Source: Candidatus Lloydbacteria bacterium (GTDB taxonomy: Bacteria; Patescibacteriota; Minisyncoccia; Phycocordibacterales; UBA6899). From it: 52,294 nt of DNA. Below, piece after piece: positions 1 through 52,294 of the stretch. The translations under genes and the position numbers were made by a program. A model generated the notes under the pieces. It ran no database searches. It was not told where the DNA came from and saw only the letters and a program-made list of their open reading frames with translations. Location of the stretch: assembly GCA_043719805.1 (NCBI GenBank), contig JAYSTI010000054.1, positions 1-52,294 on the forward strand, given 5' to 3'. Numbering within the stretch: the stretch's first letter is position 1; each line of letters begins with the position of its first letter.

Positions 1-193
1 CCTAAGGTGTCCTCCAGCACGTGCGCACGGGGCGACAACCAGGGGGTCCTCGGATATACATCATGGAAGCCTGTGGGGCCTTAATTATTTGAAGGGTGAC
101 ATGTTCAAGAATGAATCTTGAGCCACCAACGCACTGTCGAAGATCATTACAGACACACCATATCACGTATGTTATCTTCTGTCAATAGGCTTT

Positions 194-320
194 GTGGGAC
201 TTTTAGAAATAGAGGAAATTCGCGGCGCGGGGAGGGCGGAAAGGAAGACTTATTCATATAAGTTGACCGAGTCGCTCTGGCCCCACAACAAAGAAGTTCG
301 CCATTTATGAAAGTTCCCAC
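194..320 (+). repeat. Dispersed structured element, family A, copy A1
   Basis: Outer arms GTGGGACTTT / AAAGTTCCCAC; core GAAATTCG...GGAAG-ACTTAT tcat ATAAGT-TGACCGAG...CAACAAAGAAGTTCGCC shared with other copies in the window. Confidence 0.75.
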
Positions 321-411
321 TCATCTTTTGGGGAAGAGTCTTATCTGTGGCATACTGATGAGTAAATTGGCTTTCGAAGTGATACGTGTCGCCAATTCCT
401 ATACTGAAGCT

Positions 412-439
412 AGCATAGCACAACCAATTTTTATGTCAA
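412..439 (-). promoter_or_regulatory. Sigma70-type promoter pointing out of the left edge
   Basis: Minus strand TTGACA-N16-TATGCT with TG extension; a second TTGACA-N17-TATGGT lies at about 157-185. Confidence 0.45.
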
Positions 440-520
440 CCCTATTTTAGGATTTTCACACTATTTTCTTTATTTGTAACGTATAATTCGACTACTGAGG
501 TAGTGCAGGTATAAAAAAAT

Positions 521-1540
521 ATGACAAAAAATCCATCGACGGACACAGACGACATTACTCTCCAGCACAAAGAAGCGTTGTTTTTGGACCAGAAGCTCCG
601 ACCGGAGCGCTGGGATGATTACATCGGACAAAGCCACATCAAACAGAACTTGGAAATTCTTCTTGCTGCGGCAAAGGAGCGTTCACACCCGCCGGAACAC
701 CTTCTTTTTTACGGGCCACCAGGACTTGGAAAGACTACACTCGCACATCTCATTGCAAAGGAAACAAAAGCGCAGATGAAAAGCACATCGGGCCCGGCAA
801 TAGAGAAAGTTGGCGATCTCGCGTCAATCCTCACAAACCTCAATCCCGGCGACATTCTTTTTATTGACGAAATCCATCGCTTGAACAAAATGGTCGAAGA
901 GGTGCTCTATCCCGCCATGGAGTCCGGTGTCCTCGACATCATCATCGGCAAAGGCCCGTCGGCACGAACAATTCAACTAGAGCTTCCGCCATTCACACTT
1001 ATCGCCGCAACAACACGCATTGCACTCCTCTCCGCGCCGCTTCGCTCGCGTTTCTCAGGTGGGGTCTTCCGTCTTGAATTTTATACTGAAGCGGAAATTG
1101 AGGAGATTGTCACCCGCTCGTCCAAAATCCTAGGGGTACCCCTGGAAAAGGGTGCGGGGCATGAGATAGCAATGCGTAGCCGCTTCACCCCGCGCACCGC
1201 AAATTATTTTTTGAAACGCGCACGCGATTTTGCACAAGTGAGCAAAACCTCACTCGACGAAACCGCAGTCAAAGAAGCACTGCGTCTCCTTGAGATAGAC
1301 GAGATTGGATTGGGCCAGCCCGACAGACACCTGCTCACTATCCTCATAGAAAAATTTGGCGGCCGTCCCGTTGGTCTTGGTACAATCGCCGCGGCGACAA
1401 GCGAAGAAGCCGCAACCATAGAAGAAGTCTATGAACCATATCTCCTTAAACTCGGACTCCTCGAACGCACCCCGCGCGGCAGAATCCCCACAAAAAAAGC
1501 ATATGAGCATCTCGGTTTCGATTATCCGGAAGCATTGTAG
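521..1540 (+). CDS. ruvB: Holliday junction branch migration helicase RuvB
   Basis: LRP..W.DYIGQ start, Walker A GPPGLGKTT, Walker B LFIDEIHR, VYEPYL...RTPRGR C-terminal motif. Confidence 0.97.
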   Translation: MTKNPSTDTDDITLQHKEALFLDQKLRPERWDDYIGQSHIKQNLEILLAAAKERSHPPEHLLFYGPPGLGKTTLAHLIAKETKAQMKSTSGPAIEKVGDLASILTNLNPGDILFIDEIHRLNKMVEEVLYPAMESGVLDIIIGKGPSARTIQLELPPFTLIAATTRIALLSAPLRSRFSGGVFRLEFYTEAEIEEIVTRSSKILGVPLEKGAGHEIAMRSRFTPRTANYFLKRARDFAQVSKTSLDETAVKEALRLLEIDEIGLGQPDRHLLTILIEKFGGRPVGLGTIAAATSEEAATIEEVYEPYLLKLGLLERTPRGRIPTKKAYEHLGFDYPEAL

Positions 1541-1575
1541 GAGAAGCTACTCTCGTAGTAGCTGAACCCTGACCG

Positions 1576-2331
1576 TTATTCGAGAAGAAACAGCATTCCG
1601 CTCAGGACAAAGGTGGCGACTATCAGTAGCGCTCTCTTTTTGTGTCGCTCGATGTAATGGATGAGCTTTAGTCCAACATATCCGATCAGTACATAAACAG
1701 GAAGAATCGCCACGGAGGATACGTGGGCAAGATCGCCGGGGAGATAGTAGAAAATGTTTGCGGAAAAAAGCAGCACCGAAAGAATATTTATGAGCGTTTC
1801 CATAATGATCACGTCTATTCCCATGATCATCGCGATGGTACTATCGGAGAACTCGCTGTTACCGCGCGACGCAAGAACTTCATGAAAACAATAAAAATGA
1901 AATCCGTACGTTGGCCAAAGCACCATCATGATGAGTGAGGTATACCCATGATGTATCGGCGCAACATGATACAGAAATATTGGATTTCCAAAGACTAACG
2001 CCGCAATGGTATTAATGACCACTTCACCAAGTGGCGCAACAAGCCCTGCAACACTCATATAGACTAGCGCTTTGGGAAGATTGATATGGACGAATCTGCG
2101 TGCAATCAGAGAATTAAAAAGATATATCAGCACCGCAAAAAATAGGCCAAAAAATAAGAAAAATATGATAAAAGGAATGCCCGCATCATCACTCCCAAGT
2201 TTTGAAGAAAAAGAATCTTTACTGATGACCCCTGCTCGTTCGAGTAAAGTAATAAGTCCTAAAATCCCAACATAAAGCAGCCCGACATATCCTAAAATTC
2301 GCAGTTTGAGTATCCGGTCCGCTTTCTTCAT
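1576..2331 (-). CDS. Multi-pass membrane protein, unknown function
   Basis: 251 aa from MKKADR, about 7 hydrophobic segments; TATACT 6 nt upstream of the ATG at 2331. Confidence 0.7.
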   Translation of the reverse strand: MKKADRILKLRILGYVGLLYVGILGLITLLERAGVISKDSFSSKLGSDDAGIPFIIFFLFFGLFFAVLIYLFNSLIARRFVHINLPKALVYMSVAGLVAPLGEVVINTIAALVFGNPIFLYHVAPIHHGYTSLIMMVLWPTYGFHFYCFHEVLASRGNSEFSDSTIAMIMGIDVIIMETLINILSVLLFSANIFYYLPGDLAHVSSVAILPVYVLIGYVGLKLIHYIERHKKRALLIVATFVLSGMLFLLE

Positions 2332-2413
2332 AGTATTAGTATACCAATTTGCCCTGAATCTCATCTTTGGGTAATATCAAATTATTAGAAGGTGGGTTAA
2401 ATACTCTCTCAAT

Positions 2414-2947
2414 ATGTCAGGTCACAGTAAATGGGCACAGATCAAAAGGCAAAAAGGTGCGGAGGACGCAAAAAAATCGAAAGTGTTCGGCAAGCTCGGA
2501 AGTCTTATTGCAACCGAATCGCGCAAAGCCGCAGGTGACACAAATTCCCCAGGGCTCCGCATGCTCATCGAGAAGGCAAAAAAGGAAAATATGCCAAAAG
2601 ACACCATCGAACGTGCCATCAAAAAGGGTGCGGGTGGCGAAGTGGAGGTCATGGAATCCCTTACCTACGAAGGATACGGGCCCGGAGGTTGTGCGCTCAT
2701 CATTGAAGCGTTCACCAGCAATCGCAATAAAGCCGCACAGGAGATTAAGCATATCCTTACAAGAAGCGGCGGCTCACTTGCTACACAAGGCGCAGCCGCG
2801 TGGGCATTCACAAAGTCTGAGGAGGAAGGATGGGTGGCAAACTCCACCATTCCCCTCTCTGATGAAGATGGCGCAGTGCTTTCGACCATCATCGAAGATC
2901 TCGAGGGGAACGACGAAGTGCAGGAAGTTTTCACTAACGCTGATTAG
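2414..2947 (+). CDS. yebC: YebC/PmpR (TACO1) family protein, short form
   Basis: MSGHSKWAQIKRQK N-terminus, YEGYGPGG, DEVQEVFTN end; 177 aa. Confidence 0.93.
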   Translation: MSGHSKWAQIKRQKGAEDAKKSKVFGKLGSLIATESRKAAGDTNSPGLRMLIEKAKKENMPKDTIERAIKKGAGGEVEVMESLTYEGYGPGGCALIIEAFTSNRNKAAQEIKHILTRSGGSLATQGAAAWAFTKSEEEGWVANSTIPLSDEDGAVLSTIIEDLEGNDEVQEVFTNAD

Positions 2948-2970
2948 TTTTGGGATGTTACAATTTGAAA

Positions 2971-3459
2971 ATGAAAGTACTCGCTATTGACCCTGGGTTT
3001 GGCCGCTGCGGAGTTGCAGTACTCGACGGCAGTAGCACAGCCGCCACACTGCTCTACTCGGCTTGTATCGAGACGGATAAAAAAGACAGCTTCCCCGACC
3101 GACTCCTTGCAGTCGCAAACGAAATCCTGCGCATCATTGATGCCTATGCACCGGAAACAATGTCCATTGAAGAAATATACTTTACTAACAATGCAAAGAC
3201 CGCCATCAACGTGGCCGAAATTCGCGGCATGCTTATCTACCTCGCAACATCACGCAGTATCCCATTGGTCGAATTCAATCCCCTTGCAGTGAAAATCGCC
3301 ATCACCGGCTACGGCCGTGCGACCAAAGAACAAGTCACCATGATGGTCGAAAAACTCGTCACCGTCCCGAAGCGAAAGATGCTCGACGATGAATACGACG
3401 CCATAGCACTCGGTCTCACCACCCTCGCCCACGCAAGGCACAATCAATCGCGTCAGTAG
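2971..3459 (+). CDS. ruvC: Holliday junction resolvase RuvC
   Basis: LAIDPG, IEE, VKIAITGYGRATKEQV, DDEYDAIALG; start moved to MKVLAID. Confidence 0.95.
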   Translation: MKVLAIDPGFGRCGVAVLDGSSTAATLLYSACIETDKKDSFPDRLLAVANEILRIIDAYAPETMSIEEIYFTNNAKTAINVAEIRGMLIYLATSRSIPLVEFNPLAVKIAITGYGRATKEQVTMMVEKLVTVPKRKMLDDEYDAIALGLTTLAHARHNQSRQ

Positions 3460-3514
3460 TCATTTTTGTCCCTACTGCTTATGCTGCCTATCCACCTCCA
3501 GAATCTTATTGTGC

Positions 3515-4054
3515 TTATCCTTTCACTGTGTCTGGAATTGCAGATACAGTAGATTTTGAAATCTGCGTATCAACAACAACACCCAAAAGGGCTCCTACTA
3601 TCAAAGAGGGAACCAGCCACTTGAGAGATGGATGGGTGGCTTCGACATGTTTCTCTGAAACCCTCAATGTGCGAAATAAAAAATAGGAGAGTGCCAGCTG
3701 AGGGAGAACAGTGAGAGCAATCATCAATCCCTGTATCTCCCACCATTCGATTCCCGTTGAATCATTAATTACCTCGGTAAATATTAAATTAAACACAACA
3801 CCTGCCATTGCAAAAAAGAAAACTGATGACAGCAGCACGCTATCCCATAAATTTCTCCTAATTAGAAAACCCAAAATTACAGTTACCACAAAGAGAGGGA
3901 GGGCAGGAGTCCCGTACCACAATACTCCAGACCCAACTAAACCAAAAATCCCCATAACTGCGTAAAACAATAGCCCAGCATAACAACTACGTTTCAATGT
4001 GCTGGTAATTGATATTTGACGATATGACTGTTTGCGAAGAAATAAAATTAACAC
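3515..4054 (-). CDS. Membrane protein, possibly 5'-disrupted
   Basis: About 5 hydrophobic segments, AT-rich; no in-frame ATG before a TGA at 4106-4108. Confidence 0.45.
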   Translation of the reverse strand: MLILFLRKQSYRQISITSTLKRSCYAGLLFYAVMGIFGLVGSGVLWYGTPALPLFVVTVILGFLIRRNLWDSVLLSSVFFFAMAGVVFNLIFTEVINDSTGIEWWEIQGLMIALTVLPQLALSYFLFRTLRVSEKHVEATHPSLKWLVPSLIVGALLGVVVDTQISKSTVSAIPDTVKG

Positions 4055-4310
4055 AAAAACAACTGCAGTAGTGAATATATATCGGATAAATCTGCAGAGA
4101 TGGAATCATTCATTCATCTTACACAAAAAATTCTGAAACAATATTAAAATATCCGGAGCTAACTGAAGGCGTTTTAACTCAAGCTTCCTCCCAAGCGAGA
4201 GCTTACCACTTCCAAATGGCTTCTTGACGGGCAATTTGTTGACTTGCCGTTTGCCGTGACAATGCACCGAGAAATGTCTGCTGGCCACAGGAACTCCAAC
4301 CTGCAGAGCG

Positions 4311-4445
4311 AGGGTTGATGCTTTGAGAAACCGCCTCGGAGAAGGAAAAGCATGGTTCCCGACTTCTGGGGCGGGATTTTCCTTCGAGAGAGAGTGCGGT
4401 CGCCCGCTGGGGCGACCGACATGAGTTTCTCAAAGCATCAACCCT
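4311..4445 (+). repeat. Structured element, family B, copy B1, 21-bp perfect terminal inverted repeats
   Basis: AGGGTTGATGCTTTGAGAAAC (4311-4331) / GTTTCTCAAAGCATCAACCCT (4425-4445); inner hairpins GAAGGAAAA/TTTTCCTTC and CGGTCGCCC-gctg-GGGCGACCG. Confidence 0.75.
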
Positions 4446-4454
4446 AGCGGAGTC

Positions 4455-4463
4455 TTATCCACA
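4455..4463 (+). promoter_or_regulatory. Isolated perfect DnaA box
   Basis: TTATCCACA. Confidence 0.55.
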
Positions 4464-4585
4464 GCTTTCTTGCCCCCTCTTGCCGAAAAAGCGGGAATTA
4501 TGGTACAAAATGGAAAGTATCCTTTCTCCTCATTCAGCAAGGATATGGTCGGATTACGAACAAGTTAAATGTATATAATCTAATC

Positions 4586-4741
4586 ATGAGTGATGATTTT
4601 CTCGCAGGAGGTATTATTCCCAGTGACGACGTGCCAGCAGATGACCCCAACGCTATCGGTAGCGATGCGTTCCTCGATGAGCTCGATGCGCCTCTCGGAA
4701 TCCTCGTAGATGAGGACGACGAAATGCCTGAGGATGAATAG
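4586..4741 (+). CDS. Small highly acidic protein (51 aa)
   Basis: MSDDFLAGGIIPSDDVPADDPNAIGSDAFLDELDAPLGILVDEDDEMPEDE; TATAAT 6 nt upstream of ATG; terminator immediately downstream; below ORF-track cutoff. Confidence 0.65.
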   Translation: MSDDFLAGGIIPSDDVPADDPNAIGSDAFLDELDAPLGILVDEDDEMPEDE

Positions 4742-4744
4742 TTA

Positions 4745-4776
4745 ATAAAATCGCCCTTGTCAGGGCGATTTTATTA
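4745..4776. terminator. Bidirectional intrinsic terminator
   Basis: AATAAAATCGCCCT-tgtc-AGGGCGATTTTATT between convergent stops. Confidence 0.8.
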
Positions 4777-6222
4777 ATTTACATCGAAGGAAACGAACCT
4801 GTGCTTCCCTATCTTCAGCACGATAGGTTCGCTAATTTGAATTTGAGGATCAGTGAGTTTTTCCTCTCCATTCTTTCTGATTGCCCCGTCAGTCAGCAGT
4901 CTGCGAAAGTCGGTTTTTGATTCTACTATCTTCTCCGCGAGCAGCGCATCAATAAGTAGTGTGCCTTTTGCAACTTTCACGACGGGAATATTATCCGGAA
5001 TTTCTTTTTTCTGAAAGGTATTCACAAAATGTTCTCGTGCACTCTTTCCTGCGTCCGCTCCGTGGTAGATATTCACGACCTGTTCTGCGAGATCCATCTT
5101 CACTTCCTTCGGATGTAATTTTCCGGCGGCAAGTTTCTTTTCAATCTCTTTGACCTCACTCACGGGAGTGTACGTGCAAAGTTCAAAGTATTTTGGCAAA
5201 ACACTGTCGGGAATACTCATCAACTTTCCAAACATATCATTAGGCTCGTCGGTAATACCGACATAATTGTCGAGTGACTTCGACATTTTTTCTTTTCCGT
5301 CGACCCCAACCAAAAGCTCAAAGGCAAGTACCGCCTGAGGTGCCTTATTGGTCATCTCCATCACCTTTCTACCAATAAGCATATTGAATGTTTGGTCTGT
5401 TCCGCCAACCTCAAGGTCGCACGAACCGTATATCTGGGCCAACACGTCAGAATCAATTCCCTGCATGACCGGATAGAGCATTTCGTGCATGAAAAGCGGC
5501 TCGTTACTTTTTATACGATCTTGAAACATGTCCCGCTCAATCAACTGAGCAAGAGAAATCTTCCGAAGTACTGCGAGCATGTTCACCAATGAAACACTGT
5601 GTATCGCAGTTCCTGAAAGAAAAGATTTCTGCATGCGCGTGTTCTCGTAAACAACTGCCTTCGAAACGAACGAGTTTGCGGCTATGGGAATATTGAATTT
5701 TTTGCCGTCTATCTCCGCCGTAAGCGCACTCTGGCTCGCTCCCTCTGGAGTAATATCAGTGACCCCATAGAACCAATCAGAATTGCGCATCCAACTAAAA
5801 AGTTTCCCGTCTTTCATTGCCCCGGTGCCGTCTCGCTCAACAAGAAGCACTTTGTCGACTTGTTCGAGATAAGTTTGCATATTTTCATTGATAGCAACCT
5901 GGTCTAACTCCGGTCGTACTTTGCTTTTCCCGGTAGGGTCACCAATGAGCGCGGTAAAATCTCCTATCAAAAAAATGACCTTTACCCCCAAATCCTGCAT
6001 TTGACGGAGTTTGCGCAATACCACCGCATGCCCGAGGTGAATATCCGGACGCGTTGGATCAACGCCAAATTTCACAATGACCTCTTCCTTGTTCGTTCCC
6101 GTCGCTTTCGCAATGAGCTTTTTGCGGAATTTTCCGTCCGGGTCGGCAAAAGTGCCCACCCCACGCGAAAGAATATCATCGACAAGTGCTTCAATATCAG
6201 CAATATTGTATATCTTTTCCAT
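4774..6222 (-). CDS. tyrS: Tyrosine-tRNA ligase with an internal insertion
   Basis: GVDPTRPDIHLGH (HIGH), YPVMQGID, GGTDQTFN, KMSKS, C-terminal S4-like domain; start set at MEKIY. Confidence 0.95.
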   Translation of the reverse strand: MEKIYNIADIEALVDDILSRGVGTFADPDGKFRKKLIAKATGTNKEEVIVKFGVDPTRPDIHLGHAVVLRKLRQMQDLGVKVIFLIGDFTALIGDPTGKSKVRPELDQVAINENMQTYLEQVDKVLLVERDGTGAMKDGKLFSWMRNSDWFYGVTDITPEGASQSALTAEIDGKKFNIPIAANSFVSKAVVYENTRMQKSFLSGTAIHSVSLVNMLAVLRKISLAQLIERDMFQDRIKSNEPLFMHEMLYPVMQGIDSDVLAQIYGSCDLEVGGTDQTFNMLIGRKVMEMTNKAPQAVLAFELLVGVDGKEKMSKSLDNYVGITDEPNDMFGKLMSIPDSVLPKYFELCTYTPVSEVKEIEKKLAAGKLHPKEVKMDLAEQVVNIYHGADAGKSAREHFVNTFQKKEIPDNIPVVKVAKGTLLIDALLAEKIVESKTDFRRLLTDGAIRKNGEEKLTDPQIQISEPIVLKIGKHRFVSFDVN

Positions 6223-6414
6223 GAAACAAATCCTAACACGGAGCTCCTCCTTTGTCTTTTGCACCCCCATTTTATGATAAACTGTATAGGCTTGCATGTT
6301 TAGTGGATTTCCTTGTACTTCACTTTTTTGCTTCCACGCTGTAGATTGCTACAGCTTGACCGCGAGCTCGGGTGCGCACCATAAATTTCATCAAAACAGA
6401 CAAATTCCAGAGAT

Positions 6415-8946
6415 ATGTTAAAAAAACGCCGTAAAACAAAAAATAGATTCTTGTATTGGCTCCAAGTAGCCACCATTACCGTACTTATTGGAGGTGTTTT
6501 TTTGGTCAGTGCTTTTCTCATCTGGGCCGCCACCATTGAAATTCCCGATTTTAGCCTTTTCGAATCACGAAAAGTCTCTCAATCGACAAAAATGTACGAC
6601 CGCACCGGAAAAATACTCCTTTACGACGTCCATAAGGACATTCGCCGTACCATTGTCCCCTTCGAGCAAATAAGTCCTTTTGTGAAAAATGCGAGTGTCG
6701 CCATCGAAGATGAGCAATTCTACCAACACACCGGGATACAACTTAAAGCAATACTACGTGCGGTTTTGGTCAATCTTCATCTACGCGAGGGATATCTCGG
6801 ACAAGGAGGCTCGACCATCACACAGCAAGTAATAAAGAATGCGCTACTCACGAACGAGCGCACTATTACACGTAAAATCAAAGAGTGGATATTGGCAATC
6901 AAACTCGAACGAAACCTGAACAAAGAGCAGATACTTACCCTCTACTTGAACGAGGCGCCTTATGGAGGAAATATTTACGGGGTGGAAGAGGCAAGTATGT
7001 CTTTCTTTGGAAAACGCGCAAGTGAAATCACTCTTGCAGAATCGGCGTACCTCGCTGCACTTCCGCAATCGCCGACACGTTACTCACCTTACGGAAATAA
7101 TATCGCTCTCCTCGAGGCACGGAAAGAAATAGTTCTTAAAAAAATGAAAGAACTAGAAATGGTTTCTTCTCAGGAATATGATGAAGCCGTCGCCGAGAAA
7201 GTGAGGTTCGTTCCTCAGCAAGAGCGCGGTATCCGCGCGCCGCATTTCGTCATGTTTGTAAAAGAAAAACTTGTCGAGATGTACGGAGAAGAAGCACTCA
7301 ATGAAGATGGTCTTCGTGTCATCACTACAATCGACATGGACCTCCAATCGAAAGCCGAAGAAATCGTAAAGAAACACGCAGATGAAAATGCGAAAGCGTT
7401 CAATGCAAAAAACGCTGCATTGATTGCAATAGACCCAAAAAACGGACAGATACTTATCATGGTCGGTTCACGAGACTATTTCGATATTGCTCGGGAAGGA
7501 AATTTTAATATTACATTAGCAAAACGACAGCCGGGTTCCGCCTTTAAACCATTCGTTTATGGCGCAGGGTTCGAAGTGGGCTTTACTCCGGACACCGTAC
7601 TCTTCGATGTTCCAACTCAGTTTTCAACACGTTGTGATGCTGACGGAAAACCCCTGTATGGAACAGATGATTCTGTCTGCTACATGCCGGAAAATTATGA
7701 CCACCAATACCGCGGGCCAACGTCCGTGCGTAATGCACTCGCTCAGTCGATAAACGTTCCGGCGGTAAAAATGCTTTATCTTGTCGGACTTGACCGAGCT
7801 ATCGATTTTGCCGAACGACTTGGTGTCACTTCACTTGTCGAAAAAGAACGCTATGGACTAACACTTGTACTTGGAGGAGGTGAGGTTTCGCTTCTGGAAA
7901 TGACAAGTGCCTATGGTGTATTCGCCAATGACGGCAACAGGGCTCCGTATACGGGTATTTTACGCATCGAGGACACCTCAGGTAAAATTGTTCTCGAATA
8001 TGCAACAAGCACTACTCAAGTCATTGATCCGGAAATAGCGAGAAAAATTTCAGATGTTCTCTCCGACAATACTGCTCGTACGCCGGCATTTGGATCACAA
8101 TCATTTCTCAATTTTCCCGACCATCAGGTAGCAGTAAAAACCGGTACTACCAATGACTATCGCGATGCATGGATCATCGGGTACACGCCGTCGCTTGTTG
8201 TTGGTGCATGGGCGGGAAACAACGACAATACACCTATGGAGAAAAAGGTTGCGGGTTTCATTATTGCTCCGCTGTGGAATGATTTCTTCAATGAAGCATT
8301 CAAAAAAATTCCTGATGAAAAATTCCCTACCCCACAACCTATTTCAGACAGACTGAAACCTGCATTGAGAGGACTCTGGTACGGAGGTGACGTATATAAG
8401 ATAGACAAAGTATCAGGAAAATTCGCAACTGAGTTCACCCCTAGCGATTCCATTGGGGAGCGCGTTATCCCAAATCCGCACGATGTATTATATTGGGTAA
8501 ACAGAAGCGACCCAACGGGGCCCGCTCCGGTTAACCCATATGAAGATTCTCAATTTTTATTGTGGGAAATACCCGCTCAGCGATGGATTGCCGCAAATGG
8601 TTTACCGGTAGCTGCGTGGGCACCTGTACCAAGTGGATTCGACGATATCCACAGACCGGAATTTACACCAGTCATTGTTGTCATTGAACCTAATGCATCC
8701 ACTACATACGCACGTGATCAAAAAATTGTTGTTGAAACACAGATTACCGCACCAAACACTATTGAAAGGGTTGATTTTTCCATCAATGGATCATATCTCG
8801 GAACAACAAAAAATGCCCCCTATTCATTTTCCTTCGTTCCCAATGACATTCCACTCACCGGTGCACAAAATGAACTTCGCGTTGTCGCATACGATGTGTT
8901 CGGAAACAAAGCTGAACAAACGATTCAATTTTCAATATTTCCGTAA
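6415..8946 (+). CDS. Class A penicillin-binding protein (transglycosylase/transpeptidase) with C-terminal Ig-like domain
   Basis: N-terminal TM, EDEQFYQH, GGSTITQQ, RKIKE; SAFK, SIN and KTG motifs; beta-rich C-terminal module. Confidence 0.93.
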   Translation: MLKKRRKTKNRFLYWLQVATITVLIGGVFLVSAFLIWAATIEIPDFSLFESRKVSQSTKMYDRTGKILLYDVHKDIRRTIVPFEQISPFVKNASVAIEDEQFYQHTGIQLKAILRAVLVNLHLREGYLGQGGSTITQQVIKNALLTNERTITRKIKEWILAIKLERNLNKEQILTLYLNEAPYGGNIYGVEEASMSFFGKRASEITLAESAYLAALPQSPTRYSPYGNNIALLEARKEIVLKKMKELEMVSSQEYDEAVAEKVRFVPQQERGIRAPHFVMFVKEKLVEMYGEEALNEDGLRVITTIDMDLQSKAEEIVKKHADENAKAFNAKNAALIAIDPKNGQILIMVGSRDYFDIAREGNFNITLAKRQPGSAFKPFVYGAGFEVGFTPDTVLFDVPTQFSTRCDADGKPLYGTDDSVCYMPENYDHQYRGPTSVRNALAQSINVPAVKMLYLVGLDRAIDFAERLGVTSLVEKERYGLTLVLGGGEVSLLEMTSAYGVFANDGNRAPYTGILRIEDTSGKIVLEYATSTTQVIDPEIARKISDVLSDNTARTPAFGSQSFLNFPDHQVAVKTGTTNDYRDAWIIGYTPSLVVGAWAGNNDNTPMEKKVAGFIIAPLWNDFFNEAFKKIPDEKFPTPQPISDRLKPALRGLWYGGDVYKIDKVSGKFATEFTPSDSIGERVIPNPHDVLYWVNRSDPTGPAPVNPYEDSQFLLWEIPAQRWIAANGLPVAAWAPVPSGFDDIHRPEFTPVIVVIEPNASTTYARDQKIVVETQITAPNTIERVDFSINGSYLGTTKNAPYSFSFVPNDIPLTGAQNELRVVAYDVFGNKAEQTIQFSIFP

Positions 8947-8950
8947 TAAT

Positions 8951-9211
8951 TTACGATATATCAATAATATCTCCCCTACCGCTTTCCCTAATCTGTTTAA
9001 TTATTTGTGCTTTGTGGAGAAATAATTCATTTTTTACAACCGCAGACGCTTTTATTGTAATCACTCCTTTTACAATAGTCATTGTCTTTTCATCTAACAG
9101 GATTCCTGTCTCGCTATTTATGATATTCAGTAGCGCATCACGCTTATCATCTTCATGAGACAATTTTTTTTTATATTTTTCGAGATATTCTTTTATACTA
9201 AATAACTGCAT
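8951..9211 (-). CDS. DciA/DUF721-like small protein (putative replicative helicase loader)
   Basis: GVITIKASAVVKNELFLHKAQIIKQI resembles the DciA core; directly downstream of dnaN. Confidence 0.5.
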   Translation of the reverse strand: MQLFSIKEYLEKYKKKLSHEDDKRDALLNIINSETGILLDEKTMTIVKGVITIKASAVVKNELFLHKAQIIKQIRESGRGDIIDIS

Positions 9212-9218
9212 AGTATTT

Positions 9219-9343
9219 AAAAATCAATTAAATAAATCTATATGCGAGGCGTGGGGAAAGTGAAGAAGAAGACATATTCTTATATGGCGACTGATTCACA
9301 GGGTCCCCACAACAAAGCAGATAGTTTTATTTTATTGATTTTT
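9219..9343 (+). repeat. Family A element, copy A2
   Basis: Arms AAAAATCAAT / ATTGATTTTT; TGCGAGGCGTGGGGAAAG...GAAGA-CATAT tctt ATATG-GCGAC...CCCCACAACAAAGCAG; fills the dnaN-downstream gap. Confidence 0.75.
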
Positions 9344-10443
9344 TAGCCTTTCATTGGCATGACGAGGTATTGGAATGTGTTGTCTCCAACTCCCTTAATA
9401 ATCAAAGCTCGCCCCCCACCACTCGCAGACAACGAAATACTATCCACACCCATGTAAGAAAATACATCCATTAAAAACCTTTGGTTCAAAAGAAATTCAA
9501 CATCATCACCCTTGAGTGTGGCATCAATTTGGTGCGTAGTCTCACCAATATCATCATTACGCGACTCTATTTCTACAAATTTCTCGCTCGGATATATTTT
9601 CAAACGCACTTGCTGTAATTTTCCAGAAAAAACAGTAGTGAGCTTCAACCTATCAATCATGTCTTGGCGAAGAATAATCGCTTCAGTAAGAAATTGTTTA
9701 GGAATTATTTGTTGATAATCAGGAAATACTCCATCCACAAGACGAGAGGTGATGTGCATATGCTCGGTGTGAAAGGAAATCTGATTTTTTGTCGCCACAA
9801 TCTTCACTGTTCCATCGATATTTTCAAGTGCTCTCATTATTTCAAGCACATTCCTTCCGGGTATCAATAAAGAAAAATGTTCTACAGTCTTCTTCAACGG
9901 AATACGTTTCTCAGCAAGACGAGAGGAATCGGAAGCCACCATCACCAATGACTGTTCATCGGTATAACAATAAATACTCGAAAATTCCGGTTTGATGTCT
10001 GACGTCGCAACTGCGTATGACGTCGCGCGAAATGCCCCCAGGAGAGATTTTATGTCTATTTCGAGCTCGGTACCCTTTGTGATGAATGGAAGCGTTGGGA
10101 AGTCCTCGTAGCCGAATCCTTTGATAAGTGTGGAGTACGACGCACCGGTGATAGTGAGATGTTCTCCGACCTGCTCAATTGTCACGTTTTTTTCGTTTGG
10201 AAGATTGGAGAGGAAATTTCCGAGTGTATCTGCAGGAATGGCAATAACACCTTCCTTGTCGATGCGGGCGGGTATTTCAATTTCAATTCCAAGATCGAGA
10301 TTTGTTGCACGTATCTTTAATACTTTTTCTCCGGCAATAAAAAGTACGTATCGCAATACCGGTAATGAAAGTTGTTTACCAGTAAAACGTTCTGCGATCA
10401 GCAGTGCGTCTTTTAAATTTAGTTTTACACACTCTACTTTCAT
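9343..10443 (-). CDS. dnaN: DNA polymerase III beta sliding clamp
   Basis: ATNLDLGI, DFPTLP, ASDSSRLA, SRLVDGVFPDYQQIIP, YLVMPM. Confidence 0.97.
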   Translation of the reverse strand: MKVECVKLNLKDALLIAERFTGKQLSLPVLRYVLFIAGEKVLKIRATNLDLGIEIEIPARIDKEGVIAIPADTLGNFLSNLPNEKNVTIEQVGEHLTITGASYSTLIKGFGYEDFPTLPFITKGTELEIDIKSLLGAFRATSYAVATSDIKPEFSSIYCYTDEQSLVMVASDSSRLAEKRIPLKKTVEHFSLLIPGRNVLEIMRALENIDGTVKIVATKNQISFHTEHMHITSRLVDGVFPDYQQIIPKQFLTEAIILRQDMIDRLKLTTVFSGKLQQVRLKIYPSEKFVEIESRNDDIGETTHQIDATLKGDDVEFLLNQRFLMDVFSYMGVDSISLSASGGGRALIIKGVGDNTFQYLVMPMKG

Positions 10444-10692
10444 ATTGATATATATAAATACTACTTATATTAATTACGCCTGTGGATATGTGGACAACTT
10501 TGCTTTCGCATATATTCGTCATAGTGAAAACCTAATTTGTGAATTTGATGAACTGTTGGTATGTGCACAGTTATCCACAGAATTTTTTTTCACACATTTT
10601 CTATCCACAGTTGAGAACTCATTTCGTCCGATACTTATCCACATTTTTTATTTCACTTTTTTTGAGATCTCCACAGACTTATCCTCAGTTTT
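10444..10692. other. oriC part 1: DnaA-box cluster plus AT-rich unwinding element
   Basis: TTATCCACA at 10571 and 10635, CTATCCACA 10601, TGTGGATAT 10481, TGTGGACAA 10489, TTATCCTCA 10679; AT-rich tract 10444-10476. Confidence 0.85.
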
Positions 10693-12042
10693 TTAAAACA
10701 ATGCACGTATCTGTTCAATTTCTTGAAGTAAAAGTGAATCAGTTTTTATGTCACCTTTTATTTTTTCACACGAGTGAATGACGGTAGTGTGATCTCTTCC
10801 TCCAAGTTTCTGCCCGATAAGCGGATAAGAAATATTGAAGTCTTGGCGCAGAATGTACATTAATACTTGGCGTGGTTTTACGACCTCCTTACGGCGAGTT
10901 TTTTCAAAGATGAAACGTTCGTCGATGTTGTAGAATGTCGTGACTGTTTTTACAATATCTTTTATAGATACTGGCTTTGTCGGCTTTGCGTTGTTTTTAA
11001 TGAGTGTTTTTATTTCATTCAACGAGAGGGGTTTGTTTTTAAGTTGAGACTGGCACACTACGAGATTGAGTGTTCCCTCAAGCTCACGAATGCTTGCTTG
11101 TATTGTCTCAGCAATATATTGAACGATGTCGTCCGGGACAAGTACCTGCTGCTGCTTCAGTTTTTCCTGAAGGATTGCGAGGCGAGATTCGTATTCCGGC
11201 ATCGTTATTTCAACAATCATCCCGGAACCAAATCGTGATTTCAGTCGATCTTCAAGTCCATTAATATAATTCGGGTGTTTATCAGATGAAAAAATAATCT
11301 GTTTATTGTTTTCATAGAGTGCATTATAGAGATGGAAGAGCTCTTCCTGTGTCTTTTCTTTGCCGACAAGAAACTGAATGTCATCCATGATGAGTACATC
11401 GTACTTACGATATTTATCTTTGAACTCATTCACGCGATTATTCTGTAATGAAGTTACATAATCGGTTGAAAATTTTTCCGAACTCACATACTGCACTTTT
11501 TTTCCGGGGTTTTGCTTTTTTATTCCGTTCCCAATTGATTGAGTGAGATGTGTTTTTCCGAAACCGGTTGAACCATAGATAAACAGAGGGTTGTACATAA
11601 TGCCGGGTTTCTTCAGTACTGCTTGTGCAGCGGCATATGCCAGTTCGTTGAACGGTCCGATGACAAATGAATCAAATGTATACCGGGGATTCAATCCATC
11701 TTCTTTGCTGACGTAGGTATCTTGGAGCGGGAGTTCTCCAACAAAAGGCGAGAATACTTCTTTTTTATTCACCTGTTCATTTTTCTCAATTCCGTCATCT
11801 TTTGTGATGACATATTCGACGTTTTTTACATCCGATGAGACATTGCGGAGAATGCGGATGATTGTGGAGTGGTACTTATTAGAAAGCCAATCACGAACGA
11901 ATTCGTTTTGTACTCCGACGTAGACCGTCCCCTGATCTTGCTTGGTGATGCGGGTGTTTTTGAACCAAGTGCTGAAATTTGCCCGAGAAACTTCGAGTTC
12001 GATGTCGACCAATGCTTTGCTCCATAATTCTTTGTTATCCAT
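10693..12042 (-). CDS. dnaA: Chromosomal replication initiator DnaA
   Basis: NPRYTFDSFV, YNPLFIYGSTGFGKTHL, DDIQFL, RELEG, GGRDHTTVIHS. Confidence 0.98.
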   Translation of the reverse strand: MDNKELWSKALVDIELEVSRANFSTWFKNTRITKQDQGTVYVGVQNEFVRDWLSNKYHSTIIRILRNVSSDVKNVEYVITKDDGIEKNEQVNKKEVFSPFVGELPLQDTYVSKEDGLNPRYTFDSFVIGPFNELAYAAAQAVLKKPGIMYNPLFIYGSTGFGKTHLTQSIGNGIKKQNPGKKVQYVSSEKFSTDYVTSLQNNRVNEFKDKYRKYDVLIMDDIQFLVGKEKTQEELFHLYNALYENNKQIIFSSDKHPNYINGLEDRLKSRFGSGMIVEITMPEYESRLAILQEKLKQQQVLVPDDIVQYIAETIQASIRELEGTLNLVVCQSQLKNKPLSLNEIKTLIKNNAKPTKPVSIKDIVKTVTTFYNIDERFIFEKTRRKEVVKPRQVLMYILRQDFNISYPLIGQKLGGRDHTTVIHSCEKIKGDIKTDSLLLQEIEQIRALF

Positions 12043-12055
12043 AGAAGATCGACGC

Positions 12056-12148
12056 CCCGTTAGAAATTAATAAGATGTGCACAAATACTTTTTTATCTGA
12101 TGATAACGATATTGAGTTATGAGCGAGCACGGAAACATTTCTAACGGG
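12056..12148 (-). promoter_or_regulatory. Stem-loop in the putative dnaA 5' leader
   Basis: Perfect 12-bp inverted repeat CCCGTTAGAAAT (12056-12067) / ATTTCTAACGGG (12137-12148); minus-strand TATAAT at 12180-12185. Confidence 0.5.
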
Positions 12149-12214
12149 ATGCGCGTGATATTTCAATAACGTAAGAAGCATTATAGCGAAGAAGTTTGGA
12201 TGAACGAAAAATGT

Positions 12215-12370
12215 AAAAATGTTCACAACTTGTGTATAAACTGTGGACAGGAATTTTTAGAAATATTTATAAGGAAGGTGTCAAAAAATGGATTTTTTAT
12301 AGATAGTTATTTTTTTATTTGCCTTCGAGAAGCCTTCTTGTGTCACAAACAGTACAACACATTATCTACA
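12215..12370. other. oriC part 2: DnaA boxes between dnaA and rpmH
   Basis: TGTGTATAA 12231-12239, TGTGGACAG 12242-12250, TTATCTACA 12362-12370. Confidence 0.6.
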
Positions 12371-12415
12371 GAGACAACCTTGAATGATTGTGAAATATAT
12401 TTTATACTCCTCTCT

Positions 12416-12550
12416 ATGTCAGTTACATACCAGCCAAAGAAAAAGAAGCGAAGGTCAACACATGGCTTTCTCGCACGCAAAGCAACCGCTAACGGAAGGA
12501 AGGTTATCAAGCGACGAATGCAGAAAGGGCGTAAACGTATAGCTGTTTAG
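12416..12550 (+). CDS. rpmH: 50S ribosomal protein L34
   Basis: [44 protein letters not shown], divergent from dnaA. Confidence 0.96.
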
Positions 12551-12570
12551 CCACCCTTCTTACCAGGGAC

Positions 12571-12909
12571 ATGCTTCCCAAAGAACAAAAGATCACGAGA
12601 GTCACGTTTCCAAAGTACACCGACTCCAAAAAAACATGGACTGGTGTTTCTTTGCGTGCGCAGTGTTTCTCTACCGGTGGGACCGAAAAGGTGCGCTGTG
12701 CAGTTGTAGTATCAAAAAAAGTCCATGTTTTAGCAGTAAACCGCAATAGGCTTAAACGGTTGGTGTTTAGTGCAATAGAGGCGCACAGTGGGTCGTTGCT
12801 CCAAAAAACAGGCATGAAGGTGGTCATTTACCCAATGAAAAAGGAATTACCCATCTCTGCACTCCTTATTGAGAGGGATATAAAGGATTTCATCGCGCAA
12901 CTTCGATGA
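12571..12909 (+). CDS. rnpA: Ribonuclease P protein component
   Basis: MLPK start, [16 protein letters not shown] motif, position after rpmH. Confidence 0.9.
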
Positions 12910-13148
12910 AAATCGCCAAAAAACCGTTTTTACTGCTCATTCGGGCATACCAGAGAGCACTTTCTCCTGATAGAGGTTGGGTACGCTTCATTATTCCTAT
13001 GCGGCCAACTTGTGCGATGTATCCATCTTGCTCCCAGTATGCATACGAGGCAATAGATAAATATGGTGTGATATACGGACTATTTAAGAGTTCCCGTAGG
13101 ATACTTCGCTGTCATCCGTATCAAAAAAAACTTATTGATGAACCTTAG
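12906..13148 (+). CDS. yidD: Membrane protein insertion efficiency factor YidD
   Basis: [16 protein letters not shown]...RRILRCHP; ATGA overlap with rnpA. Confidence 0.93.
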
Positions 13149-13244
13149 TGCGAGGCTGAGTCTAAAGCGACTGAAGTAGATAGGAATGAACATTTTTTTG
13201 AGTAGTTTTTTGCCGTCCACTCATTTTTGAGATAGGATGATGGG

Positions 13245-13991
13245 ATGATTTTATCTCTTTGGAATACCGCAATCTACCAGCCGCTCTACAATCTTCTGAT
13301 GTTTCTTGTGGATGTTTTGCCAGGACATAGTGTAGGCGCAGCAATTATTGTCCTTACACTCATTGTCAAGCTCGTGCTCTATCCGCTGACGGCGAAGTCT
13401 ATTATGGCGCAGCGGGAAATGAAAAAACTGCAGCCGGAACTTCAGAAATTGAAGGATCAGCACAAGGATGACAAGAAAAAACTTGCGGAACGTACAATGG
13501 CACTCTACCAAGAGAAGGGGGTTAATCCGTTTTCGGGATGTTTGCCGATGCTCGTGCAAATACCCATTGTTATAGGACTTTATTTGGTTTTTTCACGGGG
13601 GCTAGAACTCGATACGGTGGACATTAGCATTCTTTATGACTTTGTTCGATCCCCACTTTCTCTTGATATGCACTTCCTGATTTTTGACCTTACTGAAAAA
13701 AGCCTTATTTTAGCCGTAATTGCCGGTATTGCTCAGTATTTTCAAACGGATATCTCACTTGGTCAGCAGGAACCTCTTCCGGCAAAAAAGGAGGGTGATA
13801 AACCAAATTTCCAGGAGGATTTTGCGCGAAGTATGCAGGTCCAAATGCGCTATGTACTGCCCGTTATGATCAGTTTCATCGCCTTCACGACGTCAGCTGC
13901 AGTTGCGCTTTATTGGGCAACGAGTAATATATTGAGTATTGTTCAAGAGTTATTGCTGAGAAGTAAAAGCGATAAGAAAAAGCTCCCATAA
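13245..13991 (+). CDS. yidC: Membrane protein insertase YidC (short monoderm-type)
   Basis: VKLVLYPL, LQPELQKL, NPFSGCLPMLVQIPI, ALYWATSN. Confidence 0.95.
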   Translation: MILSLWNTAIYQPLYNLLMFLVDVLPGHSVGAAIIVLTLIVKLVLYPLTAKSIMAQREMKKLQPELQKLKDQHKDDKKKLAERTMALYQEKGVNPFSGCLPMLVQIPIVIGLYLVFSRGLELDTVDISILYDFVRSPLSLDMHFLIFDLTEKSLILAVIAGIAQYFQTDISLGQQEPLPAKKEGDKPNFQEDFARSMQVQMRYVLPVMISFIAFTTSAAVALYWATSNILSIVQELLLRSKSDKKKLP

Positions 13992-13996
13992 AACCT

Positions 13997-14485
13997 ATGA
14001 ATATCAACGATTACATTGTCGACACATTAAAAACACTACTTACCCTCCTCGGGGTTGCCTTTACTGATGTTTCAATGAGTATCGACGAGAAGACATCCTC
14101 TCCGCGCTTTGTTATTGCAACTCCAGATTCTTCTATCCTTATCGGCGAGCATGGTGCACGCTTGCTTGCGCTCAATCATCTCATTAAGCGTATCGTCGAA
14201 AAGAAGTTCCCGGGAGAGCGCCATTCGTTCATGGTCGACGTGAACGACTACCAGAAGAAGCAAGTGGAAGAGATACGCACCAAGGCGCACATGCTTGCAG
14301 AACGCGCGCGCTACTTTAAGAGTTCAGTAGAGATGGACCCCATGAGTTCATACGAGCGAATGATAGTGCACGCAGAATTTACCATGATTCCGGATATCGT
14401 CACCGAATCGTCAGGGTTCGGGAAAGACCGGCATCTTGTACTCAAATACAGCGAAACAAAAGTTCTTCCTGAAAAAATCAATTAA
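13997..14485 (+). CDS. jag: Jag/KhpB-like KH-R3H RNA-binding protein lacking the Jag_N domain
   Basis: LIGEHGARLLAL KH motif, VDVNDY, PMSSYERMIVH R3H motif, position after yidC. Confidence 0.85.
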   Translation: MNINDYIVDTLKTLLTLLGVAFTDVSMSIDEKTSSPRFVIATPDSSILIGEHGARLLALNHLIKRIVEKKFPGERHSFMVDVNDYQKKQVEEIRTKAHMLAERARYFKSSVEMDPMSSYERMIVHAEFTMIPDIVTESSGFGKDRHLVLKYSETKVLPEKIN

Positions 14486-14510
14486 AAAACATCCCGAGGG
14501 ATGTTTTTTA
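14485..14510. terminator. Bidirectional intrinsic terminator
   Basis: AAAAAACATCCC-ga-GGGATGTTTTTT between convergent genes. Confidence 0.75.
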
Positions 14511-14532
14511 ATTTCTTTGATTGTTAACCGGA

Positions 14533-15609
14533 CTACTGAGGGCAAAGAGCCGCAAATCCTGCCGGGAGCGGGTCAGTGTTTGTTCTCGATTTTTGGTCTT
14601 TACAAAACCAATATGGCTGGCCCACTTCGCAGACATGCCAATGGTCGCCCTCATCGGTGAACCAATAGCCACTTAATAAGTATCGGCACGGCCAGAATGA
14701 TGAGGCTGATTGAGTGGAGTTTGTCCGAATGTGTGAGTCCAAAGCGGGTGTTTTGCGTAAGTCAAAGATTGGAGCACCGGCGCGATGTGTTTTGTGGCCG
14801 GGCTCAGTTCCACCGGTAATAGTTACTGGCCTCGTGGCTGACGATAGTCCTTGTATGACGGTGATTGCACCACCCGGCAAACCATCAACATTTGTGCACC
14901 CCTTTTGTAGTCCACCTATGCAAGGCCCAGCGTTTATTGCTACCGGCCTGGAGCCGATACATGAATCGTTGCCGCAGATTGCGTTGCGTGCACCTATTTC
15001 GCCACCTGACGGTGTGGCCGCCGTTGCATAGACAGTAAAACACTCAATGTCGGAGGCGGCGGGCGTTTTGACAATTGTCACACCGTTTGCGGCATCTGTG
15101 CTCTTGACCGAAAGACAAGCTGCAACGGTGTCGAATTTTGGTGAATTTTTTTTATTGCCCGCAGCATTAAGGTAGCGATAGTAGTAAAATGTTTTATCGG
15201 CGGCAATCGGCATTGGGTCGTCACCGGGAGCGGGAGGTGGCGGAACTGCTACTGCCGGGAGGTCGCCAATAGTCAGGTCGCTTTTGAGCAGGTCCGAGTT
15301 GATAGTATTCAGTATTATCCACGAACCGGCGGCAAGAAGAAGTCCGAGTATTGCATTGGTGATGCACTCCTTGGAGGCGCTTTTTTGTGATACAGACGGA
15401 GAGCCTAGTAGCTGAATCCCACAGATGACAATCATGACTACCGCAAGAATTCCCGCCATCCCAATGACCACCTGCATGATGCCGCTGAGATAGTCGGTCA
15501 TTGTGACCGAGCCGGACAGTGGTCCCAGTGGTGCGAGGAGTGTATAGGTTGGAGCGGCAGCAAATACCGAGAATGGAAGTCCAAACAACAAAAATGGAAT
15601 GATTTTCAT
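14533..15609 (-). CDS. VirB2/TrbC-like pilin domain fused to a Cys-rich, M15-like metallopeptidase domain
   Basis: Signal peptide, YTLLAPL, two TM pilin segment (..AKECITNAILGLLLAAGSWIILNTINSDLL), Pro linker, then ITGGTEPGH..H....DL and DEGDHWHV. Confidence 0.7.
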   Translation of the reverse strand: MKIIPFLLFGLPFSVFAAAPTYTLLAPLGPLSGSVTMTDYLSGIMQVVIGMAGILAVVMIVICGIQLLGSPSVSQKSASKECITNAILGLLLAAGSWIILNTINSDLLKSDLTIGDLPAVAVPPPPAPGDDPMPIAADKTFYYYRYLNAAGNKKNSPKFDTVAACLSVKSTDAANGVTIVKTPAASDIECFTVYATAATPSGGEIGARNAICGNDSCIGSRPVAINAGPCIGGLQKGCTNVDGLPGGAITVIQGLSSATRPVTITGGTEPGHKTHRAGAPIFDLRKTPALDSHIRTNSTQSASSFWPCRYLLSGYWFTDEGDHWHVCEVGQPYWFCKDQKSRTNTDPLPAGFAALCPQ

Positions 15610-15613
15610 ATAA

Positions 15614-16990
15614 TTAATTTAAAGTTGTACCTGCGGCGTCTTTTTGTTCTTCTGGGGTTAGCTCCGGCATTGAGCTAGATGCAGTGAAGTCGGCGTCGGC
15701 ATCTGATGGTGGGGGTAGGCGCATTGACCACAGTGAGTCGTCGTATTTGTCGACGAAGAAGAGATATTGCTCATTGCTGTCGACAAGTGGGAGCGTTACG
15801 TCAAAGTTTTTTTCGATAGCTTTTTTTGGGTCTGCGATAAAGGTGACATCGGTATTGTCGGTGTTCACTTTCCAGAACATATCATTTATAGAAATGAGTC
15901 CTTGGTACCAGTCGTCAGGAAGTTGAGAGCGACTTGAGTTAGGGGCAGAGCCACAATAGAGGGTGCGATAAATTGGTCCCCATGCACATTTTTCCGGAAG
16001 AGTTGTGAGAGAAACGGCCGCCTCGTGATTTATGGTGCCCTCCTCTGAAGCAGCCCCTTTCTCGATATAAATACCAAGCAATGAGTTACCCGCAATGTTC
16101 TCGCTAAACAATATGCGCCCCCCGAGTGGGTCACCGAATGTCGTAAGACCGTTTTTTTCGCGCACAATTCGGGTGAGTGTTTTTTTTACGTTATCATAAA
16201 CATAGGAGAAACCGGGGACCAGTGCAGAAGGTTTTGTGGTAAGGAGTATTGTGCCATTATCAAAAAGCTGTGGTGCCCACTCCCTGAAGGAGTTTCGGAA
16301 AACCTCGCGCGGAGAGAGAAATGCACCCAAGGAGACAATTGTTGCAGATATTCCTTCAGGGATAGTGCGGAGATAGAGCATGTTGGTACCATTCGGTGAG
16401 ATGCTCACTGCGGTGATGTTGTCGGGAAGTACATCGGTACTTTTTTTCAAGCTCCCGACGGTCTGTCCATCGGTCGCCGGCTGGATGTCACCAAGGTAGG
16501 TAACGATTGTGTCGGTGGTGTAGTCGTGTCTTAAGTAGCGTAGTATGACCGTATTACCCTGGTTACCAAAGAATGCCTCGTATATTCGAGGTATCGTGGT
16601 GTTGGTGAGTTGGGTATCTACTCCTGTTTTGACGTCTATTTCGTGGACATTACCATTTTCACGGAGCACATAACGCACCAGCGTTTTTCCGCCATTCGAG
16701 ATAGTCGTGAATCCGGCTACAGATTCCTTGGAGAGCTGTTTGAACATTGGCTCTTCGCCGGTAATGCCGGGCGTTCCTTCATTGCCGCCCGTAATTGTTC
16801 CGCCCCCCGTGATAGTGCTTCCCGGTGTGACCGGAACCACCTCCCCAAACGGAAGGACTGAGCTTATTTTTTTTGCTACAGAGGAATTTTTCCCGATAGT
16901 GAGAAAGAAACCGAGGAGCATGAGTAAAAAGATGACGATTCCGACGACAATCCACAGCCACCACTTTTTACCCTGCTCATTCTGCTCCAT
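15614..16990 (-). CDS. Membrane-anchored extracytoplasmic protein, probable beta-propeller
   Basis: N-terminal TM, G/T/P linker, SISPNG repeat-like motif, TLPEKCAW...LPDDWYQG. Confidence 0.7.
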   Translation of the reverse strand: MEQNEQGKKWWLWIVVGIVIFLLMLLGFFLTIGKNSSVAKKISSVLPFGEVVPVTPGSTITGGGTITGGNEGTPGITGEEPMFKQLSKESVAGFTTISNGGKTLVRYVLRENGNVHEIDVKTGVDTQLTNTTIPRIYEAFFGNQGNTVILRYLRHDYTTDTIVTYLGDIQPATDGQTVGSLKKSTDVLPDNITAVSISPNGTNMLYLRTIPEGISATIVSLGAFLSPREVFRNSFREWAPQLFDNGTILLTTKPSALVPGFSYVYDNVKKTLTRIVREKNGLTTFGDPLGGRILFSENIAGNSLLGIYIEKGAASEEGTINHEAAVSLTTLPEKCAWGPIYRTLYCGSAPNSSRSQLPDDWYQGLISINDMFWKVNTDNTDVTFIADPKKAIEKNFDVTLPLVDSNEQYLFFVDKYDDSLWSMRLPPPSDADADFTASSSMPELTPEEQKDAAGTTLN

Positions 16991-17002
16991 GTTAATGTGA
17001 AA

Positions 17003-17992
17003 TTATTTTTGTGACGTAAATGAAATTGAACCTTGTTTCCTACCTTCTTGAAGAATGCGTTTTGGATTTTGCGCGCTAAACGAAATTGTCCGTGACTCGA
17101 CATCTTCTCCCATTTTGACCAACGTATAATTGAGCGGGTCTATGCCGACAGGTCTGGCCTGTAGATCAACATTCCATCTATATGCGATGTCCCCTCTTGT
17201 CATGTTGTCTAGGGAAAAGAAATAAGGGACTGCGTGCACGGTGAATTCTGTGCCGGCAGTTTCTGTCGTGGCTTTGAGCGCGTGGTGAAAGCGCGTGCCA
17301 AGAAGCGGTGCCTGCTCGTAGAGTTCTACTTTTGTTTCCACAACAGGAATGGCGATGTATTTTGCACCTTTCCAGTCAGTCCCAGGAAGACTTGTTTCAA
17401 CGTTCACCGGCAAGGGTGAGCCCGCATATCCGACGGGGATGAGGATGCTGTTTCCACCAAGTGATTCACCCGCACCCATTGTGCGGTTGTACGTCCATTT
17501 ATAGAAGTAATCTGCCGGATTGCTTGAGGCTGCGTTAAATCGGGGTATTGCAGTGACACGAACCATGCTCTTGTAGCTGGGGAGCGCCTTCCCTTTGTAA
17601 AATGGCGGCGTATATGTCTGTGCTTCCCACAGAACATCCACCTCCGCTGGGGCGATGATGAACTGCTTGTTGATGAGCAGTCCTTCGGACGTGGTGATTA
17701 CTACGTCGATGACTGTCCTGTTTCCAAAGTCTCCGGTTTGGACAGTGAGTGATGTCTCTGCCACCCCATCCTTTATTGGCTCTTTGTTCACGAACCACGT
17801 GATGTTTGCAGTGCTAAGTGTAACGGCAAATGATTCCATGCGCACCAGTACATTTTCGTTCACTCCCGGAGTCTTTGGTGTCGTTGAAAATTGCACCAAA
17901 TCAAAACTTGCTGCAAATATAGTTCCCGGAGCAGTGACGAGTGCAAGGACAATTACCATGAGGAATTGTGCTAATTTTTGGCCAAAATTCAT
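17003..17992 (-). CDS. Secreted beta-sandwich-rich protein of the T4SS-like cluster
   Basis: Signal peptide; DVLWEA.TYTPPFYKGKALP motif; VPYFFS. Confidence 0.7.
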   Translation of the reverse strand: MNFGQKLAQFLMVIVLALVTAPGTIFAASFDLVQFSTTPKTPGVNENVLVRMESFAVTLSTANITWFVNKEPIKDGVAETSLTVQTGDFGNRTVIDVVITTSEGLLINKQFIIAPAEVDVLWEAQTYTPPFYKGKALPSYKSMVRVTAIPRFNAASSNPADYFYKWTYNRTMGAGESLGGNSILIPVGYAGSPLPVNVETSLPGTDWKGAKYIAIPVVETKVELYEQAPLLGTRFHHALKATTETAGTEFTVHAVPYFFSLDNMTRGDIAYRWNVDLQARPVGIDPLNYTLVKMGEDVESRTISFSAQNPKRILQEGRKQGSISFTSQK

Positions 17993-18062
17993 AAGATAAT
18001 TTTACCCCATTTATTGGGAATTCCCAACCTATTTATCCCACTTTTTGTGTATAGCCGGCTAA

Positions 18063-18503
18063 CTATGTAGCAAGCTTGCCGCTTACCGAGGACGCAATCT
18101 TCCCGACAACTTTTATTGCTGCCCCCCCGAAGCAAGCCGCAAGAAAACCACCAAATGCGTCAGGGACAACACTGAGGATGGGAATCATCCCGATGAGCGT
18201 GGTAATGCTTGTGATAACAAACTTCGTGAGTATCCCCTCGCGTGTATAAAGGTGATAGAGCATCGCAATGATTGCAACGGTAAATGTCATTATTCCGCCA
18301 ATGATCATGCACATTATTGAAATTGGTATACCTACTACTGTTGCGGCGGTTACAGCTTCGAGTCCGGCTAATGCGAGGTCGGCAAGGTCCTTTGCAATCA
18401 TGATGCCGCCGATAAGCCAGAAAAACAGCCAATTTGTGGCTTTCTTTCGGGTTGCACTGCCTGATTCCTCCGGCCTTGCGATTTTGAGAGATTGAAGTGC
18501 CAT
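18063..18503 (-). CDS. Small multi-pass membrane protein
   Basis: Three hydrophobic segments; directly downstream of the VirB4-like gene. Confidence 0.65.
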   Translation of the reverse strand: MALQSLKIARPEESGSATRKKATNWLFFWLIGGIMIAKDLADLALAGLEAVTAATVVGIPISIMCMIIGGIMTFTVAIIAMLYHLYTREGILTKFVITSITTLIGMIPILSVVPDAFGGFLAACFGGAAIKVVGKIASSVSGKLAT

Positions 18504-18508
18504 GATGG

Positions 18509-20308
18509 TTATGCTTGCGATTCAGCCAGCTCACGTTTTGCTTTCGCGATAGCGAGAAGCTGCGCGGGGTCCGAACTCACTATCTGGTCTTCGGTGTAGG
18601 ACGCGTAGACTTTGATGGCGACATGCTTTAATCCCGCAAAGAAAAGGCCTTCACCCACGCCGGACTCGAGAAGGAGATACTTTTCCTCATCGGTAAGATG
18701 GAATGTTTGCTGGACGAGGTCGATAGTTGTCGGAGATTGCTTCAAAAGTATCTGAATCGACGAGTTGGTGAGAATGGGAAGTCCATAGGGGGAACGCAGG
18801 AAGTCGTTGACGTCTTGGGTGATGGTCGCGATACCGAGGTAATATTTGCGGCCACGTTTTGCAAGTCCGAAAAGGAATGATGCGGTATCTTCCGATTTCA
18901 TCATCCACCATGCCTCGTCGACAATAAGTAGGCGCTTGCGTATTTCTTTGCGCACGGCAGTCCAGATGTGGTGCGTGACAATATAGACAGCAACAGGCTT
19001 GAGTTCGTCTTCCATGTTGCGCACGGAGAAGACAGTGAAGCGTTTCGTAATATCTACGTTGGTCGGCTGGTTTAAAAACCCCGACCATGTTCCTCTGGTG
19101 TATTTTTCCAAACGTTGCAGGAGTGACTCGGTGCCGTTCATGCCTGAAAGAACGAGCTCGAAGTCAGAGAGTAGTGGTGGCTCGATGTCTTTAAAATCAA
19201 TTTCCGGCGTAATGTCTTTGAGTGCGTATGTCTCTGCAATCGCGCGGTCGATGATTGAATCTTCCTCGGGAGTGAGTCCCCCGAGCATGATGCGGAAGAG
19301 TCCAACAAGAAAAATAATATTTGAACGAAGCACATCAGCACCCGACTCGTCTTCACGTGGAGCGGGAAGGTCGAACGGATTGATGTGATGCTCTGATGTC
19401 AGTGAAATGTTGAAGTAGCGTCCGCCGGTCGCTTCTGCGAGGAATCCGTATTCTTGTTCCGGGTCGATAACGATGACGTCCGCATCGAACATGAGTGTGC
19501 GAATAACTTCAAGCTTCGTTGAGTAGGATTTTCCTGAACCGGAAACAGCGAATGTGACCGAATTGTAGTTCGGCATTGAGAAACGATCGAAAAGGACGAG
19601 CGATGCATTGTGTCGGTTGATGCCCCATAAGATGCCCTTGTCGGAGGTGAGGTCAAATGAAACAAATGGGAAAATAGAAGAGAGCGGAGCGGAGTTCAGC
19701 TTATAGTGCACCTCTAGTTCATCCGTCATAAGCGGGAGGACGCTGCGATACGCTTGCTCTTGCTGGAAGATTGCGGGTTTTAAGTAGACAAGTTTTGCGT
19801 CGAGAATAGACCTGAGTTCGCTCTCTATTTTGTCGAGCTCACCTCGGTCGTTTGCGTATACGGTGATGTAAATGCCGACATCAAACATGCGCTCCTGCGC
19901 TTGCTGGAGTTTGTCGCGCAGATTCTCAAGGTCCTGATAGGCGATGTCGAGCACCGGGTCACGGACATAGCCCTTGCGCTCGCGCTCATTGATTTGGCTT
20001 TGGACCTCGGCCACCTTTTTTTGAAACCCGCGTAGTGCAAGTTCGGTCTGGATGGGGTGAATCATGATGGCGACATCGAAGACCTTGTCGAGATTGATGA
20101 CCGGCGTAAACCAGTCCTGTGAAAGAAAGCGGGGGTATGAAATGACAAACAGCGTGCGTGCAATTTTATCACCAATAAAGATATCTTTAGGAGTAATACT
20201 GACTGCCGCTGGAGCAAGAATATCCTTCATGTCGAGGTTCGTCGACTCAAAGATATCAGAAGGAAGCATTCCGGTATTTAAATTCTCAAATCCTTTTTTT
20301 TCTGCCAT
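18509..20308 (-). CDS. virB4: VirB4/TraE-like conjugation ATPase
   Basis: Walker A AVSGSGKS, VIDPEQEY, INPFDL, Walker B LLIVDEAW, RGRKY...ITQ. Confidence 0.9.
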   Translation of the reverse strand: MAEKKGFENLNTGMLPSDIFESTNLDMKDILAPAAVSITPKDIFIGDKIARTLFVISYPRFLSQDWFTPVINLDKVFDVAIMIHPIQTELALRGFQKKVAEVQSQINERERKGYVRDPVLDIAYQDLENLRDKLQQAQERMFDVGIYITVYANDRGELDKIESELRSILDAKLVYLKPAIFQQEQAYRSVLPLMTDELEVHYKLNSAPLSSIFPFVSFDLTSDKGILWGINRHNASLVLFDRFSMPNYNSVTFAVSGSGKSYSTKLEVIRTLMFDADVIVIDPEQEYGFLAEATGGRYFNISLTSEHHINPFDLPAPREDESGADVLRSNIIFLVGLFRIMLGGLTPEEDSIIDRAIAETYALKDITPEIDFKDIEPPLLSDFELVLSGMNGTESLLQRLEKYTRGTWSGFLNQPTNVDITKRFTVFSVRNMEDELKPVAVYIVTHHIWTAVRKEIRKRLLIVDEAWWMMKSEDTASFLFGLAKRGRKYYLGIATITQDVNDFLRSPYGLPILTNSSIQILLKQSPTTIDLVQQTFHLTDEEKYLLLESGVGEGLFFAGLKHVAIKVYASYTEDQIVSSDPAQLLAIAKAKRELAESQA

Positions 20309-20314
20309 AAATAA

Positions 20315-20962
20315 TTATACAACGGATGACTCAAGCTCTCCGGGGTTAAATTTCTTGTAGAACAATTCGGTAATTTCTTCTGTGCCAAGTCGAATCGTAC
20401 GTAAGTCGCAACGGGAAAGTCCTTGTTCAACAATCGAAGCGCGCTGCTCAAGCTGAATCCTCGCTTCCTCGAACCTTTGCGTTTCATCCTCGGTCAATTT
20501 TTTTGGAGCAGCCTTTTTCCCGAACATTCCGGAAAGTCCGCCACCTCCCCCACTGGTGCTCGATTTGACCGCCCCTGCGGAGTAGGGAATCACAATGAAG
20601 AAGTTTTTGGACATGATGTTTGTGCGACCGGTGAAGTCACGAATAAAGTTGATGTATTCGTGTACTTGAATTTTCATCGCATCGACGAGTTGGGCCTTCT
20701 CACGTTCTTCGAGCATTTTGAGGTAGGGTCTGATGTCGAGCCGCTTAGATTGAATGGATATTTGAATAGGAAATTCAAGGGAATTCAGTACATTCTGAAA
20801 TTGCATCAGAATTGCCGCCTGTTCTTCGGCTGACTTCAGTCCAAAGTTGAGCGATGAGGTCATGAGCATCAAACGAAGATCACCATTATTGAGCACAATA
20901 ACTCCATTCCTGATGTCGCGGATGGGAACAAAGTCCTGCGTTGGTTTTCCTGGTGTCGGCAT
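20315..20962 (-). CDS. VirB4-associated protein (resembles the detached N-terminal domain of monoderm VirB4/TraE)
   Basis: TQDFVPIRDIRNG, NFGLKSAEEQ...LNSLEFPIQI, between prgI and virB4. Confidence 0.7.
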   Translation of the reverse strand: MPTPGKPTQDFVPIRDIRNGVIVLNNGDLRLMLMTSSLNFGLKSAEEQAAILMQFQNVLNSLEFPIQISIQSKRLDIRPYLKMLEEREKAQLVDAMKIQVHEYINFIRDFTGRTNIMSKNFFIVIPYSAGAVKSSTSGGGGGLSGMFGKKAAPKKLTEDETQRFEEARIQLEQRASIVEQGLSRCDLRTIRLGTEEITELFYKKFNPGELESSVV

Positions 20963-20976
20963 GTGTGAAGTATAGC

Positions 20977-21426
20977 TTAAATAACCGCTGAATCCGAGCC
21001 GATAATATCGCCAGGACCGTTTTTTGTTTCAACGTCGATCGTCCACGCCAGGTCGCTCAGTTTGTTTCCGGTGTTTGCGAGCGGCATAGACCCGACATGG
21101 GTGGTCATTTTGAAATTTTCAAGATTGATCTCCGTCGTCTGCTCCCTCTTTTGTGACCTTTTCCACACATACAGACGCGTGCTTTTGATGTAGTGGAATG
21201 CAGATTCGAGCATGTAGACGAAAGGCTTCTTGTTTGGCTTGTAGTATCCGAGCGCCCACCCAAGCCCTAGGCACCCAATTCCAACAAAAAGTCCAATAAA
21301 GGGAATGAATCGATATGCCAAATAGCCGAGGCCGACACTACCGACAATATAGAGAAATTGTTTTATTGTAAGGGGGCCGATAACCTTGTCTTCAACATCG
21401 AGAAATTGTGGCACTTGGAACTGCAT
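20977..21426 (-). CDS. prgI: PrgI family (VirB3-like) membrane protein
   Basis: MQFQVPQFLDVEDKVIGPLTIKQF followed by two TMs. Confidence 0.85.
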   Translation of the reverse strand: MQFQVPQFLDVEDKVIGPLTIKQFLYIVGSVGLGYLAYRFIPFIGLFVGIGCLGLGWALGYYKPNKKPFVYMLESAFHYIKSTRLYVWKRSQKREQTTEINLENFKMTTHVGSMPLANTGNKLSDLAWTIDVETKNGPGDIIGSDSAVI

Positions 21427-21465
21427 ATGTGCAGTTTACAGGTTTTTATCGCTTGTTTCCAGTGG

Positions 21466-21511
21466 AAAAGAAGACCCCAAGCAGGGGTGTGCTTGGGGTG
21501 GGTCTTCTTTT
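21466..21511. terminator. Terminator-like hairpin inside the T4SS cluster
   Basis: AAAAGAAGACCC...GGGTCTTCTTTT enclosing CCCCAAGCA / TGCTTGGGG. Confidence 0.55.
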
Positions 21512-21545
21512 GCGTGTATTTTTTTTGAGAGACTTTCCTTGGGGA

Positions 21546-22160
21546 CTATATCGCTTCGCGGTACGAGTCGGGACTTGGAACTGCCATTGCACTTCCGGTA
21601 GGAGCGACGGAGGCAGTCGGAGGAGGAGGCGGCGGAACGATGAGCATTGGCTCGCGCGTCCGACTTGCTTCCGGCATTGGTGCGCTCATACGAAATGCAC
21701 CACCCAATTTTTGTTCAAAGATGCTTCCCGCGGGAGCGGCTGGAGTTGCCACAACAGGAGGTGGCGGCGGAACTACGGCGGACATCGGTTCCTGCGTGCG
21801 TACAAGTCCGATGGGTGTAGCGGCTACCGGTCTCATGACGCCGGAATGCACCTCGGTAAGTGCGGCCTTGACGCTATTAAAGATATCGCGATTGATATCC
21901 TGAGCGATCAAAACGGCGGTTTCACGTGAAGTCCCGAGGAAGTCCACGATTGCGGGAACAAAAAGATTTGGCTTAAGTAGTCCGACGAGAACGGCCGTGA
22001 CAACCTGCGAAAGCATACCTGTCTCGACTCTGTTTAAGCCATATTTTTTTCCGATAATTGCGGTTTTATCTTGCCTCTCTCCTGCCTGAAGAAGCTCCTG
22101 AATTTCCAGAGGAAGAGTGGGGAATACTTTGCCGATTTTTTCTGGGGTAATGTCGTCCAT
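21546..22160 (-). CDS. Hypothetical protein with Pro-rich tail
   Basis: Helical N-domain (..IAQDINRDIFNSVK), poly-Pro stretches, DSYREAI end. Confidence 0.7.
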   Translation of the reverse strand: MDDITPEKIGKVFPTLPLEIQELLQAGERQDKTAIIGKKYGLNRVETGMLSQVVTAVLVGLLKPNLFVPAIVDFLGTSRETAVLIAQDINRDIFNSVKAALTEVHSGVMRPVAATPIGLVRTQEPMSAVVPPPPPVVATPAAPAGSIFEQKLGGAFRMSAPMPEASRTREPMLIVPPPPPPTASVAPTGSAMAVPSPDSYREAI

Positions 22161-22172
22161 GGTTTTCTATGG

Positions 22173-25121
22173 TTATGCTGTTGCGCCGTCTTCGTTATCG
22201 CCAGGCTCTTCCTCAGCGGCTTCTGCGTTCTTATTTTTTGCATTAGCACTTCTTGCGCTTGTGAGTTCTGCTTGTGCTTTGTTGTGCACCTTCTCTGCCT
22301 CAGCATGTGCACTCTTAGCTTCATTGTGTTTGTCATAGTTAAAGGCGGAACCTGTTGCGGCGTACTCTGTTTCAGCTATCTTTTTCTCAGCATCATCCAT
22401 TGCTCGTTTCGCATCAGCAGCAGCAGTTTCTTTTGCCTTGACGTCCACCTTTGGTTTTCCACCACTGAACACTCTCGCACCCTCCTCTGTCTTCATGTAC
22501 GCCTTTCCGGCAGTTGTACCTTTATATTCTGTCTCTTGGTCCGTACCATCGGCATTTTTCACAACATTACCCGCGCTGTCTTTCACGGAAATCTTGCCAC
22601 CGGCAACCTTGACGCGAAGTTCACTCAACTTTCTCTTCGTCTCAGGATCATTGTGGTCCATCTTTATTTTCTCATGATATTTAGCAATTTCCTCAAGATG
22701 CTTTTTTGTGTAGTTGCCCGCAATGGTGTCGTCAAATCCTACTGCTGTATCTGTCAGTTTTGCGACGTCCTTTGGCTTCATTCCGCCGAGGATATCCTGC
22801 ACAGCACTCTCGTGTGCGTCTTTGCGTTCAACTATGGCCTTTCTCTTCCACTCGCTTTCGGGCAACTTGTTTAAGTCAGCCATTTCCTTTGTGTATGAAG
22901 CAGACCTGTTGCCAAGCTCGCCTCCGAGGTTTACGGGCATGTATCCTGTGTTGAGTTTTGCTTGCGTAATAAGGTATTGGCGCGATTCTTCGGGGCCTTC
23001 TGTCATAGCTGCATTCGAAATTTGATTTCGTGTTGCCTGATCAAAGATATCAGGGTTTGCATTGACGTGCATGAGTGCAGTTCGTCCCAATGCCGACATT
23101 ACCTCCGGATGTTCCTTCAGTAATTTTGGTGTTACTGTATCCTCGAACTCTTTGCCGTTCAACTGCTTCACGGAATTGATAAGTTTATCGGTCTGACTCT
23201 TCAATATTCCTTCAACTTTCTCTATCTCGGCCACGTCAGCGTTGGCACCCTCCGCCTTGAGTGCAGCAAGTTGCTTCTTTGTCGCAGTCATCTCGTCGAG
23301 GAGTGGTCCCTTTTGATTTCCTTCTGCGTCAATATGGCCTTTATTGCTTATTATGTTCTTTTCGTTCTGAATCTTAATTCCGCGCTCAATTTCCTTTTTG
23401 ACGTCTTTGTTGCGCTTTTGGTCAAGCTCGACGTGACCCATTTCTTCCAGATACTTCTTTTGTGCTTCCGGGTCATTCCCGTAGCGGGACTTCGCCTTCT
23501 CTATTAGCTCCTTTTCTTTCTCGGTCCCGCGATATGAGGCTCCTTCCCTAGATTTTATTGCTGTAAGCTGTATTCTTGCCGCAGCTCCATCAGCGCCACC
23601 TGCTGAAATGCGAGCCTGCAGGGCTGCAACTTCATTAGGATCAGCTTTGTATTGACTGATTATCGAGCTTCCGACTGCGCCGTGAGTTTCATAATTGCGC
23701 TTGCTACCTGTTCCGGCGTTGATGCCTCCCGCAGCAAGTGCCGCGTTCATTCCAAGACCCTTCATCGGCGCGTTGCGAATATCAAATGTACCCTTGCTTC
23801 CCGACTGTGCAGCTGCAAGCTTCATGTTTGCGGTGCGTCCAGCCCAGCCACCCTTGGCCACGAGTCGATTTTGTTCAGCGACCCAATCCTTGTCCTGCAT
23901 TTTGTTCTTGCCATAACGACCTGCAGTTTGACGCAGTGCCGCACCGCTTGTGCCCGCTGCCGCACCCGCTGCCATGCCCATACCCTTCTTGGCCCAGGCG
24001 CCCGCAGCGCTACCTGCACCATTACTTACGGAGTTTGCTACCGAAAGAGATGCGAGAATGAGGATGATGATGAGGACGTAGTTGTAGATGATGATGAAGC
24101 TTGATGGGTCACCGGCGAGTGCGCCTCCCCACTTCGCTCCGTTTGCTCCTGCAAGATTTTGGAGGTCGATGCCGTTAATTATGACGATAACGAGATACAA
24201 CATTGCCAGAAATGCCGGAGCAACAAATGTATTGCCGATGAGCTTGCTTAACCACTTTTGTCCAAATCCGCCTCCCACAGGAAGCGCAAAGGACAAAAAA
24301 GCGAATGGAGAAACAATCATAAGGAAAAGCAGTGTGACGGTGCGCACAATCATCATCACTGCGCCCGCAAGGAATACATACCCCGCAATGAGCATGACAA
24401 GTGCGCCACCCAAATAGATGAGTATCTGATTGAGTGGTTCAACTTTAATGACATTACCGTTCACGTCCTTAATGTCCTTAATTGACTGAATTTTCAGTCC
24501 CTGCATGAGATGAAGTGCGGCGGATGGATTGTTTCCGCCGACAGTCATTTCCATCTTTCCCCAAAATCCCATGGCGAGTACATTGCCTGCATCAACGACA
24601 ATTTTTGTAGCAAAGAGGCTGAAGTTGATGAGTAGTGCGGCGATGATAAGGTTCGCCACCCACTTCTTTGTACTTGAGCCACCCATCCCGAGAATTGTCT
24701 TGATGGCAATATAGAGGAGCGCGAATATGAAGAACATATTTGAAAAATCACGCACGGTAGACCACCCCACCTTGATGACCTCAAGTCCGGCGTAAGTATT
24801 GCTTGAGATGGTTGATTGAATTGCCATGTCGAGCAAAAATCCCGTAGCCTCAAGGAACTTTCCCGCCGCCCAGAATATGCCTTCTGCGAGTAGTCCAATT
24901 AGTGCGAGTGCCGCCTTTCCTGCGGTATCGAGAACAAACGACCCACCAATCTTTGCTGCGAGATATGCGCCACCCGCCCAAAGAGCCCACGCGACGAGTG
25001 GGAGAATTCCCCTTGTAGTGTTTTTGTATCGGTTGATCTCACGCAGCTCCGCCATATTTGCGGTATGGGGAAACAGTGGTGCAAATTCTTTTCGAGCTAT
25101 TGAGTAGTAATAAAGTTTCAT
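22173..25121 (-). CDS. Extended VirB6/TrbL-like polytopic membrane protein with long charged C-terminal domain
   Basis: GWSTVRDFSNMFFIFALLYIAI...ALLINFSLF..K.VVDAGN, RTVTLLFLMIVSPFAF; Gly/Ala linker then about 550 aa Lys/Glu-rich tail. Confidence 0.75.
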   Translation of the reverse strand: MKLYYYSIARKEFAPLFPHTANMAELREINRYKNTTRGILPLVAWALWAGGAYLAAKIGGSFVLDTAGKAALALIGLLAEGIFWAAGKFLEATGFLLDMAIQSTISSNTYAGLEVIKVGWSTVRDFSNMFFIFALLYIAIKTILGMGGSSTKKWVANLIIAALLINFSLFATKIVVDAGNVLAMGFWGKMEMTVGGNNPSAALHLMQGLKIQSIKDIKDVNGNVIKVEPLNQILIYLGGALVMLIAGYVFLAGAVMMIVRTVTLLFLMIVSPFAFLSFALPVGGGFGQKWLSKLIGNTFVAPAFLAMLYLVIVIINGIDLQNLAGANGAKWGGALAGDPSSFIIIYNYVLIIILILASLSVANSVSNGAGSAAGAWAKKGMGMAAGAAAGTSGAALRQTAGRYGKNKMQDKDWVAEQNRLVAKGGWAGRTANMKLAAAQSGSKGTFDIRNAPMKGLGMNAALAAGGINAGTGSKRNYETHGAVGSSIISQYKADPNEVAALQARISAGGADGAAARIQLTAIKSREGASYRGTEKEKELIEKAKSRYGNDPEAQKKYLEEMGHVELDQKRNKDVKKEIERGIKIQNEKNIISNKGHIDAEGNQKGPLLDEMTATKKQLAALKAEGANADVAEIEKVEGILKSQTDKLINSVKQLNGKEFEDTVTPKLLKEHPEVMSALGRTALMHVNANPDIFDQATRNQISNAAMTEGPEESRQYLITQAKLNTGYMPVNLGGELGNRSASYTKEMADLNKLPESEWKRKAIVERKDAHESAVQDILGGMKPKDVAKLTDTAVGFDDTIAGNYTKKHLEEIAKYHEKIKMDHNDPETKRKLSELRVKVAGGKISVKDSAGNVVKNADGTDQETEYKGTTAGKAYMKTEEGARVFSGGKPKVDVKAKETAAADAKRAMDDAEKKIAETEYAATGSAFNYDKHNEAKSAHAEAEKVHNKAQAELTSARSANAKNKNAEAAEEEPGDNEDGATA

Positions 25122-25153
25122 TTGTGTGGGATGGGGATGAAGAGCGGTCAGTA

Positions 25154-26716
25154 TTATGGGTCCGGATCTCCTGAGTAACCAGTGTCCTCGGTATCAGTAC
25201 CGTCGGTCACGACAAGGGCGGTGCTATCTGGGTCAAATTTCATTTCGTCGTAAATCATGAGCATTGTTGCTTGTGCCCACTCTCTCGAGTCCTGATGAAC
25301 ACCAAAGTAGCCGAAATTGATTACGTCATAAAACTCCTTAACAAGTTTTGTTACCGCCGTCTGACTCGTTTGGAGCCCGGTGGTGTCGTAATTGTTTAGT
25401 CCACCTTGCGCGATTTGTGACGTTTGTGCTTCTGCCGGACTTCCTGCTCCTCCGTCAAGCGTTTTTGCAGTGCGCACCTGCTGCATGCCGTTGCCCGCAG
25501 AGTCTCCGGCACTACGCTGTACTTCTCCTGCAGGGGTGACCGCAGTAGAGTTTTGCTGCTCAAGACAATAGATATCGTCCGGACGTTCGGAGCACTTTGA
25601 CGCACTACTAAAGCCGGTGGTGTTCATGTCTAACAACTTTGCTTTTTCTTGATTTGCGAGGCGGCTTTGTGCAACCTGGTCCGCGAGCGTCATTGCACCG
25701 AGCGGTGAGTTCGCACTATTGTTTAGCATCGCACTGAATGTCGTGATGCCATCCTTCCCTGCAAGGATTGAAGTAGAATTGAAATCTTCAAAAAACTGAC
25801 CTGACGTACCTGGGGCAAGGTATGACCCCATGGTCGATTGCGTGACTGAGGTCGTAAAATTGAATGGGTCTTCTACGTCGTCTCGCGCATTGCTTGCCAT
25901 ATTTGCAGCTGTAGGGAGTCGCCAGTCGGAATAGATGTCCCAAGAGCCGACGGGATTTCCGGCGGTTGGGTCCGCGGCGGCCTGATCGAGTGCGTGTGCG
26001 AGTTGGCGCTCTTTGACGTTGTATATGTTTTGCGTTGCGTTGGTATTGTAGAGAGCAGTGCTCGTAATCGCGCCGTTGTTGTTGACGATATTTCCGTTGT
26101 TTACGTAGTTGATGTTTGCCGCCGAGATCTTGTTTGCCAACTGTCCCTGCAGCTGAGCCGTTTGTGCGTCGGAGATGTAGGTTTTGAGCATTTGATTTAT
26201 CTGAATGGACAGCCCAAGTTTTTGCCACTCAACCATCTCCTCGAGAAGACAACGCAGCGAATGACTATAGTTGACCTGAACGAATCCACCGGCCGCGGGG
26301 ACTGTTCTGGGAAGTGGGGTCGTGTACCCGGCCGTCGCATCAGACGAACTTGCCCAAGGTCCTTGGGCGTATGCGAAGGCATCTAAGTTGTCACCCTCCA
26401 TGCTGTCACCCTGCAAGCACTCCCCCACCTGCGCTAGTGTAAGGTCTGAGCCTGTGATGATATTACGAATCGAGTCATCATTGGTGACGAATGTTTCGTC
26501 CGCCCATACTGCGTAGTCGTCAAATGCCGTTGCGTAAGTGTCAAAGTTTGTTGAATAAGTGGTAAATTCACCTGCGAAAGTACCGAAGTTTGAAATGAGC
26601 GTTGCATCATTGACGGGGACAAATTGTGCCATCGCAAAAGTCGGACAAAACAAAAGCATTGAGCATGCGAACATGTTTGCATAAAAAATTCTCATTCCAC
26701 TGCAATTATTTTTCAT
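25154..26716 (-). CDS. Secreted protein of the T4SS-like cluster (possible VirB5-like/adhesin)
   Basis: Signal peptide then AQFVPVND; Asn/Thr/Ala-rich; TPAG.V motif after a Cys pair; start set at MKNNC (TATAAT 6 nt upstream). Confidence 0.6.
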   Translation of the reverse strand: MKNNCSGMRIFYANMFACSMLLFCPTFAMAQFVPVNDATLISNFGTFAGEFTTYSTNFDTYATAFDDYAVWADETFVTNDDSIRNIITGSDLTLAQVGECLQGDSMEGDNLDAFAYAQGPWASSSDATAGYTTPLPRTVPAAGGFVQVNYSHSLRCLLEEMVEWQKLGLSIQINQMLKTYISDAQTAQLQGQLANKISAANINYVNNGNIVNNNGAITSTALYNTNATQNIYNVKERQLAHALDQAAADPTAGNPVGSWDIYSDWRLPTAANMASNARDDVEDPFNFTTSVTQSTMGSYLAPGTSGQFFEDFNSTSILAGKDGITTFSAMLNNSANSPLGAMTLADQVAQSRLANQEKAKLLDMNTTGFSSASKCSERPDDIYCLEQQNSTAVTPAGEVQRSAGDSAGNGMQQVRTAKTLDGGAGSPAEAQTSQIAQGGLNNYDTTGLQTSQTAVTKLVKEFYDVINFGYFGVHQDSREWAQATMLMIYDEMKFDPDSTALVVTDGTDTEDTGYSGDPDP

Positions 26717-26746
26717 ATGTCTATTATACATGGTCAATGGCAGAAA

Positions 26747-27745
26747 TTAAATAGCCTTTGTGCTAGTGGCACGCCGAACTGCCTTTCGAACGAAGGGAAA
26801 TCCCGGCTCATCTTTTTCAAAGGTCACCCCCTGCGTACGAAATTTCGAAACAACTTGCGCATAGCCGGTGGTGACGTCGAAGCGTGTTTTTGTGTATGTT
26901 TGGTATCCGCCCGCACCGTCAATGGGGTTTGAAAAAAGGTGCTGCATTCCAAGGAGACCTCGTGACATGCCGTCATATCCGTTCACGATAAGGAGGTGCG
27001 ATTTTGCGAGGCTCGACGGCGTCCTTAGTGCCTTGAGGTCGAGGGAAAAGCTCTTGTACACAACGGCTGGGAGCTGAAGCTCCTTGAGTGTGGCGTCTCT
27101 TTTGGTTTTGAGACCATCCGCAAGTATCTCTTCCTCCGTGCGATTGGTGTTTACTGACGTGTATTTTTTTATGACTGCACCAAAAGCGTTACCATATTCT
27201 CGCAGCGCTTCAACGCCGTTATCTCCGGAAATGTTGAGGTCAACGAGTTCGTTCGTCGGTCTATATTTCACAGGATTAAATCCTTTGATGAGGTCACGGT
27301 ATGTCGTTTCGCGTATTTCTTTTGACTGCAAAGCAAGGTATTTTGCAAAAAACTCTTTGCGTATGCCTTGCATATCGGTCGACGAAGTCGCAAAGTTCGG
27401 GTCCTCAATGACCGCAAGTTTGTCGTCCGGTCCTGCTTTTATTGGGCTTCTTCCCGCCAATACCTCAGCCCCGTCATTTGTCCCGTCTCCATCGGTATCG
27501 GGGATATGTGCGCTGCTTCCGTAAAGGCTTTCTTCCCAATCAGGGAGATTGTCGCGGTCTGAGTCTAGGTCTCCGGTTCCAGGCATCGTGCTTGTTTGTG
27601 GGCCCCCGTCGGTGCCTTCTTCAGCCGTAACTCCGTTCGTTCTGTAATTCGCATAGATACCAACTCCGAGGATGGTGAGCGCGACAAGGCCGCTTATATA
27701 AAGATTTTTATGTGGGTTCTGCAAAAAGTCCATAAAGTTCCTCAC
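26747..27745 (-). CDS. Membrane-anchored protein with thrombospondin type 3-like Ca-binding repeats
   Basis: TM then DLDSDRDNLPDWEE..YG....PDTDGDGTNDGAEV. Confidence 0.7.
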   Translation of the reverse strand: MRNFMDFLQNPHKNLYISGLVALTILGVGIYANYRTNGVTAEEGTDGGPQTSTMPGTGDLDSDRDNLPDWEESLYGSSAHIPDTDGDGTNDGAEVLAGRSPIKAGPDDKLAVIEDPNFATSSTDMQGIRKEFFAKYLALQSKEIRETTYRDLIKGFNPVKYRPTNELVDLNISGDNGVEALREYGNAFGAVIKKYTSVNTNRTEEEILADGLKTKRDATLKELQLPAVVYKSFSLDLKALRTPSSLAKSHLLIVNGYDGMSRGLLGMQHLFSNPIDGAGGYQTYTKTRFDVTTGYAQVVSKFRTQGVTFEKDEPGFPFVRKAVRRATSTKAI

Positions 27746-27809
27746 TCAAGAGAATGTATGACCATTGTAGCAATAATGCGGTGGGAAAAGGCGAGAAATA
27801 AAAAAAGTT

Positions 27810-27818
27810 TGTGGATAA
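27810..27818 (-). promoter_or_regulatory. Isolated perfect DnaA box upstream of the T4SS-like cluster
   Basis: TGTGGATAA on plus (TTATCCACA on minus). Confidence 0.55.
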
Positions 27819-27827
27819 GTGGCGCTC

Positions 27828-27959
27828 GGACAACTATTCCTTTGTAAGCACATTTGCCCGCTTCCAGCGGCGGGCAAAACTATCCTCGACGAATGCCGCT
27901 TGCAAGGCCAAGCGGACCAAGCCATTCGCCTGCGGAGGCTTACAAAAGATTAGTTGTCC
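27828..27959 (-). repeat. Family B element, copy B2
   Basis: 22-bp near-perfect arms GGACAACTATTCCTTTGTAAGC / GCTTACAAAAGATTAGTTGTCC; inner hairpins TTTGCCCGC/GCGGGCAAA (loop CGCTGGAA on minus) and CGAATG..CCGCTTG/CAAGCGG..CATTCG. Confidence 0.7.
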
Positions 27960-28127
27960 TCACTGAGAAGGAGATGACGCCCAATTATCCGCGGGACACC
28001 GAAACTATTCACTCTCCTCGCTGAAAAAGGGGGGGGGCGCGATCCGTAGCCCGCCTGCGCAGTTGTGCCGTCAGTAAATAACATCTCGCTCGACAGTGGC
28101 GAGTTTGTTTGACTAAAATTTTTGCTA

Positions 28128-28153
28128 CAAAAAAGCGGAGCATGTGCTCCGCT
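28128..28153 (-). terminator. Intrinsic terminator of the 28166-28738 gene
   Basis: Minus strand AGCGGAGCAC-a-TGCTCCGCT-TTTTT. Confidence 0.7.
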
Positions 28154-28165
28154 GTTAGCGAACTG

Positions 28166-28738
28166 TTACTTGAGTCCCTTGAGTATCCCGAGGATGCCCT
28201 TCTTGACGGCGTCGTCGATTTTCTTTTCAGCCGTCTTTTCCGGCTCCTGAGGCGCACCTGCCACACTCGGATTGCTGTCGCCCGGCGTGCCGGCAAATTG
28301 TTGTGCCTCAAGACTCGTCCACAGCAGGTTGTTGATGCTCGTGGAACTCTTGCGTTCCCAGACTGCCCAGAGCGAAAGCTCGTTGCCGTTCATTTTGAAA
28401 ACGCGCTCGATTGCGCCCATACCACCCGGACCAGGCACGGCGCGAAGGCGCCAATGTGACTTTCGGTCCCGCGAGCTGATGTCAAAGCATCGCCCACCGC
28501 GAACACCAGGCGTGATGTTGCCTTTGGCATCGCACATCTCGCCACTAGGCGTGACGATGATGTAGTCAGACGGAAAGTAGGCCTTCGCATATGGACTGGT
28601 TTGGATTGCCGAACCCGCAATAGACCGGTCTGCGTTGTCTGAGTTGCGTGTTTGAACTTCTTTCCTGGAAAAAGCCGGTCCGGAAAAAGCGACGCCGGCC
28701 ACCATCACGAATGCGATGAGCATGTTCAGTTTCTTCAT
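28166..28738 (-). CDS. Secreted hypothetical protein, stand-alone insertion
   Basis: MKK signal peptide, G-rich SD-like AGGGGG, own TTGACA-type promoter near 28776-28805 and own terminator. Confidence 0.65.
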   Translation of the reverse strand: MKKLNMLIAFVMVAGVAFSGPAFSRKEVQTRNSDNADRSIAGSAIQTSPYAKAYFPSDYIIVTPSGEMCDAKGNITPGVRGGRCFDISSRDRKSHWRLRAVPGPGGMGAIERVFKMNGNELSLWAVWERKSSTSINNLLWTSLEAQQFAGTPGDSNPSVAGAPQEPEKTAEKKIDDAVKKGILGILKGLK

Positions 28739-28930
28739 TTCAACCCCCCTGTGTGTGAAAGTAGCTTTCCGAGTGCAATACTATAACAAAATTCTGCAAT
28801 GTCAACGTCTGTGAGATTCCGAGGCTTTCAGCGCCTCCTCCTTGTGATGAATAGAACGAATCCTTTGCTGTATTGTGCCGCACTGATACAATTATCAGAT
28901 AAAGCTAGTAATTAATAATATTATTATTCT

Positions 28931-30067
28931 ATGGACCTTCGAAAACTTGTAACACTCCTCGCGATCGCTGCGACCCTCCTTGCTTCGCCGGCTTTCGCTC
29001 TGACTTCCAGTAGTAGTACCTGTGCGAATTTCACCAAAAATCTCCGCATGGGGATGACGGGGGCTGACGTGAAGGCATTGCAGTTGATGCTCAATATGAA
29101 TCCTGCGACGGTGGTCGCCGCATCTGGGCCTGGCTCTCTCGGAAATGAGTCAACGTATTTCGGGAAAGCAACGCGCGCGGCCGTCATTCGCTATCAGGAA
29201 ATTTATAAGTCCGAAGTCCTTGCTCCCGCCGGTCTTTCTGCGGCAACGGGATTTGTCGGGTCTCTTACACGGGCGCACATTGCGAAAAATTGCGCCGGAG
29301 CACCAACATCCGCTTCGAGTACTGTGGTGAAGCCGGTAGCAGTCGCACCCGTGAAAGTCACACCTCCAACAAAAACAGTGGTCACTCCACTGGCCACTCC
29401 TGCCGTCGGCGCACTTGGTCCTGTTGCAGTGAGTGAGCCGAAAGTGGTTACGGGTGTTTTTACTGCTATGGTGGTTAAAAGTCCTTGGATGGGAGACAAG
29501 CAGTTCGGGGATCTTTATGTCATGATGACAGACAAGCAAGTTGTTAAGCGTGGTGAGAAACTGACAATATTTGGAACAGGATTTAATCCAAACAAGCCCA
29601 ATGCGGTGCATATTGGCGACGGCTTTACCATAACGAATCTTGGCGTAGACAACACCGGACTTATCACCTTCACGCTCCCCCAGGATGCTCCTCTCGGAAG
29701 GAATTACATTTGGGTGAGCAATGAGAAGGGCATTTCGAAAAAGAATGTATTTATTGTTGTCGCCACACCCGGAGTGTCTGGACCGAAGCTGAGTCTTGGT
29801 TTTCCCACAAGGGGCAAGTCGGGAACAATGGTCACAATATACGGCAGTGGGTTTTCGTCGGTTTGGAATGATATTCATTTTCCAACGAAGATTATTAATG
29901 GAGTGAAATCCACTGATGGAAAGACGCTGAAATTTATTGTCCCGGAAGCTGATCTTGGAGTTCCGGCGGAAAGTCTTGCCCTTGCTCCCGACATCACATC
30001 GACATATGCCGTTGTAAATGATTACGGCGTGAGCAACAACGTCTCATTTACTATTCAGTTCAAATAG
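28931..30067 (+). CDS. Secreted protein: peptidoglycan-binding domain, P/T/V linker, two IPT/TIG-like domains
   Basis: FTKNLRMGMTGADVKALQ...YFGKATRAAVIRYQE...TGFVGSLTR; LTIFGTGF and VTIYGSGF. Confidence 0.8.
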   Translation: MDLRKLVTLLAIAATLLASPAFALTSSSSTCANFTKNLRMGMTGADVKALQLMLNMNPATVVAASGPGSLGNESTYFGKATRAAVIRYQEIYKSEVLAPAGLSAATGFVGSLTRAHIAKNCAGAPTSASSTVVKPVAVAPVKVTPPTKTVVTPLATPAVGALGPVAVSEPKVVTGVFTAMVVKSPWMGDKQFGDLYVMMTDKQVVKRGEKLTIFGTGFNPNKPNAVHIGDGFTITNLGVDNTGLITFTLPQDAPLGRNYIWVSNEKGISKKNVFIVVATPGVSGPKLSLGFPTRGKSGTMVTIYGSGFSSVWNDIHFPTKIINGVKSTDGKTLKFIVPEADLGVPAESLALAPDITSTYAVVNDYGVSNNVSFTIQFK

Positions 30068-30076
30068 AGAAATAAT

Positions 30077-32647
30077 ATGAAACACATAATTTCACACACC
30101 ATCAAATTGTGGAGCATGCGAGGAACAAAGTTTCTCGCGGTCATTGTACTTGCCGCCGTCGCGTCTTGGCAGATTCTGCCTCCATTCTATGCAGAGGCTG
30201 TGGTCACAACCGATTTGCCTATAGCAATCACCTCAAGCCCGGCACTTTATGGAAACTTGATTACCGCCAATGCAAATGTAACGAGTGCATTGAGTCAAAT
30301 TAACGCAGCGGGCGTAACGTTGGCTGCGACAACAAATACCTTTAATGTGATGCAGTCAAATTTGATTGTTACCGCAATGAATCAGGGGGTTGGCGCGGTT
30401 ATTACATTTGATCAAATTACTGATCCGACACAAATTGACCAGAAAGAAGCTGGGCGCTTGGTAATGGCATCTCTCGGAGAGCTAGCAGCAGCCGGGCTCG
30501 TCGTTCCACAGACGCTGAGTAATCCGAGCCAGATTAGTTCAAGTACTGTTGACTTAATTATAGAGGCCGCAATGGTAGACCTTGGGATTGATCCTGGGGA
30601 GTTGAAAAGAGGAAGAGGATATTACACCTACCCCGATCCAATGTCTGGTGCAGCACGGACAGATCCAATGATACTGTCGCAAGCTATCGACAACTATTGG
30701 GCAATTGTTCAAGCGGCAAGGACTGCGATTGCCGGGATTTCGGGGCCCGTAACGCTTGGCACAATAAAGACTGCAGTTGCATCGTCGTTTCTTGGCTCAC
30801 TTTCAGCAATGTTCGGAGTAGGGCCGACCATTTGCCCCGGCGCGGTAGTAACGGCGGGCGCAGCATTCTGTAGTCTTGGCCTTGTTCCTTTTCCGGGTAG
30901 TGTTGCGGATATGGAGGCATTCATGGGGGTGAACTTTGATCCAGCGTTTATAGCCGGGAGCAACGAAGGACTTCAGGCAAAGGTTGTTGCCGATATCATT
31001 GCCTCGACCGGGTATTTTGACATTGCTGCCTATAAAACGTTATTTGCCAATTCGATATCTTCGGTAACCGGTATTCCCGGTGGCCCCGCCGCCGTAAGTG
31101 CAGTTTTGGGTGCCGGATCAATGACGGCCCTTCGTACAACAATAAAAAATTCCATTGAGAAGACAATTCTAGGTAAGATTGGCTCCATACAAAATGGTAT
31201 TAGCCCAACATCGATTCAGGGGGCGGTGGGAAGGGTTTTGGCGAGCGTGATAGACCCGACCGCAATAAACGTGCGAAACTATGCGACAAATGTAGTTAAC
31301 GGCGCAATTGCTAGTGGTGGGGTCAGCCTGACCCAGGTGCAAAACCTCTTTAAGGTTGAAACGCCCGACGTGCAGCGTATTGTTACTGCGGCTTTCGCTG
31401 ATACTGGGTTGGCCGCGACACTCTCTTTGGTAGACCAGCGAACGATTATTGACAATACGATTACAAAGTTTGCCACTACCCAGGGTGTTATTAGCGTGGC
31501 TGATATAAATACCCTCGTTGCAACTCAGATAAATTTTGTTGCATCAGGATCAACGGTCGCCGGCTTGGTCGCCGGGATGTCCGGAGGGACAACTCGGGTC
31601 GCGCTAGAAGGGGCGATGAAGAATATGATGGTGTCGAACGTGACCACTCAGCTTGGTTCCGCTGCCGCGCTTCTTGATACCGCAAAAATAAAAGAAATTA
31701 TGTCATCGAGTATTATTTCCGCAACGGGTATTGGAAATCTCGCAAATATAGACACTGTGGTAACCGGCTTGGGAGCAGGTGCATTGGCAACATTTCAGAC
31801 GGGGCTTCAGGGTGTCTATAGTGGCCAGACCGCACTGCTTACAGCGAAGATGAATACTCTGCTTGATCCGACAAAGATACAAAATATGATCGGCGCACAG
31901 ATGACGACGCTTACCGGACTGGGAAGCATCACTAGCGTTGAGGCACTGATTAACAACTCTCTTGGTGGGGCTCTAACGTCGATGGCGCAAACTGGCGCGC
32001 AACTGTCGGCTATAACGAAATCTTACGAAAATGCCCTTGGAAGCGTTAAGATTGCCATGGTATCACTGACGGGGACATTCAATGGCACACTTGCGAGCAT
32101 GAGCATGGCCACGCAACTTAATCTTTCAACGATGACCACGGGGATGACAACCATGGTGGGCAACCTATCCGCACAGATTACGGGACCGATGTCCGCCACC
32201 GTTACGGGTATGTCCGGCACGGTAACCAACATTACTTCTACCGGCTCGGCTTCTGCGGCTGATATGACTTCTATGAGTTCCTCAAACAGTAGCATGACGA
32301 CAAGCAACAGCACCGCTTCAAGTAATGCAAGCGGGTCCTCATCGTCCGGCTCAAATACAACAAGTTCGAGTGGGATGACACAGATACCATTTGGCGGCAA
32401 TATTACCTACGTTGTGTACTGCACGTGTTCTGCCGGAATGCTGCTTACTGTTGCCGGACCAATTCCTGGGGTATTTTACTATTCGACCGTTGGGTCAATC
32501 TTATACCCTAATTACCAGATATATCGCACCGGTCCTTCGGTGATTGGTCTTGCGTCACAGACACCAGGGCAATGTTGGGTTATTGCAACCCCGTGTTATG
32601 TTGTCGGTGCAGGTCCGGTAATAACACAAATCGGAACCTCGCTTTAA
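30077..32647 (+). CDS. Large exported A/G/T/S-rich protein with C-terminal Cys-motif domain
   Basis: N-terminal signal/TM, very few charged residues, Ser/Thr/Met linker, PFGG.I....CTCS...C......C end. Confidence 0.7.
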   Translation: MKHIISHTIKLWSMRGTKFLAVIVLAAVASWQILPPFYAEAVVTTDLPIAITSSPALYGNLITANANVTSALSQINAAGVTLAATTNTFNVMQSNLIVTAMNQGVGAVITFDQITDPTQIDQKEAGRLVMASLGELAAAGLVVPQTLSNPSQISSSTVDLIIEAAMVDLGIDPGELKRGRGYYTYPDPMSGAARTDPMILSQAIDNYWAIVQAARTAIAGISGPVTLGTIKTAVASSFLGSLSAMFGVGPTICPGAVVTAGAAFCSLGLVPFPGSVADMEAFMGVNFDPAFIAGSNEGLQAKVVADIIASTGYFDIAAYKTLFANSISSVTGIPGGPAAVSAVLGAGSMTALRTTIKNSIEKTILGKIGSIQNGISPTSIQGAVGRVLASVIDPTAINVRNYATNVVNGAIASGGVSLTQVQNLFKVETPDVQRIVTAAFADTGLAATLSLVDQRTIIDNTITKFATTQGVISVADINTLVATQINFVASGSTVAGLVAGMSGGTTRVALEGAMKNMMVSNVTTQLGSAAALLDTAKIKEIMSSSIISATGIGNLANIDTVVTGLGAGALATFQTGLQGVYSGQTALLTAKMNTLLDPTKIQNMIGAQMTTLTGLGSITSVEALINNSLGGALTSMAQTGAQLSAITKSYENALGSVKIAMVSLTGTFNGTLASMSMATQLNLSTMTTGMTTMVGNLSAQITGPMSATVTGMSGTVTNITSTGSASAADMTSMSSSNSSMTTSNSTASSNASGSSSSGSNTTSSSGMTQIPFGGNITYVVYCTCSAGMLLTVAGPIPGVFYYSTVGSILYPNYQIYRTGPSVIGLASQTPGQCWVIATPCYVVGAGPVITQIGTSL

Positions 32648-32665
32648 AGAATGGGTTGAATATTT

Positions 32666-32701
32666 AAAACACCCACACTGCTATCGGTGTGGGTGTTTTT
32701 T
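32666..32701. terminator. Bidirectional terminator overlapping the rsmA stop
   Basis: AAAACACCCACACTG-ctat-CGGTGTGGGTGTTTTTT. Confidence 0.75.
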
Positions 32702-33523
32702 GTGCTCGGCGGAGATTGCAACAGCAAGCTTTATCCATGTTTCGATCGACAAGTCCTCACCGCGAGCCTTCGGATCTATTCCGAGTTTGAGAAAGAGCTC
32801 GCCGAGTTTTTCTTTCGGATGATCGAGTCCTTCCGCAAGATTTCCAATAAGCATTTTGCGTTTTGCGCGAAAGCCCGCCTTGATGATGGTAAAAAATTGT
32901 TTCTCTGAAAGCATGCCGAGCTTCTCTTTGTTGATGTTCTGTATCATGAGTATCGCGGAGTCGACTTTTGGCACCGGGTCAAATGATTCTTTGGGAACCG
33001 TAGCGACATACACCGGGTCACCGAAGACCTTTATCGAAAGTGAAAGTATCGTTTCTTTTTTATTGCGAGAGACGATCTGCTCTGCAACTTCTTTTTGCAC
33101 AAGGAATGTGAGCTGTGAAGGCGGGCGGTGTTCCTCAAGAAAGTAACGGAAGAGCATTCCGGTGATGTAGTAAGGAATATTTGCGACAACCTTGTATGAG
33201 GGAATCCTACTTAATATCCCGTCGAACAAGTCGTCCGTAATTTTCCTCGCCAGAATATCTCCCTCGATAAGTATCAGGTGCTCATCGCGAAGTGCGTCAG
33301 AGAATCTATCCATGAGGAGCGGAATGCAGCGTGTGTCCTTTTCAATTGCAATCACATGTGCGCCGGCGTTCAAGAGTGCATTCGTGAGCATCCCCTCGCC
33401 CGGTCCCACTTCAACGACAATATCCCCAGGAAATATTCCCGACACGTCAATTATCTTATCGACAGTTTCCGTCGAGCGAAGAAAGTTTTGCCCTAGTGAT
33501 TTTTTGGGTTGAATGTTTTTCAT
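32681..33523 (-). CDS. rsmA: 16S rRNA m6,2A1518/1519 dimethyltransferase
   Basis: KKSLGQNFL, EVGPGEG, VANIPYYIT, PVPKVDSA; start at MKNIQP. Confidence 0.96.
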   Translation of the reverse strand: MKNIQPKKSLGQNFLRSTETVDKIIDVSGIFPGDIVVEVGPGEGMLTNALLNAGAHVIAIEKDTRCIPLLMDRFSDALRDEHLILIEGDILARKITDDLFDGILSRIPSYKVVANIPYYITGMLFRYFLEEHRPPSQLTFLVQKEVAEQIVSRNKKETILSLSIKVFGDPVYVATVPKESFDPVPKVDSAILMIQNINKEKLGMLSEKQFFTIIKAGFRAKRKMLIGNLAEGLDHPKEKLGELFLKLGIDPKARGEDLSIETWIKLAVAISAEHKKHPHR

Positions 33524-33524
33524 G

Positions 33525-33710
33525 GAATCCGTGCGAGTGGATGAAATTCGAAGCGTGGAGAAAGCGGAGAGCGACCTAAAATTCGACGGCCGTAGGGAGT
33601 ATGAATTTGGAAGTCCCGGAACGGGGAAGACATATTCATATATGTTGACCGAGCTGCAGAGGCATAAGTGCATCACCTTACAACAAGAAGTTCGCCGCTT
33701 GCATGGATTC
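33525..33710 (+). repeat. Family A element, copy A3 (long variant)
   Basis: Arms GAATCCGTGCGAGTGG / CCGCTTGCATGGATTC (all three deviations are G-U on plus); GGATGAAATTCG...GGAAG-ACATAT tcat ATATGT-TGACCGAG...CAACAAGAAGTTCGCC; fills the pcrA-rsmA gap. Confidence 0.78.
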
Positions 33711-33712
33711 TA

Positions 33713-35737
33713 CTATATATAGACAACGGTGTCGTTGTCATCATCCCAGCCGAGGAGGCTCACTTTTTTGCCGTGCTTATTGAATGAGTCATCTGTAAAT
33801 GCTTCGCCTTCACGGGATTCATTTATCAGAAGGTTGTCATCGAGGTCGTTGAGGAACTCTGAGGGAATATTTATGTTGCGGCTTCCGAAGATTGTGCGGA
33901 ATGAGGCATAAGAAAGGAAGACCTTTTTTGCTGCGCGAGTAAGCGCAACATAGAAAAGGCGGCGCTCCTCTTCGCGTTCCGACTGGTCTTTACTTTCGTC
34001 CTGCGACCGTCGTGACGGGAAAAGGTCTTGCTCCATTCCCGTGATGAAGACGTAAGGGAATTCGAGTCCTTTTGATGCGTGAATGGTCATGAGGCGTACC
34101 GCGTCAACCTCACCCTTCATGGTGTCCTGGTCCGACTCAAGTGCGACATCGGCGAGAAACTGCTCAATGCCTTCTTGTCCTTCAAATACGTCATAACGCG
34201 TTGCAACGGATACGAGTTCGCGCACGTTCGCGAGTCGCTCGGTGTCTTCTTCGTCGCCATCAGAAAGTATTTTCTCAATGCCGGTTTCTTTGATGATGAA
34301 TGCGATGAGTACGGATGGCTTCATTGCTTCCCCGGCAACTTTAATGCGGTCAAGGAGCGCGTAAAACTGTGAAACTTTAATACGCATTGTTGCTGGGAGT
34401 TTTTCCATGTCGCCCGCGAGTATTTTTGCCAGTGTTACTTTTCCAACCCCGCGTGCCGGGACATTGATGACACGCTCAAGGTCGAAGGGGGAGTTCGGGT
34501 TGCGCGACGCCTTCAGATACGAAAGCACATCCTTCACTTCTTTGCGCTCGTAAAAACGCACACCGAGCACTTGATAAGGAATACCAGCAAAGAGAAGCGC
34601 CTCTTCAAGTACGCGCGATTGAAAGTTCGTGCGATAGAGAATTGCCATTTCCGTTGCGCGTACATTGCTCGAAAGCAGTGTCGCAATACGCATTGCAACA
34701 AAACGCGCCTCATCGGTTTCGTCGTACCCTGCAAAAAGCGAGAGTTTTTCCCCGGCAACGTTTTCCGTGAACAATTTCTTTTCTTTGCGCATCGTATTCT
34801 TCTTTATCACTGTATTTGCGGCGGAAAGAATATTCTGAGTAGAGCGATAATTCTGCTCAAGCAGGATGACACGCGCGCCTGGGTAGTCTTCTTCAAAGTT
34901 GAGAATGTTTGCGATCGACGCGCCGCGCCAGCTATAAATATTTTGGTCACTGTCACCAACGACGCAAATATTTTTTGTTTTGCCTGAGAGTAGCCGCACG
35001 AGTTGGTATTGCACTTGGTTGGTGTCCTGGTACTCATCCACGTGGATGTACTGCCACTGTGTTTGGTAGTAGTGGAGGATGTCCTCGTGCGACTGCAGTA
35101 GTTTGACTGTTTTTTCTAGCAGGTCGTCAAAATCAAGCACATTCGCGCTTCGCAGTGCCTCCTCGTAAAGAATGAACACGCGCTTTAGGGTGGTGGCCAA
35201 ATAACGATTGTTCGTAGTGCTCTCTATGGTATCGGGGGTCCCAAGGTTCCCCTTATGGCGAGAGATAAGACCCTGCACTTTGCGTGGCTCGAACTGTTTC
35301 GGGTCGACTCCCGCCTTTGCCATTGATTGCTTGATGAGCTTGAGCGATTCATCTTGCGCCAAAATACTCGCGCTTTTTGGTATGCCTATTGCCTCTCCTT
35401 TTTCGCGCAAAATAGAGATACCCAGTCCGTGAAAAGTTCCGATGAACGGGAGGTCGCGCCTTCGCCCGAAATTTCCGGCCTCACCTTCTGTTCCCAGAAG
35501 TGTGAAAACCCGCTCGCGCATTTCTTTCGCAGCCTTGTTGGTGAAGGTGATGGCAAGTATGGCCCCTCCCGGGACTCCCTTTTCCATGATGTGGCCTATA
35601 CGATGGGTCAATGTTTTGGTTTTTCCCGCCCCCGCACCCGCTACGATAAGTACGGGGCCCTCCGTCGCGAGGACCGCTTCTTTTTGTGCGGGATTTAAAT
35701 TGGCGAGGAGATCTTTGGTCATATTCTCGGAATACAT
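33713..35737 (-). CDS. pcrA: ATP-dependent DNA helicase PcrA/UvrD
   Basis: AGAGAGKT, TFTNKAA, VDEYQDTN, GDSDQNIYSWRGA, NYRS, MTIHASKGLEF, EERRLFYVALTRA; start 35737 or 35722. Confidence 0.95.
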   Translation of the reverse strand: MYSENMTKDLLANLNPAQKEAVLATEGPVLIVAGAGAGKTKTLTHRIGHIMEKGVPGGAILAITFTNKAAKEMRERVFTLLGTEGEAGNFGRRRDLPFIGTFHGLGISILREKGEAIGIPKSASILAQDESLKLIKQSMAKAGVDPKQFEPRKVQGLISRHKGNLGTPDTIESTTNNRYLATTLKRVFILYEEALRSANVLDFDDLLEKTVKLLQSHEDILHYYQTQWQYIHVDEYQDTNQVQYQLVRLLSGKTKNICVVGDSDQNIYSWRGASIANILNFEEDYPGARVILLEQNYRSTQNILSAANTVIKKNTMRKEKKLFTENVAGEKLSLFAGYDETDEARFVAMRIATLLSSNVRATEMAILYRTNFQSRVLEEALLFAGIPYQVLGVRFYERKEVKDVLSYLKASRNPNSPFDLERVINVPARGVGKVTLAKILAGDMEKLPATMRIKVSQFYALLDRIKVAGEAMKPSVLIAFIIKETGIEKILSDGDEEDTERLANVRELVSVATRYDVFEGQEGIEQFLADVALESDQDTMKGEVDAVRLMTIHASKGLEFPYVFITGMEQDLFPSRRSQDESKDQSEREEERRLFYVALTRAAKKVFLSYASFRTIFGSRNINIPSEFLNDLDDNLLINESREGEAFTDDSFNKHGKKVSLLGWDDDNDTVVYI

Positions 35738-35771
35738 TAGCCATCATATTAGCACTCATTGGCAATATTTT

Positions 35772-35887
35772 CCTAAGTTGAGAATATCTATATTTGAGGC
35801 CATATTTTGCGTTGCGCTAGAGGATTCTCTATTTCGTCAAATATGGCTTAACACGGCCCGCATGTGGCGACATAATTTTCGACTAGG
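35772..35887 (+). repeat. Possible degenerate family B element
   Basis: Arms CCTAAGTTGAGAAT / ATTTTCGACTAGG; inner GGCCATATTT / AAATATGGCT; GCCCGC..TGGCGACAT; degenerate TTATCTATA 11 bp downstream. Confidence 0.35.
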
Positions 35888-36118
35888 CCAGAATAGGCTT
35901 ATCTATAGCCATATATTGGAGACCATTTTTTTAAAAACGGAGCGTATTTGTTGAAAAAGTGGTTGACCGACTGGAATTGTTTTGGATATAATATTTCTAT
36001 ACGGTTGTCAAACGAAAGCAAGGAAGTACGACTCTTTGGAGTCACGGAATAATCCAAGACGCGTAAACAAAATAGGCTTATCGCATTCAATACCCCCAAA
36101 ATACCTGATCTTCGCTCT

Positions 36119-37174
36119 ATGCGAAGTCGGGTCAGCGCCCTTCAGACCAAAACGCTTTCATGGAAAAAGCTCGGCTTTTCTATGTTTGCATTCCTCATCA
36201 TCCCAGGAGCCGTTGCATATGCCGGCTTCTTTTCTTTTTTTGGCGATCTTGGGGATATTTTCACAAAGGCAAATACTCAAGAAAAAATAATTAATTCACA
36301 GAATTTCCCTCTTCAGGTTGCTGCAGTTGCATATGGTGCTCAGTCTGTCGAACCTTCAAGTGAGGTGAGCACGGTTGGTGACAGTGCGATACTTCCTGAT
36401 GCGGGACCGGACGGCGGGCTTTCTGATGTCGACAATCAAGAATCAAGTCGTGGGCAGATCAGTCTTTATGTTGTCCACGAAGGAGACTCGCTGGCTTCTA
36501 TCGGGAAAATGTTTGATGTTTCTGTGAATACCATTCTTTGGGCGAACAGCCTTCCCCGGGGAACAAAGCTGACAATCGGGCAGAACCTCGTCATTCTTCC
36601 TGTTTCCGGAGTCCGGTATGTCGTTAAAAAGGGAGATACGGTCGCGTCAATCGCCAAAAAGTACAAAGGAGACCTCGATGAAATCCGTTCGTATAATGGC
36701 CTAGAGGGTGACGTCTTGGCGGTCGGCTCGGTGGTAATAGTCCCTGATGGTGAGATCGCCGCACCTCCGGTTGCAACAAAGCCCGCAACGTCAAAACTTC
36801 GCGGTGCAGGCGGTCCCTCATACGACGGATACTATCGTGCCCCCCTCGCAAACTACCGCAAGACGCAGGGAACTCATGGATACAACGGCGTTGACCTTGT
36901 TTCAAGAGACGGCTCGGGTGCATATGTGATGGCGGCAGCTGTAGGAACGGTAATCATTTCTCGCAACGGCGGATACAACGGCGGTTATGGAAGTTATGTC
37001 GTTATCAAACATGCGAACGGAACTCAGACGCTTTACGGTCATCTCAAGGGAACTGCAGTTTCAGTTGGAGAGAGCGTGGCGCAGGGGCAATTGATAGGAT
37101 ATGAAGGGAATACGGGGAGAAGTTCGGGCACACACCTTCACTTCGAAGTCCGCGGCGCGAGAAATCCATTCTAG
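36119..37174 (+). CDS. LysM-LysM-M23 peptidoglycan endopeptidase
   Basis: Two LysM repeats (YVVHEGDSL, YVVKKGDTV), HGYNGVD, TLYGHL, GNTGRSSGTHLHFEVR; exact start uncertain. Confidence 0.9.
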   Translation: MRSRVSALQTKTLSWKKLGFSMFAFLIIPGAVAYAGFFSFFGDLGDIFTKANTQEKIINSQNFPLQVAAVAYGAQSVEPSSEVSTVGDSAILPDAGPDGGLSDVDNQESSRGQISLYVVHEGDSLASIGKMFDVSVNTILWANSLPRGTKLTIGQNLVILPVSGVRYVVKKGDTVASIAKKYKGDLDEIRSYNGLEGDVLAVGSVVIVPDGEIAAPPVATKPATSKLRGAGGPSYDGYYRAPLANYRKTQGTHGYNGVDLVSRDGSGAYVMAAAVGTVIISRNGGYNGGYGSYVVIKHANGTQTLYGHLKGTAVSVGESVAQGQLIGYEGNTGRSSGTHLHFEVRGARNPF

Positions 37175-37291
37175 CTTGGCGCACTTCGGTCTTGACTGCG
37201 ACGGGCGGTCGGGAGAACTTACGATGAGTAAGCTCTCTCGGACGCGCCCATCTTGTCACAACCGAATTGCATCCAATCTCGAACGGATTTC
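37161..37291 (-). repeat. Family A element, copy A6
   Basis: Minus strand GGATGCAATTCG...GTCCGAGAGAG-CTTAC tcatc GTAAG-TTCTCCCGACC...CGAAGTGCGCC; outer arm overlaps last codons of the M23 gene. Confidence 0.72.
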
Positions 37292-37297
37292 AAAAAC

Positions 37298-37470
37298 CAT
37301 TTTAAGCGGGCGACCTACTCGGTTTTCCTTCAGCAGATTTGGAAGCAGTATAGCACCGCAGAGATACTTCATTTTTCTAAGCGGATAACCGCTAAGAAAA
37401 ATTGGTCGCTCATACCGCCTCTCAAATACCGCCTTAGTCCAAACCTTCGTATTTCGCCTCGCCTTAAATG
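37298..37470 (-). repeat. Probable divergent family A copy A7, tandem to A6
   Basis: Arms CATTTTAAGCGGGCGA / TCGCCTCGCCTTAAATG; minus strand GGCGAAATACGAAGG...AGTAGGTCGCC; inner TTTTCTAAGCGG-ataa-CCGCTAAGAAAA. Confidence 0.5.
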
Positions 37471-37638
37471 AATTCTCGAGTACGTTTTTTGCTGTACTCA
37501 AATTATGGATGGTTGCTGAGATGCCCCCTCACAACTCACCCCAAATAAGAAGGGATTAATAGAGATTAAAATTTCGGCTTGCTTCCAGTGCGCACTGTGC
37601 TAGATTTATGTTTGGATATTTCTTTTTTGGAGAACGGC

Positions 37639-37893
37639 ATGGTGCTGCGTAGTGGAAGTCACGTGAATATTCTGAGGTCGGAGCGGTTTGAGAAAGCCTT
37701 TGGCGACGTCGCATTCCGCGACAAAGTGTGCGTAGCATATTTTGCGAACGCAATAACTGAGTTCGAGGTGACCGTCACGACGACGGGCAATCTGATGTTG
37801 ATGGGCATATTCACGGCGTCGGCTCTTGTGCAACTTACCAATCAGGATTGGGTAAAATCGATTGAGTCACGCAACGTGGCTCGCATGTGCTGA
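37639..37893 (+). CDS. Hypothetical protein (84 aa)
   Basis: GGAG SD 6 nt before ATG; TTGCTT-N16-TAGATT promoter-like sequence upstream. Confidence 0.45.
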   Translation: MVLRSGSHVNILRSERFEKAFGDVAFRDKVCVAYFANAITEFEVTVTTTGNLMLMGIFTASALVQLTNQDWVKSIESRNVARMC

Positions 37894-38002
37894 GAGGCGT
37901 ACGCACGAAGAGGATAATCTCCTCTTTTTTGTTTGGAACGAGGGAGTTGCCATACTGCCTGCTTCTGGTAGTCTGACAAAAGATAAATTTTTGGGGTTCT
38001 GC

Positions 38003-38512
38003 ATGAGCTCGTATGTTGATTTTTGTCCCTCTGGTACTTTGGTCAAGGAATTCCGTCGAATCTATCACGGTGGCCTGCTCGACCGATTGCAGCACTTGTG
38101 TTTAGGGTCGTTCATGAGTCAAGATGAATCGAGAGAGAGGCTCATTGATTGCATGCATCAAGCACTACTTGCCCGTTTTTGGCCGTGGACCGGAGATATC
38201 GCACACCCTGTAATGGGCTATCCTGATGCAGGTGATGATATTTGTGTGTTGTGGTGCTCTGATGAGGAAGACAAATTGCTCGTCTCGCTGAATTGGGTAC
38301 TGTCCGGGCTGGTGCATGACAATATCGCAGGGAGCAACGTCATAGCACGCGGACTCGCGTCAGAGTTCGTCGAGCAGTTTGCTCGAGGTGAACTACTGCG
38401 CTCGGACGGAGCGGAGTTCTCCTTCTCACAAGGTCAATTGTCGGCGAAGGTTACGCACCTACACCACATGGAGTTTGAGCCGACGGAGGTGGGGTGGGTC
38501 AAAGAGGGGTAA
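38003..38512 (+). CDS. Hypothetical protein (169 aa)
   Basis: Start at MSSYVDF after TTGCCA...TAGTCT promoter-like sequence; terminator at its stop. Confidence 0.45.
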   Translation: MSSYVDFCPSGTLVKEFRRIYHGGLLDRLQHLCLGSFMSQDESRERLIDCMHQALLARFWPWTGDIAHPVMGYPDAGDDICVLWCSDEEDKLLVSLNWVLSGLVHDNIAGSNVIARGLASEFVEQFARGELLRSDGAEFSFSQGQLSAKVTHLHHMEFEPTEVGWVKEG

Positions 38513-38525
38513 TACCCTCTTTTTT
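38501..38525 (+). terminator. Intrinsic terminator
   Basis: AAAGAGGG-gtaata-CCCTCTTTTTTT. Confidence 0.65.
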
Positions 38526-38546
38526 GCTTTTCTCAAGTATAATTAT

Positions 38547-39185
38547 GTGAACATTGTGAAAAAATTTGATAACAAAAAGATCGGTCTTACTGCCGAGGAA
38601 TTTGCATTGTTGTCTGCCTTGAATTCACCATCGAAGGTGCAGTCTTTTGTTTCTGCAATCCCGCACAATTTTGAGCGTAACGGTGACTCCTGCATGTCGG
38701 TCCGTGAAGTCCTCGCGAAGCGACGCGCGCATTGTATCGAAGGCGCAATTGTCGCAGCACTCGCATTTTGGATTAACGGTGAACGACCATTGCTTATGGA
38801 CCTCGTTGCGGGCGGAGGAGACTTTGACCATGTTGTCGCTCTATTTAAGAGAGACGGATGCTGGGGGGCAATATCAAAAGGCAATCATGCGTACACCCTT
38901 TATCGTGACCCGGTGTACCGGACACTTCGTGAGCTTGCCATGTCCTACTTCCATGAATACTACGACCTGGAAGGTAAAAAGACCCTTCGAGAATATTCGC
39001 TTCCATTTGATGTGCGAAAATTTAAGCCTGAACAGTGGATTACCGGTGCCGATGCTTGGACTATCGCTGAGGACATTGGTGGGGCTCGCCATTTTCCACT
39101 CGTCACCGCACATCAGGTTGGCAAACTCCGAGAAATAGACGACATCGAACGCAAGGTAGCCAAGATGACTATCACCAAGCGATAG
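38547..39185 (+). CDS. Transglutaminase-like/papain-fold conserved protein
   Basis: AHCIEGAIVAA, DHVVALF, WGAISK.N...L.YRDPVYRTLRELAMSYFHEY; GTG start uncertain (38547 or 38556). Confidence 0.75.
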   Translation: MNIVKKFDNKKIGLTAEEFALLSALNSPSKVQSFVSAIPHNFERNGDSCMSVREVLAKRRAHCIEGAIVAALAFWINGERPLLMDLVAGGGDFDHVVALFKRDGCWGAISKGNHAYTLYRDPVYRTLRELAMSYFHEYYDLEGKKTLREYSLPFDVRKFKPEQWITGADAWTIAEDIGGARHFPLVTAHQVGKLREIDDIERKVAKMTITKR

Positions 39186-40742
39186 TTACGCAAACAACCT
39201 TTTTGGTCGGTACTGTAACGCCTCAAGAATATGCGCTTCTTTAATGTGTCGTGACTCGTCGATGTCGGCAATTGTTCGGGCGAGTTTGATGATATGGTGA
39301 TAGGCGCGGGGTGACAGGTCGAGGCGTTTTGCGCTTTCGTTCAGCAGAGTAACGACCGAGTCGTCGAGCTTAATGTATTTATCCAGTGCATGCACACTCA
39401 TCTTTGCGTTTTGAGTGATAGTTGAACCGGCGAATCTTTTGGCCTGGTGCGTGCGTGCGCGGGCAATGTCTTTTTGAAGTTGTTCAATTTCGACATTATC
39501 GTTCAGTCGCTTTCCCGGTGCGAGTGTGTCGTGTGCAAGTCGCGGTACCTCTATCCAGAGGTCGATGCGGTCAATAATGGGACCGGAGATTTTGCGCTGA
39601 TAGCGCGCAATTGAACTGGGTACGCAGACACACGGCTTCTTCGTGTCTCCCCAGTAGCCACATGGGCAGGGATTCATCGCCGCAATTAAAATGAATTCTG
39701 CGGGAAATCGCTCGGAGCCTTTTGCGCGCGACACCTGCACATATCCTTCCTCAAGTGGTTGGCGGAGTGCTTCGATTACCCGTTTATCAAATTCAGGAAA
39801 TTCATCAAGAAAAAGCACGCCTCGATGAGCTAACGTTATCTCGCCGGGTTTTGGTATCGCCCCACCTCCGACGATGGAGACGTAGGATGAAGTGTGGTGT
39901 GGTGCGCGCATGGGGGGCTGCACAATGATTTCACTCGTGAGTGCCCCCGCAACGGAATGTATTGCAGTGACCTCAAGGGCATCTTTTTCTGAGAGCATCG
40001 GGAGGAGCTCTGTAAATGCTTTTGCGAGCATCGTCTTTCCTGTACCTGGCGGTCCCCACATCGCGATGTTGTGCCCACCCGCAGCGGCAATCATGAGTCC
40101 GCGCTTTGCACCTTCTTGTCCGCGGATGTCATTCCATGATAGGTGCGCAGACTTTTGGTGCGATGCTTCGAGCGGGGTCTGCTCTTGTGGGGCAATGCGT
40201 GCGAGTTTTTTACCGCCTTTAATTTCGGGTGTGAGATGTTCGATAACTTCTGCAAGCGAACTGACGGGGTAAACAGAAACACCGGAAACAAGTGCGGCCT
40301 CGCGGGCATTTTCCTTCGGGATGAATATCTCCGTGACGCCCAGGTGCTTCGCGGCACTTGCGATAGCGAGTGCACCGCGGATGGCACGTACCTCACCGTT
40401 GAGGGCGAGCTCTCCGGCGAATAATTTATTTTCCGCATTGAATTTGATGTCTTCAGTTGCGAGGAGGTAGCAAAGCGCGATAGGGAGGTCGAATGACGGG
40501 CCTTCCTTTTTGAGCGACGCCGGCGCAAGTGCAACGGTGATCTTCTGGTTGCGCTGTTTCGGGGATTTGTATCCGCTGTTTTTTATGGCCGCACTCACGC
40601 GGTCACGTGCCTCTTCAACTGCCTTGTCGGGAAGTCCGACTATGGTAAACGCATGGAGACCTTTTGTGAGGTCTGCTTCAATGGTGATGCGATGCCCGCC
40701 CGAGAGTGTTGGTTGAATAGAATAAAGTTTTGCGAATGCCAT
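39186..40742 (-). CDS. comM: Competence helicase ComM / YifB Mg-chelatase-like AAA+ ATPase
   Basis: IVGLPDKAVEEARDRV, GPPGTGKTMLA, RAPHHTSS, PGEITLAHRGVLFLDEFPEF, AAMNPCPCG; start MAFAKL. Confidence 0.93.
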   Translation of the reverse strand: MAFAKLYSIQPTLSGGHRITIEADLTKGLHAFTIVGLPDKAVEEARDRVSAAIKNSGYKSPKQRNQKITVALAPASLKKEGPSFDLPIALCYLLATEDIKFNAENKLFAGELALNGEVRAIRGALAIASAAKHLGVTEIFIPKENAREAALVSGVSVYPVSSLAEVIEHLTPEIKGGKKLARIAPQEQTPLEASHQKSAHLSWNDIRGQEGAKRGLMIAAAGGHNIAMWGPPGTGKTMLAKAFTELLPMLSEKDALEVTAIHSVAGALTSEIIVQPPMRAPHHTSSYVSIVGGGAIPKPGEITLAHRGVLFLDEFPEFDKRVIEALRQPLEEGYVQVSRAKGSERFPAEFILIAAMNPCPCGYWGDTKKPCVCVPSSIARYQRKISGPIIDRIDLWIEVPRLAHDTLAPGKRLNDNVEIEQLQKDIARARTHQAKRFAGSTITQNAKMSVHALDKYIKLDDSVVTLLNESAKRLDLSPRAYHHIIKLARTIADIDESRHIKEAHILEALQYRPKRLFA

Positions 40743-40752
40743 GGTGGTTGAG

Positions 40753-41112
40753 TTATTCCATGTGCGCCTTGCAGGTCGTTGCCGCAGGGTTCGCCATAAG
40801 CCTGGCGTCTTCAATCTTTGCTTTACAGACCACACAGTTTCCGTAGGTCCCGCTTTCAATCGCAGAGAGTGCCGCGTTGACTTCGTTCCATCTTTTTTCC
40901 AGTTCAAATTCGATTGCGCTGCGGTCTTCAAAACTAGTTATCTCCCCCGCGCGCTCTTCTTCCTCTGCGGTCTCAAGATTGAGGTCTGCCGCAACCGGTT
41001 CCCAGTCGCCGGCGTTGTCCGGATTAATGCGTCCGACTTTTTGTAACTCTTGCACAAGTAAGGCCTTCTCTCCTTCGAGTTTTTCTTTCAACGATGCGAT
41101 AAGTATTTCCAT
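40753..41112 (-). CDS. TraR/DksA family zinc-finger protein
   Basis: ALSAIESGTYGNCVVC...I..ARL.ANPAATTCKAH. Confidence 0.88.
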   Translation of the reverse strand: MEILIASLKEKLEGEKALLVQELQKVGRINPDNAGDWEPVAADLNLETAEEEERAGEITSFEDRSAIEFELEKRWNEVNAALSAIESGTYGNCVVCKAKIEDARLMANPAATTCKAHME

Positions 41113-41156
41113 ATAGGATTATCATACGCGAAAACAGTACCATAGCAACTTTCTGT

Positions 41157-42083
41157 TTAGGGTGCCGTTTTTTGGGCAACGGAAAGTAGGAGCCCACGGA
41201 GTGCCTCCTCGCCGCCGGTGATGATGAGCGTGTTCCTGTCTATGACGGTGTATGCGAGGAGCATAGTGCCGCTTTTATCGCGGAGTACCCGCGCATCAAC
41301 GCCGCCGATGCGCTCATCGGTGAACATTTTGCGGTGCACGTCAACGAGTGCAGTCCTCCTGTGTAAGGGATTCATTGATGGAACTAGGTCGTCGGACATG
41401 CGTTTTTCCCATTCAAGCATCCCGGCAAATGTTTCTGGGTAAGAGTGTGTGCTGATAATCAGGTAGCCAATCGGCGTGCGGTCATCGGCATATATTCCAT
41501 AAGATAAAGATTCATTAAGTGAATTGAGAAGAATGTCAGGTGGAGAAAAAAGTGACAGAGCATTCAACACCTCAATAGTAGATGCATCCTGCACGGTACC
41601 AGTCGAATCTTTTGTAACAAAAACCAACTCACGAGTTTTTCCTGTTGCCAGCTTTGTGTCGCTAAAGGCGATCGATATGTCGGCCATAATTTGTTCACGC
41701 GGGGAGCCTGAAATAAGTATCTCCGCAGATGCTTGGCGATTAGGCTTTTTTACCGTCGTATCTACGCCCATCGTCTTTCCGCCAATAAGCGCGTAAATTC
41801 CCACACCGACGCCAAAGGCCAACATGAGTACAAGTAAAAATATTATGCGACCAAAGTGGGACTCCCCGGTTTGTATTGTGCGTGACTCGCCCCGCTCTTC
41901 ACGTCGTGCGGTTTCTGCGATGACCATCTGCGTTTTGGTGATGTGCTGTTCGCCCACCATCTTTTCGACATCATCATGAAGTGTGCGTAGTGGAGGCGCA
42001 GTGAGAGAGCCACGACTACGCGCCAGCTTTCGGCGCTGCTCGTTTTCGTCAAATGTTGGTCCGTCGTATGAGATCTCTTTCAT
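41157..42083 (-). CDS. Bitopic membrane protein, unknown function
   Basis: LRTLHDDV N-terminal motif, one TM, FAGMLEWE motif. Confidence 0.7.
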   Translation of the reverse strand: MKEISYDGPTFDENEQRRKLARSRGSLTAPPLRTLHDDVEKMVGEQHITKTQMVIAETARREERGESRTIQTGESHFGRIIFLLVLMLAFGVGVGIYALIGGKTMGVDTTVKKPNRQASAEILISGSPREQIMADISIAFSDTKLATGKTRELVFVTKDSTGTVQDASTIEVLNALSLFSPPDILLNSLNESLSYGIYADDRTPIGYLIISTHSYPETFAGMLEWEKRMSDDLVPSMNPLHRRTALVDVHRKMFTDERIGGVDARVLRDKSGTMLLAYTVIDRNTLIITGGEEALRGLLLSVAQKTAP

Positions 42084-42160
42084 GTTGTTGTATTATACCG
42101 TTGTTACCATTTGCAAGGAAATAACTTTGTGGACTCGGTGCAGTGCGCATCGCAGGTGGC

Positions 42161-42940
42161 CTATATCTTCAGTTTTGCCGGGTGTTCATATTCCCCCTCC
42201 GTCTTCTTCCATAAAAGCTCGAATATCTGCTTCATTGCAAGGGCAAACTCGCCGCTTTCGATGATGATGGCTTGTTTTGAGTGCATAATGACAATACGCA
42301 CGCCCCAGTCGAAGGTTTCAAGTGAGCAGTCAGCGCCGTATATTTTTTCAGGAAGGAATTTCGCATTAATGCTTCCCCTCGCGGTTCCGAAAAATTTCTT
42401 ATAGGGAAGAAGTTTTGGGTCGTCAACGGTAAATCCGCGCACGGAGATATCGTTTGCAACCTTTGCCTCATTCCACGGAAAGAAGACCTCGTCATGTAGC
42501 TGTTGGTCGACCTCATTCGCACGTGCGAAGAACCCGACTATTTCTTTCCCCCTAAATTCTTTGAGCTTGTACTCGTAGGCCTGCTTCAGGCCCGCAACGC
42601 CCTCAAAGTAAAGGATGTTCGGCTTGTCACTTTTTTTGCGTTGTAACGCAAGCAGCTCGGGGACAATTTTTCGTGCGCCTCTCACGCGCTCCTCCACCTC
42701 ATCAACATAGCTTTCCGGCGAGCGCGCAATGTACATGCGTTTTTTCTCCCCCGTCATTTGCACGATGAGCCCTTTTTCTACCAGTTCCTCTGCTATTACA
42801 TATGCGGTGGGACGTTTCAGGTGTGACCGCTTCGCAATCTTGTACGGAGTAGATGGTCCAAGTTCGAGTAGCGCGAGATACACCCGCGCTTCCTTCTCGG
42901 TGAGGTTAAGCTTCTTCAGTTCGCGGATGAGTGACTCCAT
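42161..42940 (-). CDS. TrmB family transcriptional regulator
   Basis: LTEKEARVYLALLELG...IAKRSHLKRPTAY...L.EKGL wHTH; YFEG; FELLW; start MESLIRE. Confidence 0.9.
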   Translation of the reverse strand: MESLIRELKKLNLTEKEARVYLALLELGPSTPYKIAKRSHLKRPTAYVIAEELVEKGLIVQMTGEKKRMYIARSPESYVDEVEERVRGARKIVPELLALQRKKSDKPNILYFEGVAGLKQAYEYKLKEFRGKEIVGFFARANEVDQQLHDEVFFPWNEAKVANDISVRGFTVDDPKLLPYKKFFGTARGSINAKFLPEKIYGADCSLETFDWGVRIVIMHSKQAIIIESGEFALAMKQIFELLWKKTEGEYEHPAKLKI

Positions 42941-42946
42941 GTGTCT

Positions 42947-42975
42947 AGTATAAGGCAACGAGAAAAAATAGTCAA
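42947..42975 (-). promoter_or_regulatory. Sigma70 promoter of trmB (leaderless)
   Basis: TTGACT-N17-TATACT, then 6 nt to ATG. Confidence 0.65.
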
Positions 42976-43075
42976 TAATTTTGACAAATATTTCACCTTC
43001 ACCAAATAAAGCTATATATTGCAATATAAATAAGATATTTAAGCGACATGATTAGAAACAAAAGAGACATTTAAA

Positions 43076-43104
43076 TTGACATTGCGTAAAATATCGCGTA
43101 TGAT
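43076..43104 (+). promoter_or_regulatory. Strong sigma70 promoter at the start of the small-ORF island
   Basis: TTGACA-N17-TATGAT. Confidence 0.7.
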
Positions 43105-43157
43105 ATTCACAGAACGATATGCAATATTGCCTGTCGAGAACCTTGAAGGAGATCCAA

Positions 43158-43406
43158 ATGATCGTCAAATTCATTCAGACCGCCGAGGCACTCGTGTTTG
43201 GCAATAAGTCCTACATCCTCGACCTCCATGCAGATGTGGCCTACGAAAATCGCGTGGAAGAGAGGAAGGTCGAAGGTGGTGGTATCGCCGACCTCAAGGA
43301 GAAGCGCATCTACGGCACGTCGTACGGGTTCGGACCGTACAACGCAGTACGGGTACGGGCACTCCTTCCCGACTGGTCGGTCGAGGAGCCGTCGGACGGC
43401 TACTAG
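43158..43406 (+). CDS. Hypothetical protein (82 aa)
   Basis: AAGGAG SD 7 nt before ATG, downstream of consensus promoter, C/G-ending codon bias. Confidence 0.65.
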   Translation: MIVKFIQTAEALVFGNKSYILDLHADVAYENRVEERKVEGGGIADLKEKRIYGTSYGFGPYNAVRVRALLPDWSVEEPSDGY

Positions 43407-43417
43407 CCTCCCCGTGG

Positions 43418-43522
43418 CGAGGTCCACGATAAACTCCTTCGCGTTCCCGGTTCGCGTGTCAACCGGGACTTTATCGAGTTCGTCACCTATCTGCTTTGGC
43501 AGTTGCAGCGTGGTGGACTCGC
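43418..43522 (+). ncRNA. Candidate multi-branched structured RNA
   Basis: GCGAG-GTCCAC / GTGGAC-TCGC closing stem; CGATAAA / TTTATCG enclosing TCCCGGTT / AACCGGGA; CTGC / GCAG hairpin. Confidence 0.4.
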
Positions 43523-43555
43523 AGAGTATTGTTCTTTTCAATCAAGGAGACAGCA

Positions 43556-43816
43556 ATGAGCACAACCTATTTTGACTCCGAGACCAGCGTTCGTCGTCAC
43601 GGTGCGGTGATTACGTTCTCCTGTCATGACCACGATGGCTACTGGCCGAACAGCAAGACCGCCGAAGGTTCTCGGCGTGATAGGCAGATTGGGAAGCGCC
43701 ATTGGGTGAGGAAGGAGTCGCGCTGGTGGTCGTCGGGTGGTGGCGCAGGACAAGAGGTGTCGGTGAAGACACCCCGAAAAGAGGTCGGTGTCCTCTTCGA
43801 GAAGACTTGGGCGTAA
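43556..43816 (+). CDS. Hypothetical basic Trp-rich protein (86 aa)
   Basis: AAGGAG SD upstream of ATG. Confidence 0.55.
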   Translation: MSTTYFDSETSVRRHGAVITFSCHDHDGYWPNSKTAEGSRRDRQIGKRHWVRKESRWWSSGGGAGQEVSVKTPRKEVGVLFEKTWA

Positions 43817-43922
43817 CCCGAGCATGGCGAGAAAATAAAAAAATATCTCGCCCTCTTTATCAAGTTTTCAAACTACTCGTAGGTGAATAATTTAAAAACT
43901 TGTAGAGACAGAGTTCTTTGTA

Positions 43923-44177
43923 ATGCATTGGATCACGATTTGTAGGCGTAAAAGGAGAGGTCAGCCGTCGAAAGGCCGGACCAACTCTCCCATACCGAAC
44001 ATCGTTCCTGGGCGGGGTTTTGAAAGAATTTTCGATAGCATAGACCAAGTGGATGTTGGCGACGACATGCACCCAGTGACTGAGCAATGGCAGCGTGTAA
44101 ATCTCGTGGAGGTTGACGCTCTCAGCTTGGCGTATGGGTACGCGACCCATGACGCCAAGACGGTCGAGTCTATGTAA
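43923..44177 (+). CDS. Possible small hypothetical protein
   Basis: Open frame only; its 5' part overlaps a hairpin (GGAGAG...CTCTCC) and the start is unclear. Confidence 0.25.
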   Translation: MHWITICRRKRRGQPSKGRTNSPIPNIVPGRGFERIFDSIDQVDVGDDMHPVTEQWQRVNLVEVDALSLAYGYATHDAKTVESM

Positions 44178-44305
44178 TTCTTCCATGCTTTGTGTCCTAG
44201 GTAGCCGTGTTCCGGTTGATTCAAACACAGGTATGGCGTAGCGTTACTGCTATGTGAGGTCGGCAATCCGATCGACTCCTTCGGGGCATCAAACCCCCGA
44301 AGGAG

Positions 44306-44356
44306 ACTCTCGCAAGATGCGTATCTTGCCTGATGAGTCCAAAAGGACGAAAGAGT
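44306..44356 (+). ncRNA. Type III hammerhead ribozyme
   Basis: ACTCT-C | stem I GCAAGA-tgcgta-TCTTGC | CTGATGA | stem II GTCC-aaaa-GGAC | GAA | AGAGT (stem III pairs perfectly with ACTCT); predicted cleavage 3' of C44311 (CUC triplet). Confidence 0.88.
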
Positions 44357-44513
44357 GAATCTGCGTCAGAAATCAAAAAACGAAATTATGTTAACCCTAG
44401 CGGTCGCCGTGCCTAACATAATTGCAAAAAAGTTCCTCGAATTATTGGGAATCGAGGTGGTTGAGTGGAGTGATGTCAGGACGCCTGTGGGGCATGTCTT
44501 TCTTCTGAAAGCA

Positions 44514-44640
44514 CAAGAGTTTATTAAATAGGTTCGAATGCGAGGCGCGGGGAAAGCGACGAGGAAGGCATATTCATATATGGTGACCGAGTCGCGGGGG
44601 TCCCGCAACAATGCAGGCGAATTTATTTTATGAACTCTTG
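44514..44640 (+). repeat. Family A element, copy A4
   Basis: Arms CAAGAGTTTATTAAATAGGTTCG / CGAATTTATTTTATGAACTCTTG; TGCGAGGCGCGGGGAAAG...GGAAGG-CATAT tcat ATATG-GTGACCGAG...CCCGCAACAATGCAG. Confidence 0.78.
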
Positions 44641-44683
44641 AATTGATCCTGCCATCACTCCACTTAACCACCAAGGAGATAGT

Positions 44684-45148
44684 ATGAACAAGCACACCGT
44701 TTTTGCCACCAAGGGGATTTTTGTCGCTACGACCTACCACTTCAAGGGGGTCGAGATCGACGAGGATCTCGTGATGCGTATCTCGGGTGCACATTATTGG
44801 AAAATGTGTACAGAAGAGCGTATCACCACCGCAGGCATCGAGATTCGGGTCACCGAAGCCCCGAAGCTTGTCGCAACGACCCCCTGTGATTACTCCGGGC
44901 ACAGTCTTCCTGAATTCACAAGGGAAGAATGTGGTTTCGTCTGTTTCCATAAACAATATGGAGACAGGCCGGCCGGGTTCGAGTTGCGAGCAAGGGTCGC
45001 TGAAGAGATTGGCAAGGTTGTCGTTCTCCATGAATGGGAGAGGCGCAACTTTTATCGTAAGGGGTGGGGAACCCAAAACGAGCCGATCTTTGGCGATTGG
45101 GGAAAGATTGACCTCATTGGTAAATCTTTCACTTGCCTTGTCTGGTGA
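44684..45148 (+). CDS. Hypothetical protein (154 aa)
   Basis: AAGGAG SD 6 nt before ATG; no family recognised. Confidence 0.6.
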   Translation: MNKHTVFATKGIFVATTYHFKGVEIDEDLVMRISGAHYWKMCTEERITTAGIEIRVTEAPKLVATTPCDYSGHSLPEFTREECGFVCFHKQYGDRPAGFELRARVAEEIGKVVVLHEWERRNFYRKGWGTQNEPIFGDWGKIDLIGKSFTCLVW

Positions 45149-45500
45149 CCGCAGAGCTTGTTCGAACGACTGCGGTATAGAAATGAACAAGTGGTGGTCA
45201 ACTCGAGGACCTGCACACTGTGTGTCGCCCGTAGGAAGGCGGATGCACAAGGTGAGACCGTGGATAAAGCTAAAACCACGGACAAGCGCTATGACTGGTA
45301 GATACGCGTGAACTACTCGTCTTGCCGGTACGTGAACCGTGCGCTGGCTAAAGCATTCTGCGGCGGAATGCTCGCCCGAACAAATTTTCGGAAAGTTTAT
45401 TTTAGGGGAATCGGTTGATAGTCGCGTGACTATAGATTCCGCTCTTTACCAAGGATGCAAATCATTCAAGGCCGAGCGATTTGCATGCTTGTAGAGAACA
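45149..45500 (+). ncRNA. Candidate large structured non-coding RNA
   Basis: Back-to-back hairpins CCGCAG/CTGCGG (loop CTTGTTC complementary to downstream GAACAAG), CCGTGG/CCACGG, GCATTC/GAATGC, GGAATC..ATAGTC/GACTAT..GATTCC, ATGCAAATC/GATTTGCAT. Confidence 0.4.
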
Positions 45501-45579
45501 GGCAGAAAACCACGGCACTTCTTTACAAGATGATAATTATGTGCTAGACTGTTAGTAGCGATTAACCAAGGAGATTGCC

Positions 45580-45711
45580 ATGAAGAAGGTCGGACAAACC
45601 CTCATCCCGCGTCTCCCGAAGGAAGCGCGCGAGAAGTTGAAGAAGGGCGGTACGCACAAGAACAAGACGGTGTACAACCGCAAAGACAAGCACAGGAAGA
45701 AGAACAAGTAG
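45580..45711 (+). CDS. Small very basic protein (43 aa), ArfA-like ribosome-rescue motif
   Basis: MKKVGQTLIPRLPKEAREKLKKGGTHKNKTVYNRKDKHRKKNK; AAGGAG SD, TTTACA-N17-TAGACT promoter, own terminator; below ORF-track cutoff. Confidence 0.65.
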   Translation: MKKVGQTLIPRLPKEAREKLKKGGTHKNKTVYNRKDKHRKKNK

Positions 45712-45714
45712 CAC

Positions 45715-45746
45715 TGCGGCCGAGACATCTCGGCCGCAATTTTTTT
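45715..45746 (+). terminator. Intrinsic terminator
   Basis: TGCGGCCGAGA-ca-TCTCGGCCGCA-ATTTTTTT. Confidence 0.75.
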
Positions 45747-45769
45747 ACTAAGCTTGATACACTGAATTT

Positions 45770-46174
45770 ATGGAAAATAAAATTTTTGAGTCTCAACTGG
45801 AATTAGTGCACACGAGCACGAGTGGTCCTCGCCCCACATCACAATTTGATTTAGTTGAAGAAGGAAAGAAAATTGGCATGTTGCAACTACGTCACACGCG
45901 CAATGCCCCCAGCATCGGTATGCCAGAGAGTTTTGGAAACAATATATATTATGAAATTGATTCTGATTTTCAGAGAAAGGGTTATGGTAAAAAGATACTT
46001 GCGTTGGGGCTCGATGAAGCGAGAAAGATTGGGCTAAAGGATGTGCGATTAACGGTGTTTGAAGACAATATCCCCTCACAAAAAATCGTTGAAGCAAATG
46101 GAGGAAAAATGATTGATAAACAATTAAACACCGAAAGAAACATCCCTGTAAGGTTGTATGAAATAAAATTGTAA
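45770..46174 (+). CDS. GNAT family acetyltransferase
   Basis: IGMLQLRH, NIYYEI...FQRKGYGK, NIPSQKIVEANGG. Confidence 0.88.
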   Translation: MENKIFESQLELVHTSTSGPRPTSQFDLVEEGKKIGMLQLRHTRNAPSIGMPESFGNNIYYEIDSDFQRKGYGKKILALGLDEARKIGLKDVRLTVFEDNIPSQKIVEANGGKMIDKQLNTERNIPVRLYEIKL

Positions 46175-46175
46175 C

Positions 46176-47219
46176 ATGAAAGGTAACGAAGAAATGAGAA
46201 AATATCTGGACGACATTATTCATCTGAAAAATCCGGTAGAGAATTGGTATGTGCCTGAGCTGTTTGAAAAATTTACGATGAGCGGACTACCGCCTGAACT
46301 CACACTCGTCACTCTACCCCCGCACGAGGAAGAGAATTACAATTATTACATTTATGCGCTCGGATTGAACAACGACCCAAGATTCATTGGGAATGCAAAC
46401 TGGGATTTTATGAGATCATTGCATACTGATTTTGATGCGATGATAGAAAAAGGAATTTTGAAACAAATCAAGAAACCAGAAAAAGGCTGCTTGGTCATCT
46501 GGCGCATTGAAGAAAACGCCATTACCCACGTCGGACTCATGGAGGATGGAGATGTCGTAATCTCAAAGTGGTCATGGGGCCCTTTATTCCGGCATCACAT
46601 CTACGATGTCCCCGCTTCATACGGCGACAACGCGGAGTTTTATGTCGGACTTCCTAAGGCGAGAGAATATATAATAGTGCAAAGAGATAAAGAGCACTTT
46701 GTTTTGCGAGACGGTGATATTTCTCCTAATCTAAAAATATCTACTGAAGTTAAATACGATGATCGCCTCGCGGTAAAGGTGATTCTTTTTGACAAGGACG
46801 GCATGCTCGCATTGGTGGGTACGAAGCACCGACTGTTGCCCGGTGGAGGCGTGAACCCTCACGAGGGAGACGACGATGCGGCAAAGCGGGAAATACGAGA
46901 AGAAGTAGGATGTGAAATAAAAATAATTTGCGAGGTCTCAAAGACCGAAGAGTGGAGGGCAAAGATCGGCCGACACCAGATCACTCGCTTTCTCATTGCC
47001 CACGTTGTTGGCGAGAAGGGTGCGCCCGAAACATCACAAGACGATGAACAAGGAATTGTCGTTGAATGGCACACACTCCCCGATGCTGTCGCGCTTTTGG
47101 AAAAACAGAAAAATGAAATACCCTTCGATGACTACAACGCCTGCTTCAACGTCCGAACGCACCTTGCTGCACTAAATGACTTATTTAACTCGGGTCTTGT
47201 CGCCTCGTACACTGATTAG
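46176..47219 (+). CDS. Two-domain protein: unknown N-domain fused to a Nudix hydrolase
   Basis: Nudix box GGGVNPHEGDDDAAKREIREEVG; N-domain THVG...VISKW..GPLFRH...VPASYG. Confidence 0.8.
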   Translation: MKGNEEMRKYLDDIIHLKNPVENWYVPELFEKFTMSGLPPELTLVTLPPHEEENYNYYIYALGLNNDPRFIGNANWDFMRSLHTDFDAMIEKGILKQIKKPEKGCLVIWRIEENAITHVGLMEDGDVVISKWSWGPLFRHHIYDVPASYGDNAEFYVGLPKAREYIIVQRDKEHFVLRDGDISPNLKISTEVKYDDRLAVKVILFDKDGMLALVGTKHRLLPGGGVNPHEGDDDAAKREIREEVGCEIKIICEVSKTEEWRAKIGRHQITRFLIAHVVGEKGAPETSQDDEQGIVVEWHTLPDAVALLEKQKNEIPFDDYNACFNVRTHLAALNDLFNSGLVASYTD

Positions 47220-47307
47220 TTGCCCCATGCGACCATTAGGGTAAAGTTATTTTGTTTACAGATGTGGATATTTGATAATTATTCGCTAAGAGCTATACTC
47301 ATGCCAT

Positions 47308-48090
47308 ATGAACAAAGAAGGAACAATGATTAATGCAGAGTCGCCGATGTTGCGCACGGAGGCCTTCGCACTTTCACGCAAGGCGGTAACCACACGAGCC
47401 GGGGTGAACAATGAGGGAGAGAATATGTTGCCCGGCACACTCGTAGAACGTTCAAAAATTATCGGCGATTTAAGCCATGCAATCGACGAGTGGGTAATGA
47501 AGAATATGCAAGAGGGGGATATTTTTAACCAAGAGCGCTTGGGTCAAATAGTGCACGGCATCGGTGAGTCCCACAAGGAATTGCTGGATCGTCTTGTTGC
47601 TGAGTCAAACAACCGCACATCGTATGTGGGTCGTCCTAATATAAAGATTTATGATGGTGTTGAAGGGATTTTGCCGGACATCTGGTTACTTGGGTGGAGA
47701 GAAGATGCAACCACACTTGAAGCGACAGATATCCATGATCACGTTGATTCGCAGGCTGCATTTCATGTGTACCAAGGCTGCGTTGATGAAATTATCTATA
47801 CTTTTGATCAGGACAAGTGGCACGAGGGTGGAACAGACCTTCCGTGTCAAAAAACCTCGCGCGGACTGCGCCGAGGCTCTACTGCGACAATTCCCGCACC
47901 GTATGTGCACATCGTAAAAGATGCTCGCGATTTTCAGCCCTCGGTGACTGTTCACGCGTACTACCCACCACTCGATCAGATGAATTTTTATGAAGAAAAA
48001 AATGGGGTGCTTGTGCCCAGGGGGGGCTGGGACGAGAAAGCTGAACAAACACATCATTGCGGGTCTCATTGCCACACAGAGGAAAAGTAG
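47308..48090 (+). CDS. Cysteine dioxygenase-like cupin
   Basis: LLGW...TDIHDH..S.AAFHVYQG.VDE, YVHIV, SVTVHAYYPPL. Confidence 0.78.
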   Translation: MNKEGTMINAESPMLRTEAFALSRKAVTTRAGVNNEGENMLPGTLVERSKIIGDLSHAIDEWVMKNMQEGDIFNQERLGQIVHGIGESHKELLDRLVAESNNRTSYVGRPNIKIYDGVEGILPDIWLLGWREDATTLEATDIHDHVDSQAAFHVYQGCVDEIIYTFDQDKWHEGGTDLPCQKTSRGLRRGSTATIPAPYVHIVKDARDFQPSVTVHAYYPPLDQMNFYEEKNGVLVPRGGWDEKAEQTHHCGSHCHTEEK

Positions 48091-48103
48091 TCTGTCGACA
48101 CGT

Positions 48104-48131
48104 AAAAAACACCGCAGGTGCGGTGTTTTTT
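48104..48131. terminator. Bidirectional intrinsic terminator
   Basis: AAAAAACACCGCA-gg-TGCGGTGTTTTTT between convergent genes. Confidence 0.8.
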
Positions 48132-48138
48132 GTTTGTC

Positions 48139-50295
48139 CTATTCTGTCGATGGTTTTGGTGTCGGTGTGAATTTTTGTACCGGCGGTGCATCTTTCTGTG
48201 TGAAGAAATTGGCATCTGCACGTTTGATAGAAAGATTGATGCGGCCCTTGTCGTCAACTTCTTTCACGACGACCGGTACCTCCATCCCTTCCTTCACATA
48301 ATCCCCCACCTTCTCGATGCGGAACGAGGCGAGCTCCGAGACGTGTACAAGTCCTTCTGCGCTGTGTCCAATCTTCACAAACGCACCGAAGTCCATCAGT
48401 CGCGTGACGACACCCTTGAACATTTCTCCTGCGATATATTCGTGGGTCATTTCGGCGATGATGTCGCGGGCCTTTTCCGCCGCTCCGTTCTTGCCGGTGC
48501 AGAATACGGTCCCATCATCTTCGATATCAATCTCCGCTCCCGTCTGTTCACGAATTTCGTTGACCGTCTTCCCGCCTGACCCGATGACCATGCCGATTTG
48601 GTCAGGCTTGATCTTGATGACTACAATCTTCGGTGCGTATGGTGAGATGTCGGCGCGAGGTGCTGCGATCGCCGCTTTCATTGTTTCAAGAATTGTCAGA
48701 CGTGCTGCCTTTGCTTTTGCGAATGCTTCCTTGAGAATCGGGAGTGGAATTCCTCCGACCTTCACGTCCATCTGAATTGCCGTTACTCCGTTCTTTGTTC
48801 CCGCAACCTTGAAGTCCATGTCTCCATGGTGGTCTTCCGGTCCTTGGATATCTGTGAGCACTTTGTATTTTGTCGCCGATTCCATCATGAGGCCTGACGC
48901 GATGCCGGCAACAGGTGTCGTGATGGGTACACCGGCGTCCATGAGCGCGAGGGTAGAGCCGCAGACAGATGCCATTGAGGTAGAGCCGTTCGAAGCCATT
49001 GATTCGGAAACGATGCGGATGGTGTATGGGAATGCTTCCTTCTCCGGGAGCACAGGAAGAAGTGCCTTCTCGGCGAGTGCACCGTGTCCAATTGCGCGTC
49101 GATTCATTCCGCCCATGCGACCCGTTTCACCGGACGAGAACGGAGGAAAGTTGTAGTGATGCATGTAACGTTTTTTGCCGGACACCTCCATGCTCTCAAG
49201 AATTTGCGAATCCTGCGGTCCACCAAGCGTGAGTGCTGAGAGCACATGCGTACCTCCACGGTAAAAGATGCCTGTTCCGTGAAGAACGGGTGAGATTCCT
49301 CCTGCCTGCGCGAAGAGGGGTCGGACATCGTCAAACCCGCGCCCATCCGGGCGCTTGTTCTCGTTGATGGCTTTGGAGTGAAGAAGGTCGTTTACCTGGT
49401 CGTCGAAGTATTGTTCAGCAAGCTTGTCGCTCATTCCTTCAACCTCTTTTACGTAGCCGAGCCATTCTTCCATTAGCGCATATTCGCTTGCGCGTCCCGC
49501 TAATCCCCAGATTGTCGACTCAAACTTTTGTGCTATTTTTTCTGTGAACAATGCCTTGATATCGTCACCGACGTCATCAAGTACGATGACGCGTTTTGCT
49601 TTTCCGCGCTTTGCGACAATCTCCTTCTGGAACGTTTGAAGTTTCTCGATCTCCTTGCTCGCATATGCAAGTCCTTCCATGATGTCGTCTTCAGGAATTT
49701 CTTTTCCTCCCATCTCGATCATGTTCACGTTGCCGTCTTTTCCGCATACGATAAGTTCACAGTCCCCCTCAATAGTCTCAGTGCCTTCGTCGGCGCGATA
49801 CGTTGGAAGTGTGACCCACGTACCGTTTTGTCTTGAAACGCGCATCGCAGATACCGGTCCGTCGAAAGGAATGTCGGAAACGGCGAGCGCGAGCGACGCG
49901 CCATTCACCGCAAGAATATCCGGCTCATCTTTGTCTATCGCGAGTACGGTGATGACGACTTGCACATCATAGCGGATACGTCCATCAAAAAGCGGGCGAA
50001 TCGTACGGTCGATGATGCGGCCCGAGAGTACTGCAGAATCCGAGGGGCGGCCTTCGCGGCGCATGAAGCGGCTCCCGAGAATTTGCCCCGACGCATAGAA
50101 GCGCTCCTCGAAATCTACCGTGAGCGGAAAGAAATCACCCCCTTCACGCTTTCTGTTGGACATGATCGTTGTCGCAAGGATGACCGTGTTGCCGTAGCGC
50201 AACATCACCGAGCCATGTGCCTGATCTGCAAGGTCATTGAATTCAGCAATAAGTTTCTTGCCGCCAATCTCAATCTCGTAAGATTCTTTTTTCAT
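48139..50295 (-). CDS. pnp: Polyribonucleotide nucleotidyltransferase (PNPase)
   Basis: DFFPLTVDFEER, RREGRPS, HHYNFPPFS.GE, SNGSTSMASVC, GDMDFKVAGT, KH and S1 domains. Confidence 0.98.
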   Translation of the reverse strand: MKKESYEIEIGGKKLIAEFNDLADQAHGSVMLRYGNTVILATTIMSNRKREGGDFFPLTVDFEERFYASGQILGSRFMRREGRPSDSAVLSGRIIDRTIRPLFDGRIRYDVQVVITVLAIDKDEPDILAVNGASLALAVSDIPFDGPVSAMRVSRQNGTWVTLPTYRADEGTETIEGDCELIVCGKDGNVNMIEMGGKEIPEDDIMEGLAYASKEIEKLQTFQKEIVAKRGKAKRVIVLDDVGDDIKALFTEKIAQKFESTIWGLAGRASEYALMEEWLGYVKEVEGMSDKLAEQYFDDQVNDLLHSKAINENKRPDGRGFDDVRPLFAQAGGISPVLHGTGIFYRGGTHVLSALTLGGPQDSQILESMEVSGKKRYMHHYNFPPFSSGETGRMGGMNRRAIGHGALAEKALLPVLPEKEAFPYTIRIVSESMASNGSTSMASVCGSTLALMDAGVPITTPVAGIASGLMMESATKYKVLTDIQGPEDHHGDMDFKVAGTKNGVTAIQMDVKVGGIPLPILKEAFAKAKAARLTILETMKAAIAAPRADISPYAPKIVVIKIKPDQIGMVIGSGGKTVNEIREQTGAEIDIEDDGTVFCTGKNGAAEKARDIIAEMTHEYIAGEMFKGVVTRLMDFGAFVKIGHSAEGLVHVSELASFRIEKVGDYVKEGMEVPVVVKEVDDKGRINLSIKRADANFFTQKDAPPVQKFTPTPKPSTE

Positions 50296-50440
50296 AACAT
50301 GAAATTATGTTGCGGTATCCAGATTCTCAAATTGAACCGTAAGTTCAACTGGATGATCCGGATGCCACTGCTATTAATAGGGTTACTCTATCAAAATGGC
50401 ACAAAATGAAAAGGGCTGCCATGCGCAGCCCAATCGTGGG

Positions 50441-50638
50441 TTAAGGAGCAACGCGCATGGAGATGGTAGCGTTGGTGACAATGCTCACGTCGAGCTTGTC
50501 TCGTGGCACGCCTGGAAATTTGGAACAGAGCTCCTTGATGCCCGCCAGCAGGTCCTCCGCGGTGAGTTCTCTGGTTTGGACGAGAAGTAGCGTGTTTATG
50601 TTGCGCTTCACAACATAGGGTTTCTTGGGTTTTGCCAT
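50441..50638 (-). CDS. Hypothetical protein (65 aa)
   Basis: GGAGG SD 5 nt before ATG. Confidence 0.5.
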   Translation of the reverse strand: MAKPKKPYVVKRNINTLLLVQTRELTAEDLLAGIKELCSKFPGVPRDKLDVSIVTNATISMRVAP

Positions 50639-50741
50639 TCATCCTCCGTTGGTGAAATTCATCCAGGCGTGATGGTACACCATCTTGAAGAAGGTAGCAA
50701 AATTGTGCAAAAAACAAAGGCCCCGCATTGGGGCCATATTG

Positions 50742-50969
50742 TCACTCACCAGTTCGCGCGAGAAAGTCGTCCGGGTCATTGTCCCACCTGGGCACAAAGA
50801 CCCAAAGCAGAATGTATACGGTGATAGGAAAGCCGACACCGAGGGCGTTGATGAGCACCCAAAGCAGCCGGACTACCCAGGTCGGTATGCCTAAGTTATA
50901 TGCAATACCCGCACATACGCCACCCAGCCATGCGTGCTCATGTGCAAGTCGCAAACTTGTATTCCTCAT
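50742..50969 (-). CDS. pspC: PspC domain membrane protein
   Basis: LGGVCAGIAYNLGIPTWVVRL...YILLWVFVP; GAGGAG SD. Confidence 0.88.
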   Translation of the reverse strand: MRNTSLRLAHEHAWLGGVCAGIAYNLGIPTWVVRLLWVLINALGVGFPITVYILLWVFVPRWDNDPDDFLARTGE

Positions 50970-51031
50970 TAATGCTCCTCAAAATATTCTCTCCCGTAAG
51001 CCTAATCGCTTGTGGGAAATTGTCAATCTAC

Positions 51032-51634
51032 CTAAAGCGATACTGCGCGTCGTGGGCGTGGATTTTCGCCGCCGTCTCTGCCTCCCCGTCCGTTGCTGCG
51101 CGGAGCACTTCTTCGCTTGTCTTTGAATCCCATGAGATATGCACTGGGGTCGTCGGAGAGATCAAAAAAGTCGTCGGCTGCTTCTCGAAGCTTTGATGAC
51201 GCGGACTTGCCGAAGGCGATGACCTCGACCTGGATACCCATGTTTATTTGGAGATATTTCACGAGCGGCTCAAAGTCGCCGTCACCCGATGCGATAATGA
51301 TGGAGTCGAGTTTTGGTGCGAGCGTGATTGCGTCGACGGCAAGGCCGACATCCCAGTCTCCTTTTTTTGCACCACCCCAGAATTCCTGAAGTTCTTTCGA
51401 ACGTGTTTCGATGCCGATCTTCGCAAGCGCATCAAAAAATCCCTGCTCCTCGCCGGATTTTGTCGAGATGACATACGCCATGGCACGAATGAGTTTTCGG
51501 CCGGCAACTGCATCGACTAAGATATTATTAAAGTTCACTCGCGCATCATCGTAGAGATTTTTTGCGCTGTGATAAAGATTCTGCGTATCGATAAAGACGC
51601 CGACGCGTTGGTCCTTGTGTTTTGTGACTGACAT
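51032..51634 (-). CDS. NYN (LabA/DUF88, PIN-like) domain protein
   Basis: VFIDTQNLYHSA, KGDWDVGLAVDA, SGDGDF.PLV, LREAADDF; start MSVTKH. Confidence 0.92.
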   Translation of the reverse strand: MSVTKHKDQRVGVFIDTQNLYHSAKNLYDDARVNFNNILVDAVAGRKLIRAMAYVISTKSGEEQGFFDALAKIGIETRSKELQEFWGGAKKGDWDVGLAVDAITLAPKLDSIIIASGDGDFEPLVKYLQINMGIQVEVIAFGKSASSKLREAADDFFDLSDDPSAYLMGFKDKRRSAPRSNGRGGRDGGENPRPRRAVSL

Positions 51635-51642
51635 AAAAGTAT

Positions 51643-51770
51643 GCAATCATCCAATTTTGGCGAACTTCTTTGCTGGCTTCAATGATCGGTCCGGAGGACA
51701 TACTCAAAGTATGCCTTCTCGGACACGCTCATTTCGTCGTCTCGAATTTCATCCAAAATTTGCCGATTGC
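51643..51770 (-). repeat. Family A element, copy A5
   Basis: Minus strand GCAATCGGCAAATTTT-GGATGAAATTCG...GTCCGAGAAGG-CATAC tttga GTATG-TCCTCCGGACC...CAGCAAAGAAGTTCGCC-AAAATTGGATGATTGC. Confidence 0.78.
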
Positions 51771-51851
51771 TGAGATTAAAAAATAAAAACGTTAATATAA
51801 ATGCAAACCGTATTAAAATCGCGTGACGATGTCACGGTGAAACTTGGGCGT

Positions 51852-51890
51852 TAAACTAATAATGCACCACATGTGTGCATTATTAGTTTA
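51852..51890 (-). terminator. Terminator-like hairpin at the rpsO stop
   Basis: TAAACTAATAATGCAC...GTGCATTATTAGTTTA. Confidence 0.6.
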
Positions 51891-52151
51891 CTTTATACCC
51901 AATTTTTTGACGAGGGAGTTGTATTTTGTCTCGCTCTTCTTCTTCAAATACTTGAGGTGGGCACGGCGATCAGAAACCATTTTGAGCAAACCGCGGCGCG
52001 AATGATGGTCTTTCTTGTTTTCCTTCAAGTGCGCTGCAAGCTCGTTGATCTTCTGACTCAAAATTGCGACCTGAACCTCCGGGGATCCGGTGTCCGTATC
52101 GTGACGCTGAGTTTTGGCCATTACGACCTGCTTTTTCTTTGCTGTTAACAT
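51888..52151 (-). CDS. rpsO: 30S ribosomal protein S15
   Basis: [12 protein letters not shown]...[24 protein letters not shown]; start MLTAKKK. Confidence 0.97.
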
Positions 52152-52294
52152 GGGTGATATCCTAGCACGAAAGAAAAAAAACCGCAACCCACAGGGGCCC
52201 GAGTTCAACAATCAATTGCAACACCTGTACTAGAATTCAGTTGTTATGCGAAAAATCAAAAAAGGCGCCACGAATCGACATTTTAGTCAGCTCA

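Follow-up and report, generated by a model that had tools for sequence, protein, structure and literature searches.

The palindromic stretches dispersed over the window (the whole stretch of DNA that was analysed, 52,294 nt of a Candidatus Lloydbacteria contig) are termed family A and are probably non-autonomous, TA-flanked palindromic insertion elements of the bacterial MITE kind, proper to Parcubacteria/Paceibacteria-type CPR bacteria and subject to host-level constraint. All seven stretches listed in a first-pass annotation, which had been made from the letters alone, were recovered in place; each folds into a long imperfect hairpin, and all belong to one superfamily:

A1, 194-319, plus strand: core-family copy, subtype GAAATTCG / GAAGTTCGCC
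A2, 9218-9344, plus strand: core-family copy, subtype ATGCG / GCAG; 123.3 bits with covariance model R1
A3, 33525-33710, plus strand: core-family copy with an extra internal module of ~60 nt (33565-33624)
A4, 37161-37291, minus strand: sister-type copy, carrying GGATGCAATTCG / CGAAGTGCGCC and without the CGAGGCG / CAACAAAG loop
A7, 37298-37470, minus strand: composite hairpin adjoining A4; its repeated part is a ~65-nt module (37347-37411)
A5, 44515-44639, plus strand: core-family copy, subtype ATGCG / GCAG; R1 118.6 bits
A6, 51642-51771, minus strand: intermediate between core and sister types; R1 36.9 bits, E 4.2e-7

On the annotated strand, the minimum free energies of the seven stretches ranged from -44 to -77 kcal/mol, with z from -4.0 to -13.2 against dinucleotide shuffles (A1, -46.6 kcal/mol, z -4.65; A4, -75.5 kcal/mol, z -13.2; A7, -77.0 kcal/mol, z -10.0). 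Model R1 matched 194-319(+), 9218-9344(+), 44515-44639(+) and 51642-51771(-) over the full length, A1 reaching 112.8 bits (E 1.4e-30); A3 was matched partially by R1, in its apical part (33618-33662(+)), and covered by nhmmer at 33536-33701. A4 was missed by the core models and matched by the sister-type HMM at 37176-37276(-) (E 7.9e-19); the best match of that HMM was A6 (E 1.2e-21). The core, sister-type and module models returned no copy in the window beyond A1-A7. ORF 521-1540(+) begins 205 nt downstream of the A1 3′ end. A2, with TA on either side, overlaps at its 3′ end the stop codon of a 366-aa ORF (9343-10443(-)), which we take from the first-pass annotation to be dnaN; on the 5′ side, the next minus-strand ORF (8951-9211) starts 7 nt away. 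ORF 33713-35737(-) has its stop 3 nt away from the 3′ end of A3, the 3′ arm of A4 contains the stop codon of ORF 36119-37174(+), and the 3′ end of A6 abuts the start of the same-strand ORF 51032-51646(-).

The element is delimited by two TA dinucleotides with ~120 bp between them (TA-GGACTTACGCAG...CTGCGTAAGTCC-TA), and its conserved terminal inverted repeats (GGACTTACGCAG...) form ~13 perfect base pairs, with structure continuing beyond. In other species (31 copies), the columns adjoining the ends were U-A in 29 and A-U in 28, and the bases further out were unrelated. Insertion is usually at the TA of a stop codon, which is restored by the initial base of the element (G or A), and the neighbouring cistron is left with a short leader of its own.

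Empty orthologous sites, proposed earlier as a check, were found downstream of the presumed dnaN and elsewhere. At the A2 site the window's genome (G000) reads TA-element-TA; G006 is empty there, stop and next ATG being 4 nt apart (TAA AAAT ATG), and other hairpin elements occupy the site in G014 and G009. A5 is absent from a related population: in a run X5 contig, 4 other letters (GTGA) stand between 44512 and 44641 in place of the element. A run X5 contig also joins 33564 to 33625 via 6 other letters, so that the A3 module is missing and the copy itself kept; in G014 the orthologous A3 site is filled (77% identity over 88 nt). The rplW-rplB spacer is empty in six species (4-20 nt), filled in three (142-144 nt, the element flanked by TAA...TAA) and 139-148 nt long in four more. 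For 23 copies of G014, the flanks are syntenic in G000; of these sites, 9 were shared, 8 had a gap of at most 13 nt (one ambiguous) and 6 had other content. Different subtypes were found at one junction in different species. At orthologous sites, copies are gained and lost. The TA duplication is not clean everywhere, the empty alleles of A5 and glmS having no TA at the junction.

Copies also occur within genes. The uvrC genes of G000, G015, G002 and G008 hold an in-frame copy of 42 codons, which was missing from the linker in all eight relatives where this was read; six further genomes leave no room for a copy, their matching uvrC pieces being separated by 2 to 18 nt. Between the four uvrC copies the outer stems differ completely yet pair, and the loops are kept. 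The glmS of G014 (640 aa) likewise carries an in-frame copy, which is lacking in that of G000. In-gene copies are rare (1 clear case among 52 G000 copies examined), and even in the best frames only 40-50% of copies are open throughout. Filled and empty sites, TA at both ends and the in-frame copies in uvrC and glmS support the non-autonomous mobile element that the first-pass annotation had offered as one of its alternatives.

In G000 (1.40 Mb, 59 contigs), the core family was represented by 52 nhmmer and 53 covariance-model matches, to which the sister-type HMM added 23; the ~65-nt A7 module had 17 matches with its own HMM, 3 of them nested within core-family copies. The element is ~126 nt long and its optional modules are located at fixed points. 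Covariance-model matches were obtained in 28/29 genomes of the taxonomic family (1-48 copies per genome), in 37/150 genomes from the rest of the order and in 3/150 genomes elsewhere in the phylum, with cross-species E-values as low as 1e-39; 28 family-A stretches were found in records titled as Parcubacteria/Paceibacteria-type MAGs. The best full-length identity to A1 within the genome was 81%; near-identical copies were not found, and there is thus no sign of a recent burst.

The entire element folds end to end as one rod, and the sequence of its loops and ends is conserved across the order. Motifs named in the first-pass annotation (GGATGAAATTCG / ATGCGAGGCG, the GAAGA hairpin, CAACAAAG and TTCGCC) coincide with conserved alignment columns, and the covariation it had claimed far exceeds the controls. 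In 21 copies, compensatory changes were present at 29/45 pairs, with 142 compensatory cells vs 49 ± 6 after shuffling (0/500 shuffles as high), and 86% of cells were paired vs only 35-44% once partners were slid by 1-3 columns; in the 31 copies of other species, 31/45 pairs had compensatory changes (0/500 shuffles as high). The exchange of TTC/GAA for TGC/GCA described earlier is real (UA 13, GC 7, AU 1 of 21), but the copies had been reversed: A5 has TGC/GCA and A6 has TTC/GAA. G.U exceeded A.C by 81:28, and by 40:7 after removal of three columns in which the G.U or A.C pair itself is conserved. The forward strand, on which the elements had been annotated, was the more stable in 44/45 copies (mean margin 9.7 kcal/mol). 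Compensatory changes, the 40:7 ratio and this strand preference support selection on the fold of one strand, as had been proposed. Specific U.G pairs (UG in 29/31 and 18/31 copies of other species) and an asymmetric internal loop, GAGGC / AACAAA, are kept.

Orientation had been described as independent of neighbouring genes, which the counts contradict. Of the 52 G000 copies, 24 have their 3′ end against a convergent gene's stop codon and 0 have their 5′ end against a co-directional stop; in other genomes the corresponding figures are 11/35 and 2/35. In the S10 operons of 8 genomes, 14/14 distinct matches were antisense to the operon, and at gene ends the folding strand is almost always opposite the mRNA. 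Neighbours include infB, efp, frr, rpsB, rpsJ, rplB, rplF, rpsI, rpoC, ftsZ, ftsW and smc, and many copies lie inside ribosomal-protein operons. A link to replication direction was absent (GC skew positive for 20/45 copies). No conserved promoter or terminator adjoins the copies, whose flanks are unrelated; in a consensus scan, promoter-like sites numbered 2 vs 2.5 in shuffles and no U-tract was found 3′ of the rods. Separate terminator-like hairpins stand alongside some copies.

Identity between G000 and G014 is 92.1% for the element following rpsJ and 96.1% for that following rplB, vs 61.2% at four-fold sites of six flanking genes (n = 690); eight other shared sites with blastn alignments are 73-84% identical over 85-126 nt. 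Shared orthologous copies change far slower than silent sites. Such conservation in situ is unlike decaying selfish DNA, and a functional element fits it as well or better.

The elements may be mobilised in trans by some enzyme and lost via hairpin-promoted deletion. Selection would act on the single-stranded forward strand, as RNA or ssDNA, and retained copies may have acquired, or may impose, a host-level constraint inside operons. Insertions of opposite orientation at the stop codon would be purged for their harm to the upstream message, which would parallel the orientation-dependent effect of ERIC; we only infer an ERIC-like cause of the bias, because in the operons by which the elements are certainly transcribed, it is the antisense strand that folds.

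A rather unlikely alternative, though the most probable of those considered, is a structured RNA or cis element that serves the host and is no parasite: a conserved module at housekeeping-gene ends and between cistrons, anciently multiplied and vertically inherited, which might act through its forward-strand fold in the processing or stopping of antisense transcripts or in protein binding. The slow change of the rpsJ and rplB copies (92% and 96% vs 61%) and of the eight further sites speaks for it, as do the uvrC-site stems that diverged across four species and still pair around unchanged loops, the conserved U.G pairs and internal loop, the fixed position of the modules, neighbours such as infB, rpoC and smc, and persistence, with no transposase family co-occurring, in 37 genomes of the order. 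Against it, the strand that folds is complementary to the operon mRNA, neither a conserved promoter or terminator nor a U-tract accompanies the rods, close relatives with an empty junction evidently manage without the element, a junction may be held by different subtypes in different species, copies sit within the uvrC and glmS reading frames, and distribution in the order is patchy (37/150). That the rods are ordinary hairpins, either intrinsic terminators or look-alike chance palindromes, has a negligible probability; their position at gene ends and the separate hairpins near some of them would suit this reading, which is refuted by the cross-species model matches (E-values to 1e-39) and further opposed by loop and end sequences conserved across the order, rods without a U-tract and the many copies within ribosomal-protein operons.

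A further reading takes the rod to be an ssDNA hairpin of a REPIN-like population that a domesticated tyrosine transposase of the HUH/Y1 type (RAYT) recognises and copies. Its strand-specific fold and long persistence without bursts would be explained, and G000 encodes one IS200-type TnpA and three Y1 proteins of 223-240 aa, best matched in NCBIfam by 'REP-associated tyrosine transposase'; at 67.6, 36.6 and 40.4 bits, however, all three fall below the cut-off of 80 bits. Y1_Tnp was present in 22/37 element-positive vs 66/113 element-negative genomes of the order sample (counted by hand) and is thus not associated with the element, it had no match in G001 (40 copies) or G146 (14 copies), and no family-A copy was found alongside the Y1 genes with search filters off. 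Orientation is unrelated to replication direction, and the ends (TA-GGAC) are unlike the GTAG head of REPs. This reading is very improbable. IS630-type DDE_3 was found in 3/150 genomes of the order, in 0/37 element carriers and not in G000, and a long element with the same ends was found neither in G000 nor in the loci read. The partner enzyme for which the first-pass annotation had recommended searching was thus not obtained: HUH/Y1, IS630-type and reverse-transcriptase genes do not co-occur with the element. Its view that no named RNA family could be assigned agrees with Rfam 15 (0 matches at gathering score, others at chance level only).

The preferred reading, a TA-flanked MITE-like family, places family A in known company. 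Passages of PMC2229807 and PMC10969869 describe bacterial MITEs as elements of 100-200 bp with terminal inverted repeats, terminal TA and target-site duplication, giving long 5′-3′ stem-loop transcripts and in-frame fusions, and show no transposase for most such families. RUP is counted among them with ERIC, Correia/NEMIS and the Rickettsia palindromic elements (RPE). The family is new, but less novel than had been implied, because MITEs of the ERIC/Correia/RPE type are already known.

With REPIN-RAYT systems, family A shares long hairpins of inverted halves, strand-specific single-strand structure, long persistence and the presence of RAYT-like genes in G000; it differs in its ends and in neither co-occurring with nor adjoining Y1 genes. 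RPE are likewise palindromic elements of reduced genomes without a known transposase, with in-frame copies in conserved protein genes, as in uvrC and glmS here; the likeness is one of features, in-gene copies are rare in family A (1 clear case/52 in G000 vs 19 intragenic insertions in Rickettsia), and only 40-50% of its copies are open in the best frames. Correia/NEMIS elements of Neisseria resemble it in TA flanks, long terminal inverted repeats, insertion close to gene ends, short and long forms differing by an internal block, and no known transposase. Correia copies within one genome are much more alike than those of family A (best identity to A1 81%), in which a consensus scan found no IHF site or outward promoter. 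ERIC, of which larger variants with internal inserts exist as in family A, are nearly identical to it in size (127-bp imperfect palindromes vs ~126 nt). Both fold from 5′ end to 3′ end over the full length, have TA termini, lie in transcribed intergenic space adjoining gene ends where orientation matters, and are conserved across bacterial families with no known transposase. The accounts cited give RPE as 105-146 bp, palindromic and in frame within conserved protein genes of reduced genomes, and Correia/NEMIS as TA-flanked, 107-155 bp, with 24-bp terminal inverted repeats and a co-transcribed hairpin RNA cleaved by RNase III (PMC2229807, PMC10969869); the Rickettsia count is from PMC2229807. 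They also report an orientation-critical effect of ERIC, RNase E exposure at the 3′ ends of Yersinia genes (PMC2229807, PMC10969869). Family A belongs to a different phylum from the enterobacterial ERIC/IRU, so that the likeness rests on features and no sequence relation is expected; its terminal inverted repeat is longer (~13 perfect bp vs 7 bp in ERIC, PMC2229807), and at stop codons it shows a near-absolute bias of orientation, with the better-folding strand opposite the mRNA.

Family A, a set of dispersed palindromic elements of about 126 nt with seven copies in the window, was characterized in the assembly to which the window belongs (G000; 1.40 Mb, 59 contigs, 49.5% G+C). The element strand chosen in the first-pass annotation is called the forward strand throughout.

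194–319 (+): A1, core family
9218–9344 (+): A2, core family
33525–33710 (+): A3, core family
37161–37291 (−): A4, sister type
44515–44639 (+): A5, core family
51642–51771 (−): A6, intermediate between core and sister type
37298–37470 (−): A7, composite hairpin beside A4

All seven copies could be aligned with each other, and each was predicted to fold into a single long imperfect hairpin (−44 to −77 kcal/mol; z-scores −4.0 to −13.2 against dinucleotide shuffles), with the forward strand being more stable in 7 of 7. A1 as sole query found 24 places in G000, iterated nhmmer 52 family-A matches, and a covariance model of the core family (126 positions, 45 pairs), made from 21 copies of standard length, 53 matches in the 1.40 Mb. 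The sister type, which includes A4 and is bridged to the core by A6, gave 40 matches in G000, of which the core search had recovered 17. What recurs of A7 is a module of ~65 nt with 17 matches in G000, 3 of which were nested within core copies; this kind of block was found outside family-A copies too. Standard copies measured 121–131 nt, full-length matches to the covariance model reached ~185 nt with inserts, and one copy defined by nhmmer was ~225 nt long. Size and number thus agree with those of miniature inverted-repeat elements, MITEs (~100–200 bp, many dispersed copies). No nearly identical pair was present within the genome, the best full-length identity of A1 being 81%. The rod carried, at fixed points and in either arm, three or more kinds of optional internal block:

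Window 33565–33624: optional internal block
Window 37347–37411: optional internal block
G000 C46:11622–11851, C52:50725–50923, C11:8646–8844 and C7:16583–16782: family-A copies with an optional internal block

The anatomy of the rod, from the ends inward, is as follows:

Outermost: TA, then an outer helix of ~18 bp with single-base bulges at fixed places
After the outer helix: GGATGAAATTCG, or a variant with TGC/GCA instead of TTC/GAA
Next inward: asymmetric internal loop, GAGGC opposite AACAAA
Next inward: two short variable helices
Next inward: purine-rich internal loop, GAGGAAGA opposite TTGACCGAG; in the sister type a continuous helix instead
Innermost: apical hairpin

Covariation was assessed on 21 of the 52 G000 copies, all of standard length and core type. 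Standard pairs made up 86.2% of the pair cells (73.3 ± 0.8 in shuffled alignments, 35–44% with partners slid), 29 of the 45 pairs had changed on both sides (21.4 shuffled), and 142 cells were compensatory (49.1 shuffled); each of these values was reached by 0 of 500 shuffles. Among 31 copies from other species, 93.1% of cells were paired (95.8% in the outer helix) and 31 of 45 pairs were compensatory, in an alignment that was fitted to the model and leans towards its structure. The single end-to-end stem-loop is accordingly a predicted fold supported by covariation. A crude scan for loop-motif pairing was set aside as too noisy, and automatic hairpin bounds from single folds were dropped as unreliable.

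G·U cells outnumbered A·C cells by 81:28 in the alignment of 21 G000 copies and by 87:17 in that of the 31 other-species copies. After removal of three columns with a conserved G·U or A·C, the latter ratio was 40:7 (binomial p 1e-6, the cells not being independent). Two U·G pairs were conserved, in 29/31 and 18/31 copies. A mutation bias linked to transcription would be expected to push in the opposite direction to the G·U excess. The compensatory changes, the excess of G·U over A·C and the greater stability of the forward strand in 44 of 45 copies (mean margin 9.7 kcal/mol) show that the forward-strand rod is kept by selection, as the first-pass annotation had proposed for a single-stranded fold. 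Selection on a conserved peptide was also considered. Of 30 copies, 12 and 15 were open in the best reading frames, compared with 2–4 of 30 shuffled. This idea was rejected because the frames are only partly open and a peptide cannot explain the G·U/A·C asymmetry.

Genomic context was taken from a crude greedy ORF map, in which the stops of long ORFs are reliable and starts are not, so that distances to starts were not used. In 24 of the 52 copies the 3′ end of the element lay −9 to +5 nt from the stop codon of an opposite-strand gene, and in 0 of 52 did the 5′ end lie ≤30 nt from a co-directional stop. The stop codon at these sites typically consists of TA plus the first base of the element. 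Twenty of the 24 abutting genes were scanned; they included infB, efp, frr, rpsB, rpsJ, rplB, rplF, rpsI, rpoC, ftsZ, ftsW/rodA, smc, a PilB-type ATPase and others. For 35 copies in other genomes, the 3′ end met a convergent stop in 11 and the 5′ end a co-directional stop in 2, and in the S10 operons of eight genomes 14 of 14 distinct matches to the covariance model were antisense to the operon. The earlier statement that orientation is independent of neighbouring genes is contradicted by these counts.

Two causes of the orientation bias were weighed. Replication direction was rejected: GC skew in the element's orientation was positive in 20 of 45 copies; in the window the skew flips near 12 kb, yet copies on one side point both ways. 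This sign change (~12000–12200; negative to the left, positive to the right) adjoins the ORFs 10693–12042 (−) and 9343–10443 (−), which are called dnaA and dnaN in the first-pass annotation, and the region is probably the replication origin. An outward promoter is unsupported because the 60 nt upstream of 45 copies shared nothing and because promoter-like sites in the S10 locus, scanned by consensus, numbered 2 against 2.5 in shuffles.

Copies inside genes were found in two cases, and only 1 of the 52 examined G000 copies was a clear example. The variable linker of uvrC carries a 42-codon copy in sense orientation in G000 and three further species (G015, G002, G008); it is absent from eight relatives in which the linker was read, and in six further genomes the two matching uvrC pieces lie too close together for a copy. 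The outer helices at this site differ wholly among the four species, yet pairing is kept. The glmS gene of the nearest relative, G014 (640 aa), contains an antisense copy in frame, and the G000 gene is without it:

G014 locus L203, 142–2064: glmS gene
G014 locus L203, 1501–1627: element

Over the outermost 14 bp of this copy, host coding sequence homologous with the intact gene of G000 is paired to its own inverted duplicate at the far end of the insert, which could reflect copying of the target flank or base-pair-guided insertion, or could be coincidence.

Copies of the conserved subtype end in nTA-GGACTTACGCAGTTGGATGCA...TGCGCCGACTGCGTAAGTCC-TAn, and the bases outside TA are unrelated between copies. 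As in MITEs, the ends form terminal inverted repeats (in the 31 other-species copies, one end reads GGACTTACGCAGT and the opposite end is its complement) and are bounded by TA (terminal columns U-A in 29/31, A-U in 28/31); in the divergent G000 subtypes the terminal TA is less regular. Filled and empty sites were compared at several junctions. Downstream of the ORF called dnaN in the first-pass annotation, 4 nt separate the stop from the next start in another genome (G006), where the window has TA-[A2]-TA; G014 and G009 carry other members of the superfamily at the same point. The rplW-rplB spacer measures 4–20 nt in six species, 142–144 nt in three species with the element between two TAA, and 139–148 nt in four more, the subtype differing from species to species. 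A comparison with contigs of related populations yielded two useful joints, the remainder being mostly noise from other organisms: one contig lacked A5 and had 4 other letters in its place, and another carried A3 without its internal block.

The 30 best copies of G014 were also sought in G000. Seven without syntenic flanks were left out; the other 23, with both flanks on one G000 contig, comprised 9 sites with an element, 8 with a gap ≤13 nt (one, at −141, ambiguous) and 6 with other content. One of the empty alleles shows two bases from either end of the element, enclosed by a TA on each side:

G000 C1:239529–239539: TA-GGAC-TA allele
G014 locus L202, 1501–1680: corresponding filled site

This allele could be the scar of a cut-and-paste excision or the product of slippage between ACT repeats. 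Of the sites that the first-pass annotation put forward for comparison, the one downstream of the ORF called dnaN is empty in G006. This junction and the rplW-rplB junction are consistent with duplication of TA (or TAA); the empty alleles of A5 and glmS are without TA at the junction.

Shared copies were more conserved than silent positions. In the comparison of G000 with G014, identity was 61.2% at the four-fold degenerate sites (n = 690) and 67.9% at the third positions of six genes, tuf, rpsJ, rplC, rplD, rplW and rplB; two shared elements were 92.1% (127 nt) and 96.1% (128 nt) identical, and the rpsJ-rplC spacer outside its element 81.9%. At eight further shared sites with an alignment, elements were 73–84% identical over 85–126 nt and flanks 70–85%. 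The S10 locus (G000 C58:19900–26800, locus L164) has other unusual features. The rpsJ-rplC spacer (L164:2062–2318 and equivalents) is 145–417 nt long in 14 of 14 measurable genomes of the genus, a length unusual for that junction, and holds further conserved hairpins besides the family-A copy. After rplB and its element (L164:5229–6133) follow a two-way terminator-like hairpin, a strong promoter-like site (11/12 matches, with TG) and small ORFs of 135 and 132 aa, which interrupt what is usually the S10 operon.

The covariance model matched 28 of 29 genomes of the taxonomic family, the window's own included (1–48 per genome), with best scores in some other species equal to the best G000 match (140 bits). 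Under stricter filters, 37 genomes in a sample of 150 from elsewhere in the order had matches (1–17 per genome); in a sample of 150 drawn from the remainder of the phylum, 3 did. An exact pattern of one subtype occurred in 28 stretches among representative genomes. The carriers bore the titles Parcubacteria group, Paceibacteria, Taylorbacteria, Azambacteria and Patescibacteria, some 'uncultured Saccharibacteria', and one a short Bacteriovoracaceae contig. The latter (locus L101, 2.8 kb) holds a perfect copy of the conserved subtype and is probably mis-binned, since all remaining carriers are CPR-type MAGs. The core pattern had 0 stretches in viral contigs, and a well-conserved copy had no counterpart in collections of phages and plasmids. 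Against Rfam 15, the whole window had 0 matches at the gathering threshold, A1 had matches at chance level only (E 5–7), and six insert-bearing copies had a single one, also at chance level (E 0.59); the view that the elements belong to no named RNA family therefore stands. Full-text searching, which reached part of the literature, found no description of such repeats in CPR/Patescibacteria.

Partner enzymes were sought in five genomes and in the order sample.

Profile matches in five genomes, with copy numbers of family A where counted
Y1_Tnp: G000 yes; G014 yes; G018 yes; G001 (40 copies) no; G146 (14 copies) no
DDE_3: G000 no; G014 no; G018 yes; G001 no; G146 no
RVT_1: G000 yes; G014 no; G018 yes; G001 yes; G146 no

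In the order sample of 150 genomes, Y1_Tnp was present, by hand count, in 22/37 element-positive and 66/113 element-negative genomes, and DDE_3 in 3 of 150, with 0 of 37 element-positive genomes and none in G000; neither was associated with family A. The IS630-like locus of G018 had no ends matching family A. A search of G000 for long elements with family-A ends, as distant pairs of terminal motifs, gave none: three candidates enclosed ordinary ORFs, and their inner ends were unrelated. Two pattern matches that scored poorly or not at all with the covariance model proved to be short variants. Nor did these searches recover a transposase carried on an element with the same ends, as a MITE would be expected to have. 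G000 encodes three paralogous HUH/Y1 proteins of 223–240 aa, whose best NCBIfam match was 'REP-associated tyrosine transposase' (RAYT), all below cut-off, and two further genes were noted:

C1:195821–196492 (−), C52:13382–14104 (+) and C11:446–1120 (+): RAYT-like genes (loci L218–L220)
C47:14095–14457: canonical IS200-type TnpA (146-aa frame), unlinked to family A
C1:256157–256768: reverse-transcriptase gene (348-aa frame), unlinked to family A

Neither the RAYT-like genes, all three of them, nor the IS200-type gene had a family-A copy as neighbour. In the order sample, 88 of the 150 genomes encode Y1_Tnp-matching proteins in this size range, often several each. The three RAYT-like proteins very probably do not act on family A. 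A REP/REPIN system served by a RAYT is very unlikely, given that a RAYT in every carrier, usually with flanking repeats, was not observed. The HUH/Y1 transposase and reverse transcriptase that the first-pass annotation suggested looking for showed no consistent co-occurrence with the elements, for Y1_Tnp in the order sample and for RVT_1 in the five genomes.

Family A is filed, with moderate confidence, as a new family of the bacterial MITE kind (Correia / ERIC / RUP / RPE), in CPR bacteria. The assignment rests on size, terminal repeats, terminal TA, sites that are filled in one genome and empty in another, folding from end to end and fusion in frame with genes, features that passages of PMC2229807 and PMC10969869 give for these families. 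Three points fit this assignment poorly: in operons whose transcripts certainly include the elements, the folded strand is antisense to the mRNA; the identity of shared copies is well in excess of that of silent sites; and no transposase was found. Because of them, two other readings were retained. A functional, host-level role is unlikely. Quite improbable is a system specific to CPR bacteria and lacking a transposase, with selection keeping a 126-nt rod on the template (antisense) strand exactly at the stops of essential genes and between cistrons of ribosomal-protein operons. Such a system could be a host device acting on antisense-strand RNA or extruded DNA hairpins, for example in ending or processing antisense transcription in genomes nearly without intergenic space, or it could be an element spread by a hairpin-based mechanism new to description, at which the 14 bp of host sequence and inverted copy in glmS hint.

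Two structural classes were rejected. Integron attC sites carry R″/R′ core sites (RYYYAAC...GTTRRRY) at the hairpin base and lie in cassette arrays; the base of the family-A rod is TAGGAC / GTCCTA, the AAC-containing CAACAAAG sits in an internal loop opposite CGAGGCG, and the copies are dispersed beside housekeeping genes. Intrinsic terminators were discounted, with no T-run in either flank and the terminator-like sites of the S10 locus lying outside the elements.

As an element of the MITE kind, family A would insert at TA, mostly the TA of a stop codon, as seen at some of the sites. The junction sequences show that the element's first purine restores the stop codon. Copies may be lost by deletion, to judge from the sites at which they are absent. 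Selection keeps the forward-strand rod and, by analogy with ERIC, would remove the other orientation beside stop codons. Mobilisation would presumably be effected in trans by an enzyme.

Few genomes are as small or as poorly understood as those of CPR/Patescibacteria, and descriptions of their repeats are scarce. Family A fills intergenic space beside core genes in about a quarter of the sampled genomes of a very large order, interrupts the junctions of operons and lengthens conserved enzymes by ~40 residues, which bears on gene calling in MAGs and on protein models. With many orthologous and paralogous copies, compensatory change even within a reading frame and an orientation that is near-absolute beside stop codons, it is a clean case for studying how evolution preserves structure. 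ERIC was reportedly treated by Wilson and Sharp 2006 and De Gregorio et al. 2005, as relayed in review passages. Where ERIC lies at the 3′ end of a gene, its effect on the upstream message depends on its orientation, and a transposase is indicated only for RUP (IS630-Spn1) among such families, according to passages of PMC2229807 and PMC10969869. Whereas RUP has in IS630-Spn1 a transposase with matching ends, none was found for family A; and whereas in-frame insertion into genes is frequent in RPE, family A shows it in two genes (uvrC in 4 species, glmS in G014). After ERIC, Correia and RPE, family A is a further palindromic family that persists without a visible transposase.

Follow-up and report, generated by a model that had tools for sequence, protein, structure and literature searches.

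At the 3' end of a LysM/M23 peptidase gene of Candidatus Lloydbacteria a hairpin repeat overlaps the gene: one of its arms is made for the most part of the last codons and the stop, and the other, beyond the core of the repeat, is close to the complement of these codons. How does a repeated element come to carry an inverted copy of the coding sequence of its host? We studied this copy, A6, with the other copies of its family (family A) in the window and in other genomes. The window is the whole stretch of DNA analysed (52,294 nt, contig C50 of a 1.40-Mb genome, G000); its features are listed in Table 1.

Positions 37161-37179 hold R-N-P-F-TAG, the final codons and stop of the peptidase reading frame (end 37174), and the far arm matches their complement at 16 of 19 positions. 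Both points were already in the initial annotation, and both are confirmed; chance would give such a match at about 2e-7 per placement, or about 2e-5 over 100 offsets. The contig of a related strain departs from the window at 37173, right after the TA of the M23 stop. Directly past A6 lies a truncated piece (about 37300-37410) which resembles the branch nested in A3, and on which many contigs from other genomes pile up.

Table 1. Family A copies of the window and the parts of A6 (coordinates in the window)
Feature	Position	Strand	Remark
A1, family A, upstream of ruvB	195..318	+	arms of shared consensus type
A2, family A, adjoins dnaN stop	9219..9343	+	empty alleles lack both arms
A3, compound: family A and nested insert, occupies rsmA-pcrA gap	33523..33712	+	empty alleles lack both arms
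Host LysM/M23 peptidase gene	36119..37174	+	its final 13 nt form the outer portion of the A6 near arm; relatives without element have the same C-terminus
A6 near arm (CG side)	37162..37179	+	13 nt of coding end including stop, and 5 nt; the 19-mer of the initial annotation begins at 37161
A6 core, 93 nt, imperfect hairpin	37180..37272	-	minus strand reads ATG...CG
A6 far arm (ATG side)	37273..37290	+	complement of near arm at 15/18 (16/19 counting 37291)
A5, family A, within larger inverted repeat	44513..44640	+	contig of related strain skips whole copy and arms
A7, family A, upstream of NYN-domain gene	51643..51770	-	family A match

An ERIC-like family of hairpin repeats

Family A is an ERIC-like hairpin repeat of about 124-131 bp (the shortest is 18+88+18), a dispersed imperfect palindrome which reads on one strand far arm, core (ATG...CG, 85-95 nt), near arm. 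With a profile search we count 70 copies in the genome, and with a covariance model trained on 27 of its copies, 64. In 52 copies picked by their core alone, the arms of one copy pair at 13.9 of 18 positions against 6.8 of 18 for arms taken across copies, and beyond position 19 the pairing is at background. The outer stem covaries strongly, none of 500 shuffles reaching as high, in copies chosen for good arms. On the ATG strand of the 52 copies G.T mismatches number 67 against 22 for A.C, and a dip of pairing in the middle of the arm is seen in every class of copies.

The element has a polarity with respect to genes. When genes longer than 250 nt, predicted by our own gene caller, are considered, a stop codon lies within 22 nt of the CG end in 33 copies of G000 and of the ATG end in none; under a looser ORF rule the counts are 34 against 4 in G000 and 31 against 1 in a second genome, G014. 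The orientation of the copies tracks the strand of the genes (42:15 among stop-adjacent copies, 554:209 for genes). Targeting of a replication strand was considered and rejected, as orientation follows gene strand and not replication.

The covariance model matches 24 of 24 other genomes of the same taxonomic family (1-66 copies each), 2 of 16 elsewhere in the order and, with shallow scoring, 9 of 150 drawn from the phylum; in distant families, it counts 3-8 copies per genome in G058, G104, G126, G194 (family f38) and G162. An exact 28-nt motif of the core is common to records of Candidatus Lloydbacteria and other Parcubacteria. Rfam gives no match to family A at gathering scores. In viral contigs we found 91 exact matches to a 15-nt motif and, among the loci scanned, no profile match to family A.

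The window also holds a second repeat, family B (4308-4448 and 27828-27959), which has many copies genome-wide; its arms of 20-24 nt are variable and co-varying, and its conserved motifs lie outside them. A 26-nt inverted repeat (92%; 44456-44481 and 44647-44672) surrounds A5 and further small hairpins. Between 14533 and 28738 a minus-strand cluster matches T4SS pilin, a VirB4/TraG-type ATPase and PrgI.

Among known systems, ERIC (also IRU or RU-1; 127 bp; Enterobacteriaceae and Vibrionaceae) resembles family A in its length and long imperfect hairpin, in its TA ends (those of the young copies in family A), in its place near stops with the same polarity and in its ORF fusions. The family A model finds four matches in the whole chromosome of E. 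coli K-12 (E 8e-4 to 0.53), and all four resemble, by eye, the RU-1 consensus printed in Table 1a of PMC2759123; the two which were checked lie just past the stops of hsdR and iscX, with the polarity of family A. A6 aligns to one E. coli match at 77 of 138 positions. A6 exceeds 300 shuffles, with a score of 61 against L231 for a shuffle maximum of 39 and of 43 against L229 for 40, which two other family A copies fail to do; blastn of two family A copies against E. coli genomes gives no match. Family A differs from ERIC by its phylum, by an identity of about 55% at best, by other and far more variable arms, and by the replacement of the near arm with coding sequence, mirrored in the far arm, at seven genes, which we did not find described for ERIC. 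A conserved terminal inverted sequence, which is a criterion of ERIC, is absent from family A, and for this reason we do not file it as a member. It behaves as ERIC does, and the two are probably distantly related.

Two other systems share traits with family A. Rickettsia palindromic elements insert in frame into conserved protein genes, as family A does in uvrC (+120 nt, 4 of 20 loci); unlike them, family A is mostly intergenic. Integron attC sites are hairpins placed after a stop codon in one orientation, with conserved bulges and a structure kept while the sequence varies, and family A shares all these traits. Unlike attC, it stands behind core genes (dnaN, pcrA, rpsJ) and not cassettes, and no RYYYAAC/GTTRRRY ends, the end motif of attC, were seen in it.

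Host codons mirrored in the far arm

The initial annotation had proposed that the arms may co-evolve with flanking genes, and that the overlap of arms with coding ends be looked for in all copies. We find seven genes (M23, rpsJ, rseP, ftsZ, rplB, nrdJ and one unnamed) at which the near arm consists of host coding sequence, and where the far arm tracks what each lineage has changed in its synonymous sites, stop codon and length. An 18-nt host-mirrored arm at gene ends is confirmed at these seven genes, and the proposal is supported for the copies overlapping coding ends, A6 included, and not for all copies. The arms of A2 and A3 are not host sequence, although both copies adjoin genes: as had been read before, A2 adjoins the dnaN stop (at 9343) and A3 fills the pcrA-rsmA gap, with 0-1 bp left on each side by our measure and 1-2 bp by the earlier one.

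At the M23 gene a partner arm of at least 15/18 is present in 17 of 100 distinct loci, and in 14 chosen loci the core begins 4-6 nt past the stop while the near arm spans the last 12-13 coding nucleotides. Among these loci 70 sites vary, and at 66 of them the far arm agrees with its own host, including transversions and TAA/TAG/TGA changes; with the edge position included the agreement is 73 of 84, for a shuffle mean of 46 and none of 100000 shuffles as high, these 14 loci being kin and three of them sharing one core. The M23 C-terminus is unchanged in loci without the element, in relatives and in other families, which shows that the coding side is the older side. The coding-overlap loci all belong to one family-level part of the tree, yet four changes of state are needed; many lineages have lost the element, and the synonymous sites under the arm still vary freely. 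One locus, L135, has the element and the last ~21 nt of M23 as in L137, but over the remainder of the gene its sister is L132: among these metagenome loci, this is a recombination between lineages with the element as cargo.

At rpsJ the far arm follows the host at 13 of 14 variable sites, and at rseP at 26 of 28 sites, across amino-acid changes (4 loci, p 0.08). The unnamed gene (G000:C1:131187-131313) ends with I-D-P-L-N-S; three genomes write this end with three codon sets, and each far arm follows its own.

In the 32 verified coding-overlap copies of the seven genes, the mirrored tract has a sharp edge. Matches are found in 21-32 of the 32 copies at positions 1-18 and in 3-11 of 32 at positions 19-26; position 18, which lies outside the filter applied to positions 1-17 (at least 13/17), pairs in 29 of 32 and position 19 in 9 of 32, which is background, for stop offsets of 5-11 nt. 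Just one of the 32 far arms has a TA end, and these far arms are imperfect at recurrent positions. The offset from stop to core, counted by a strict rule at five genes, is 5-6 nt in 24 copies, 7-15 nt in none and 16-20 nt in 9. The 5-6 nt offset recurs at four genes; the 7-15 nt gap is filled by genome-wide counts and by ftsZ, whose offsets range over 6-10 nt with no single value. Close relatives have unrelated cores at rpsJ and switch there between offsets of 6 and 19-20 nt. The last 5 nt of a pilB-like host gene are mirrored by each of two different elements. If gene ends were captured and then travelled as arms, stop triplets lacking an ORF might be left in the copies; these are slightly raised at offset 6 (7 of 91, for 1-5 at most neighbouring offsets).

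In the literature searched we found no description of host-mirrored arms (older primary ERIC papers, which lie outside this coverage, may describe co-variation of arms), nothing on palindromic or intergenic repeats or MITEs in Patescibacteria/CPR, only plant microRNA work on MITE inverted duplication at a target site, and nothing joining ERIC, RNase E, orientation, stop codon and MITE.

Empty alleles and travelling arms

It had also been proposed that insertion makes an inverted copy of the target, and two findings had been named beforehand as decisive against this: empty alleles lacking both arms, and arms shared among many copies. Both were found, and target-built arms are refuted as a general rule.

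Empty alleles lack both arms at dnaN, pcrA, uvrC and A5. Of 15 loci of the genus, 6 are filled at dnaN and 9 empty; in 6 of the latter the following start codon, read by eye, stands 2-11 nt past the stop, too close for an arm to fit between. The element is present at pcrA in 5 of 18 usable loci, and in four of those without it the gap measures 0-3 nt. In uvrC (20 loci, 4 filled, 9 minimal) the filled allele exceeds the minimal one by 120 nt, roughly the length of the core and both arms. At A5 a contig from a sample with a ~93%-alike strain (depth 4.6) joins 44512 to 44641 with 4 nt between. We then compared G000 with G014, where both flanks could be mapped for 41 of 70 and 38 of 59 copies. We classed 21 sites as empty with paired arms and tested those, 18 in number, whose length differed by no more than 175 nt. 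Neither arm is kept at 13/18 or better in any of the 18, which answers in the negative the suggestion that one arm might pre-exist at the empty site. On inspection about 13 of these 18 sites are clean; of the others, two carry another element, one has a remnant, one has a footprint with an internal deletion, and in one the ends are atypical.

The uvrC copy of G000 (L098:2002-2133, or G000:C47:10074-10205) is a full family A element, in frame, whose 120 nt add 40 residues. The uvrC copies of G000, G015/G002 and G008 have different arm pairs; other lineages have inserts of 12-33 nt at the same spot, and the small hairpins among them may be footprints.

The arms had been described as unrelated between copies. 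This is correct within the window, where the near arms of the six copies are mutually identical at just 3-10 of 18 positions, and incorrect genome-wide, where the near arm agrees with that of another copy at 13/18 or more in 17 of 47 copies (control 18-mers, 0 of 47). The terminal sequence is a loose consensus, 30 of the 47 having no other copy at 13/18 or above. The rule of an inverted target copy is contradicted again by young copies sharing both arms and TA ends: three in G015, with cores 98-99% identical and unrelated flanks, have the same two arms, an inherited arm mismatch and TA at both ends, and a G002 copy resembles them. All four young copies have TA at both termini, which most copies and A6 do not; over 52 copies TA is enriched at arm positions 17-18, and both ends are TA in 7. 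A direct duplication of TA at the target was not seen at an empty site in any near-identical strain. Two of the youngest copies adjoin apparent stop codons (frames read by eye).

Arms and cores can also part. Cores have been replaced under unchanged arms in L285/L256, which explains unrelated cores at old sites. In close genomes L236/L277, L240/L282 and L298/L327 have the same CG-side flank and different elements with different arms. Between paralogues arms diverge far more than cores; between orthologues their rates are similar. In G007 and G017 (~95-97% alike) flanks are exchanged across copies (L290, L236, L239, L277), and the chimera L290 has mismatched arms; these copies may be points of rearrangement or of mis-assembly.

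How the mirror may arise

We lean towards the view that the element spreads with both 18-nt arms and that, at gene ends, the far arm is re-copied from the host codons after insertion, the stem being under selection. The element would insert at TA, often within or just past a stop codon; small deletions would then trim the near arm, so that the last codons enter the stem; fold-back template switching in replication or repair would rewrite the far arm, the survivors being presumably those events which leave the coding side intact; and the sharp boundary would be set by selection for a folded shape whose outer stem has 18 bp and, often, a mismatch in the middle of the arm. Template switching in quasi-palindromes is a known kind of mutation in bacteria, by which the arms are made complementary. 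Switching which both creates and repairs stems is a described mechanism (PMC8794818), and the likeness to that account lies in one arm being made the complement of the other, with multi-base changes mirrored. A fixed tract length is not expected of it, while the mirrored tract of family A ends at 18 nt: since ordinary template switches have no fixed length, the drop from 29/32 to 9/32 must be ascribed to selection.

Change in place is likely, being supported by carried arms, empty alleles, cores swapped under kept arms (L285/L256), compensated double changes, the spread of ftsZ offsets and the ftsZ copies L589 and L591, whose cores are 83% identical, whose offsets differ by 2 nt along with synonymous codons, and whose far arms are both in register. 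Double changes, of which 13 orthologous pairs show 5, are Watson-Crick compensated in all 5 cases, for 0.8 expected, and 18 single-sided changes are also seen. Three of these five come from L008/L013, where cores 97% alike over 77 nt come with three mirrored synonymous differences. Selection on shape is likewise likely, on the basis of the excess of G.T over A.C and of the mid-arm dip. Against change in place count the 18-nt edge, the recurrent 5-6 nt offset, the rpsJ switches, the double mirror at the pilB-like gene and L008/L013. Nor did near-identical strains, when compared, show an intermediate in which the near arm is shortened and the far arm still unrepaired.

A rival reading is that copying is measured and takes place at insertion or reinsertion. 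In this second mode, beside moving whole, the element would join with a short near arm at the stop and fold back, and an enzyme would copy the 18 nt beside the core. We regard this as possible and rather doubtful. It would give an edge at 18 nt whatever the stop offset, the one-sided polarity (33 copies to 0 in G000), the 5-6 nt offset and its switches in close rpsJ lineages, the presence at one site of different cores whose far arms are all matched, and the different divergence of arms and cores in paralogues and orthologues. On the other hand, the youngest copies, two of them beside apparent stops, carry both arms with inherited mismatches, an arm is kept at 0 of the 18 empty or altered sites, core conversion accounts for different arms on the same core, and the far arms are imperfect at recurrent positions.

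Nor was a candidate enzyme found among the families searched in the genome. The five Y1 transposase matches of G000 have no family A copy in their flanks, so that the arrangement of REP/REPIN with RAYT (repeats flanking a Y1 gene) is not seen there. The one tyrosine recombinase gene of G000, XerC/D-like by eye, has no copy beside it; neither of two GIY-YIG matches, one of which is uvrC, is linked to family A, nor is the one reverse transcriptase match, which is beside an avd-like gene. The IS630 transposase domain PF13358 is absent from G000, G014 and G015 and present in 6 of 41 genomes, which are incomplete, and a young family A copy compared with 10 PF13358 loci has no match longer than 11 nt. 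IS630/mariner-type MITEs (RUP, Correia) share with family A TA ends, terminal inverted arms and no need of coding capacity. They keep a fixed terminal sequence matching the transposase ends, according to PMC2229807; unlike them, family A has arms which turn over and no matching IS630 end that we could find.

It is unlikely, in our opinion, that point mutation and selection suffice, the host needing the stem in its RNA for processing or termination and the far arm following by single compensatory changes. The G.T over A.C bias, the fixed stem length and the orientation of copies along the genes (42:15 and 554:209) agree with this, as does the effect of ERIC and Correia stems on mRNA stability reported in PMC2229807 and PMC10969869. 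However transversions and indels are mirrored as well, synonymous sites under the arm vary freely, the G.T pairs favour a strand which is antisense to the neighbouring gene, and many lineages do without the element at M23, having lost it. That the element inserted within the last codons and its arm supplied the present gene end, in the way that ERIC copies are reported to fuse with 3' ends of genes (PMC2759123), or that the match is fortuitous, is very improbable, as the N-P-F, K-M-M and S-K-L-R C-termini are the same in relatives without the element, other families included, and as 66 of the 70 variable sites of M23 agree between far arm and host; with the edge included the score is 73 of 84, which none of 100000 shuffles attains.

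Beside the re-copying in place which we favour, we put forward, quite tentatively, that ERIC-like elements could have a second, target-templated mode at stops, in which an enzyme copies exactly 18 nt of the host and the new arm then travels. If this were true, the copy of the target would be inverted and not direct, and it would give a handle on ERIC-type movement, a matter which, according to PMC2229807, had no experimental answer as of 2007.

Finally we must note what family A implies for such movement. The fold and the 18-bp stem are kept while the sequence of the arms is free, even when one partner is protein-coding. This argues for recognition of a folded single strand, against the fixed double-stranded end which IS630 transposases need. 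The coding-overlap sites are also a natural experiment on templated repair: since the protein holds one side fixed, one knows which arm was copied from which. If the 18-nt edge is enzymatic, it would point to a copying step not yet described.

Follow-up and report, generated by a model that had tools for sequence, protein, structure and literature searches.

A predicted hammerhead ribozyme with an abutting hairpin in a small-gene operon of a CPR-like bacterium

The stretch of DNA analysed in the present study, referred to herein as the window, comprises 52,294 nucleotides of a Candidatus Lloydbacteria genome (G000; 1.40 Mb in 59 contigs, 95% complete). On its plus strand, a predicted type III hammerhead ribozyme of 51 nt occupies positions 44306-44356, and the surrounding signals place it in a predicted operon of small genes of about 2.6 kb, which would run from a promoter at 43076 to a terminator at 45738 beside a divergent TrmBL2-like gene. 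The promoter (43076-43104, +) is sigma-70-like, with TTGACA and TATGAT spaced by 17 nt and 11 of 12 consensus positions matched, and was assigned by consensus match only. The terminator scan found none between this promoter and the ribozyme; a hairpin with a U-containing stretch at 43826-43860, not called a terminator by the scan, could end part of the transcripts upstream of the ribozyme. The first small gene, ORF1 (43158-43406, +; 82 aa), matched 7 protein clusters at E<=0.001, itself included, and has a homologue in a two-ribozyme locus of genome G021. The first gene 3' of the ribozyme encodes 154 aa (44684-45148, +), has a strong ribosome-binding site and matched 4 clusters at E<=0.001, again including itself. 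Judged by these clusters, both ORFs represent real but narrow protein families, and no ORF of the region 43030-45770, these two included, matched Pfam or PHROGs. An 84-aa ORF at 43923-44177 was rejected as a gene, since none of the 21 further genomes of the genus contains a match. At the 3' end of the locus lie a promoter-like site (45522-45550, +), an ORF of 43 aa (45580-45711, +) and an intrinsic terminator (45715-45738, +). This last ORF is very basic, is kept in the genomes G001 and G018 of the genus, and closes the locus together with a strong terminator in G000, G001 and G018. The window ORFs flanking the locus encode housekeeping proteins, namely a UvrD-type helicase, a ComM-like ATPase, KsgA and PNPase.

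Several non-coding features accompany these genes. A structured leader (44456-44672, +) is closed by a helix of 44456-44481 with 44647-44672 and ends just 5' of the ribosome-binding site of the 154-aa ORF. The closing helix covaries between copies and encloses a conserved internal hairpin, and the copies precede unrelated ORFs, so that the leader may be a cis-regulatory RNA. Leader copies are found 3' of a hammerhead in the window, at C14:2590-2690 on another contig of G000 and in locus L038 of G011, and a further copy lies at L034 9500-9600. The leader of the window is interrupted at 44514-44646 by a MITE-like repeat, whose insertion left the closing helix unbroken; in the leader of G001, the sequences flanking the repeat site are only about 10 nt apart. 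The repeat, about 75-110 nt in length, has other copies in the window at 217-291, 9242-9335 and 33621-33653. It gave 28 blastn matches elsewhere in G000 and is matched in each of the 22 genomes of the genus, with approximately 73-93% identity. It was also considered as a tRNA and rejected, ARAGORN having found no tRNA in the window. Further downstream, an element that we call X (45145-45400, +) comprises about 200-250 nt of non-coding DNA and is a candidate structured RNA. It is 92% identical between G000 and G001, against 71-76% for nearby coding DNA, and several helices keep pairing despite changes in an alignment of 7 copies; copies occur in G002, G005, G011 and G019 and at L034 7818-8041 and 9203-9449. 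The copies in G005, G011 and G019 end with a terminator-like hairpin and a T-run. We regard element X as a candidate small RNA or 3' UTR element without an Rfam match, and permissive Rfam scans covering 43030-45780 and the G001 locus yielded, apart from the hammerhead, nothing but weak miRNA, sRNA and lncRNA matches far below the cut-offs.

The divergent gene on the minus strand (42161-42940) encodes a TrmBL2-like winged-helix regulator of 259 aa, counted from the likely ATG at 42940; the ORF as called extends over 42161-43024 from a TTG, and the ATG start was deduced from the translation and the alignment. The gene matched Pfam TrmB (5.2e-16), and a profile built from 29 ribozyme-linked homologues of the regulator matched TrmBL2 PDB chains over positions 11-254. 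An AF2 model (pLDDT 88.8) gave TrmBL2 as the top Foldseek matches (E 1.9e-13) with a global TM-score of 0.35, a low value that probably reflects a different orientation of the domains. Taken together, Pfam, the profile and Foldseek describe an N-terminal winged helix and a TrmBL2-type C-terminal domain. Six TrmBL2-like paralogues are encoded in G000, three of which lie beside a ribozyme or beside a locus of the hairpin motif Y described below. A promoter-like site at 42947-42975 (-) ends approximately 7 nt before the likely ATG, which suggests an mRNA that is leaderless or nearly so.

The ribozyme itself could be read position by position. Stem III (44306-44310 with 44352-44356) has 5 bp counting A15.1-U16.1, with U16.1 at 44310, and is open at its end; C17 at 44311 is an unpaired non-G nucleotide before the scissile bond; stem I (44312-44318 with 44323-44329) has 7 bp and a loop of 4 nt (44319-44322); the CUGAUGA box (44330-44336) leads into stem II (44337-44340 with 44345-44348), which has 4 bp, a G-C pair beside the core and the loop AAAA (44341-44344); and the GAAA box occupies 44349-44352, all on the plus strand. 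The hammerhead core is complete, with both boxes, the A15.1-U16.1 pair and a non-G at position 17 showing zero deviations, and the cut is predicted between 44311 and 44312. Loops cap stems I and II and stem III is open, in the reading as in the fold, which is the type III topology. The catalytic core, the 5-bp stem III, the 4-bp stem II closed by G-C at the core, the type III identity and cleavage after C44311 had all been put forward in a first-pass annotation of this DNA, and direct reading agreed with each of them. The annotation had also described a stem I of 6-7 bp under a loop 1 starting with UG. Seven base pairs are present, but the loop of 4 nt starts with UG only when the top U-A pair is opened. 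Its further claim of a loop 2 ending in A was borne out, the final A being present in 22 of 22 copies of the family; conservation of the U that tops stem I reaches at least 90%, and these two conserved positions fit a contact between loops 1 and 2 without proving it. The core pattern CTGATGAG-N10-CGAAA had a single occurrence in the window and none in 100 shuffled sequences. By every feature visible in its sequence, 44306-44356 is confirmed as a hammerhead. In nearest-neighbour folds of the region, stems I and II and a hairpin immediately upstream formed, and stem III was replaced by a pairing of the core CUGAUG with 44366-44371; this competing pairing is not kept in the orthologue of G018.

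Covariance models were applied to the same question. At the gathering cut-offs, Rfam gave 0 matches in the whole window. The best Rfam match was nevertheless the family that had been proposed beforehand, RF00008 (Hammerhead_3), with 23.2 bits in a permissive scan (a local match to model positions 9-47) and 24.9 bits in a genome-wide scan, both under a gathering cut-off of 48.5 bits that is an operational threshold and not a biochemical criterion. A second hammerhead of G000, at C14:2509-2563, scored 38.5 bits, and among G000 and 60 relatives RF00008 at E<=0.01 gave 24 matches in 12 of the 61 genomes, none of which reached the cut-off, the best having 45.4 bits. We parsed 22 distinct copies from the loci of these 61 genomes and aligned them. 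Of 351 cells, 99.7% paired on the hammerhead structure, a percentage that is partly circular, as the selection of copies relied on a structure-aware model and on a script that required the stems; the two-sided changes, found in 15 of 18 pairs, are unaffected by this choice. The covariation score was reached by 0 of 500 shuffles, and pairing fell to 30-52% when the partners were slid along the alignment. A held-out covariance model (R1) was built from 20 copies, leaving out the window copy and its G018 orthologue. It gave a single match in the window, at exactly 44306-44356 (+), with 68.9 bits, E 9.1e-17 and all 51 of 51 model positions (1-51), and two matches in G000, the other being the C14 paralogue (73.5 bits). 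The possibility that the element is a chance look-alike or a decayed, inactive copy, for which the score under the Rfam cut-off and the competing fold might be cited, appears close to negligible in view of a core without deviations, the empty shuffles, the held-out E-value and covariation with both the orthologue and the paralogue.

This type of hammerhead is widespread in the chromosomes of ultra-small, CPR-like bacteria. At E<=1e-4, R1 matched 36 of 151 evenly sampled genomes of the same order, 17 of which have 2-8 copies. Arrays were common in relatives, for example five copies within 3.6 kb in G033, where small ORFs on the same strand separate the ribozymes, and three copies within 1.3 kb in G053. 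The window locus is no array: R1 found one ribozyme only, and two ribozymes of the same orientation flanking genes do not occur in the window. The exact subtype pattern was present in at least 120 stretches in named genomes and in at least 120 on IMG/VR viral contigs. Among the 80 named records listed, 36 are titled Saccharibacteria, Saccharimonadales or Saccharimonadia, 25 belong to other Patescibacteria and 10 to other phyla, and 9 are unlabelled. The chromosome had been called CPR-like beforehand, and a genome of 1.4 Mb, relatives of 0.4-1.7 Mb and Patescibacteria titles on 61 of these 80 records are consistent with that description. On the 80 viral loci listed, R1 gave 130 matches, 129 of them to the full model. 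Six IMG/VR loci (L201, L208, L220, L234, L259 and L266) were seen to carry 4-7 copies of the same 51-nt hammerhead within a few kb. On these counts, the predicted ribozyme type is common and is shared by phages and small-genome bacteria. A search of one literature collection returned no relevant paper linking the hammerhead with the candidate phyla radiation, Patescibacteria, Saccharibacteria or TrmB.

The hairpin immediately upstream of the ribozyme is the second element of interest. As anticipated in the first-pass annotation, an 11-bp, G+C-rich hairpin is present at 44276-44305 (44276-44286 with 44295-44305, +), with a loop of 8 nt and a gap of 0 nt to stem III. It was rejected as an intrinsic terminator: stem III follows in place of a U run, and the hairpin is absent from the terminator scan. 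The orthologue in G018 keeps the loop of the hairpin and has a stem altered by compensating changes, and the C14 paralogue shows the same layout of hairpin plus ribozyme with an unrelated hairpin of 11 bp at the same place. For counting, we required a perfect hairpin of at least 6 bp ending no more than 3 nt from stem III, and random positions in the same loci served as controls. Such a hairpin abuts 33 of 51 ribozyme copies in relatives of the order (controls, 33 of 255), 53 of 140 copies in named genome records (85 of 700) and 93 of 124 copies on viral contigs (52 of 620). When gaps of up to 7 nt were allowed, the gap was 0 nt for 24 of 37 hairpins in relatives, 34 of 56 in named genomes and 78 of 100 on viral contigs. 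As three independent sets show it conserved in immediate contact with stem III, we regard the hairpin as part of the device; by these frequencies, it is a conserved part of the natural ribozyme module in phages and bacteria. This feature was not found described in the main-text passages on hairpins and stems of a 2011 article on bacterial hammerheads (PMC3088659).

The neighbourhood of the ribozymes also bears on whom they serve. A homologue of the TrmBL2-like regulator was present in 14 of 38 ribozyme loci of relatives (146 kb) and 23 of 107 loci in named genomes, whereas none occurred in the 93 ribozyme loci of viral contigs (822 kb). Moreover, a AAGTTCTTTGA-like box with a consensus near AAAGTTCTTTGAAA lies within 20 nt 3' of the ribozyme in 28 of 51 copies of relatives (14 of 510 controls) and in 35 of 140 named-genome copies (13 of 1400 controls), and in 0 of 124 viral copies (16 of 1240 controls). 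The ribozyme copy of the window has no such box downstream. The box was considered as a promoter -35 element and is probably not a promoter, as an alignment of 63 cases showed no -10-like signal at a constant spacing; a strict regular expression for it was not enriched across G000, with 19 occurrences found and about 11 expected. These associations point to a link of ribozyme loci with a TrmBL2-like regulator and a downstream box in small-genome bacteria that is not seen on viral contigs. They weigh against the explanation that ribozyme and small ORFs form a cassette left behind or carried by a phage or other mobile element and serve that element rather than a host operon. In favour of such an origin, the same 51-nt architecture is frequent on IMG/VR, together with its hairpin, the locus differs in mosaic fashion from species to species within the genus, ORF1 and the 154-aa ORF belong to tiny families, and a MITE-like repeat has been inserted; in addition, passages of PMC3088659 describe bacterial hammerheads as lying mostly near prophage genes. 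However, no phage family was recognized among 20 window ORFs between 30077 and 51646 (Pfam; 10 of them also PHROGs) or among 15 ORFs scanned in the loci of relatives, and no prophage or integrase neighbourhood appeared in the window ORFs scanned, so the earlier statement that no prophage hallmark is visible nearby holds for this interval. The flanks are the housekeeping genes named above, and in a search of viral contigs the 154-aa ORF had no relative and ORF1 had one match, weak and partial. On balance, we consider service to a mobile element unlikely.

A further element, which we call motif Y, recurs in the same loci. In the window, a hairpin at 43826-43852 is followed by the first copy of Y (43855-43907) and by a GTTCTTTG box at 43913-43922, and a second copy, with a variant base in which the bulged U is C, lies at 45444-45496, all on the plus strand. 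Motif Y is a hairpin of 37-69 nt and 15-28 bp, whose conserved base combines helices of 5 bp and 4 bp on either side of a single bulged base, and whose inner stem is variable and covarying. Further copies were found in G000 at C14:2255-4165 (five) and C14:19566-19614, and at L034 7191-9965 (six). Each of the 19 copies examined folds as a single long hairpin and is preceded by another hairpin. Motif Y often has a GTTCTTTGA-like box 3' of it and sits between cistrons where relatives carry hammerheads. The exact Y pattern occurred in 4 of 61 genomes, all within the genus, with 15 matches against 0 for the reversed control, and no Rfam family matched it.

The clearest case is G001, a genome of a sister species in the same genus with a syntenic locus, in which the hammerhead is absent. 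Several cistrons of this locus appear from their sequence to encode small membrane proteins or a lipoprotein, and the cistrons are separated by units consisting of a hairpin, motif Y and a AAGTTCTTTGA-like box. One hairpin-plus-Y unit lies just upstream of the conserved leader, which in G001 follows motif Y instead of a hammerhead; therefore, Y and the ribozyme hold equivalent positions. We tentatively suggest that, in this lineage, hammerhead and Y belong to a set of at least two interchangeable punctuation cassettes of TrmBL2-linked operons for small, often membrane-type proteins, and that Y might be an undescribed RNA-processing element with the same job. The cassette would then read, in order, hairpin, hammerhead or motif Y, AAGTTCTTTGA-like box, structured leader and ORF. 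If this is true, a nuclease, for instance RNase III, would cut Y; a less likely alternative is that Y is a new self-cleaving motif. A hairpin motif that takes the place of a ribozyme in a sister species is a lead to a new processing element, and a passage of a 2019 review (PMC6765202) recounts how the hammerhead led to twister by the same guilt-by-association logic. The interval between the first Y copy of the window (43855-43907) and the cleavage site raises another explanation, in which the main job of the ribozyme is to give an exact 3' end to a separate, possibly non-coding RNA of about 400 nt. The sole sizeable ORF there is the unmatched 84-aa frame, and C14 has a similar, ORF-poor interval of about 190 nt between a copy of Y and the hairpin plus ribozyme. 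Nevertheless, the two intervals share no detectable sequence, no Rfam family matches, and ribozymes flank ORFs in the arrays of relatives, and this role is judged to be very improbable.

Herein, we propose that the ribozyme is catalytically competent and cuts the operon transcript in cis, uncoupling the RNAs on either side and leaving both new ends capped by hairpins; we hold this reading to be probable. First, the plus-strand transcript would fold and cut itself after C44311. Second, the upstream product would end with the 11-bp hairpin and a 6-nt tail, which contains the 5' strand of stem III and bears a 2',3'-cyclic phosphate. Third, the downstream product, carrying the structured leader and the 154-aa ORF, would begin with a 5'-OH nucleotide buried in the 7-bp hairpin of stem I. 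In other words, the ribozyme would act as transcript punctuation, by which stability and translation of the RNAs on either side are uncoupled. The zero-gap hairpin may also form a stack with the short stem III and shield ribozyme folding from sequences upstream. PNPase (encoded in the window), RNase J and RNase III are all encoded in G000; stable stem-loops stall 3' exonucleases such as PNPase, and 5'-end-dependent nucleases need a single-stranded 5' end. Therefore, the module is read as splitting a polycistronic RNA into hairpin-capped pieces, and we infer transcription through the site, cleavage in vivo and a protective role of the hairpins. Against this reading stand the Rfam score under the cut-off, the presence of a single ribozyme, the lack of the downstream box, the competing fold and the hairpin at 43826-43860. 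Circular or ligated RNA products are unlikely, as the locus carries a single ribozyme and a search of the genome, which is 95% complete, did not find RtcB.

The same cleavage could have the opposite consequence for the downstream RNA. In the glmS system of Bacillus subtilis, the 5'-OH made by the ribozyme marks the RNA for RNase J1; therefore, cleavage could destabilise the RNA downstream. Down-regulation would then be the purpose, the 5'-OH exposing the mRNA of the leader and the 154-aa ORF to RNase J and lowering or gating expression. RNase J is indeed encoded in G000, a structured leader lies 3' of the ribozyme, and activity might in principle be gated when the core pairs with 44366-44371 instead. 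Nevertheless, the 5' end after cleavage would be paired in stem I without a single-stranded overhang, and a base-paired 5' end generally hinders 5'-end-dependent nucleases. Moreover, the G018 orthologue does not preserve the alternative pairing, and the permissive Rfam scan recognized no ligand-binding element. Down-regulation is considered quite unlikely, and hairpin-capped processing remains the preferred reading. The ribozyme alone would be one more canonical hammerhead among thousands. Its context, comprising the stacked hairpin, the TrmBL2 link and the exchange with motif Y, is worth following, and a hairpin set on stem III offers a concrete idea for the purpose of bacterial hammerheads, namely hairpin-capped mRNA ends.

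These results can be compared with known systems. The nearest counterpart is provided by prophage arrays, in which clustered hammerheads flank genes; these cleave polycistronic RNAs of about 2 kb in vitro, and processing to gene-length mRNAs was proposed for them (PMC3088659, Perreault et al. 2011); the 2019 review, in the passages concerned, repeats this idea of long-transcript processing and still calls the function of bacterial hammerheads open (PMC6765202). The present element resembles the arrays described in passages of PMC3088659 in its consensus core, its intergenic position on the coding strand, the flanking of single small genes by the arrays of its relatives and the polycistronic-processing role that has been proposed. 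The legend of a supplementary figure, printed in that article, also annotates a MarR-type regulator beside the Agrobacterium array. Unlike the arrays in those passages, the window locus has a single ribozyme and no prophage or integrase context. The window family adds the TrmBL2-like link, the conserved abutting hairpin and, in relatives, the downstream box, none of which was found described in the main-text passages of PMC3088659. The element is a further example of the gene-flanking hammerheads, in a chromosomal, non-prophage setting. With RF00008 (Hammerhead_3), it shares the type III topology and the core at a score of 23.2-24.9 bits against a cut-off of 48.5. The neighbouring regulator matches the family of TrmBL2 (PDB 5box, 5bpd, 5bpi and 5bqt) over nearly its full length by profile and fold, with identity of about 18% and a bacterial (CPR-like) host in place of Thermococcales. 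In the glmS ribozyme acting with RNase J1 and in RiboJ-type insulators, a cis-cleaving ribozyme in the 5' leader resets the 5' end of the downstream mRNA; here, ligand dependence is not evident and the natural context is an operon of small proteins. In the early genes of phage T7, RNase III cuts between the cistrons, so that every upstream mRNA ends in a 3' hairpin. An intercistronic cut and a 3' hairpin are likewise predicted in the present locus, whereas here the RNA is predicted to cut itself, and the Y hairpins of the same loci look more like such T7-type, protein-dependent sites than the hammerhead does.
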